From the NCBI GenBank assembly GCA_002269645.1, contig NIVC01000784.1, positions 1 to 53,771 of the forward strand: a stretch of 53,771 nt of DNA, given 5' to 3'. This DNA comes from Macrostomum lignano (taxonomy: Eukaryota). How positions within the stretch are numbered: position 1 is the first letter of the stretch; each line of letters begins with the position of its first letter. The position numbers and the translations under genes were made by a program. This document shows positions 1 to 53,771 of the stretch, one piece after another. The notes under the pieces are model-generated. The model searched no databases. It was not told where the DNA came from and was given only the letters and a program-made list of their open reading frames with translations.

Positions 1-3000
1 TTGATCGGATTCTGTACCTGCCATAGTGGTTGCCGCACCAGCACTGGTAGCCATTTTGCACACACGAAGAAGCTGATATTTCCTGGCTTTGCACGCCTTG
101 TAGCACTTTGGCACAGTAACTGATCCGGAGAGAACCAGCTTTCTAAGATCTCTGGAGCTCTTGTCCAGATAGCAGCCGAGATGCTTCAATCCGCGGCACT
201 GAAAGCGGTAGCGACAGACTACTACTGTACACATTATTTGCTGTCGTTTATGTAAACAACTTATGAGAAAGGCTCAACTCTTGGACGCCCACGCTTTCGC
301 TGATGATATTTAATGCATTTAAAGTTTCAAGATGTCAGACTAATTGCGCACAATTTCAAATTAGCCACCTTATATTGCTTGAAACTACTCGTATTTATGG
401 AAGGAAGAGAAACGGCGCGCGCAATTAGTGAGGCATCGCATAGTTCTCAACTGAGAGCTGCCAAACTAATATAAACACGAGCTAGGTGGACAAAAAAGCA
501 ATCAATTGCGAATCTGTACTGTTGTACTCACGACGAACAGGCTTGCTGCCGATTCCAGTCGAGTAGACAGAGTTTCTCCAAGAGCCGCCGCAGGTTCGTC
601 TTTGTCGCCTCTACAGCGCGTTCTGCACTGCTTTGCATTGACTCGGCCAAAGCTGCCATATTTTGTTGCCGCAGGTGCACGCAGATCCAGCCTGGAGGCC
701 AAAGTACCTGTAGCCGCGAGACTTGCAGTACTTCAGACAGTACGCCTTTGTGGTCCGGTGACCGGCGCCGTGTACAAGGGGCAAGTCGCGCTTCGAATTG
801 TCGCGGAAGCAGCCAAGTAGGGTAACTCCGGAGGCGTGCTCTTCGAGTCCGGTAGCGTACACGTCGTTTCTCCAGGAGCCGCCACAGTAGGTCGTCTTGT
901 CTCCTCTGCACTGGTAGCGGCACTCGCGTTTGTCGCGTCGGCCGTAGCGACCGTAGTGTGTTGCCGCACCAGCACTGTTTTCCTATCTGAACGCCAAAGA
1001 ATCGGAATCCCTTTTTCTTGCACAGTCCGTAGCACCTTCCAACAGTTATGCTGCCTTTTCCTCCCACAGTTGGAAGATCGCGCCTCCGGCCGTCAACAAA
1101 GCAGCCAATGTGAGACATTCCAGGTGCTTAAAAAAGAAATAGTGGCACACGCAGGTCAGTAAAACCCCAGCTGGTTGGCTCCTAATCCAAGACACGGACA
1201 GAGCCAGCCCGTTATAATTTTTATATATGTCTATAACTTGGGTGTCTTTGGTCTTCTGATCTCTCACTACTAAGCTCAATAATAACTTCAATTACCAATG
1301 TGAGAGCCAAATAACTAAGGCGGCGGATTCGACTAACTTTTCCTGATGATGCAATCAATTGATGTTAACTTACTGACCGTTGTATTGTATTTGGTGTTCG
1401 CAATCTCGAGATTAACTCAAGTCTATGGTAGGTTCTAATTGTTCGGGGGAACCGAAGGTTCAGTCTGTTGTAGGGAAAGGATGTCTACTTTTCATTAGCT
1501 AAGACTGGGATCGTGTGCTCAGCTTTTGCTTGCTGGAGCGCGTTCATTGGTTGGAAATACATTCAAACTGGATTGAAACTTTCAGGGCCAAAATGTCTCA
1601 CTTCACCGTTTTACTTTACAAAATGTCTTATGTACCCTACGAGCCTACGAGCGAGCGTGGAAGCGAATTTTCGTTTGACTGCACACTTACTCTTGAAGCT
1701 CTTGGGCTTCAGTCCGGTTGTGAAGACACTGTTCCTCCATGGTCCACCACATTTGGACCTCTTGTCGCCCTTACAGGTGGACCTGGCGCAATCCTTGCTC
1801 GACGCTCTTCCATACCGACCGACGGTGTTTCCGCAGGTGCACGCATTGCCGTTTTGCAGACCAAAGTACCTGTAGCCTTGGCTCGACAATAGCGGAAGCA
1901 GTAAGCCTTTGTCGTCTTGTAGTTGGCAGTGTAAACTACCGGCAAATCCCTGTTGCGATTGTCCTTAAAGCAGCCGACGTACTTCACTCCGGCCGCTGGA
2001 AGGTCAGAAGGGCATCATTTTAGTTACGACTACGAATATTAAAGGCTCCAACTAGATTTAATCGGCTGGCATCGCCCACCTCTCTTGGATTAGTCTAGTC
2101 TATAAACCATTGTTCATTGAGACATCTATTAGTAGTGCTGCTGGCTAACTGGCTAGATGGCGCAACGAAAAACAGCAGTACACTAGGATTGCTTGGATCT
2201 CCAGAAAGCTACAAGCGTAAACCTGTTGACAGACTCGGTTACCTTTGCTGGCGACGACAACACCCGTTGCGTACACGTCGTTTCTCCAGGAGCCGCCACA
2301 GTAGGTCGTCTTGTCTCCTCTGCACTGGTAGCGGCACTCGCGTTTGTCGCGTCGGCCGTAGCGACCGTAGTGGTTGCCGCACCAGCACTGTTTTCCTATC
2401 TGAACGCCAAAGAATCGGAATCCCTTTTTCTTGCATAGTCCGTAGCACCTTCCAACAGTCATGCTGCCTTTTCCTCCCAGAGTTGGAAGATCGCGTCTCC
2501 GGCCGTCAACAAAGCAGCCAATGTGAGACATTCCAGGTGCTTAAAAGAGAAATAGTGGGCACATGCAGGTCAGCAAAACCCCATCCAAACCGTACAGAGC
2601 AATCTCGTTTTACATTCAAAAATATCTAATATACCGTACGAGCCTACGAGCGAGCGTGGAAAGCGAATTTTCTGCTTGACTGCACACTTACTCTTGAAGC
2701 TCTTGGGCTTCAGTCCGGTTGTGAAGACGCTGTTCCTCCATGGTCCACCACATTTGGACCTCTTGTCGCCCTTACAGGTGGACCTGGCGCAATCCTTGCT
2801 CTTCGCTTTTCCATACCGACCGACGGTGTTTCCGCAGGTGCACGCATTGCCGTTTTGCAGACCAAAGTACCTGTAGCCCTTGGCTCGACAATAGCGGAAG
2901 CAGTAAGCCTTTGTCGTCTTGTAGTTGGCAGTGTAAACTACCGGCAAATCCCTGTAGCGATTGTCCTTGAAGCAGCCGACGTACTTCACTCCGGCCGCTG

Positions 3001-6000
3001 GAAGATCAGAAGGGCATCATTTTAGTTACGACTACGAATATTAAAGGCTCCAACTAGATTCAATCGGCTGGCATCGCCCACCTCTCTTGGATTAGTCTAG
3101 TCTATAAACCATTGTTCATTGAGACATCTATTAGTAGTGCTGCTGGCTAAATGGCTAGATGGCGCAACGAAAAACAGCAGTACACTAGGATTGCTTGGAT
3201 CTCCAGAAAGCTACAAGCGTAAACCTGTTGACAGACTCGGTTACCTTTGCTGGCGACGACAACACCCGTCGCGTAGACATTGTTTCTCCACGCGCCTCCG
3301 CAGTAGGTCGACTTGTCTCCTCTGCACTGTACTCTGCACTCCAAGTTTGATCGGATTCTGTACCTGCCATAGTGGTTGCCGCACCAGCACTGGTAGCCAT
3401 TTTGCACACCGAAGAAGCGATATTTCCTGGCTTTGCACGCCTTGTAGCACTTTGGCACAGTAACTGATCCGGAGAGAACCAGCTTTCTAAGATCTCTGGA
3501 GCTCTTGTCCAGATAGCAGCCGAGATGCTTCAATCCGGGCACTGAAAGCGGTAGCGACAGACTACTACTGTACACATTATTTGCTGTCGTTTATGTAAAC
3601 AACTTATGAGAAAGGCTCAACTCTTGGACGCCCACGCTTTCGCTGATGATATTTAATGCATTTAAAGTTTCAAGATGTCAGACTAATTTGCGCACAATTT
3701 CAAATTAGCCACCTTATATTGCTTGAAACTACTCGTATTTATGGAAGGAAGAGAAACGGCGCGCGCAATTAGTGAGGCATCGCATAGTTCTCAACTGAGA
3801 GCTGCAAACTAATATAAACACGAGCTAGGTGGACAAAAAAGCAATCAATTGCGAATCTGTACTGTTGTACTCACGACGAACAGGCTTGCTGCCGATTCCA
3901 GTCGAGTAGACAGAGTTTCTCCAAGAGCCGCCGCAGGTTCGTCTTTTGTCGCCTCTACAGCGCGTTCTGCACTGCTTTGCATTGACTCGGCCAAAGCTGC
4001 CATATTTGTTGCCGCAGGTGCACGCAGATCCAGCCTGGAGGCCAAAGTACCTGTAGCCGCGAGACTTGCAGTACTTCAGACAGTACGCCTTTGTGGTCCG
4101 GTGACCGGCGCCGTGTACAAGGGGCAAGTCGCGCTTCGAATTGTCGCGGAAGCAGCCAAGTAGGGTAACTCCGGAGGCGTGCTCTTCGAGTCCGGTAGCG
4201 TACACGTCGTTTCTCCAGGAGCCGCCACAGTAGGTCGTCTTGTCTCCTCTGCACTGGTAGCGGCACTCGCGTTTGTCGCGTCGGCCGTAGCGACCGTAGT
4301 GGTTGCCGCACCAGCACTGTTTTCCTATCTGAACGCCAAAGAATCGGAATCCCTTTTTCTTGCATAGTCCGTAGCACCTTCCAACAGTCATGCTGCCTTT
4401 TCCTCCCACAGTTGGAAGATCGCGTCTCCGGCCGTCAACAAAGCAGCCAATGTGAGACATTCCAGGTGCTTAAAAGAGAAATAGTGGGCACATGCAGGTC
4501 AGCAAAACCCCATCCAAACCGTACAGAGCAATCTCGTTTTTATACATTCAAAAATATCTAATGTACCGTACGAGCCTACGAGCGAGCGTGGAAAGCGAAT
4601 TTTCTGCTTGACTGCACACTTACTCTTGAAGCTCTTGGGCTTCAGTCCGGTTGTGAAGACGCTGTTCCTCCATGGTCCACCACATTTGGACCTCTTGTCG
4701 CCCTTACAGGTGGACCTGGCGCAATCCTTGCTCTTCGCTTTTCCATACCGACCGACGGTGTTTCCGCAGGTGCACGCATTGCCGTTTTGCAGACCAAAGT
4801 ACCTGTAGCCCTTGGCTCGACAATAGCGGAAGCAGTAAGCCTTTGTCGTCTTGTAGTTGGCAGTGTAAACTACCGGCAAATCCCTGTAGCGATTGTCCTT
4901 GAAGCAGCCGACGTACTTCACTCCGGCCGCTGGAAGTCAGAAGGGCGTCATTTTAGTTACGACTACGATATTAAAGGCTCCAACTAGATTCAATCGGCTG
5001 GCATCGCCCACCTCTCTTGGATTAGTCTAGTCTATAAACCATTGTTCATTGAGACATCTATTAGTAGTGCTGCTGGCTAAATGGCTAGATGGCGCAACGA
5101 AAAACAGCAGTACACTAGGATTGCTTGGATCTCCAGAAAGCTACAAGCGTAAACCTGTTGACAGACTCGGTTACCTTTGCTGGCGACGACAACACCCGTC
5201 GCGTAGACATTGTTTCTCCATGCGCCTCCGCAGTAGGTCGACTTGTCTCCTCTGCACTGTACTCTGCACTCCAAGTTTGATCGGATTCTGTACCTGCCAT
5301 AGTGGTTGCCGCACCAGCACTGGTAGCCATTTTGCACACCGAAGAAGCGATATTTCCTGGCTTTGCACGCCTTGTAGCACTTTGGCACAGTAACTGATCC
5401 GGAGAGAACCAGCTTTCTAAGATCTCTGGAGCTCTTGTCCAGATAGCAGCCGAGATGCTTCAATCCGGGCACTGAAAGCGGTAGCGACAGACTACTACTG
5501 TACACATTATTTGCTGTCGTTTATGTAAACAACTTATGAGAAAGGCTCAACTCTTGGACGCCCACGCTTTCGCTGATGATATTTAATGCATTTAAAGTTT
5601 CAAGATGTCAGACTAATTTGCGCACAATTTCAAATTAGCCACCTTATATTGCTTGAAACTACTCGTATTTATGGAAGGAAGAGAAACGGCGCGCGCAATT
5701 AGTGAGGCATCGCATAGTTCTCAACTGAGAGCTGCAAACTAATATAAACACGAGCTAGGTGGACAAAAAAGCAATCAATTGCGAATCTGTACTGTTGTAC
5801 TCACGACGAACAGGCTTGCTGCCGATTCCAGTCGAGTAGACAGAGTTTCTCCAAGAGCCGCCGCAGGTTCGTCTTTTGTCGCCTCTACAGCGCGTTCTGC
5901 ACTGCTTTGCATTGACTCGGCCAAAGCTGCCATATTTGTTGCCGCAGGTGCACGCAGATCCAGCCTGGAGGCCAAAGTACCTGTAGCCGCGAGACTTGCA

Positions 6001-9000
6001 GTACTTCAGACAGTACGCCTTTGTGGTCCGGTGACCGGCGCCGTGTACAAGGGGCAAGTCGCGCTTCGAATTGTCGCGGAAGCAGCCAAGTAGGGTAACT
6101 CCGGAGGCGTGCTCTTCGAGTCCGGTAGCGTACACGTCGTTTCTCCAGGAGCCGCCACAGTAGGTCGTCTTGTCTCCTCTGCACTGGTAGCGGCACTCGC
6201 GTTTGTCGCGTCGGCCGTAGCGACCGTAGTGGTTGCCGCACCAGCACTGTTTTCCTATCTGAACGCCAAAGAATCGGAATCCCTTTTTCTTGCATAGTCC
6301 GTAGCACCTTCCAACAGTCATGCTGCCTTTTCCTCCCACAGTTGGAAGATCGCGTCTCCGGCCGTCAACAAAGCAGCCAATGTGAGACATTCCAGGTGCT
6401 TAAAAGAGAAATAGTGGGCACATGCAGGTCAGCAAAACCCCATCCAAACCGTACAGAGCAATCTCGTTTTACATTCAAAAATATCTAATATACCGTACGA
6501 GCCTACGAGCGAGCGTGGAAAGCGAATTTTCTGCTTGACTGCACACTTACTCTTGAAGCTCTTGGGCTTCAGTCCGGTTGTGAAGACGCTGTTCCTCCAT
6601 GGTCCACCACATTTGGACCTCTTGTCGCCCTTACAGGTGGACCTGGCGCAATCCTTGCTCTTCGCTTTTCCATACCGACCGACGGTGTTTCCGCAGGTGC
6701 ACGCATTGCCGTTTTGCAGACCAAAGTACCTGTAGCCCTTGGCTCGACAATAGCGGAAGCAGTAAGCCTTTGTCGTCTTGTAGTTGGCAGTGTAAACTAC
6801 CGGCAAATCCCTGTAGCGATTGTCCTTGAAGCAGCCGACGTACTTCACTCCGGCCGCTGGAAGTCAGAAGGGCGTCATTTTAGTTACGACTACGAATATT
6901 AAAGGCTCCAACTAGATTCAATCGGCTGGCATCGCCCACCTCTCTTGGATTAGTCTAGTCTATAAACCATTGTTCATTGAGACATCTATTAGTAGTGCTG
7001 CTGGCTAAATGGCTAGATGGCGCAACGAAAAACAGCAGTACACTAGGATTGCTTGGATCTCCAGAAAGCTACAAGCGTAAACCTGTTGACAGACTCGGTT
7101 ACCTTTGCTGGCGACGACAACACCCGTCGCGTAGACATTGTTTCTCCACGCGCCTCCGCAGTAGGTCGACTTGTCTCCTCTGCACTGTACTCTGCACTCC
7201 AAGTTTGATCGGATTCTGTACCTGCCATAGTGGTTGCCGCACCAGCACTGGTAGCCATTTTGCACACCGAAGAAGCGATATTTCCTGGCTTTGCACGCCT
7301 TGTAGCACTTTGGCACAGTAACTGATCCGGAGAGAACCAGCTTTCTAAGATCTCTGGAGCTCTTGTCCAGATAGCAGCCGAGATGCTTCAATCCGGGCAC
7401 TGAAAGCGGTAGCGACAGACTACTACTGTACACATTATTTGCTGTCGTTTATGTAAACAACTTATGAGAAAGGCTCAACTCTTGGACGCCCACGCTTCGC
7501 TGATGATATTTAATGCATTTAAAGTTTCAAGATGTCAGACTAATTTGCGCACAATTTCAAATTAGCCACCTTATATTGCTTGAAACTACTCGTATTTATG
7601 GAAGGAAGAGAAACGGCGCGCGCAATTAGTGAGGCATCGCATAGTTCTCAACTGAGAGCTGCAAACTAATATAAACACGAGCTAGGTGGACAAAAAAGCA
7701 ATCAATTGCGAATCTGTACTGTTGTACTCACGACGAACAGGCTTGCTGCCGATTCCAGTCGAGTAGACAGAGTTTCTCCAAGAGCCGCCGCAGGTTCGTC
7801 TTTTGTCGCCTCTACAGCGCGTTCTGCACTGCTTTGCATTGACTCGGCCAAAGCTGCCATATTTGTTGCCGCAGGTGCACGCAGATCCAGCCTGGAGGCC
7901 AAAGTACCTGTAGCCGCGAGACTTGCAGTACTTCAGACAGTACGCCTTTGTGGTCCGGTGACCGGCGCCGTGTACAAGGGGCAAGTCGCGCTTCGAATTG
8001 TCGCGGAAGCAGCCAAGTAGGGTAACTCCGGAGGCGTGCTCTTCGAGTCCGGTAGCGTACACGTCGTTTCTCCAGGAGCCGCCACAGTAGGTCGTCTTGT
8101 CTCCTCTGCACTGGTAGCGGCACTCGCGTTTGTCGCGTCGGCCGTAGCGACCGTAGTGGTTGCCGCACCAGCACTGTTTTCCTATCTGAACGCCAAAGAA
8201 TCGGAATCCCTTTTTCTTGCACAGTCCGTAGCACCTTCCAACAGTTATGCTGCCTTTTCCTCCCACAGTTGGAAGATCGCGCCTCCGGCCGTCAACAAAG
8301 CAGCCAATGTGAGACATTCCAGGTGCTTAAAAAAGAAATAGTGGGCACACGCAGGTCAGTAAAACCCCAGCTGGTTGGCTCCTAATCCAAGACACGGACA
8401 GAGCCAGCCCGTTGAAATTTTTTATATATGTCTATAACTTGGGTGTCTTTGGTCTTCTGATCTCTCACTACTAAGCTCAATAATAACTTCAATTACCAAT
8501 GTGAGAGCCAAATAACTAAGGCGGCGGATTCGACTAACTTTTCCTGATGATGCAATCAATTGATGTTAACTTACTGACCGTTGTATTGTATTTGGTGTTC
8601 GCAATCTCGAGATTAACTCAAGTCTATGGTAGGTTCTAATTGTTCGGGGGAACCGAAGGTTCAGTCTGTTGTAGGGAAAGGATGTCTACTTTTCATTAGC
8701 TAAGACTGGGATCGTGTGCTCAGCTTTTGCTTGCTGGAGCGCGTTCATTGGTTGGAAATACATTCAAACTGGATTGAAACTTTCAGGGCCAAAATGTATC
8801 ACTTCACCGTTTTACTTTACAAAATGTCTTATGTACCCTACGAGCCTACGAGCGAGCGTGGAAAGCGAATTTTCGTTTGACTGCACACTTACTCTTGAAG
8901 CTCTTGGGCTTCAGTCCGGTTGTGAAGACGCTGTTCCTCCATGGTCCACCACATTTGGACCTCTTGTCGCCCTTACAGGTGGACCTGGCGCAATCCTTGC

Positions 9001-12000
9001 TCGACGCTCTTCCATACCGACCGACGGTGTTTCCGCAGGTGCACGCATTGCCGTTTTGCAGACCAAAGTACCTGTAGCCCTTGGCTCGACAATAGCGGAA
9101 GCAGTAAGCCTTTGTCGTCTTGTAGTTGGCAGTGTAAACTACCGGCAAATCCCTGTGCGATTGTCCTTGAAGCAGCCGACGTACTTCACTCCGGCCGCTG
9201 GAAGGTCAGAAGGGCGTCATTTTAGTTACGACTACGAATATTAAAGGCTCCAACTAGATTCAATCGGCTGGCATCGCCCACCTCTCTTGGATTAGTCTAG
9301 TCTATAAACCATTGTTCATTGAGACATCTATTAGTAGTGCTGCTGGCTAATGGCTAGATGGCGCAACGAAAAACAGCAGTACACTAGGATTGCTTGGATC
9401 TCCAGAAAGCTACAAGCGTAAACCTGTTGACAGACTCGGTTACCTTTGCTGGCGACGACAACACCCGTTGCGTACACGTCGTTTCTCCAGGAGCCGCCAC
9501 AGTAGGTCGTCTTGTCTCCTCTGCACTGGTAGCGGCACTCGCGTTTGTCGCGTCGGCCGTAGCGACCGTAGTGGTTGCCGCACCAGCACTGTTTTCCTAT
9601 CTGAACGCCAAAGAATCGGAATCCCTTTTTCTTGCATAGTCCGTAGCACCTTCCAACAGTCATGCTGCCTTTTCCTCCCACAGTTGGAAGATCGCGTCTC
9701 CGGCCGTCAACAAAGCAGCCAATGTGAGACATTCCAGGTGCTTAAAAGAGAAATAGTGGGCACATGCAGGTCAGCAAAACCCCATCCAAACCGTACAGAG
9801 CAATCTCGTTTTTATACATTCAAAAATATCTAATATACCGTACGAGCCTACGAGCGAGCGTGGAAAGCGAATTTTCTGCTTGACTGCACACTTACTCTTG
9901 AAGCTCTTGGGCTTCAGTCCGGTTGTGAAGACGCTGTTCCTCCATGGTCCACCACATTTGGACCTCTTGTCGCCCTTACAGGTGGACCTGGCGCAATCCT
10001 TGCTCTTCGCTTTTCCATACCGACCGACGGTGTTTCCGCAGGTGCACGCATTGCCGTTTTGCAGACCAAAGTACCTGTAGCCCTTGGCTCGACAATAGCG
10101 GAAGCAGTAAGCCTTTGTCGTCTTGTAGTTGGCAGTGTAAACTACCGGCAAATCCCTGTAGCGATTGTCCTTGAAGCAGCCGACGTACTTCACTCCGGCC
10201 GCTGGAAGTCAGAAGGGCGTCATTTTAGTTACGACTACGATATTAAAGGCTCCAACTAGATTCAATCGGCTGGCATCGCCCACCTCTCTTGGATTAGTCT
10301 AGTCTATAAACCATTGTTCATTGAGACATCTATTAGTAGTGCTGCTGGCTAAATGGCTAGATGGCGCAACGAAAAACAGCAGTACACTAGGATTGCTTGG
10401 ATCTCCAGAAAGCTACAAGCGTAAACCTGTTGACAGACTCGGTTACCTTTGCTGGCGACGACAACACCCGTCGCGTAGACATTGTTTCTCCATGCGCCTC
10501 CGCAGTAGGTCGACTTGTCTCCTCTGCACTGTACTCTGCACTCCAAGTTTGATCGGATTCTGTACCTGCCATAGTGGTTGCCGCACCAGCACTGGTAGCC
10601 ATTTTGCACACCGAAGAAGCGATATTTCCTGGCTTTGCACGCCTTGTAGCACTTTGGCACAGTAACTGATCCGGAGAGAACCAGCTTTCTAAGATCTCTG
10701 GAGCTCTTGTCCAGATAGCAGCCGAGATGCTTCAATCCGGGCACTGAAAGCGGTAGCGACAGACTACTACTGTACACATTATTTGCTGTCGTTTATGTAA
10801 ACAACTTATGAGAAAGGCTCAACTCTTGGACGCCCACGCTTTCGCTGATGATATTTAATGCATTTAAAGTTTCAAGATGTCAGACTAATTTGCGCACAAT
10901 TTCAAATTAGCCACCTTATATTGCTTGAAACTACTCGTATTTATGGAAGGAAGAGAAACGGCGCGCGCAATTAGTGAGGCATCGCATAGTTCTCAACTGA
11001 GAGCTGCAAACTAATATAAACACGAGCTAGGTGGACAAAAAAGCAATCAATTGCGAATCTGTACTGTTGTACTCACGACGAACAGGCTTGCTGCCGATTC
11101 CAGTCGAGTAGACAGAGTTTCTCCAAGAGCCGCCGCAGGTTCGTCTTTTGTCGCCTCTACAGCGCGTTCTGCACTGCTTTGCATTGACTCGGCCAAAGCT
11201 GCCATATTTGTTGCCGCAGGTGCACGCAGATCCAGCCTGGAGGCCAAAGTACCTGTAGCCGCGAGACTTGCAGTACTTCAGACAGTACGCCTTTGTGGTC
11301 CGGTGACCGGCGCCGTGTACAAGGGGCAAGTCGCGCTTCGAATTGTCGCGGAAGCAGCCAAGTAGGGTAACTCCGGAGGCGTGCTCTTCGAGTCCGGTAG
11401 CGTACACGTCGTTTCTCCAGGAGCCGCCACAGTAGGTCGTCTTGTCTCCTCTGCACTGGTAGCGGCACTCGCGTTTGTCGCGTCGGCCGTAGCGACCGTA
11501 GTGGTTGCCGCACCAGCACTGTTTTCCTATCTGAACGCCAAAGAATCGGAATCCCTTTTTCTTGCATAGTCCGTAGCACCTTCCAACAGTCATGCTGCCT
11601 TTTCCTCCCACAGTTGGAAGATCGCGTCTCCGGCCGTCAACAAAGCAGCCAATGTGAGACATTCCAGGTGCTTAAAAGAGAAATAGTGGGCACATGCAGG
11701 TCAGCAAAACCCCATCCAAACCGTACAGAGCAATCTCGTTTTACATTCAAAAATATCTAATGTACCGTACGAGCCTACGAGCGAGCGTGGAAAGCGAATT
11801 TTCTGCTTGACTGCACACTTACTCTTGAAGCTCTTGGGCTTCAGTCCGGTTGTGAAGACGCTGTTCCTCCATGGTCCACCACATTTGGACCTCTTGTCGC
11901 CCTTACAGGTGGACCTGGCGCAATCCTTGCTCTTCGCTTTTCCATACCGACCGACGGTGTTTCCGCAGGTGCACGCATTGCCGTTTTGCAGACCAAAGTA

Positions 12001-15000
12001 CCTGTAGCCCTTGGCTCGACAATAGCGGAAGCAGTAAGCCTTTGTCGTCTTGTAGTTGGCAGTGTAAACTACCGGCAAATCCCTGTAGCGATTGTCCTTG
12101 AAGCAGCCGACGTACTTCACTCCGGCCGCTGGAAGTCAGAAGGGCGTCATTTTAGTTACGACTACGAATATTAAAGGCTCCAACTAGATTCAATCGGCTG
12201 GCATCGCCCACCTCTCTTGGATTAGTCTAGTCTATAAACCATTGTTCATTGAGACATCTATTAGTAGTGCTGCTGGCTAAATGGCTAGATGGCGCAACGA
12301 AAAACAGCAGTACACTAGGATTGCTTGGATCTCCAGAAAGCTACAAGCGTAAACCTGTTGACAGACTCGGTTACCTTTGCTGGCGACGACAACACCCGTC
12401 GCGTAGACATTGTTTCTCCACGCGCCTCCGCAGTAGGTCGACTTGTCTCCTCTGCACTGTACTCTGCACTCCAAGTTTGATCGGATTCTGTACCTGCCAT
12501 AGTGGTTGCCGCACCAGCACTGGTAGCCATTTTGCACACCGAAGAAGCGATATTTCCTGGCTTTGCACGCCTTGTAGCACTTTGGCACAGTAACTGATCC
12601 GGAGAGAACCAGCTTTCTAAGATCTCTGGAGCTCTTGTCCAGATAGCAGCCGAGATGCTTCAATCCGGGCACTGAAAGCGGTAGCGACAGACTACTACTG
12701 TACACATTATTTGCTGTCGTTTATGTAAACAACTTATGAGAAAGGCTCAACTCTTGGACGCCCACGCTCTCGCTGATGATATTTAATGCATTTAAAGTTT
12801 CAAGATGTCAGACTAATTTGCGCACAATTTCAAATTAGCCACCTTATATTGCTTGAAACTACTCGTATTTATGGAAGGAAGAGAAACGGCGCGCGCAATT
12901 AGTGAGGCATCGCATAGTTCTCAACTGAGAGCTGCAAACTAATATAAACACGAGCTAGGTGGACAAAAAAGCAATCAATTGCGAATCTGTACTGTTGTAC
13001 TCACGACGAACAGGCTTGCTGCCGATTCCAGTCGAGTAGACAGAGTTTCTCCAAGAGCCGCCGCAGGTTCGTCTTTTGTCGCCTCTACAGCGCGTTCTGC
13101 ACTGCTTTGCATTGACTCGGCCAAAGCTGCCATATTTGTTGCCGCAGGTGCACGCAGATCCAGCCTGGAGGCCAAAGTACCTGTAGCCGCGAGACTTGCA
13201 GTACTTCAGACAGTACGCCTTTGTGGTCCGGTGACCGGCGCCGTGTACAAGGGGCAAGTCGCGCTTCGAATTGTCGCGGAAGCAGCCAAGTAGGGTAACT
13301 CCGGAGGCGTGCTCTTCGAGTCCGGTAGCGTACACGTCGTTTCTCCAGGAGCCGCCACAGTAGGTCGTCTTGTCTCCTCTGCACTGGTAGCGGCACTCGC
13401 GTTTGTCGCGTCGGCCGTAGCGACCGTAGTGGTTGCCGCACCAGCACTGTTTTCCTATCTGAACGCCAAAGAATCGGAATCCCTTTTTCTTGCACAGTCC
13501 GTAGCACCTTCCAACAGTTATGCTGCCTTTTCCTCCCACAGTTGGAAGATCGCGCCTCCGGCCGTCAACAAAGCAGCCAATGTGAGACATTCCAGGTGCT
13601 TAAAAAAGAAATAGTGGGCACACGCAGGTCAGTAAAACCCCAGCTGGTTGGCTCCTAATCCAAGACACGGACAGAGCCAGCCCGTTGAAATTTTTTATAT
13701 ATGTCTATAACTTGGGTGTCTTTGGTCTTCTGATCTCTCACTACTAAGCTCAATAATAACTTCAATTACCAATGTGAGAGCCAAATAACTAAGGCGGCGG
13801 ATTCGACTAACTTTTCCTGATGATGCAATCAATTGATGTTAACTTACTGACCGTTGTATTGTATTTGGTGTTCGCAATCTCGAGATTAACTCAAGTCTAT
13901 GGTAGGTTCTAATTGTTCGGGGGAACCGAAGGTTCAGTCTGTTGTAGGGAAAGGATGTCTACTTTTCATTAGCTAAGACTGGGATCGTGTGCTCAGCTTT
14001 TGCTTGCTGGAGCGCGTTCATTGGTTGGAAATACATTCAAACTGGATTGAAACTTTCAGGGCCAAAATGTATCACTTCACCGTTTTACTTTACAAAATGT
14101 CTTATGTACCCTACGAGCCTACGAGCGAGCGTGGAAAGCGAATTTTCCGTTTGACTGCACACTTACTCTTGAAGCTCTTGGGCTTCAGTCCGGTTGTGAA
14201 GACACTGTTCCTCCATGGTCCACCACATTTGGACCTCTTGTCGCCCTTACAGGTGGACCTGGCGCAATCCTTGCTCGACGCTCTTCCATACCGACCGACG
14301 GTGTTTCCGCAGGTGCACGCATTGCCGTTTTGCAGACCAAAGTACCTGTAGCCCTTGGCTCGACAATAGCGGAAGCAGTAAGCCTTTGTCGTCTTGTAGT
14401 TGGCAGTGTAAACTACCGGCAAATCCCTGTAGCGATTGTCCTTAAAGCAGCCGACGTACTTCACTCCGGCCGCTGGAAGGTCAGAAGGGCGTCATTTTAG
14501 TTACGACTACGAATATTAAAGGCTCCAACTAGATTCAATCGGCTGGCATCGCCCACCTCTCTTGGATTAGTCTAGTCTATAAACCATTGTTCATTGAGAC
14601 ATCTATTAGTAGTGCTGCTGGCTAACTGGCTAGATGGCGCAACGAAAAACAGCAGTACACTAGGATTGCTTGGATCTCCAGAAAGCTACAAGCGTAAACC
14701 TGTTGACAGACTCGGTTACCTTTGCTGGCGACGACAACACCCGTTGCGTACACGTCGTTTCTCCAGGAGCCGCCACAGTAGGTCGTCTTGTCTCCTCTGC
14801 ACTGGTAGCGGCACTCGCGTTTGTCGCGTCGGCCGTAGCGACCGTAGTGGTTGCCGCACCAGCACTGTTTTCCTATCTGAACGCCAAAGAATCGGAATCC
14901 CTTTTTCTTGCATAGTCCGTAGCACCTTCCAACAGTCATGCTGCCTTTTCCTCCCACAGTTGGAAGATCGCGTCTCCGGCCGTCAACAAAGCAGCCAATG

Positions 15001-18000
15001 TGAGACATTCCAGGTGCTTAAAAGAGAAATAGTGGGCACATGCAGGTCAGCAAAACCCCATCCAAACCGTACAGAGCAATCTCGTTTTTACATTCAAAAA
15101 TATCTAATGTACCGTACGAGCCTACGAGCGAGCGTGGAAAGCGAATTTTCTGCTTGACTGCACACTTACTCTTGAAGCTCTTGGGCTTCAGTCCGGTTGT
15201 GAAGACGCTGTTCCTCCATGGTCCACCACATTTGGACCTCTTGTCGCCCTTACAGGTGGACCTGGCGCAATCCTTGCTCTTCGCTTTTCCATACCGACCG
15301 ACGGTGTTTCCGCAGGTGCACGCATTGCCGTTTTGCAGACCAAAGTACCTGTAGCCCTTGGCTCGACAATAGCGGAAGCAGTAAGCCTTTGTCGTCTTGT
15401 AGTTGGCAGTGTAAACTACCGGCAAATCCCTGTAGCGATTGTCCTTGAAGCAGCCGACGTACTTCACTCCGGCCGCTGGAAGGTCAGAAGGGCGTCATTT
15501 TAGTTACGACTACGATATTAAAGGCTCCAACTAGATTCAATCGGCTGGCATCGCCCACCTCTCTTGGATTAGTCTAGTCTATAAACCATTGTTCATTGAG
15601 ACATCTATTAGTAGTGCTGCTGGCTAAATGGCTAGATGGCGCAACGAAAAACAGCAGTACACTAGGATTGCTTGGATCTCCAGAAAGCTACAAGCGTAAA
15701 CCTGTTGACAGACTCGGTTACCTTTGCTGGCGACGACAACACCCGTCGCGTAGACATTGTTTCTCCATGCGCCTCCGCAGTAGGTCGACTTGTCTCCTCT
15801 GCACTGTACTCTGCACTCCAAGTTTGATCGGATTCTGTACCTGCCATAGTGGTTGCCGCACCAGCACTGGTAGCCATTTTGCACACCGAAGAAGCGATAT
15901 TTCCTGGCTTTGCACGCCTTGTAGCACTTTGGCACAGTAACTGATCCGGAGAGAACCAGCTTTCTAAGATCTCTGGAGCTCTTGTCCAGATAGCAGCCGA
16001 GATGCTTCAATCCGGGCACTGAAAGCGGTAGCGACAGACTACTACTGTACACATTATTTGCTGTCGTTTATGTAAACAACTTATGAGAAAGGCTCAACTC
16101 TTGGACGCCCACGCTTTCGCTGATGATATTTAATGCATTTAAAGTTTCAAGATGTCAGACTAATTTGCGCACAATTTCAAATTAGCCACCTTATATTGCT
16201 TGAAACTACTCGTATTTATGGAAGGAAGAGAAACGGCGCGCGCAATTAGTGAGGCATCGCATAGTTCTCAACTGAGAGCTGCAAACTAATATAAACACGA
16301 GCTAGGTGGACAAAAAAGCAATCAATTGCGAATCTGTACTGTTGTACTCACGACGAACAGGCTTGCTGCCGATTCCAGTCGAGTAGACAGAGTTTCTCCA
16401 AGAGCCGCCGCAGGTTCGTCTTTTGTCGCCTCTACAGCGCGTTCTGCACTGCTTTGCATTGACTCGGCCAAAGCTGCCATATTTGTTGCCGCAGGTGCAC
16501 GCAGATCCAGCCTGGAGGCCAAAGTACCTGTAGCCGCGAGACTTGCAGTACTTCAGACAGTACGCCTTTGTGGTCCGGTGACCGGCGCCGTGTACAAGGG
16601 GCAAGTCGCGCTTCGAATTGTCGCGGAAGCAGCCAAGTAGGTAACTCCGGAGGCGTGCTCTTCGAGTCCGGTAGCGTACACGTCGTTTCTCCAGGAGCCG
16701 CCACAGTAGGTCGTCTTGTCTCCTCTGCACTGGTAGCGGCACTCGCGTTTGTCGCGTCGGCCGTAGCGACCGTAGTGGTTGCCGCACCAGCACTGTTTTC
16801 CTATCTGAACGCCAAAGAATCGGAATCCCTTTTTCTTGCATAGTCCGTAGCACCTTCCAACAGTCATGCTGCCTTTTCCTCCCACAGTTGGAAGATCGCG
16901 TCTCCGGCCGTCAACAAAGCAGCCAATGTGAGACATTCCAGGTGCTTAAAAGAGAAATAGTGGGCACATGCAGGTCAGCAAAACCCCATCCAAACCGTAC
17001 AGAGCAATCTCGTTTTATACATTCAAAAATATCTAATGTACCGTACGAGCCTACGAGCGAGCGTGGAAAGCGAATTTTCTGCTTGACTGCACACTTACTC
17101 TTGAAGCTCTTGGGCTTCAGTCCGGTTGTGAAGACGCTGTTCCTCCATGGTCCACCACATTTGGACCTCTTGTCGCCCTTACAGGTGGACCTGGCGCAAT
17201 CCTTGCTCTTCGCTTTTCCATACCGACCGACGGTGTTTCCGCAGGTGCACGCATTGCCGTTTTGCAGACCAAAGTACCTGTAGCCCTTGGCTCGACAATA
17301 GCGGAAGCAGTAAGCCTTTGTCGTCTTGTAGTTGGCAGTGTAAACTACCGGCAAATCCCTGTAGCGATTGTCCTTGAAGCAGCCGACGTACTTCACTCCG
17401 GCCGCTGGAAGGTCAGAAGGGCGTCATTTTAGTTACGACTACGATATTAAAGGCTCCAACTAGATTCAATCGGCTGGCATCGCCCACCTCTCTTGGATTA
17501 GTCTAGTCTATAAACCATTGTTCATTGAGACATCTATTAGTAGTGCTGCTGGCTAAATGGCTAGATGGCGCAACGAAAAACAGCAGTACACTAGGATTGC
17601 TTGGATCTCCAGAAAGCTACAAGCGTAAACCTGTTGACAGACTCGGTTACCTTTGCTGGCGACGACAACACCCGTCGCGTAGACATTGTTTCTCCACGCG
17701 CCTCCGCAGTAGGTCGACTTGTCTCCTCTGCACTGTACTCTGCACTCCAAGTTTGATCGGATTCTGTACCTGCCATAGTGGTTGCCGCACCAGCACTGGT
17801 AGCCATTTTGCACACCGAAGAAGCGATATTTCCTGGCTTTGCACGCCTTGTAGCACTTTGGCACAGTAACTGATCCGGAGAGAACCAGCTTTCTAAGATC
17901 TCTGGAGCTCTTGTCCAGATAGCAGCCGAGATGCTTCAATCCGGGCACTGAAAGCGGTAGCGACAGACTACTACTGTACACATTATTTGCTGTCGTTTAT

Positions 18001-21000
18001 GTAAACAACTTATGAGAAAGGCTCAACTCTTGGACGCCCACGCTCTCGCTGATGATATTTAATGCATTTAAAGTTTCAAGATGTCAGACTAATTTGCGCA
18101 CAATTTCAAATAGCCACCTTATATTGCTTGAAACTACTCGTATTTATGGAAGGAAGAGAAACGGCGCGCGCAATTAGTGAGGCATCGCATAGTTCTCAAC
18201 TGAGAGCTGCAAACTAATATAAACACGAGCTAGGTGGACAAAAAAGCAATCAATTGCGAATCTGTACTGTTGTACTCACGACGAACAGGCTTGCTGCCGA
18301 TTCCAGTCGAGTAGACAGAGTTTCTCCAAGAGCCGCCGCAGGTTCGTCTTTTGTCGCCTCTACAGCGCGTTCTGCACTGCTTTGCATTGACTCGGCCAAA
18401 GCTGCCATATTTGTTGCCGCAGGTGCACGCAGATCCAGCCTGGAGGCCAAAGTACCTGTAGCCGCGAGACTTGCAGTACTTCAGACAGTACGCCTTTGTG
18501 GTCCGGTGACCGGCGCCGTGTACAAGGGGCAAGTCGCGCTTCGAATTGTCGCGGAAGCAGCCAAGTAGGGTAACTCCGGAGGCGTGCTCTTCGAGTCCGG
18601 TAGCGTACACGTCGTTTCTCCAGGAGCCGCCACAGTAGGTCGTCTTGTCTCCTCTGCACTGGTAGCGGCACTCGCGTTTGTCGCGTCGGCCGTAGCGACC
18701 GTAGTGGTTGCCGCACCAGCACTGTTTTCCTATCTGAACGCCAAAGAATCGGAATCCCTTTTTCTTGCACAGTCCGTAGCACCTTCCAACAGTTATGCTG
18801 CCTTTTCCTCCCACAGTTGGAAGATCGCGCCTCCGGCCGTCAACAAAGCAGCCAATGTGAGACATTCCAGGTGCTTAAAAAAGAAATAGTGGGCACACGC
18901 AGGTCAGTAAAACCCCAGCTGGTTGGCTCCTAATCCAAGACACGGACAGAGCCAGCCCGTTGAAATTTTTTATATATGTCTATAACTTGGGTGTCTTTGG
19001 TCTTCTGATCTCTCACTACTAAGCTCAATAATAACTTCAATTACCAATGTGAGAGCCAAATAACTAAGGCGGCGGATTCGACTAACTTTTCCTGATGATG
19101 CAATCAATTGATGTTAACTTACTGACCGTTGTATTGTATTTGGTGTTCGCAATCTCGAGATTAACTCAAGTCTATGGTAGGTTCTAATTGTTCGGGGGAA
19201 CCGAAGGTTCAGTCTGTTGTAGGGAAAGGATGTCTACTTTTCATTAGCTAAGACTGGGATCGTGTGCTCAGCTTTTGCTTGCTGGAGCGCGTTCATTGGT
19301 TGGAAATACATTCAAACTGGATTGAAACTTTCAGGGCCAAAATGTATCACTTCACCGTTTTACTTTACAAAATGTCTTATGTACCCTACGAGCCTACGAG
19401 CGAGCGTGGAAAGCGAATTTTCCGTTTGACTGCACACTTACTCTTGAAGCTCTTGGGCTTCAGTCCGGTTGTGAAGACACTGTTCCTCCATGGTCCACCA
19501 CATTTGGACCTCTTGTCGCCCTTACAGGTGGACCTGGCGCAATCCTTGCTCGACGCTCTTCCATACCGACCGACGGTGTTTCCGCAGGTGCACGCATTGC
19601 CGTTTTGCAGACCAAAGTACCTGTAGCCCTTGGCTCGACAATAGCGGAAGCAGTAAGCCTTTGTCGTCTTGTAGTTGGCAGTGTAAACTACCGGCAAATC
19701 CCTGTAGCGATTGTCCTTAAAGCAGCCGACGTACTTCACTCCGGCCGCTGGAAGGTCAGAAGGGCGTCATTTTAGTTACGACTACGAATATTAAAGGCTC
19801 CAACTAGATTCAATCGGCTGGCATCGCCCACCTCTCTTGGATTAGTCTAGTCTATAAACCATTGTTCATTGAGACATCTATTAGTAGTGCTGCTGGCTAA
19901 CTGGCTAGATGGCGCAACGAAAAACAGCAGTACACTAGGATTGCTTGGATCTCCAGAAAGCTACAAGCGTAAACCTGTTGACAGACTCGGTTACCTTTGC
20001 TGGCGACGACAACACCCGTTGCGTACACGTCGTTTCTCCAGGAGCCGCCACAGTAGGTCGTCTTGTCTCCTCTGCACTGGTAGCGGCACTCGCGTTTGTC
20101 GCGTCGGCCGTAGCGACCGTAGTGGTTGCCGCACCAGCACTGTTTTCCTATCTGAACGCCAAAGAATCGGAATCCCTTTTTCTTGCATAGTCCGTAGCAC
20201 CTTCCAACAGTCATGCTGCCTTTTCCTCCCACAGTTGGAAGATCGCGTCTCCGGCCGTCAACAAAGCAGCCAATGTGAGACATTCCAGGTGCTTAAAAGA
20301 GAAATAGTGGGCACATGCAGGTCAGCAAAACCCCATCCAAACCGTACAGAGCAATCTCGTTTTTATACATTCAAAAATATCTAATGTACCGTACGAGCCT
20401 ACGAGCGAGCGTGGAAAGCGAATTTTCTGCTTGACTGCACACTTACTCTTGAAGCTCTTGGGCTTCAGTCCGGTTGTGAAGACGCTGTTCCTCCATGGTC
20501 CACCACATTTGGACCTCTTGTCGCCCTTACAGGTGGACCTGGCGCAATCCTTGCTCTTCGCTTTTCCATACCGACCGACGGTGTTTCCGCAGGTGCACGC
20601 ATTGCCGTTTTGCAGACCAAAGTACCTGTAGCCCTTGGCTCGACAATAGCGGAAGCAGTAAGCCTTTGTCGTCTTGTAGTTGGCAGTGTAAACTACCGGC
20701 AAATCCCTGTAGCGATTGTCCTTGAAGCAGCCGACGTACTTCACTCCGGCCGCTGGAAGGTCAGAAGGGCGTCATTTTAGTTACGACTACGATATTAAAG
20801 GCTCCAACTAGATTCAATCGGCTGGCATCGCCCACCTCTCTTGGATTAGTCTAGTCTATAAACCATTGTTCATTGAGACATCTATTAGTAGTGCTGCTGG
20901 CTAAATGGCTAGATGGCGCAACGAAAAACAGCAGTACACTAGGATTGCTTGGATCTCCAGAAAGCTACAAGCGTAAACCTGTTGACAGACTCGGTTACCT

Positions 21001-24000
21001 TTGCTGGCGACGACAACACCCGTCGCGTAGACATTGTTTCTCCACGCGCCTCCGCAGTAGGTCGACTTGTCTCCTCTGCACTGTACTCTGCACTCCAAGT
21101 TTGATCGGATTCTGTACCTGCCATAGTGGTTGCCGCACCAGCACTGGTAGCCATTTTGCACACCGAAGAAGCGATATTTCCTGGCTTTGCACGCCTTGTA
21201 GCACTTTGGCACAGTAACTGATCCGGAGAGAACCAGCTTTCTAAGATCTCTGGAGCTCTTGTCCAGATAGCAGCCGAGATGCTTCAATCCGGGCACTGAA
21301 AGCGGTAGCGACAGACTACTACTGTACACATTATTTGCTGTCGTTTATGTAAACAACTTATGAGAAAGGCTCAACTCTTGGACGCCCACGCTTTCGCTGA
21401 TGATATTTAATGCATTTAAAGTTTCAAGATGTCAGACTAATTTGCGCACAATTTCAAATTAGCCACCTTATATTGCTTGAAACTACTCGTATTTATGGAA
21501 GGAAGAGAAACGGCGCGCGCAATTAGTGAGGCATCGCATAGTTCTCAACTGAGAGCTGCAAACTAATATAAACACGAGCTAGGTGGACAAAAAAGCAATC
21601 AATTGCGAATCTGTACTGTTGTACTCACGACGAACAGGCTTGCTGCCGATTCCAGTCGAGTAGACAGAGTTTCTCCAAGAGCCGCCGCAGGTTCGTCTTT
21701 TGTCGCCTCTACAGCGCGTTCTGCACTGCTTTGCATTGACTCGGCCAAAGCTGCCATATTTGTTGCCGCAGGTGCACGCAGATCCAGCCTGGAGGCCAAA
21801 GTACCTGTAGCCGCGAGACTTGCAGTACTTCAGACAGTACGCCTTTGTGGTCCGGTGACCGGCGCCGTGTACAAGGGGCAAGTCGCGCTTCGAATTGTCG
21901 CGGAAGCAGCCAAGTAGGGTAACTCCGGAGGCGTGCTCTTCGAGTCCGGTAGCGTACACGTCGTTTCTCCAGGAGCCGCCACAGTAGGTCGTCTTGTCTC
22001 CTCTGCACTGGTAGCGGCACTCGCGTTTGTCGCGTCGGCCGTAGCGACCGTAGTGGTTGCCGCACCAGCACTGTTTTCCTATCTGAACGCCAAAGAATCG
22101 GAATCCCTTTTTCTTGCATAGTCCGTAGCACCTTCCAACAGTCATGCTGCCTTTTCCTCCCACAGTTGGAAGATCGCGTCTCCGGCCGTCAACAAAGCAG
22201 CCAATGTGAGACATTCCAGGTGCTTAAAAGAGAAATAGTGGGCACATGCAGGTCAGCAAAACCCCATCCAAACCGTACAGAGCAATCTCGTTTTATACAT
22301 TCAAAAATATCTAATGTACCGTACGAGCCTACGAGCGAGCGTGGAAAGCGAATTTTCTGCTTGACTGCACACTTACTCTTGAAGCTCTTGGGCTTCAGTC
22401 CGGTTGTGAAGACGCTGTTCCTCCATGGTCCACCACATTTGGACCTCTTGTCGCCCTTACAGGTGGACCTGGCGCAATCCTTGCTCTTCGCTTTTCCATA
22501 CCGACCGACGGTGTTTCCGCAGGTGCACGCATTGCCGTTTTGCAGACCAAAGTACCTGTAGCCCTTGGCTCGACAATAGCGGAAGCAGTAAGCCTTTGTC
22601 GTCTTGTAGTTGGCAGTGTAAACTACCGGCAAATCCCTGTAGCGATTGTCCTTGAAGCAGCCGACGTACTTCACTCCGGCCGCTGGAAGGTCAGAAGGGC
22701 GTCATTTTAGTTACGACTACGATATTAAAGGCTCCAACTAGATTCAATCGGCTGGCATCGCCCACCTCTCTTGGATTAGTCTAGTCTATAAACCATTGTT
22801 CATTGAGACATCTATTAGTAGTGCTGCTGGCTAAATGGCTAGATGGCGCAACGAAAAACAGCAGTACACTAGGATTGCTTGGATCTCCAGAAAGCTACAA
22901 GCGTAAACCTGTTGACAGACTCGGTTACCTTTGCTGGCGACGACAACACCCGTCGCGTAGACATTGTTTCTCCACGCGCCTCCGCAGTAGGTCGACTTGT
23001 CTCCTCTGCACTGTACTCTGCACTCCAAGTTTGATCGGATTCTGTACCTGCCATAGTGGTTGCCGCACCAGCACTGGTAGCCATTTTGCACACCGAAGAA
23101 GCGATATTTCCTGGCTTTGCACGCCTTGTAGCACTTTGGCACAGTAACTGATCCGGAGAGAACCAGCTTTCTAAGATCTCTGGAGCTCTTGTCCAGATAG
23201 CAGCCGAGATGCTTCAATCCGGGCACTGAAAGCGGTAGCGACAGACTACTACTGTACACATTATTTGCTGTCGTTTATGTAAACAACTTATGAGAAAGGC
23301 TCAACTCTTGGACGCCCACGCTCTCGCTGATGATATTTAATGCATTTAAAGTTTCAAGATGTCAGACTAATTTGCGCACAATTTCAAAATAGCCACCTTA
23401 TATTGCTTGAAACTACTCGTATTTATGGAAGGAAGAGAAACGGCGCGCGCAATTAGTGAGGCATCGCATAGTTCTCAACTGAGAGCTGCAAACTAATATA
23501 AACACGAGCTAGGTGGACAAAAAAGCAATCAATTGCGAATCTGTACTGTTGTACTCACGACGAACAGGCTTGCTGCCGATTCCAGTCGAGTAGACAGAGT
23601 TTCTCCAAGAGCCGCCGCAGGTTCGTCTTTTGTCGCCTCTACAGCGCGTTCTGCACTGCTTTGCATTGACTCGGCCAAAGCTGCCATATTTGTTGCCGCA
23701 GGTGCACGCAGATCCAGCCTGGAGGCCAAAGTACCTGTAGCCGCGAGACTTGCAGTACTTCAGACAGTACGCCTTTGTGGTCCGGTGACCGGCGCCGTGT
23801 ACAAGGGGCAAGTCGCGCTTCGAATTGTCGCGGAAGCAGCCAAGTAGGGTAACTCCGGAGGCGTGCTCTTCGAGTCCGGTAGCGTACACGTCGTTTCTCC
23901 AGGAGCCGCCACAGTAGGTCGTCTTGTCTCCTCTGCACTGGTAGCGGCACTCGCGTTTGTCGCGTCGGCCGTAGCGACCGTAGTGGTTGCCGCACCAGCA

Positions 24001-25165
24001 CTGTTTTCCTATCTGAACGCCAAAGAATCGGAATCCCTTTTTCTTGCACAGTCCGTAGCACCTTCCAACAGTTATGCTGCCTTTTCCTCCCACAGTTGGA
24101 AGATCGCGCCTCCGGCCGTCAACAAAGCAGCCAATGTGAGACATTCCAGGTGCTTAAAAAAGAAATAGTGGGCACACGCAGGTCAGTAAAACCCCAGCTG
24201 GTTGGCTCCTAATCCAAGACACGGACAGAGCCAGCCCGTTGAAATTTTTTATATATGTCTATAACTTGGGTGTCTTTGGTCTTCTGATCTCTCACTACTA
24301 AGCTCAATAATAACTTCAATTACCAATGTGAGAGCCAAATAACTAAGGCGGCGGATTCGACTAACTTTTCCTGATGATGCAATCAATTGATGTTAACTTA
24401 CTGACCGTTGTATTGTATTTGGTGTTCGCAATCTCGAGATTAACTCAAGTCTATGGTAGGTTCTAATTGTTCGGGGGAACCGAAGGTTCAGTCTGTTGTA
24501 GGGAAAGGATGTCTACTTTTCATTAGCTAAGACTGGGATCGTGTGCTCAGCTTTTGCTTGCTGGAGCGCGTTCATTGGTTGGAAATACATTCAAACTGGA
24601 TTGAAACTTTCAGGGCCAAAATGTATCACTTCACCGTTTTACTTTACAAAATGTCTTATGTACCCTACGAGCCTACGAGCGAGCGTGGAAAGCGAATTTT
24701 CTGCTTGACTGCACACTTACTCTTGAAGCTCTTGGGCTTCAGTCCGGTTGTGAAGACGCTGTTCCTCCATGGTCCACCACATTTGGACCTCTTGTCGCCC
24801 TTACAGGTGGACCTGGCGCAATCCTTGCTCGACGCTTTTCCATACCGACCGACGGTGTTTCCGCAGGTGCACGCATTGCCGTTTTGCAGACCAAAGTACC
24901 TGTAGCCCTTGGCTCGACAATAGCGGAAGCAGTAAGCCTTTGTCGTCTTGTAGTTGGCAGTGTAAACTACCGGCAAATCCCTGTAGCGATTGTCCTTGAA
25001 GCAGCCGACGTACTTCACTCCGGCCGCTGGAAGGTCAGAAGGGCGTCATTTTAGTTACGACTACGATATTAAAGGCTCCAACTAGATTCAATCGGCTGGC
25101 ATCGCCCACCTCTCTTGGATTAGTCTAGTCTATAAACCATTGTTCATTGAGACATCTATTAGTAG
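1..25165 (-). repeat. Higher-order repeat block: AL-D-B-AS-D-B-AS-C (~5.28 kb) x3, one 7.2-kb variant with an extra AS-D-B, and a partial unit
   Basis: Unit boundaries at 25165, 19887, 14612, 9337 and 2135 (lengths 5278, 5275, 5275, 7202). AL and AS are exon A followed by the long (~568 nt) or short (~154 nt) intron. Confidence 0.9.
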
Positions 25166-28100
25166 TGCTGCTGGCTAAATGGCTAGATGGCGCAACGAAA
25201 AACAGCAGTACACTAGGATTGCTTGGATCTCCAGAAAGCTACAAGCGTAAACCTGTTGACAGACTCGGTTACCTTTGCTGGCGACGACAACACCCGTCGC
25301 GTAGACATTGTTTCTCCACGCGCCTCCGCAGTAGGTCGACTTGTCTCCTCTGCACTGTACTCTGCACTCCAAGTTTGATCGGATTCTGTACCTGCCATAG
25401 TGGTTGCCGCACCAGCACTGGTAGCCATTTTGCACACCGAAGAAGCGATATTTCCTGGCTTTGCACGCCTTGTAGCACTTTGGCACAGTAACTGATCCGG
25501 AGAGAACCAGCTTTCTAAGATCTCTGGAGCTCTTGTCCAGATAGCAGCCGAGATGCTTCAATCCGGGCACTGAAAGCGGTAGCGACAGACTACTACTGTA
25601 CACATTATTTGCTGTCGTTTATGTAAACAACTTATGAGAAAGGCTCAACTCTTGGACGCCCACGCTCGCTGATGATATTTAATGCATTTAAAGTTTCAAG
25701 ATGTCAGACTAATTTGCGCACAATTTCAAAATAGCCACCTTATATTGCTTGAAACTACTCGTATTTATGGAAGGAAAGAAACGGCGCGCGCAATTAGTGA
25801 GGCATCGCATAGTTCTCAACTGAGAGCTGCAAACTAATATAAACACGAGCTAGGTGGACAAAAAAGCAATCAATTGCGAATCTGTACTGTTGTACTCACG
25901 ACGAACAGGCTTGCTGCCGATTCCAGTCGAGTAGACAGAGTTTCTCCAAGAGCCGCCGCAGGTTCGTCTTTTGTCGCCTCTACAGCGCGTTCTGCACTGC
26001 TTTGCATTGACTCGGCCAAAGCTGCCATATTTGTTGCCGCAGGTGCACGCAGATCCAGCCTGGAGGCCAAAGTACCTGTAGCCGCGAGACTTGCAGTACT
26101 TCAGACAGTACGCCTTTGTGGTCCGGTGACCGGCGCCGTGTACAAGGGGCAAGTCGCGCTTCGAATTGTCGCGGAAGCAGCCAAGTAGGGTAACTCCGGA
26201 GGCGTGCTCTTCGAGTCCGGTAGCGTACACGTCGTTTCTCCAGGAGCCGCCACAGTAGGTCGTCTTGTCTCCTCTGCACTGGTAGCGGCACTCGCGTTTG
26301 TCGCGTCGGCCGTAGCGACCGTAGTGGTTGCCGCACCAGCACTGTTTTCCTATCTGAACGCCAAAGAATCGGAATCCCTTTTTCTTGCACAGTCCGTAGC
26401 ACCTTCCAACAGTTATGCTGCCTTTTCCTCCCACAGTTGGAAGATCGCGCCTCCGGCCGTCAACAAAGCAGCCAATGTGAGACATTCCAGGTGCTTAAAA
26501 AAGAAATAGTGGGCACACGCAGGTCAGTAAAACCCCAGCTGGTTGGCTCCTAATCCAAGACACGGACAGAGCCAGCCCGTTGAAATTTTTTATATATGTC
26601 TATAACTTGGGTGTCTTTGGTCTTCTGATCTCTCACTACTAAGCTCAATAATAACTTCAATTACCAATGTGAGAGCCAAATAACTAAGGCGGCGGATTCG
26701 ACTAACTTTTCCTGATGATGCAATCAATTGATGTTAACTTACTGACCGTTGTATTGTATTTGGTGTTCGCAATCTCGAGATTAACTCAAGTCTATGGTAG
26801 GTTCTAATTGTTCGGGGGAACCGAAGGTTCAGTCTGTTGTAGGGAAAGGATGTCTACTTTTCATTAGCTAAGACTGGGATCGTGTGCTCAGCTTTTGCTT
26901 GCTGGAGCGCGTTCATTGGTTGGAAATACATTCAAACTGGATTGAAACTTTCAGGGCCAAAATGTATCACTTCACCGTTTTACTTTACAAAATGTCTTAT
27001 GTACCCTACGAGCCTACGAGCGAGCGTGGAAAGCGAATTTTCTGCTTGACTGCACACTTACTCTTGAAGCTCTTGGGCTTCAGTCCGGTTGTGAAGACGC
27101 TGTTCCTCCATGGTCCACCACATTTGGACCTCTTGTCGCCCTTACAGGTGGACCTGGCGCAATCCTTGCTCGACGCTTTCCATACCGACCGACGGTGTTT
27201 CCGCAGGTGCACGCATTGCCGTTTTGCAGACCAAAGTACCTGTAGCCCTTGGCTCGACAATAGCGGAAGCAGTAAGCCTTTGTCGTCTTGTAGTTGGCAG
27301 TGTAAACTACCGGCAAATCCCTGTAGCGATTGTCCTTGAAGCAGCCGACGTACTTCACTCCGGCCGCTGGAAGGTCAGAAGGGCGTCATTTTAGTTACGA
27401 CTACGAATATTAAAGGCTCCAACTAGATTCAATCGGCTGGCATCGCCCACCTCTCTTGGATTAGTCTAGTCTATAAACCATTGTTCATTGAGACATCTAT
27501 TAGTAGTGCTGCTGGCTAAATGGCTAGATGGCGCAACGAAAAACAGCAGTACACTAGGATTGCTTGGATCTCCAGAAAGCTACAAGCGTAAACCTGTTGA
27601 CAGACTCGGTTACCTTTGCTGGCGACGACAACACCCGTCGCGTAGACATTGTTTCTCCACGCGCCTCCGCAGTAGGTCGACTTGTCTCCTCTGCACTGTA
27701 CTCTGCACTCCAAGTTTGATCGGATTCTGTACCTGCCATAGTGGTTGCCGCACCAGCACTGGTAGCCATTTTGCACACCGAAGAAGCGATATTTCCTGGC
27801 TTTGCACGCCTTGTAGCACTTTGGCACAGTAACTGATCCGGAGAGAACCAGCTTTCTAAGATCTCTGGAGCTCTTGTCCAGATAGCAGCCGAGATGCTTC
27901 AATCCGGGCACTGAAAGCGGTAGCGACAGACTACTACTGTACACATTATTTGCTGTCGTTTATGTAAACAACTTATGAGAAAGGCTCAACTCTTGGACGC
28001 CCACGCTCTCGCTGATGATATTTAATGCATTTAAAGTTTCAAGATGTCAGACTAATTTGCGCACAATTTCAAAATAGCCACCTTATATTGCTTGAAACTA

Positions 28101-31100
28101 CTCGTATTTATGGAAGGAAGAGAAACGGCGCGCGCAATTAGTGAGGCATCGCATAGTTCTCAACTGAGAGCTGCAAACTAATATAAACACGAGCTAGGTG
28201 GACAAAAAAGCAATCAATTGCGAATCTGTACTGTTGTACTCACGACGAACAGGCTTGCTGCCGATTCCAGTCGAGTAGACAGAGTTTCTCCAAGAGCCGC
28301 CGCAGGTTCGTCTTTTGTCGCCTCTACAGCGCGTTCTGCACTGCTTTGCATTGACTCGGCCAAAGCTGCCATATTTGTTGCCGCAGGTGCACGCAGATCC
28401 AGCCTGGAGGCCAAAGTACCTGTAGCCGCGAGACTTGCAGTACTTCAGACAGTACGCCTTTGTGGTCCGGTGACCGGCGCCGTGTACAAGGGGCAAGTCG
28501 CGCTTCGAATTGTCGCGGAAGCAGCCAAGTAGGGTAACTCCGGAGGCGTGCTCTTCGAGTCCGGTAGCGTACACGTCGTTTCTCCAGGAGCCGCCACAGT
28601 AGGTCGTCTTGTCTCCTCTGCACTGGTAGCGGCACTCGCGTTTGTCGCGTCGGCCGTAGCGACCGTAGTGGTTGCCGCACCAGCACTGTTTTCCTATCTG
28701 AACGCCAAAGAATCGGAATCCCTTTTTCTTGCACAGTCCGTAGCACCTTCCAACAGTTATGCTGCCTTTTCCTCCCACAGTTGGAAGATCGCGCCTCCGG
28801 CCGTCAACAAAGCAGCCAATGTGAGACATTCCAGGTGCTTAAAAAAGAAATAGTGGGCACACGCAGGTCAGTAAAACCCCAGCTGGTTGGCTCCTAATCC
28901 AAGACACGGACAGAGCCAGCCCGTTGAAATTTTTTATATATGTCTATAACTTGGGTGTCTTTGGTCTTCTGATCTCTCACTACTAAGCTCAATAATAACT
29001 TCAATTACCAATGTGAGAGCCAAATAACTAAGGCGGCGGATTCGACTAACTTTTCCTGATGATGCAATCAATTGATGTTAACTTACTGACCGTTGTATTG
29101 TATTTGGTGTTCGCAATCTCGAGATTAACTCAAGTCTATGGTAGGTTCTAATTGTTCGGGGGAACCGAAGGTTCAGTCTGTTGTAGGGAAAGGATGTCTA
29201 CTTTTCATTAGCTAAGACTGGGATCGTGTGCTCAGCTTTTGCTTGCTGGAGCGCGTTCATTGGTTGGAAATACATTCAAACTGGATTGAAACTTTCAGGG
29301 CCAAAATGTATCACTTCACCGTTTTACTTTACAAAATGTCTTATGTACCCTACGAGCCTACGAGCGAGCGTGGAAAGCGAATTTTCCGTTTGACTGCACA
29401 CTTACTCTTGAAGCTCTTGGGCTTCAGTCCGGTTGTGAAGACGCTGTTCCTCCATGGTCCACCACATTTGGACCTCTTGTCGCCCTTACAGGTGGACCTG
29501 GCGCAATCCTTGCTCTTCGCTTTTCCATACCGACCGACGGTGTTTCCGCAGGTGCACGCATTGCCGTTTTGCAGACCAAAGTACCTGTAGCCCTTGGCTC
29601 GACAATAGCGGAAGCAGTAAGCCTTTGTCGTCTTGTAGTTGGCAGTGTAAACTACCGGCAAATCCCTGTAGCGATTGTCCTTGAAGCAGCCGACGTACTT
29701 CACTCCGGCCGCTGGAAGGTCAGAAGGGCGTCATTTTAGTTACGACTACGAATATTAAAGGCTCCAACTAGATTCAATCGGCTGGCAACGCCCACCTCTC
29801 TTGGATTAGTCTAGTCTATAAACCATTGTTCATTGAGACATCTATTAGTAGTGCTGCTGGCTAAATGGCTAGATGGCGCAACGAAAAACAGCAGTACACT
29901 AGGATTGCTTGGATCTCCAGAAAGCTACAAGCGTAAACCTGTTGACAGACTCGGTTACCTTTGCTGGCGACGACAACACCCGTCGCGTAGACATTGTTTC
30001 TCCACGCGCCTCCGCAGTAGGTCGACTTGTCTCCTCTGCACTGTACTCTGCACTCCAAGTTTGATCGGATTCTGTACCTGCCATAGTGGTTGCCGCACCA
30101 GCACTGGTAGCCATTTTGCACACCGAAGAAGCGATATTTCCTGGCTTTGCACGCCTTGTAGCACTTTGGCACAGTAACTGATCCGGAGAGAACCAGCTTT
30201 CTAAGATCTCTGGAGCTCTTGTCCAGATAGCAGCCGAGATGCTTCAATCCGGGCACTGAAAGCGGTAGCGACAGACTACTACTGTACACATTATTTGCTG
30301 TCGTTTATGTAAACAACTTATGAGAAAGGCTCAACTCTTGGACGCCCACGCTCTCGCTGATGATATTTAATGCATTTAAAGTTTCAAGATGTCAGACTAA
30401 TTTGCGCACAATTTCAAAATAGCCACCTTATATTGCTTGAAACTACTCGTATTTATGGAAGGAAGAGAAACGGCGCGCGCAATTAGTGAGGCATCGCATA
30501 GTTCTCAACTGAGAGCTGCAAACTAATATAAACACGAGCTAGGTGGACAAAAAAGCAATCAATTGCGAATCTGTACTGTTGTACTCACGACGAACAGGCT
30601 TGCTGCCGATTCCAGTCGAGTAGACAGAGTTTCTCCAAGAGCCGCCGCAGGTTCGTCTTTTGTCGCCTCTACAGCGCGTTCTGCACTGCTTTGCATTGAC
30701 TCGGCCAAAGCTGCCATATTTGTTGCCGCAGGTGCACGCAGATCCAGCCTGGAGGCCAAAGTACCTGTAGCCGCGAGACTTGCAGTACTTCAGACAGTAC
30801 GCCTTTGTGGTCCGGTGACCGGCGCCGTGTACAAGGGGCAAGTCGCGCTTCGAATTGTCGCGGAAGCAGCCAAGTAGGGTAACTCCGGAGGCGTGCTCTT
30901 CGAGTCCGGTAGCGTACACGTCGTTTCTCCAGGAGCCGCCACAGTAGGTCGTCTTGTCTCCTCTGCACTGGTAGCGGCACTCGCGTTTGTCGCGTCGGCC
31001 GTAGCGACCGTAGTGGTTGCCGCACCAGCACTGTTTTCCTATCTGAACGCCAAAGAATCGGAATCCCTTTTTCTTGCACAGTCCGTAGCACCTTCCAACA

Positions 31101-34100
31101 GTTATGCTGCCTTTTCCTCCCACAGTTGGAAGATCGCGCCTCCGGCCGTCAACAAAGCAGCCAATGTGAGACATTCCAGGTGCTTAAAAAAGAAATAGTG
31201 GGCACACGCAGGTCAGTAAAACCCCAGCTGGTTGGCTCCTAATCCAAGACACGGACAGAGCCAGCCCGTTGAAATTTTTTATATATGTCTATAACTTGGG
31301 TGTCTTTGGTCTTCTGATCTCTCACTACTAAGCTCAATAATAACTTCAATTACCAATGTGAGAGCCAAATAACTAAGGCGGCGGATTCGACTAACTTTTC
31401 CTGATGATGCAATCAATTGATGTTAACTTACTGACCGTTGTATTGTATTTGGTGTTCGCAATCTCGAGATTAACTCAAGTCTATGGTAGGTTCTAATTGT
31501 TCGGGGGAACCGAAGGTTCAGTCTGTTGTAGGGAAAGGATGTCTACTTTTCATTAGCTAAGACTGGGATCGTGTGCTCAGCTTTTGCTTGCTGGAGCGCG
31601 TTCATTGGTTGGAAATACATTCAAACTGGATTGAAACTTTCAGGGCCAAAATGTATCACTTCACCGTTTTACTTTACAAAATGTCTTATGTACCCTACGA
31701 GCCTACGAGCGAGCGTGGAAAGCGAATTTTCCGTTTGACTGCACACTTACTCTTGAAGCTCTTGGGCTTCAGTCCGGTTGTGAAGACGCTGTTCCTCCAT
31801 GGTCCACCACATTTGGACCTCTTGTCGCCCTTACAGGTGGACCTGGCGCAATCCTTGCTCTTCGCTTTTCCATACCGACCGACGGTGTTTCCGCAGGTGC
31901 ACGCATTGCCGTTTTGCAGACCAAAGTACCTGTAGCCCTTGGCTCGACAATAGCGGAAGCAGTAAGCCTTTGTCGTCTTGTAGTTGGCAGTGTAAACTAC
32001 CGGCAAATCCCTGTAGCGATTGTCCTTGAAGCAGCCGACGTACTTCACTCCGGCCGCTGGAAGGTCAGAAGGGCGTCATTTTAGTTACGACTACGAATAT
32101 TAAAGGCTCCAACTAGATTCAATCGGCTGGCAACGCCCACCTCTCTTGGATTAGTCTAGTCTATAAACCATTGTTCATTGAGACATCTATTAGTAGTGCT
32201 GCTGGCTAAATGGCTAGATGGCGCAACGAAAAACAGCAGTACACTAGGATTGCTTGGATCTCCAGAAAGCTACAAGCGTAAACCTGTTGACAGACTCGGT
32301 TACCTTTGCTGGCGACGACAACACCCGTCGCGTAGACATTGTTTCTCCACGCGCCTCCGCAGTAGGTCGACTTGTCTCCTCTGCACTGTACTCTGCACTC
32401 CAAGTTTGATCGGATTCTGTACCTGCCATAGTGGTTGCCGCACCAGCACTGGTAGCCATTTTGCACACCGAAGAAGCGATATTTCCTGGCTTTGCACGCC
32501 TTGTAGCACTTTGGCACAGTAACTGATCCGGAGAGAACCAGCTTTCTAAGATCTCTGGAGCTCTTGTCCAGATAGCAGCCGAGATGCTTCAATCCGGGCA
32601 CTGAAAGCGGTAGCGACAGACTACTACTGTACACATTATTTGCTGTCGTTTATGTAAACAACTTATGAGAAAGGCTCAACTCTTGGACGCCCACGCTCTC
32701 GCTGATGATATTTAATGCATTTAAAGTTTCAAGATGTCAGACTAATTTGCGCACAATTTCAAAATAGCCACCTTATATTGCTTGAAACTACTCGTATTTA
32801 TGGAAGGAAGAGAAACGGCGCGCGCAATTAGTGAGGCATCGCATAGTTCTCAACTGAGAGCTGCAAACTAATATAAACACGAGCTAGGTGGACAAAAAAG
32901 CAATCAATTGCGAATCTGTACTGTTGTACTCACGACGAACAGGCTTGCTGCCGATTCCAGTCGAGTAGACAGAGTTTCTCCAAGAGCCGCCGCAGGTTCG
33001 TCTTTTGTCGCCTCTACAGCGCGTTCTGCACTGCTTTGCATTGACTCGGCCAAAGCTGCCATATTTGTTGCCGCAGGTGCACGCAGATCCAGCCTGGAGG
33101 CCAAAGTACCTGTAGCCGCGAGACTTGCAGTACTTCAGACAGTACGCCTTTGTGGTCCGGTGACCGGCGCCGTGTACAAGGGGCAAGTCGCGCTTCGAAT
33201 TGTCGCGGAAGCAGCCAAGTAGGGTAACTCCGGAGGCGTGCTCTTCGAGTCCGGTAGCGTACACGTCGTTTCTCCAGGAGCCGCCACAGTAGGTCGTCTT
33301 GTCTCCTCTGCACTGGTAGCGGCACTCGCGTTTGTCGCGTCGGCCGTAGCGACCGTAGTGGTTGCCGCACCAGCACTGTTTTCCTATCTGAACGCCAAAG
33401 AATCGGAATCCCTTTTTCTTGCACAGTCCGTAGCACCTTCCAACAGTTATGCTGCCTTTTCCTCCCACAGTTGGAAGATCGCGCCTCCGGCCGTCAACAA
33501 AGCAGCCAATGTGAGACATTCCAGGTGCTTAAAAAAGAAATAGTGGGCACACGCAGGTCAGTAAAACCCCAGCTGGTTGGCTCCTAATCCAAGACACGGA
33601 CAGAGCCAGCCCGTTGAAATTTTTTATATATGTCTATAACTTGGGTGTCTTTGGTCTTCTGATCTCTCACTACTAAGCTCAATAATAACTTCAATTACCA
33701 ATGTGAGAGCCAAATAACTAAGGCGGCGGATTCGACTAACTTTTCCTGATGATACAATCAATTGATGTTAACTTACTGACCGTTGTATTGTATTTGGTGT
33801 TCGCAATCTCGAGATTAACTCAAGTCTATGGTAGGTTCTAATTGTTCGGGGGAACCGAAGGTTCAGTCTGTTGTAGGGAAAGGATGTCTACTTTTCATTA
33901 GCTAAGACTGGGATCGTGTGCTCAGCTTTTGCTTGCTGGAGCGCGTTCATTGGTTGGAAATACATTCAAACTGGATTGAAACTTTCAGGGCCAAAATGTA
34001 TCACTTCACCGTTTTACTTTACAAAATGTCTTATGTACCCTACGAGCCTACGAGCGAGCGTGGAAAGCGAATTTTCTGCTTGACTGCACACTTACTCTTG

Positions 34101-37100
34101 AAGCTCTTGGGCTTCAGTCCGGTTGTGAAGACGCTGTTCCTCCATGGTCCACCACATTTGGACCTCTTGTCGCCCTTACAGGTAGACCTGGCGCAATCCT
34201 TGCTCGACGCTCTTCCATACCGACCGACGGTGTTTCCGCAGGTGCACGCATTGCCGTTTTGCAGACCAAAGTACCTGTAGCCCTTGGCTCGACAATAGCG
34301 GAAGCAGTAAGCCTTTGTCGTCTTGTAGTTGGCAGTGTAAACTACCGGCAAATCCCTGTAGCGATTGTCCTTAAAGCAGCCGACGTACTTCACTCCGGCC
34401 GCTGGAAGGTCAGAAGGGCGTCATTTTAGTTACGACTACGAATATTAAAGGCTCCAACTAGATTCAATCGGCTGGCATCGATTAGTCTAGTCTATAAACC
34501 ATTGTTCATTGAGACATCTATTAGTAGATATAGTTTAATATTATTATAGTTTAATTATAGTTTAATTAATAGATTAGTTTAATAGTTTTTAAAAGCCGAA
34601 TTTAGATAGTGGTATTGCACAATAAAAAATAATCTGGCACTCACGCGATGAAACTCGTTTGCATCGACGGTGCCTGACAATTCGACAACGGCATTCTGCA
34701 ATTATATTATTGAAATCGTTACTGTCAGGTAACTGATGTTTGTGGAGTCCCTTTTATAGTAAATTATTATCCAATTTAACAGGCTCCGCGCCTGTTTCAT
34801 ACCATAAGTAGTAAATTACGAGTAGGTTTCAATGCCACGGATAATCCTCTTGGCTGCAACTGTTGCTCGTATGTAAGGTATGTTAAAAAGAAATACTCAC
34901 TGCCTCTGAGAGCCTTTTTGAGCGCCGACGGGCTTCTTGGGAATGCGCTGAAGCTGATTCTTCCTTTTACGGCGCGTCTGAGGAACTCCATCAACTGTGG
35001 ATAGAAATACGAGTAGAAAATACTTATACGTTTGTCGTTGTTCTTGTTGTCCGTGAGCAAGCCATGCCATAGCTGAATCTCTAATAAAACGCCCTACCTT
35101 GTTGAAAGTGCCAGATCGTAGTCGGGAGACCTCTCCAAAAGACTTCCGGGCCAACTGCTTAAACTCTGGCGCTTTTCCACACATGTTTCCGCTCTCGACG
35201 GTAAACACTCGAATTCGCTTCCTCTTCGCCAGTGAAGACACCTGGCCCACTCGTCTCTTGTCCTTGGCTGAAGCGTCAGTAAACAGGAGCATGACGGAGT
35301 TCGAGTCCGCGCTCTTTGCAGCATCCAGAGCTCCTGACATAGCGTACTCGGACAGTCACCGCCTCCTCTGGCAGACAATCTTTTCAGGAAGTTTCTCACA
35401 GCAGTGATACTCCTCGTCTTGATTACTCGCCTCACATACGGATCGCCAAAGGTTGCAACAACATAGTTGCTAAATCGAGTGTTAGCAGAGAGAATTCGCC
35501 GGATGTTGCTCTTTACCGAGTTAATCACGCTTCCCATGCTTCCGGTAATGTCAATAACAAAGATCAGCGAGCCCAACTTCCGTCCAGGAGATATCGGGCA
35601 CAGCGGCAGGTGCGACGCGAGGTCACAGACAACCTTGATCCTGATGGGCATGCTGCAAAAAATATTATACTTTTTCTTCATTGTGATTACACATGCAACG
35701 TAAAACTCAGTCGGCGATAGGAAATGTATATTTTATCGAAATCAAAGTGATTTTCATTATAAACAGCTTCAGAATACCATGACATACGACTAGCGAAACT
35801 TACACCTAGGCTTCTTGCTAGGAACCGATCGCGAGCCGATGAACTTGTAGCTAAGCCTGTATCTGCCGTAGCGTCTCGTCTTGACGCCGTTGCGTCTAGT
35901 GGATCGGTACGAGCTGCGACCCCTCAACACTCGAACACGGATGTACTTTGTCTGGCCGTTCCTCACAATTCCTGCATGTACGGCGGCCTTGCTAAGCGAC
36001 GAGTCGGCAGTGTAGATCCCGCTCCCCCACACGTTTCCTCTCAATCGACCAGTCACTCGGAACTCGAAGCACTGACCGACCTTGGACTTGTAGCTCGACA
36101 GGCTTGACGGTGTAGATCTCACCCGTTTGCAGCCTAGCGCTCGTGGGCATTTAACGTTTCATAATATTATTCAAAATTCGAGTGTAAGTTTTACGAGCTA
36201 GTGTTGCATATTAGAAACGGCAACTGCATATTAAAAACTTTAAATCCATATCGAATTTAATAAAGTAAGCCAAGTGAGCATTTGTAAAACACAATTGAAT
36301 TTGGTGAGCACAAAATGCGTAAGGAGTTAAACTGATGACAAAGGCATCGGGATATTTTTAGATCAGGGACTCTGATCCGTGTGGACACCGTCAGGATTCA
36401 TCAAAATGGGCTATATTACAGATGCATCAAGGAAACTTGGATATACGCTCGTATAGTGTTTGGGGTAGTGCCAGAATGCTAAACTCTGGGCACTAACTAA
36501 GTAACCTATATTATCCGCACGCATCGTTAATGCACATCATTCTCTCCCGTTTTCTTCGCTTTGTCTGGCCACCTCTCTAAGCTTTCATGTACGTAGTACG
36601 TAACTGTATTTTGTAATTCTATCGGCCACCACTCATGTCATCATTAAATAGGCTACTTGCAAGTTGAAATAGACCATAAATTTTTGCCGACCACAGTCAA
36701 GGAGAACTAAACGTACGAGCTAGTAATGTTTATTTTAGATCCACTGAGCCTAGAGAGACAGCGATTTTAAAGCTAACCCTTTCATTGGTGGACCCTGCAG
36801 TTCATGTGCTGTCTACAAGGGCAAGCGGCGCGTATATATCGATACTGTACTCTCTTTTCTGGCCAGCGTCATGTCAAGCGTTTTCAGGTGTTGATGCGGA
36901 GAATGTACTCACGGGAGCCAGTCGACCGAGTTGCATAGACATTATTTCTCCAGTGAGAGCCGCACTTCTCTCTGGAGTTGCCTCTGCAGGCCATGTTGCA
37001 CTCGCGTCCTGGTCGCTTTCCGTGCTTGCCGTACGAGTTGCCGCACCAGCACTCCTTGGAGAACTGCACACCGAAGTAGCGGTACGAGCTGCACAGACGG

Positions 37101-37833
37101 CCACACCTCTCCACGCTCATGCTGGACGATGACTGTGCCAGTTTTGGCAGGTCACGATTTCTACTATCTTTGTAGCATCCTTTGTATTCGAAGCCATGGG
37201 CTACAATGCGTGTTTTTTAGGACGTTTTGTTCTTTCTTTGAGCTTCGATGTACAAAGTTTGAAAGTTTTAATCACCACCGCAAAAGTGATAATTGCTCTT
37301 CGTAGAAATATTTCCCATAAAAATCCTTCTACAATTTTGGTTTCATTCCTAAAGGCAAATACTGAATAGGCGCAGATGCTATAAAATCTAACAACATGGA
37401 TTGAAAAGATGCAACAGTAATTATGATACAATAGTCTCATACTACGAGTAGCACCACTAAGGCATTCTTCGTCAGCATTAGGAGCTATACAATTGCTCTA
37501 TTCAGTCACTGCTGGATGACAACTTGTGCCAATCACGTGCTTGCAGGATAATCTGCTTGCAGCGGCGCATTACTTTCAATTAACTATAAATATGCGCCAA
37601 GATATGGAAACATCCCACAGAATTTTAAAGATATCCTCACCACCAAAACAATCCAAGCAGTTCTTTAGAGTAAGTTCTTAGTCTGCGAGTAGAGACTAAT
37701 CATCTACGAGCTATGAAGGTAATTTGACTCCTGACAACACTACCCGCAATGCAACCGACCCTGAAAGAAACTTACAGGCAGTTATGCCGCCCAGGCAAAT
37801 TGCGAAGAGCAGGCACCAACCGGCTTGAGCCAT
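1..37833 (-). CDS. Giant secreted multi-WSC protein (signal peptide-WSC-LCCL-VWA-[WSC]x64+), spliced, 3'-partial (continues past left edge)
   Basis: Spliced model with GT/AG sites and consistent phases: 37833-37776, 37200-36913, 36133-35804, 35652-35098, 34994-34901, then 50 array exons from 34401 down to position 1. All introns are phase 1 except the phase-0 intron 35097-34995. Exon 4 needs two +1 nt corrections. Confidence 0.85.
2243..2539 (-). CDS. Array exon type C (chimeric single WSC), copy 1; other copies at 9444-9740, 14720-15016 and 19995-20291
   Basis: 297 nt, acceptor ttttaag|CACCTGGA, donor AGCAAAG|gtaacc. Body matches the first domain of D; tail VVVASK matches B. Confidence 0.9.
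32304..32600 (-). CDS. Array exon type B (single WSC, 297 nt), representative copy
   Basis: Acceptor ctttcag|TGCCCGGA, donor AGCAAAG|gtaacc; encodes PGLKHLGCYLDKSSRDL...WRNNVYATGVVVASK. Confidence 0.9.
32934..33527 (-). CDS. Array exon type D (two WSC domains, 594 nt), representative copy
   Basis: Acceptor ttttaag|CACCTGGA, donor GTTCGTC|gtgagt; encodes PGMSHIGC...YATGLEEHASGVTLLGC...YSTGIGSKPVR. Confidence 0.9.
34096..34401 (-). CDS. Array exon type A (single WSC, 306 nt), first array exon in transcription order
   Basis: Acceptor cttccag|CGGCCGGA, donor TTCAAGA|gtaagt; joins in frame to the upstream exon ending GGC A. Confidence 0.9.
34528..34590. repeat. AT-rich low-complexity (TAGTTTAAT)-like tract at the array edge
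   Basis: About four TAGTTTAAT-like units begin exactly where homology to the array intron stops. Confidence 0.7.
34901..34994 (-). CDS. Exon 5: end of VWA domain and linker (LMEFLRRAVKGRISFSAFPRSPSALKKALRG)
   Basis: Acceptor tatccacag|TTG, donor GGCA|gtgagt; 94 nt converts phase 0 to phase 1. Confidence 0.75.
35098..35652 (-). CDS. Exon 4: Cys-containing linker plus von Willebrand factor A domain of hemicentin-1/VWA7 type
   Basis: Motifs LIFVIDITGSM (MIDAS-like DxTxS), GGGDCP-EYAMSG and LLFTDASAKD. Acceptor ttttgcag|CA, donor AACAAG|gtaggg. Two 1-nt deletions (~35590 and ~35350) must be corrected. Confidence 0.8.
35804..36133 (-). CDS. Exon 3: LCCL domain
   Basis: VWGSGIYTADSSLSKAAVHAGIV...YIRVRVLRGRSSYRSTRRNGVKT matches the LCCL signature (VWG..IY..DS..C.AAVHAG..G..SY.GS..NG), although the usual Cys is replaced. 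Donor AGGT|gtaagt; the acceptor is less certain. Confidence 0.85.
36913..37200 (-). CDS. Exon 2: unique, divergent N-terminal WSC domain
   Basis: HGFEYKGCYKDSRNRDLPKL...CGRLCSSYRYFGVQFSKECWCG...CGSHWRNNVY; acceptor ttgtag|CC, donor TCCC|gtgagt; 288 nt. Confidence 0.9.
37776..37833 (-). CDS. Exon 1: start codon and signal peptide MAQAGWCLLFAICLGGITA
   Basis: ATG at 37833, hydrophobic core, small residues before the predicted cleavage (ITA|S), perfect donor T|gtaagt in the phase exon 2 requires. Confidence 0.8.
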
Positions 37834-38849
37834 GGTTGGTAACATGTCGCGAGCTTGTAGAGTTTCTCCTCGAAGAAGAGAGCGCAGTTTCGAGCGCAGC
37901 GCGGCTTGGCCAATTTTATCTTCCTTGACGGGCTATCGATTTCCTGAATTACCCCCCCCCCCACTTTTGTCGTGGAGCCTCAGCAATTTGAGTAAGCAAA
38001 AATGCGGACAGTCGAGGCGGCTTCTCTACCTCTGCTGGCGCAGGCCGTCGGCCGCTCTCCGGAACGCGCGTGCATGAGCCCAGCGCCTGGCAGCTGCTGC
38101 CAAGATCGAGCGGCGAGTCTTGAGTCGCATCCCACCCCAGGGGAAGATCAGCAGTTCCGCGAGAAACACTGAGTTGGCCCACCCCGCTCCAGTTCCTGCT
38201 TGACACCTGTGCGACTTTGGACAACTTTTTTCCGTTTTATCGAGTAAAATGTTAAGATCCGCCTCTCTTATTCCTATATACTAAAAATGGTCTGTCGGTA
38301 TATGTGTGTTGAAATCCGCGGATGTTGAACCCGCTAAATTAAAATCCCGGGAACTACCTTAGGGTTCTTTGTATGCAATCCTTTGTCTGAAGTCATACTC
38401 AAACAAAAACTTGTTTAAGTATAGAGGTAATAAAAACTTGGAGTAAATTTGTGTTACAAAGTATATTTTTGGATAGAATACAAAGAATAGAATCTAAGAT
38501 TATACAAACACTTACAGCATCAGGACAATAATCTAATTGCATATATTTTTAAGTAAGGAGTTGAGATTAATTGGTAGCTTTTAAGTAAAATGAAGAAGCG
38601 ATGGCGATTGCTGCCCCCTCCCAATCAACTGGCAAAGCATGTGGCGCCCTTTTCCAGCAGGCTTTGCGCCCATCTTTCCAGAGGCTGGGCCCCTCTTTTA
38701 AAGTAGTCTTGCCCCCCCCCCCATAAAGAATTCCTGGCTGCGCCCCTGGTCTAAGACTAAGTGAGAGGAGACAAGTAATTATACTGTTTAAACTTTCTAG
38801 AGAAACTAAGCAGAGTAAGTATGCAAGGCATCAGCAAAGCCAAATTCAT

Positions 38850-39227
38850 TGTTTCTCAGGGGAGCAAAGATGAGGAGGCCAGCTGCAGTTCCAACGCATG
38901 AGCATTCAACATAAAGTTGGCCATATGAGAAGCAGGGTGACTCAAAGTTGATTGCGAAAATTCTTAGCGACTGTCCCTGGTCTTTGTTTTGGTCAGGGAA
39001 AAGAAAGCCTTCACTGGGATTCGTACTTGCTTGAACAAAAAGACAAGTTTGATGGAATCTTTGAAATTCTCCTAATAAACACAGATTGCCTTTTGCCAGA
39101 TCCTGTCACGATTTCCTCAATCACACTCGGAAAGAGTTGCTTGACGATTAGCCTGGTACCATTAAATTGCTTGTAGCATTATTGGTGCTCCCACTTTTAA
39201 CCGGAGGTATTCCCAGCGGCTCTAAAC
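38850..39227 (-). pseudogene. Helitron RepHel PIF1-like helicase relic (C-terminal part)
   Basis: Manual translation across frameshifts: LEPLGIPP, LKVGAPIML, NGTRLIVKQL, VFIRRI, QGQSL, PCFSYGQLYVECSCVG. These match Helitron helicase motifs LKVG.P.ML, CNGTRL, SQGQSL and FSHGQLYVA.SRV. Confidence 0.85.
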
Positions 39228-39265
39228 CAGGGATTAGCAAACTTTTTTACCTAAAGAGCCGGATA
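39228..39265 (+). mobile_element. Possible hAT (Charlie-like) terminal fragment
   Basis: CAGGGATTAGCAAACTTTTTT...AAAGAGCC resembles Charlie-type termini and sits exactly where the Helitron relic is cut; no partner end was found. Confidence 0.35.
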
Positions 39266-39418
39266 AGAATACAGCTTATGGCTGCGGGTCTGATGAGAGT
39301 GGAAAGGAGAGGTAAAAGAAGATGAGAGATGAGAGATGGGATGAGAGAAAAGATTGGTAGCAGCGGTGAAAAGAGAAAAGCTACGTCCGTAACCCAAGAG
39401 GATGTTACTATTAAGAAA

Positions 39419-40350
39419 ATGGCCTCAGCACATTTCTACAGCATTGGGCACATTGACCCAGACGAAGATCCGCTCAACAATGCAGATAAGTGGAACGACT
39501 ATGTGCAAGAAGTCGAGGTGTTCATGGAATTGCAAGGAATAGCTGACGAAAAGTAGCAAGCGATATTATTGCTTCTAGCAGAGCCAAAAATCCGAAATTT
39601 GCTGCAAACTGTAAGCTATGAACAAGGCTACGAAGCAACGAAGGAAGCGCTTAGCTCTCTATTTCAAGGTGCATCTAACAGTGTCCATGAGACCGAAAAG
39701 CTAAAAATTGAACGTCGAGTTCAAGCCTGAAGGAAAAGAGAGCACAGTGAAGCTCAGCTTCGAGGATCGTCTGCTACGCGATCTGATAGTCCTACAGAGC
39801 TTTTCAAAGCCGCTAAGGACTCTGCTGCTAAAGGAAGGCTCTGACCTCACCAGCAGTGAAAATCAGCAAGAATTTCGAAGCAACCCAGGCTAAAGACATT
39901 GAAAAACCATCCAATGAGTCAGCAAAATAGACTGCAGACCAACTGCCAAGCTACAGTCCAAGCACCAAAAAAGTGCGATCGAGTCTGCTACAGATGCAAA
40001 AGGACAGGCCACCGTCCCTGGGATTGCTTTGCTCGAAACATGGAATGCAAATTTTGCCAAAAAAACGGGCACATCAAGCAAGAATGCAGACTAAGTCTAA
40101 AGGCAGGGAGCAGAATGAACACCAGAAATATCCGGATGTCTGAGCAACCGGAAGAGAAAAGTGGCAACGAAGCGAATGGCGAAGAAATCAACACTGTCGC
40201 TGTGACTGAATCGAAGGACTCAGCAGGCGCAAGAGCCAAAGTGAAGATGTGGAATGCTTGTCACAGACAAATGCTACGACCCGACCTCCGCTGTGATTGG
40301 GAAGATGACTACACCTTCGCGTTCGCAGCTGCAGATGCAAGAACTCTAAG
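39419..40350 (+). pseudogene. Degenerate LTR-retrotransposon gag (Ty3/Gypsy-like) with two CCHC zinc knuckles
   Basis: DPDED..ADKWNDYVQEVEVF N-terminus, DRLLRDLIVL, then CYRCKRTGHRPWDC and CKFCQKNGHIKQEC (both CX2CX4HX4C); in-frame stops and frameshifts present. Confidence 0.75.
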
Positions 40351-40359
40351 CTAAGAAGA

Positions 40360-40690
40360 AATGCAGACAATTAGTCGCACAACGACTGGCTTGCTGCCAA
40401 ATATCGGTTTCTACGTAATATCGAGCACTGTTCGAGCAGCTTTCTTAAGGATTTTCGGACGCCTGATCGAGCAGATGCTTGCATCGTGGATAGTTAGACA
40501 TATATTTCGTCCAAAATTAATACACAGCTCTTCTGATGACAGCTTAACTTGTCAAATGTGATATTGATTGTTTCATGTGCATCGGCTTCGGTTCCGATCT
40601 CTCCTAGACCAGCAAGTTGAGTGCGCAATTTGCGTTGGAGAGGCAAAGGTAGCCGCATCCGTGCATACGCGTAAACATAACTATTAAGTA
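40360..40690 (-). pseudogene. P-element/THAP9-like transposase relic
   Basis: Manual translation: AYARMRLPLPLQRKL...KSCVLILDEIYV*, then after a shift AARTVLDIT*KPIFGSKPVVVRLI. This resembles the LP.RTL / C.L..DE..IK / A.TVL..M.K.LFG segments of P-superfamily transposases. Confidence 0.55.
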
Positions 40691-42300
40691 TAGAAAAGAG
40701 CAGTAAAAGGTTTTTTTGACCAAAAACTCTAACAATGAAATGTGAGGAAACGGGTACTCAAACTGTTGTGTGTCGAGATTAAGATGATAAGCGGTGCAAA
40801 GCTATCGTTTGTATTTGACGGCTGAATCAGGAATCTTGAGCGCGTAGCTCCAGACGGGGTCTTGAGGAGAAAAAGGGCTGAAACCAAGAGGGGAGCTCTG
40901 CGAAAGAAAGAGTATAATGCCATAGACTAACTAAACAGCAACAGAACGAAAGTTGAGCGAAGCTTGTCACATAAACAGGAAAACAATAATGTACCAACGT
41001 TATAGGCTGAGCTCTAATGCACAACACAAACAATGATCGAGGTTGAAACGCATGGCAGGCCCCTCAGTGAGAATGTCTGTGGCCCAAACCCCACTGATTC
41101 AGTGCAAAGACAGTGGGCGGGTGAGCATGAAACGGGTTTCACGCCCACCGAGACTGGAGGAATCTAGCACGCTGACGAGTGCGTCAATGGCTGAAACACG
41201 AGTGCGCGTAGCGCACGAGGGTTTTTTCCATAGACGCACAAGTCAAAGTGCCTGATTCCCATTCTTATTTGATCCAACATGTGTGGCTAAAGTAGAAAAG
41301 GGTGGACCTGGGGGTATGGAGTTAGACTTGAACCATAGACAAAATATGCGCGAGCTAGTCTGAACATTCTTGCACGATGGAAAGAAGATTATGCTTGTAG
41401 TCTATGGCTGTTCTGCTAAATATAGAAACATTGCGCATTACATTCTTGCACGATTGAAATTCCTGCACGGAGTGCACATGTAAATCCAAGGTGCTTTTAC
41501 CATTGACACTTGCATTTCTGCACGCATATGGTGACTTCCAAAGCATTCTTGCACGCTGGATCAAATAAGAATGTCTGTGGTGAATCCTTAGTTGGCGCAA
41601 ATGCTATGGACTGCAACACTATGTATAGATAAGCTTCTCGGGCAGACTTTAATTACGTCTTGCCTTACTCATCCTTGTTTAGTCGGCAAATTTTAAGCCA
41701 AGGAAGGAAGTAAATTATCAAGAGCATCTCTATGTTAGACTGAATGCTCCGGACAGACAATATGTTTACGAGTAAATTTAGTTTTAGCCAAGTCTTCTGT
41801 ATGACCGCAGGACGACACATCGCACAAATTACTCTGTTGAGATGCGCCCATTAAAGATGAAGAACATCAATGCTCGATGATTGCTTTGGCAAAGTGCCGG
41901 AACGGAGCAACGCAGGCTACAAGAAGGTCGGATTTTTCCCATATCCAATACACCCCTGTGCGCCAATCAGCACTGCGCCTCAGTGCAGCCTTTCCAAGCC
42001 TCCAACTTTCATCAGCACGTCGACCACATGTGTCTGCATCAGCTATGACTTCGTTGGTCACTGGTCTTTACCCAGACGGAGCTTCTGGACCTTCAACGGC
42101 TGGCCTCAGGGGACTATGGATATCCTGCTGCGACACAAGGCTTTTCAAGGGAAGCCTCAACTGATGGATATTCTCAGCTATAGAATCTCAAGCATTCCGT
42201 CTTAAGAACTCCAAAGCTCCGACGCCGTCGACACCATCAACAGATGCCATCCGTTGAAAGGTAATTCCCCCCGCTAATGGCTCCCTTGCTGGCGGCACTT

Positions 42301-42611
42301 GCCAATGTGAATTACCACAGTAGCAATACGCCTATCTCGCCAATGTGATTTACCACAGTAGCAATACGCCTATCTCGCCAATGTGATTTAGCACAGTAGC
42401 AATACGCCTATCTCGCCAATGTGATTTAGCACAGTAGCAATACGCCTATCTCGCCAATGTGATTTACCACAGTAGCAATACGCCTATCTCGCCAATGTGA
42501 ATTACCACAGTAGCAATACGCCTATCTCGCCAATGTGATTTACCACAGTAGCAATACGCCTATCTCGCCAATGTGATTTACCACAGTAGCAATACGCCTA
42601 TCTCGCCAATG
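42301..42611. repeat. 38-bp minisatellite, 8 full copies plus a partial
   Basis: Unit GCCAATGTGATTTACCACAGTAGCAATACGCCTATCTC; copies start every 38 nt from 42301 to 42605. Confidence 0.97.
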
Positions 42612-42676
42612 CGTTCTGCAGCGAATCTCGGTATCCAGCAAAATTTGCACGATTTTCGGGTATAGCGAGCTTCATT

Positions 42677-42869
42677 GGGCCGTATGCAGAAAGCTCTGTC
42701 TAGGGTAGTCCGGTATTGAAAAGCTAGTCTGGACTTGGATTTGGTATGCAGAACACAAAGTTAGACCGGTCTACTATAGACAGAACTAGGGTAGCTGGAC
42801 CATAGACCATAGACTGAACTACCCAAGTCCGGACTAGCTAGTCTGGACTAAGCTTTATGCATACGGCCC
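42677..42869. mobile_element. 193-bp MITE, PIF/Harbinger (Tourist)-like
   Basis: TIRs GGGCCGTATGCAGAAAGCT / AGCTTTATGCATACGGCCC (18 of 19 match), 3-bp direct repeat ATT on both sides (42674-42676 and 42870-42872), non-coding interior. Confidence 0.8.
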
Positions 42870-43639
42870 ATTGTCTATATTGGACTAGAAGTCCAATTTT
42901 AAAGCAAATATGTCAACTCAATTTCCCAAAATATTTTTCTCGATTTTTCGATTCGATTTCGAGAGAAATTTTCGGGCCACTCAGCGGGAAAGAAATTCGA
43001 CAAGAATGAGCTCGCCAGCTGCTCTCAAATACACTTCCTTGCCTCCAGTTTTATTTTTAAGGGAGGAAGCGACAGCACTTCAAGCCTGTTCTGTAGCTCC
43101 CAGCCCCATGCCCACTTGCCTCCCAGACCGATATGCGGTAAGCTGGGGTCCTTCGCCTGACACATGTCGGACACCGAGGCAGCCGCTGGAGCCCCCCCCC
43201 CCTGAAAATTCGAGTGCTGAGTTGGCAGTCTGGCAAAGTTGATAAGCTGTGTAAACACTCAAGCAGAAAGACGCAACACTCATAAATCATTAGCAAGACA
43301 GGAATCTTTAGTTTTTTTTGCAAAAACTTCAAAATTTCTCACCTTCTGGGCTTTTGAACTACGAATGACAAGTTCGGTTTTTTGTCTGAAGTGCACTGAC
43401 AAGTTTATCAAGCAATTACGAGTATTTCGTGAAATTCTACTAAATTCCGGCTTTTTCTTGTCATCACTTTCATGCATTTCTATCGAATCTCCTTGACAAA
43501 ATTTGCCTATGGCTCCAATGATATTTTCAAACTCTCGCTCCACTATATTCCACTGAGCAATGCATTCAAAAAGTGGTTCAATAGGCAGACAAGTCGTTTA
43601 AAAATTGTTACTGAAATGAATCAAGTCTGCATTGGGCAG

Positions 43640-45291
43640 TCAGGCATTCTGGGACCTGTCCAGCCAGTCCAGGAACTCTCGATAGTTCAGCTTGCCGCTG
43701 TAGTCCGAGTCCCCCTCCTCGAAGAAGCGATCAAAGTCGGCCAGCTTCAGCAGCGAGTTCGAGCGCATCTGGCGAACCACGGATTTCAGCTCCTTCTTCG
43801 TAATGTGCCCGTTGCCGTCCTTGTCGATGGTCTCGAACAACTCGCGCCACTGGCTGTACCTTTCGATTCGATTGTGTGAGAGAAATAAGCGGCACTTTTA
43901 GCCGTAGCTACTAAGAGTAGAAATTCGCCAATTTAGCACATATATTATCCATGACTGTTAGTGGAATCAGGTAATTAATTAATAATCAGGCAAACGCGAT
44001 CTTAGCACCAAATAACGTGATGAAACAACGACAGCTTTTCTGTATTCCAGGTGTGAAAAAACGTTTGCATCAATACTGCACCTTTAGTGTCGATTTATAA
44101 ATTTTCCATTCAGACTACCTGTTCGGCTATATTTATTACTGAAACCGAGAGAACTCATTAGCACCAATTCAATTAACCATCATCAGGTTAAATCCCTAGT
44201 GCAAAAGGCGGTGAGACATGCAGCTCACGTGTTTTGTTGTTAAACGAGGCTGCCGTGAGGTGCGGATCAGCCCTGTTATTCACTACCGCTGAGAATAAGC
44301 GTGGGTCCACCAGGAGCATAAGCTCGGGCCACCTGTTATTGAATTCCCTATGGGGGCTGCATCACAAAGATAGCAGACCTACGGCTGGGGTAGCCTGGAG
44401 CCAAATGAGGTCCTAACTGCAAAGCTCATTATTATTTGCAAGGCTTGGCACCGCCAACCCACTTTAGCAGACCAAGGTCCGGCCTCCTCAGAGACCATCA
44501 TCTGCCGGTGTAAACTACTCATCAGACAGGGTTGACCATTTGTGCTCATGTCCAGGAGATCAGCTTCAGCCGGTGTGAACTATCCACACATGCCACACAC
44601 CCTCAATTACACAAGCTAATGCTTGTATCCATTCTAAAGCTGGATAAACTGAAGTAATGCAGAGTTAAGTGTCTTGCTCAAGGACACAAATTGTTCCAGT
44701 GGGATCGGGAATCGAACCCCAGACCTTTAAGTCGTGAGTCTGACGCTCTAACCACTAGGCTACAGCCCCCTGATGCGCACATAAAGACCATAACTGACAA
44801 CAGAGCTAAAAGTTCTGTAAATGTTCTGTACTTAAAAACGCTAACCGGACCACTTGCTATCGAAGCAATGCCATTCAGACAATGATGAGTCATCGTTAGA
44901 AAATTATATCTTTAAAGAACCATAAATGAGTCGAAATTCTCACTTCTAATTAATCTCCCATTGACTAGAGGTGAAATGAAGCTGCATAATTCTTACTCTC
45001 TCTGAGCCTTGGGAATCTCCTTGAGCGTGTTCTGGTACTCCTCCAGAGTGATCTTGCCGTCCCGGTTTCGATCGAAGAGGCGCAAGTATCTCTGAAATGT
45101 TAAAAATCGCGGCGCTGGTACCATTTTGGTGTAAAAGCGATGCGAGCTCAATTCAGTTAGCGCACCTGAACAAACAGCTCATTATAGCGCTTCTTGTACA
45201 GGTAAGTCCTCAGCTCGTCTGCCGTGATCTCCCCGGAGTTAGACTTGTCTATGGTCTTGAATGCCATCAGCAGGTCCTGGTCTGAGGCCAT
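43640..45291 (-). CDS. Calmodulin-like four-EF-hand calcium-binding protein, 146 aa, 3 exons
   Basis: Exons 45291-45166, 45091-44997 and 43859-43640 total 441 nt with GT-AG introns and no frameshift. Loops: DKSNSGEITADE, DRNRDGKITLEE, DKDGNGHITKKE, DSDYSGKLNYRE. Confidence 0.92.
44229..44770 (-). mobile_element. tRNA-derived SINE with CORE-like domain, inside intron 2 of the EF-hand gene
   Basis: Head GGGGGCTGTAGCCTAGTGG (A box)...GGTTCGATTCC (B box), then TGTGTCCTTGAGCAAGACACTTAACTCTG...CAGTTTATCCAGC, similar to the MIR CORE. The 3' limit (AACAACAAAAC tail) is tentative. Confidence 0.75.
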
Positions 45292-46896
45292 GTCACTGCG
45301 ATAAGGAACTCCAGTCTGGGGATTCACAGACTCGGCCCTCGGCTAAGGATAGCGGTTTGGGAAGCGCAACACGCAGGGTGATTGGGATTTAAGGCCGACG
45401 GAGCGGCGCCGGCTCCTCCCAAAACAATCAATTATCAGTCAGAACGGGAAACTCGACTGACGCGGCGGCTCAAAGGCGGCAGGGCGATTCTGTTTGGATT
45501 CGATTCGGATCGAACGGACAGCTGGCAGCAACCTTTTGATGTCGATTTCTGTTAAAATATCCCATCGAGTTGCTCAAAGCATTCGTTAGCCGTTGTGAAT
45601 CCAGCAGTCGATCAATATGGCAGAAATTTTTCCTTAAAACGCAGTGAGGTGGAGCGATGCATCGACCTCAAGCTTGCGTTGCTGTTCGTCCAAGCACAAA
45701 GGCTTTGTGGTGTAGCATCAAACACTCGCTTGTCTAGATATTTACGAGTAGCAAGCTGGAGAATAATTTGAGACCATTTTCATGCCTCACTAAATCAAGC
45801 AACCTGGTCATGTTTTGTTTTGCTCGACAAGGAAGTCTCATGGATTCTCAATCACACTAAGTTAGTAGGCCGGTAATTCTCAAGTTTCCCATTCGTTAGC
45901 ACTAAATCGCAAAATCGAAGAGGAAGTACGCGGTCTAGTCCAAGAGTGGGTCACAGGTTGCGCAGCAAAACAGTTATTGAAGACCGGAAAAACGCTCTCG
46001 GAATGGATTTTGCAAAGATTTGACATTGATATGAACTAAGCAGGTAGGAGAACTGAGACTTAGCCGGAGCATTGCTTGCTTTCCAATCTCCAGTTGCATT
46101 TCCGGTAGTAAAAATTGCGAGTCACAGCTCGACAATCAGGTGAGCGAACCTCGGACAAAGCGCCTACTTGATCAAATAGCAGTTAGGAAATCCAGATCAA
46201 ACATTTCCTATTCGGAACCAAATTGTAACGGAATTCAATAAGCACAAGTTCAATTCAAAATGAGATTTCTTAGAATAGTTTCCGAAAATATTTTTGCGTG
46301 CAAAGTTCTCTGGGGTACGCCAGCACGAGCTTGATGCAATGTTGGTTTTGTAAACTTATTAATTTAAATGTCATGAAAATTCTCATGAAAATTCTCTTAG
46401 TTTCATCAGTCCAGCTCAGTACAAGGACAACTGTAATTGCATGCTGCTTTGCGTCGAGTACAGTGACAGACAATTGAAGCCAGAGACTTCAGTAGTAAAC
46501 TTTTCTGTTAATCAAAAACTCGTTTCTGCTGCGTTTTGCTCAATACTTGGTTTATTTAAACAAAATTAATTCTGTGACACTCGCTCGTACTTTACTTTCG
46601 AAGTTGACTTTCAGTGCAGTGCAGTACGCGTGTAGTATGGACGATTTGCAAAAATTTATTGCTGATAAGATGCACTTCATGGACAGCTAAAGTAGAAGGA
46701 AATCGTTTGATTTGACAAATTGACAATATCTTACCACCAGGACTTAAGAATTTCCTATGAAGCAAGTTGGTGTTTTGTTAAACTACGAGTGCTACCGGAG
46801 ACCGGAAACCAAGCCAATCTAGCAAATTTTTGCTAAATCCGTTTAAAGAATTCAACAGCAGTCTGTTTTGGACGGTCTTAAATAATATTTTCCAAA

Positions 46897-48069
46897 TGTA
46901 GTGCATGCGCCCTTGTCAGTTGGCAGGGCGCGTTGCACTTTGGGGCTGGTTGGGGGGGGGGGTTGGCGGGCGTGGCAGGGTTTGGCCGCCGGCCGGGCTT
47001 TGCGCGTGCCCCTCCCCAGCCGTGCCCCTGCCCCGTGCTCAGGGCTGGTTGGCTGCGGCCGGGCCAGCTTTGGCGCGGGTGCTGCCCCTCCCCCTTAGGC
47101 GGGGTTTTGATTGGCTGGGCCGGCGTGGCTTGTTTTGGTGAGCTTAGCCGGTGGGGCCGTCTGCCCCAGGGTTTGGGTGCTATTTATGGTGCGACTCTGG
47201 CTCTTGCCCACCACCTGCGTGCTTTTTGTGTTTTGGTGTGCTCCGAGAGTGCAAGCGCGAGACCTGATAAAAGAAACAGCAACATTAGCTACTTCGATAA
47301 AAGAAACAGCAACATTAGCTACTTCGATAAAAGAAACAGCAACATTAGCTACTTCGATAAAAGAAACAGCAACATTAGCTACTTGGATAAAAGAAACAGC
47401 AACATTAGCTACTTCGATAAAAGAAACAGCAACATTAGCTACTTCGATAAAAGAAACAGCAACATTAGCTACTTGGATAAAAGAAACAGCAACATTAGCT
47501 ACTTGGATAAAAGAAACAGCAACATTAGCTACTTCGATAAAAGAAACAGCAACATTAGCTACTTCGATAAAAGAAACAGCAACATTAGCTACTTCGATAA
47601 AAGAAACACAATAGCCTAATCGAGAAGAGTCTTGGAGAATTAAGAAGAAGTCGGAAACTGCGCTTGAGACCTGCGAATAATAAACGGTGAACAGTCATCT
47701 GGCCACTGGTAAGCCGCCTGCTGTTTGAGTCCTTTCTTTTCGGGAAGCTTGCTAGGCCGAATTCTTGCCAGAGCGTCATAACGCCGGGAGACCATATAGC
47801 TTCTGTAGTACGGTACCGTTTACCATATATATTGCGTACGCCCTACGGTATAGAGAATAGAAGCACTCGAGAGTGTCACCACACCTCGAGCCGCAGCGTG
47901 AACTCTGAGTGTCACAACACCAGAGGGATCGAATTATTATCGCAGAGCGTCGCCACGCCTGCTCGTCGTATTCATAAAAGTACAGACAGAGCGTCACAAC
48001 GCCTGTTATATCACATATAATATATATTGTACTCGGGACTGGGCACCCAAGCCGACCCGGGTCACAACA
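46897..48069 (+). repeat. Putative 5' LTR (~1.17 kb)
   Basis: Ends TCACAACA 3 nt before the PBS. Candidate start TGTAGTG matches the reverse complement of the end at 6 of 7 positions where AT-rich host DNA turns GC-rich. AATAAA at 47679. The 3' LTR is outside the window; an alternative start is 47804. Confidence 0.5.
47266..47608. repeat. 30-bp minisatellite, 11 full copies plus a partial, within the putative LTR
   Basis: Unit GATAAAAGAAACAGCAACATTAGCTACTT(C/G). Confidence 0.97.
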
Positions 48070-48072
48070 AAT

Positions 48073-48119
48073 TGGCGCCCGAACAGGGACTCGAACCCTG
48101 GACCCTCAGATTGAAAGTC
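48073..48119 (+). promoter_or_regulatory. Primer-binding site complementary to the 3' end of tRNA-Lys(UUU), extended to 47 nt
   Basis: TGGCGCCCGAACAGGGAC is the canonical tRNA-Lys3 PBS, and complementarity continues through TCGAACCCTGGACCCTCAGATTGAAAGTC. Confidence 0.92.
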
Positions 48120-48320
48120 GGCTCAGTTGCTTTCTATGAAAATTGCTGTCATATTGTGAGCGTTTTTTCTTATTAAAACGACTGTTGCTTATCGCTTGCG
48201 GCTATTGCCCTACCGCAAAAGACATTGATCACGGTGACAGACAACTGATTGGTTATCAGAGATCGATAGCTATCACCACCTCAGAGTAAAGAGTAGCAAC
48301 GGTATTCAGTGACTTCGGCC

Positions 48321-49240
48321 ATGGGTGATCAAGCTATGGACCAACTGATCGATGCGCTGGCTGCGCGCCTCAGAGCCAACGCCGACCGAGCAGCGCCACG
48401 ACTCTCGAAGCCGCCCAAGTACATACCAACGATGAATTTCAGCCTATGGCTGCAGAGTTTCAACGAGTACTGCGAGGCTGTCGGTATAGAAGAAGAAGCC
48501 AGGCGGCCGCACCTGATCGGCCTACTCGACCTCACAACAGCCTACGCTGCCGTTGATAAGCTGGACTTGGCAGACGACATCGAGTACGGGGAATTCACGG
48601 ATGCACTACTGGCGCGGTTCACCATGAACAGAACAGCCCAGGACTACCGTTTTGAATTATCGAATCGAGATCAGCTAGACAAGGAGTCTGTGGAGACCTA
48701 CGGGACGAGCTGCTGGAGTTGGTGCGCAATGCCTTCCCCACCGCGGATGCCGACACCAGGACAGAGCTGGCGAAAGACAGATTTCTAAAAGGCGTTCGAG
48801 TAACCGACACTGTCCGAGAAAGACTGTACCTGCAGCAGCCGGCCAACCTCACCGATGCCATTCGAACAGTAAGACAACTTGAAGCAGCCCAGAAGGCGTC
48901 TTCGACCCAGTCCAAAGCCAGACCCAGGGCTGGGCTGAATGCCTTTGCCACCGAAACGTCGACAGGTGACACCGGCAAAGACGAGGAGCTACGCCAACTG
49001 CGTCAAAAAGTAAAGGAAATGGAAGAAAAGATCCGACGGATGGAGCAGATGCAGCAGGGCCAGCAGGAGCCGCCCGAACCCGGCCTTCAAGACAAGCAAC
49101 AATCCAAGCAGGCGGCTCCGTCCAGCTCGAAGCAGCGTAGCGGTGTCAAGTGCTACAACTGCGGGGAGATAGGCCATCTCTCATTCCAGTGCCCAAAGCC
49201 GGGAAAAGGCAAGAGGGGCCCACCAGCTGGAGGCAAGTGA
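48321..49240 (+). CDS. gag: Gag with C-terminal CCHC zinc knuckle (one apparent 1-nt deletion at ~48703)
   Basis: MGDQAMDQLIDAL...RDQLDKESVETYG/DELLELVRNAFP...KDRFLKG...CYNCGEIGHLSFQC, stop TGA at 49238-49240. Confidence 0.9.
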
Positions 49241-49248
49241 GCCCCTGC
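49201..49248 (+). promoter_or_regulatory. Candidate -1 programmed ribosomal frameshift signal
   Basis: G GGA AAA heptamer in the gag frame, 6-nt spacer, stem AGGGGC (49214-19)/GCCCCT (49241-46); the pol ORF is in the -1 frame. Confidence 0.7.
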
Positions 49249-52200
49249 AATTCGTCAGCCTCCGAACAAGCCGTCATCTCATCTCATCATCATCAAACGC
49301 CCGGTACTGCGCCTCATCAGCATCCAGTGTCCGGTACTTCATCTCATCAGCCTCCAGTGTCCGGTACTGTGTCTCATCAGAATCCAGTGTCCGGTACTGC
49401 GTCTCATCAGCCTCCAGTGTCCGGTACAGTACCTCATCAGCATCCAGTGTCCGGTACTGCGGCTCATCAGCATCCAGTGTCCGGTACTGCGCCTCATCAG
49501 CATCCAGTGTCCGGTACAGCGTCTCATCAGCCTCCAGTGTCCGGTACTGCGTCTCATCAGCATCCAGTGTTCGGTACAGTACCTCATCAACATCCAGTGT
49601 CCGGTACTGCGTCTCATCAGCCTCCAGTGTCCGGTACAGTACCTCATCAGCATCCAGTGTCCGGTACTGCGGCTCATCAGCATCCAGTGTCCGGTACTGC
49701 GCCTCATCAGCATCCAGTGTCCGGTACAGCGTCTCATCAGCCTCCAGTGTCCGGTACTGCGTCTCGTCAGCCTCCAGTGTCCGGTACAGTACCTCATCAG
49801 CATCCAGTGTCCGGTACTGCGGCTCATCAGCATCCAGTGTCCGGTACTGCGCCTCATCAGCATCCAGTGTCCGGTACAGCGTCTCATCAGCCTCCAGTGT
49901 CCGGTACTGCGTCTCATCAGCATCCAGTGTCCGGTACTGCGCCTCATCAGCATCCAGTGTCCGGTACAGCGTCTCATCAGCCTCCAGTGTCCGGTACTGC
50001 GTCTCATCAGCATCCAGTGTTCGGTACAGTACCTCATCAACATCCAGTGTCCGGTACTGCGTCTCATCAGCCTCCAGTGTCCGGTACTGCGTCTCATCAG
50101 CCTCTAGTGTCCGGTACTGCGTCTCATCAGCCTCCAGTGTCCGGTACTGCGTCTCATCAGCATCCAGTGTCCGGTACAGTGCCTCATCAGCCTCCAGCGT
50201 CCGGTACTGCACCTCACCATCAACTAGCCGGTTTTGCACAGTCGCAGCGCCCAATCACCGTCAACGCACCTCAGTCAATTCAAATCAATCCTGCGTCGAT
50301 ATATGTTACGGCCTCAATCGCAGGGCGGAGGGTGAACGCGCTAGTGGACTCGGGAGCTTCCTGCACCATTATCTCACGGGAAGCTTACCAAAGTATGCCG
50401 AAACAGAGCGTCAGAGATTTGGCCGGTGCTGAAGGCTACGTTAGCTTAGCAAACGGCAGCCCGATCGAAATCGAGAGAACAGTCCTGTTGCGAATGTCAA
50501 TCGCTGATAAAGTAATAGATACTCCAGCCTTGGTAGTCAGCGGAGTGAAGTACCAACTGGTATTGGGATCCGACTTCTGCAGGGACAACAGTTGCGTCAT
50601 CGACTACAAGACAGCTGTCTTTTCAGTGCAGGACACTGCAATCCCGTTCCGATGGCAAGCTGAGCGCCCGATCGTTTGCAGAATTTTGGCGACAAGGTCC
50701 AGCACAATACCGCCAGGTCATCAAGCAGTTCTGTCAGCAAGGCTGGAGAGCAAAGGACGACGGAACAGAGGGTGTGTCGGCCTAACTGAGAATCTCGGGG
50801 CGAACGATTTGGCAGCTGGCCGCTGGCTTGCTAAGGCCTTAGTGATCCCAAATAGCGGCAGCCGTCTGCCGACTCGACTCATCAATATCACGGAGGAGCC
50901 AGTCAGAATTCGCCAAGGTTGTACGCTCGGGTGGTTCTGCCCCTAGAATCCACCGAACCGTTGAACACCATCAAGCTCTTAGCCGTAGAGTCAGGAGACG
51001 ATCCACAGGAAGAGCCGAAGGTCCAAGGCAGCAACAGCCCTTCGGAAGCAGACTTGCTACCAAACTCGTACGGCGACTGTGGACTGTCGACGAAAGAAGA
51101 CGAAGAATTTAGAATCCTTGTCCGGAGTTACAGCGATGTGTTCACGACCAAGCAGACTTCAAGCAAGTTAACTACCGTGGTGGAGCATGAAATTAACACC
51201 GAGAATGCGCGCCCAATCAAGATCCCACCGCGTCGTCTGCCTCCCCACTTACAGCCAGAAGTAGATCGTCAAGTCAACGAGTTGCTGGAAAAGGGGCAGA
51301 TCGAAGAAGCACAGTCACCATGGTGCTTTCCTTTGGTGTGTGTAAAGAAGAAATCAGGGGAAATGAGGATGTGCGTCGATTATCGGAAGTTGAATGAGGT
51401 CACCGTCAAGGATGCAGTGCCGATGCCGAGGGTCGATGATGCGCTGGAGGCAGTACACGGCGCCAAGATCTTCTCGACAATGGACCTTCACAGCGGGTTT
51501 TGGCAAGTAGGGGTGAGACCTCAGGATCAGGACAAGACGGCGTTTGCAGTGCCGCATCGCGGACAATTTCGATGGAAGGTTATGCCGTTCGCTTAGTGAA
51601 CAGCCCAGCAACATTCACCAGGTTGATGGCAGCCGTTCTGGACAAGCAGATGTGGAAAACCTGTCTCGTCTACATCGACGATCTACTGGTTTGGTCAACC
51701 GACGTGGATGAACACCTGAGAAGACTGGAGGAAATATTCAGCAAGTTGCGGCAAGCAAATTTGTGCCTGAAGCCCCAGAAGTGTCACTTTTTGCAAAAGC
51801 AAGTGAAATTTCTCGGTCACACGCTGTCGGCTGCTGGCATCAGTACCGATGAGGAGAAAGTTCAAGAAGTGAAGAACTGGCCAACACCGCGATCCTCGAC
51901 GGAGCTGCATTCATTCTTGGGCCTGTGTGGCTATTACAGAAAGTTTATTAAAGATTTCGCCGCAATAGCAGCGCCTCTAACTCGATTGACAACAAAAGAC
52001 GCAAAGTTTGAATGGAAAACGGAACAGCAGCTGGCGTTCGAAACATTGAAGGAACGAATGACAAGTTCAGAGGTTATGGCTCATCCGGATTTCTCCCGGA
52101 TGCCGGAGAGTTTATCCTCGATACTGATGGCAGTTCGAAGATGGGCATAGGAGCGGTACTTTCTCAAGTCCAGCCAGATGGAGCAGAACGAGTGATCGCC

Positions 52201-53771
52201 TATGGGTCCAAGACACTAAATCAAGCCGAACGCAACTATTGTATGACTCGTTTAGAACTACTAGCGGTTGTGACTTTCATCATGAAGTTCAGATACTATC
52301 TGCTTGGAAAAGCGTTCTGTCTGCGAACGGACCACAGCAGCCTGCAATGGTTAAAAAACTTCAGTGACGCCGAGGGACAGGTTGCTCGCTGGTTGGAGAG
52401 GTTGGCTCCATTTCAGTACCGCATCGTTCACAGACCAGGTCGATCGCATGGCAACGCGGACGCAATGTCGAGGAAGCCAGTGCGGAGACATTTCGGAGCG
52501 GAGACATGCCCGGCATGTGCGCAGCATCCAGAAGGACTAAATGCAGTCGAATTTAAACGATTCTCAGCCGGCAATCTGGCAAGCGAGCAGGATCAAGACG
52601 ACGATTTGAGAACAGTAAAGGAAGCGCTTGGCTCAAACCCAGTTCCAGATAAAAGCGAGACAGCTTGGAGTCCACTGGCTAGAGCCGTCTGGACTCGAAA
52701 AGACGACCTGGTGCTGCAAGAGAACGTGCTCCTTGTGAGAAACAAAGACAGGCGCGATGAGTATCAAATGGTGCTGCCACGAAAGGCATTGGATCGTATC
52801 TTGAAAACCCTACACGAGGGAGTGGGAGGTGGCCACATGGGCTTTGCGAAGACAAAATTTAAAGTGCTTCAGCGCTACTGGCGTCCAGGATTGTCTCGTG
52901 CCATTGAAGAATATATTCGCGGTTGTGCCACCTGCTGCAAGTCAAAGCCGGGCAAGCGAAACCGAGCACCCCTGCAACCGTTGACATTCGCAGCACCATT
53001 CGATTGCGTCATGATGGACATTGTCGGGCCGCTACCGCGGAGTAAGGCTGGAAACATTTATCTCCTGACAGTCCAAGATTCGTTTACGAGTGGCCTGACG
53101 CGTACCCGCTTCGCAACCAGAAGGCAAGGACGGTGGCAAGGGCGCTTTTCAATCGATGGATTAGCCAGCATGGGTGTCCGAGTACTTTGCACAGTGACCA
53201 AGGAAGAAACTTCGAATCGCAAGTGATGCGCGAAATGTGCAGGATACTCGAGATCCGCAAGTCCAGAACAACAGCTTATCATCCGAGCGGAAATGGACAA
53301 GTAGAAAACTTCAATAAAAGTTTAAAATCCATCCTCAAGTGCTGCCTAGAGGACTCAGGACGAAACGACTGGGAAGAATTCGTCAGCTCTGCGTTAATGG
53401 CGTACCGATCAAGCGTGCATCGAGCAACGGGTTATACTCCCCACTACATGGTCTATGGCACGGAGATGCGCCTACCGATAGACTTGACTGACCAGCCGCC
53501 ACAGCCTGTCGATTCGCATGTAAATTTCGTCAAGGAGCTAGAAGACAAATTGCAGACAGCTCATCGCGCTGCTCGACAGCAGTTGAATGCTTATCAGCGG
53601 GCGACAGAAGGACCAGTACGATAAAAGAACCCGAGGATCCGATATTCAGGAGGTGACCATGTCTTCGTCTACAGCCCCGCCCTGAAACCAGACGAAAGCC
53701 GCAAAGTTTCACGTAAGCTGGCTCGGCCCAGTGAAGGTGCTCGAAAGAAGATCCGAGGTGCTCTTCAAAGT
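49201..53771 (+). CDS. pol: Pol polyprotein: repeat spacer, aspartic protease, reverse transcriptase, RNase H, integrase (several 1-nt indels)
   Basis: LVDSGAS (PR); RMCVDYRKLN, MPF-LVNSPATF and LVYIDD (RT); ILDTDGS, ELLAVV and RTDH (RNase H); H..H..C..C, MDIVGP, SDQG and QVENFN (IN). Confidence 0.93.
49291..50220 (+). repeat. 30-bp coding minisatellite, ~31 copies, in frame in Gag-Pol ((H/P)PVSGT(A/V)(S/P/A)HQ)n
   Basis: Unit C(A/C)TCCAGTGTCCGGTAC(T/A)G(C/T)..CTCATCAG; the frame stays open from the frameshift site into the protease. Confidence 0.97.

What the first reader, a model, noticed from the sequence alone, without database searches (positions are those of the whole stretch)
1..34527. 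A protein-coding gene organised like centromeric satellite: monomers grading into higher-order repeats
Seen: in transcription order the pattern is (AL-D-B)x4 at ~2,345 bp, (AL-D-B-AS-D-B-AS-C)x3 at ~5,275 bp, one 7,202-bp unit with an extra ~1,929-bp AS-D-B, then a further unit cut by the window. Introns are as homogenised as exons. Inference: this reflects very recent hierarchical unequal crossing-over, so the locus should behave as a coding VNTR with protein length differing between alleles in steps of about 400 or 900 aa.
Basis: partly seen in the sequence, partly recalled or inferred. Interest (0 to 1): 0.72.

Follow-up and report, generated by a model that had tools for sequence, protein, structure and literature searches.

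The report
Giant WSC-repeat gene with nested tandem repeats
A flatworm (Macrostomum lignano) gene for a huge secreted sugar-binding-type protein consists of at least 65 nearly identical WSC domains laid out as tandem repeats within tandem repeats; the pattern is real in this assembly, but it is a known kind of gene architecture and the array runs off the end of an error-prone contig.

Summary
On the minus strand, 34527→1 reads exactly (AL-D-B)x4, (AL-D-B-AS-D-B-AS-C)x3, one 7.2-kb unit with an extra AS-D-B, then a truncated unit. Periods are 2345, 5275, 7204 and 1930 bp. All 49 exons have GT/AG sites and phase 1-1. Introns and exons are equally homogenised (0.33% substitutions each).

The window is Macrostomum lignano Mlig_3_7 contig NIVC01000784.1, positions 1-53771. 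The array is therefore cut by the contig end, not just by the window. The gene encodes signal peptide, WSC, LCCL, VWA and then at least 64 further WSC domains. It is over 6,700 aa, with pI about 10.

- The protein steps are 399, 201 and 999 aa, not about 900.
- The long- and short-intron monomer types are older lineages. Nine fixed differences sit in about 164 nt around the intron.
- Exon C arose by a microhomology deletion.
- The "higher-order" units are defined by structural variants, not by diverged monomers.

Most inter-copy differences are 1-nt indels, as expected from PacBio consensus error. Copy number is unverified and allele-length variation (VNTR behaviour) is untested. A related genome holds the same A-D-B unit as a 1977-bp tandem repeat, with dN/dS of 0.09-0.17.

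This is a new member of a known kind (compare NBPF Olduvai triplets, LPA, Mlig-ap2).

The parts
37776..37845 (-). Exon 1: start codon and signal peptide (MLPTMAQAGWCLLFAICLGGITA), phase-1 GTAAGT donor.
   Evidence: The annotated M. lignano protein P0003 aligns at 100% to 37866-37777. The sequence was read directly.
36911..37207 (-). Exon 2: single-copy, diverged WSC domain ('WSC0'). Boundaries are approximate.
   Evidence: Pfam WSC, E=2.2e-19. P0003 alignment.
35805..36131 (-). Exon 3: LCCL domain. Boundaries are approximate.
   Evidence: Pfam LCCL, E=2.5e-15. P0001 and P0002 align at 100%.
35098..35653 (-). Exon 4: VWA (VWA_4) domain. The frame is broken twice, near 35597 and near 35349, where ML2-derived protein models (same PacBio reads) read through in one frame.
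   Evidence: Pfam VWA_4 hits lie in two frames. The DNA was read. P0001 and P0002 read straight through (RTCRCAPISPGRK and GGGDCPEYAMSGAL). The DNA context fits a missing base in a short C run and in a GG pair, which is my inference.
34528..35097 (-). Linker region with one or two small exons between the VWA domain and the array. The exon model is uncertain: database models use different frames.
25027..34527 (-). Monomeric zone: four AL-D-B units of 2,345 bp (A exons at 34401, 32056, 29711, 27366). Homology to the B>A intron begins at 34527, 126 nt upstream of the first A exon.
9198..25026 (-). Three 5,275-bp higher-order units, each AL-D-B-AS-D-B-AS-C and each encoding 999 aa: 25026-19748, 19747-14473, 14472-9198.
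   Evidence: HOR2 and HOR3 differ by 1 substitution.
1996..9197 (-). A 7.2-kb variant unit, AL-D-B-AS-D-B-AS-D-B-AS-C, with one extra 1,930-bp AS-D-B.
1..1995 (-). A further AL-D-B unit cut by the end of the contig. It carries roughly a dozen singleton 1-nt indels and several singleton substitutions, so the sequence quality is low.
   Evidence: Variant table. Window coordinates equal contig coordinates, so position 1 is the contig end.
31751..32056 (-). Representative exon A: 306 nt, one WSC domain, phase 1-1.
30589..31182 (-). Representative exon D: 594 nt, two WSC domains, phase 1-1.
29959..30255 (-). Representative exon B: 297 nt, one WSC domain, phase 1-1.
19995..20291 (-). Representative exon C: a hybrid of about the first 271 nt of exon D and the last ~25 nt of exon B, joined at the microhomology TACGC. 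It forms one WSC domain.
   Evidence: Pfam WSC, E=1.3e-19.
22223..22376 (-). Representative short (S) A>D intron, about 154 nt. With the first ~103 nt of the following D exon it forms the island of fixed L/S differences.
31183..31750 (-). Representative long (L) A>D intron, 568 nt.

Best explanation
The region is the 5' end and most of the body of a Macrostomum lignano gene, transcribed on the minus strand. It encodes a very large secreted protein: signal peptide, one WSC domain, an LCCL domain, a VWA domain, and then a tandem array of at least 64 more WSC domains. The protein is over 6,700 aa and its 3' end is missing because the contig ends.

The ancestral repeat is a three-exon, four-WSC unit (A-D-B, 399 aa). 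All its exons are phase 1-1, so any whole-exon or whole-unit gain or loss stays in frame.

Inferred history:
1. Two versions of the unit arose that differ in the A>D intron (568 vs about 154 nt) and in a small flanking island of substitutions.
2. One microhomology-mediated deletion fused D to B and created the one-domain exon C.
3. The composite AL-D-B-AS-D-B-AS-C block was then itself amplified in tandem.
4. Later exchange added one extra AS-D-B to one block.
5. Continuing unequal exchange and gene conversion keep exons and introns alike at about 99.7-100% substitution identity. Neighbouring units are the most similar.

Inferred function: the product is probably a disulphide-rich, strongly basic, multivalent glycan- or polyanion-binding structural or secretory protein. 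Its tissue is unknown. The copy number given by this assembly should be treated as a minimum and as approximate.
For: **Structure and order:**

**Coding potential**
- All 49 array exons have AG acceptors and GT donors.
- 44 of 49 have lengths divisible by 3 and contain no in-frame stop.
- Splice phases were read directly.

**Domains and composition**
- WSC, LCCL and VWA_4 all score above the Pfam cut-offs.
- The closest solved WSC domain is that of Kremen1.
- The repeat unit has pI 9.98, 20.5% K+R, 8% Cys, 14% Gly and 7% Tyr.

**Identity of the locus**
- L001 is 100% identical to the window with identical coordinates. This places the window on NIVC01000784.1 of GCA_002269645.1.
- The transcript-based annotation (PMC5730564) includes a spliced signal-WSC-LCCL model (P0003) and a 931-aa WSC product inside the array.

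**History**
- Fixed L/S differences cluster around the A>D intron.
- The exon C junction lies in a microhomology.
- Similarity between units falls with distance along the array.
- A-exon haplotypes are mosaic across L and S units.

**Long-term function**
- A related genome holds D-, B- and A-like exons in the same order on a collapsed circular 1977-bp short-read contig, which indicates a tandem repeat.
- Its introns do not align to the window's, while its exons are 71-75% identical at nucleotide level.
- dN/dS against that array is 0.17, 0.15 and 0.09 for A, D and B.

**The C module in a second assembly**
- The ML2-derived protein P0016 contains the A-C junction sequence 'WRNDVYATGVVVASK'.
Against: - The contig ends inside the array. 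Its last 2 kb carries many singleton indels.
- The assembly is PacBio RS-era reads, Canu and Pilon. REAPR scored only 64% of its bases as error-free, and the sequenced line carries extra large chromosomes, which leaves the assembly redundant (PMC5730564). The number of 5.3-kb units, and possibly the join between the monomeric and higher-order zones, may therefore be wrong.
- ML2 and Mlig_3_7 share the same PacBio reads, so P0016 is not independent read evidence.
- Three array exons outside the last unit, and the VWA exon, carry 1-nt frame breaks. If these are real, this copy would be a pseudogene.
- No expression pattern, protein evidence or population data were available.
- The proposed function rests on domain content and composition only.
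Confidence: 0.7

Rival explanations
1. The array exists, but the detailed picture is partly an assembly product. Under this reading the copy numbers are wrong. The apparent grading from monomers into higher-order units could also be wrong. It could come from mis-layout of near-identical repeats, or from a chimeric join of arrays from different haplotypes or duplicated chromosome copies.
For: - The contig terminates in the array and its end is of poor quality.
- Differences between copies are dominated by indels. HOR2 and HOR3 differ by 1 substitution but 10 indel columns.
- One intron variant (inD column 169) separates the first five units from all later ones. That could mark a join.
- The assembly paper reports only 64% error-free bases and substantial duplication-driven redundancy in the sequenced line.
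Against: - Type-specific and position-specific substitutions form a coherent pattern that falls off with distance. Random mis-layout would not be expected to produce this.
- The structural markers (L intron, S intron, C exon) are large enough to be read in single noisy long reads, which constrains the local order.
- The C junction also appears in the ML2 assembly's protein set.
- A related genome independently shows the unit as a tandem repeat.
Confidence: 0.25
2. The locus is a decaying pseudogene or dead coding satellite. Under this reading the frame breaks are real and the array is no longer translated.
For: There are 1-nt frame breaks in the VWA exon (two), in the A exons at 27366 and 9197, in the D exon at 16944, and several in the last unit.
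Against: - The frame breaks outside the last unit are all single-base deletions. Most sit in short homopolymer or dinucleotide runs.
- ML2-derived proteins read through both VWA sites.
- 44 of 49 exons are intact with no in-frame stop.
- Among copies there are about 6 synonymous and 3-4 non-synonymous changes, counted by me from the variant table.
- Long-term dN/dS is 0.09-0.17.
- Annotated transcript-based models exist on the locus.
Confidence: 0.07
3. The 8-exon block is a functional super-repeat kept by selection on protein architecture, as in nebulin or titin super-repeats. It would not be a neutral by-product of unequal exchange.
For: The block is repeated with a fixed internal order. A-exon protein variants (RASS and KAKS) mostly track position within the block.
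Against: - Blocks are nearly identical at intron and synonymous sites as well, which indicates recency rather than maintenance.
- The domains within a block are almost the same sequence as in the monomeric zone.
- One block already deviates by a whole extra sub-unit.
Confidence: 0.08

Closest known systems
NBPF genes: Olduvai (DUF1220) triplets, a ~4.8-kb higher-order repeat of three ~1.6-kb coding units (PMC9584774).
   Same: A protein-coding gene whose exon-intron repeat units are organised into tandem higher-order units, with introns included in the homogenised block. In NBPF the copy number is variable.
   Different: NBPF monomers within a triplet are clearly diverged subtypes. Here the sub-units are at least 99.6% alike and are told apart mainly by an intron indel and one exon fusion. 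The domain family and organism are also different.
Human LPA kringle IV-2 coding VNTR: 5.5-kb two-exon unit (own knowledge).
   Same: In-frame multi-exon units with near-identical introns, and protein length set by copy number.
   Different: LPA has a single-level repeat with no nested higher-order unit, and its length polymorphism is demonstrated. Polymorphism is untested here.
Mlig-ap2 adhesive protein of the same species: 21 x 255-aa followed by 25 x 221-aa repeats (PMC6410801).
   Same: Same organism. A giant secreted, Cys-rich protein with two successive repeat regimes along one gene.
   Different: Mlig-ap2 has vWD, TIL, LDL and TSP-1 domains and no WSC, LCCL or VWA. The present gene is not Mlig-ap1 or Mlig-ap2.
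Alpha-satellite higher-order repeats at primate centromeres (own knowledge).
   Same: A formal pattern of a monomeric zone next to multi-monomer units that are more alike than the monomers, and similarity that decays with distance.
   Different: Satellite monomers differ by 20-40% and are non-coding. Here monomer divergence is 0.4% or less and the DNA is 51% coding and under purifying selection.
Multi-WSC secreted proteins. These include small M. lignano WSC proteins expressed in the prostate gland or proposed as seminal-fluid candidates (PMC4490696, PMC6953679), and fungal multi-WSC lectins or adhesins (own knowledge).
   Same: Secreted proteins built from tandem WSC domains, which are putative carbohydrate binders.
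   Different: Those proteins have 2 to a few WSC domains. This one has at least 65, plus an LCCL-VWA head.
Cochlin and vitrin: LCCL plus VWA extracellular matrix proteins (own knowledge).
   Same: The N-terminal LCCL followed by VWA.
   Different: Cochlin and vitrin have no WSC domains and no repeat array.

Membership tests
WSC-domain proteins (Pfam PF01822) | Match to the WSC profile above the curated cut-off. | tested here: met
   Exons A, D (two stretches), B, C and the single-copy exon 2 score 60.9-122.6 bits against a cut-off of 27.8.
WSC-domain proteins (Pfam PF01822) | Eight conserved cysteines per ~90-aa domain. | tested here: met
   Counted directly in the translated A, D1, D2 and B domains. 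The unit is 8.0% Cys, which is 32 Cys in 399 aa or 8 per domain.
Higher-order repeat in the satellite sense | A multi-monomer block repeated head-to-tail at least twice. | tested here: met
   Three 5,275-bp blocks plus one 7.2-kb variant.
Higher-order repeat in the satellite sense | Blocks are much more similar to each other than the constituent monomers are to each other. | tested here: not met
   Blocks differ by 1-10 substitutions per 5.3 kb, and L-type or S-type monomers by 0-9 per ~2 kb. These ranges overlap. Monomer types are distinguished by a ~414-nt intron length difference, a ~925-bp exon-fusing deletion and about 10 fixed substitutions.
Coding VNTR | Tandem units that can be gained or lost in frame. 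| tested here: met
   All exons are phase 1-1 with lengths of 306, 594, 297 and 297 nt. The array itself contains an in-frame extra AS-D-B.
Coding VNTR | Array length differs between alleles or individuals. | not testable with these tools
   No reads, second haplotype or other line of M. lignano could be retrieved. Exact-protein look-ups of the D-exon ORF found nothing.
M. lignano adhesive proteins Mlig-ap1 and Mlig-ap2 | The published domain sets. Mlig-ap1 has KR-regions, C-type lectin, vWD/C8/TIL and EGF. Mlig-ap2 has vWD, TIL, LDL and TSP-1 with 255- and 221-aa repeats. | tested here: not met
   The Pfam search of the exon translations found only WSC, LCCL and VWA. The published architectures are in PMC6410801.
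Cochlin/vitrin family | LCCL followed by VWA domain(s) as the whole architecture. | tested here: not met
   LCCL and VWA are present, but they are preceded by one WSC domain and followed by at least 64.

The most novel reading that the evidence does not exclude
This would be by far the longest WSC-domain array described. It would be a polycationic, multivalent lectin-like giant protein of a flatworm secretory gland. Small WSC proteins in this species are prostate or seminal-fluid candidates. Its domain number would really vary between individuals in 201-, 399- and 999-aa steps, which would make it a coding VNTR. The two-tier turnover seen here is block amplification plus conversion that stops at a heterologous intron. 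In such a gene it could be studied, and possibly linked to reproductive or adhesive phenotypes.
Probability: 0.15. Interest if true: 0.55.

Novelty: new member of a known kind. Interest (0 to 1): 0.38.

Why it matters
If the array is as assembled, it is a clean, small-scale model of how tandem coding arrays evolve.
- It has symmetric-phase exons.
- It has two old monomer types whose divergence survives only next to an intron length difference.
- It has an exon-fusing microhomology deletion.
- It shows recent amplification of a composite block.

For flatworm biology it flags an unstudied giant secreted WSC/LCCL/VWA protein. WSC proteins in this species have been tied to prostate and seminal fluid, and giant repetitive proteins to adhesion.

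It also warns annotators. The locus is fragmented into partial gene models because of single-base indels, and it ends at a contig break.

Tried and rejected
- **Tandem Repeats Finder** cannot see periods above 500 bp. It reported only three unrelated minisatellites, so self-BLAST was used instead.
- **Identity with Mlig-ap1 or Mlig-ap2:** considered because the protein is giant, basic and Cys-rich. Rejected on domain content.
- **Literature searches:** Macrostomum plus WSC or LCCL returned only small prostate or seminal-fluid WSC proteins and an unrelated LCCL protein of another flatworm. Nothing on this gene was found.
- **Short-read contigs of the locus:** I looked for M. lignano contigs through exact look-ups of the two D-exon ORF variants. 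None was on record.
- **Is the extra ~414 nt of the long intron a mobile element?** No copy occurs elsewhere in the window and there are no terminal inverted repeats. This is inconclusive because the rest of the genome could not be searched.
- **Aligning the relative's A>D intron to the L or S intron:** no meaningful similarity was found. Only its length (~153 nt) supports the view that S is ancestral.
- **Simple deletion of L to give S:** rejected as the whole story because the retained flanks carry fixed differences.


Full report
**1. What the window is**

A protein search with the single-copy N-terminal exons returned only Macrostomum lignano proteins at high identity. The contig that carries one of them, P0003, is NIVC01000784.1 (99,570 bp) of assembly GCA_002269645.1 (Mlig_3_7). 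The fetched piece is 100% identical to window 25564-47866, and its record coordinates are the same numbers. So the window is positions 1-53771 of that contig, and window position 1 is a contig end.

Mlig_3_7 was built with Canu from RS-era PacBio reads. These are the same reads as the earlier ML2 assembly. It was polished with Pilon, and REAPR rated only 64% of its bases error-free. The sequenced DV1 line carries additional large chromosomes. The annotation is transcript-based (PMC5730564).

**2. The observation**

Self-BLAST gives long diagonals at offsets of 2344, 5272, 7204 and 1929 bp with 99.3-99.6% identity. The array edge lies at 34527.

Every WSC-domain start on the minus strand was listed. 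All exons were then located from their splice motifs. In transcription order the modules are:
- (AL-D-B) x4
- (AL-D-B-AS-D-B-AS-C) x3
- AL-D-B-AS-D-B-AS-D-B-AS-C
- AL-D-(B, cut)

Sizes:
- Exon A is 306 nt (one WSC), D is 594 nt (two WSC), B is 297 nt and C is 297 nt.
- The A>D intron is 568 nt (L) or 152-155 nt (S). The D>B intron is 333 nt and the B>A intron is 247 nt.

All 49 exons have AG acceptors and GT donors. 44 have lengths divisible by 3 and no in-frame stop. Reading the junctions shows every exon is phase 1-1.

The units encode 399 aa (AL-D-B or AS-D-B), 201 aa (AS-C), 999 aa (the 5,275-bp block) and 1,398 aa (the 7.2-kb block).

Mean pairwise substitution divergence, weighted by length, is 0.33% for exons and 0.33% for introns. 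Introns are therefore as homogenised as exons.

**3. The gene**

Exon 1 encodes a start codon and a hydrophobic signal peptide. The next exons encode a diverged WSC domain, an LCCL domain and a VWA_4 domain. The array adds 64 WSC domains (6,290 aa) before the contig ends. The protein therefore exceeds about 6,700 aa, and its C-terminus is unknown.

The repeat unit has pI about 10, 20.5% K+R, 8% Cys, 14% Gly and 7% Tyr. The nearest solved WSC domain is that of Kremen1.

The gene is not Mlig-ap1 or Mlig-ap2, which have different domains. Mlig-ap2 does show that two successive repeat regimes in one giant gene already have a precedent in this species.

The only Macrostomum literature on WSC domains concerns small proteins. 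One two-WSC transcript is needed for a prostate-gland staining pattern (PMC4490696). Mlig-pro46 and other seminal-fluid candidates resemble WSCD2 (PMC6953679).

From domains and composition I infer a secreted, disulphide-rich, polycationic, multivalent glycan- or polyanion-binding protein of some gland. This is an inference, not a demonstration.

**4. How the array was built**

(a) *Two old monomer types.* L-linked and S-linked units differ by fixed substitutions at 3 sites just before the intron breakpoint, 3 sites in the last 44 nt of the intron and 3 sites in the first 103 nt of exon D. Only one more fixed difference occurs in the remaining ~1.76 kb.

That is about 5.5% divergence in a ~164-nt island against about 0.06% elsewhere. 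The L/S split is therefore much older than the present homogeneity. The likely reason it survives is that exchange tracts do not cross the ~414-nt heterology. A diverged relative has an A>D intron of about 153 nt, which weakly suggests S is ancestral and L carries an insertion. No transposon signature was found in the extra sequence.

(b) *Origin of exon C.* Exon C matches exon D up to about nt 271 and exon B over its last ~25 nt. The join lies in the 5-nt microhomology TACGC, and one junction base matches neither parent. D and B differ at many positions around this point. This therefore looks like an illegitimate, in-frame deletion of about 925 bp rather than homologous unequal crossing-over.

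(c) *Amplification of the composite block.* HOR2 and HOR3 differ by a single substitution in 5,275 bp. HOR1 differs from them by 6-8, and HOR4 by 6-10 from the other three blocks. Among L monomers, neighbours differ by 0-2 and distant ones by up to 9. A-exon haplotypes are mosaic between L and S units. Local duplication or unequal exchange plus gene conversion explains all of this.

(d) *The satellite analogy is only formal.* Block-to-block and monomer-to-monomer divergence overlap. The 'higher order' is defined by two structural variants, not by diverged monomers.

**5. Is it functional?**

Two Logan short-read contigs from other samples (L002 and L003) are both 2,007 bp. Each has a 30-nt prefix equal to its suffix, and they are rotations of one another. 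This is the signature of a collapsed 1,977-bp tandem repeat.

That unit carries D-, B- and A-like exons in the same order, with 67%, 79% and 66% amino-acid identity. Only the exons align to the window at nucleotide level (71-75%); the introns do not. dN/dS between the two arrays is 0.15 (D), 0.09 (B) and 0.17 (A), with saturated dS.

The four-WSC unit is thus old, tandemly arrayed in at least one other genome, and under purifying selection. The species behind those samples is unknown.

**6. Caveats**

- The last unit (1-1995) carries roughly a dozen singleton indels, as expected at a thin contig end.
- Differences between copies are dominated by indels elsewhere as well (1 substitution against 10 indel columns between HOR2 and HOR3).
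- The frame breaks outside the last unit are single-base deletions, mostly in short homopolymer or dinucleotide runs.
- ML2-derived proteins read through both VWA breaks.

The frame breaks are therefore most likely consensus errors, though this was not proven. Because the repeats are about 99.8% identical, the number of 5.3-kb blocks rests on structural markers in individual long reads. The join between the two zones rests on the same evidence. Both need spanning reads.

ML2's protein P0016 contains the A-C junction, but it comes from the same reads. Allele-length variation could not be tested.

**7. Comparison and verdict**

Coding genes with tandem exon-intron units, including nested higher-order units, are already known. 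Examples are the NBPF Olduvai triplets (PMC9584774), LPA KIV-2 and nebulin super-repeats (own knowledge), and Mlig-ap2 in this species.

This is a neat new example with an unusually large WSC array. It shows an informative conversion-resistant island and a microhomology exon fusion. It is not a new kind of system.

- Interest: 0.38
- Novelty: new member of a known kind

Noticed in passing
window 48309-53771 (+): A Ty3/gypsy-type LTR retroelement, cut by the window end. It has a gag zinc knuckle, aspartyl protease, reverse transcriptase, RNase H and integrase. The domains are spread over several overlapping reading frames, so the element is either degenerate or affected by the same assembly indels. 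Only pieces were examined.
   Followed up: partly
window 49282-50210: A 30-bp x 31 minisatellite (88% matches). It lies in frame inside the retroelement ORF between gag and protease and encodes a 10-aa repeat of the form HQ[HP]PVSGTA[SP].
   Followed up: no
window 42301-42611 and 47266-47608: Two very clean intergenic minisatellites: 38 bp x 8.2 and 30 bp x 11.4, each with 98% matches.
   Followed up: no
window 39899-40354 (+): An isolated 151-aa ORF with CCHC zinc-knuckle motifs. It is probably a gag remnant of another retroelement, and it lies in a stretch of strongly positive AT skew.
   Followed up: no
L002, L003 (Logan SRR31628425, SRR31628392), whole contigs: These are circularly permuted 2,007-bp contigs with 30-nt terminal overlaps, which indicates a collapsed 1,977-bp tandem repeat. 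The unit holds a diverged A-D-B WSC unit from an unidentified related genome.
   Followed up: yes
window 35597 and 35349 (VWA exon); 27366, 16944 and 9197 (array exons): Single-base deletions break the reading frame. They split the NCBI gene models into partial fragments (P0003 ends at the first one). ML2-derived proteins read through the two VWA sites.
   Followed up: partly
P0001, P0002 (UniRef, ML2-derived M. lignano proteins): These models show VWA-LCCL-VWA in one protein. This suggests either a mis-joined model or a tandem duplication of the LCCL-VWA head in the ML2 assembly or in another genomic copy.
   Followed up: no
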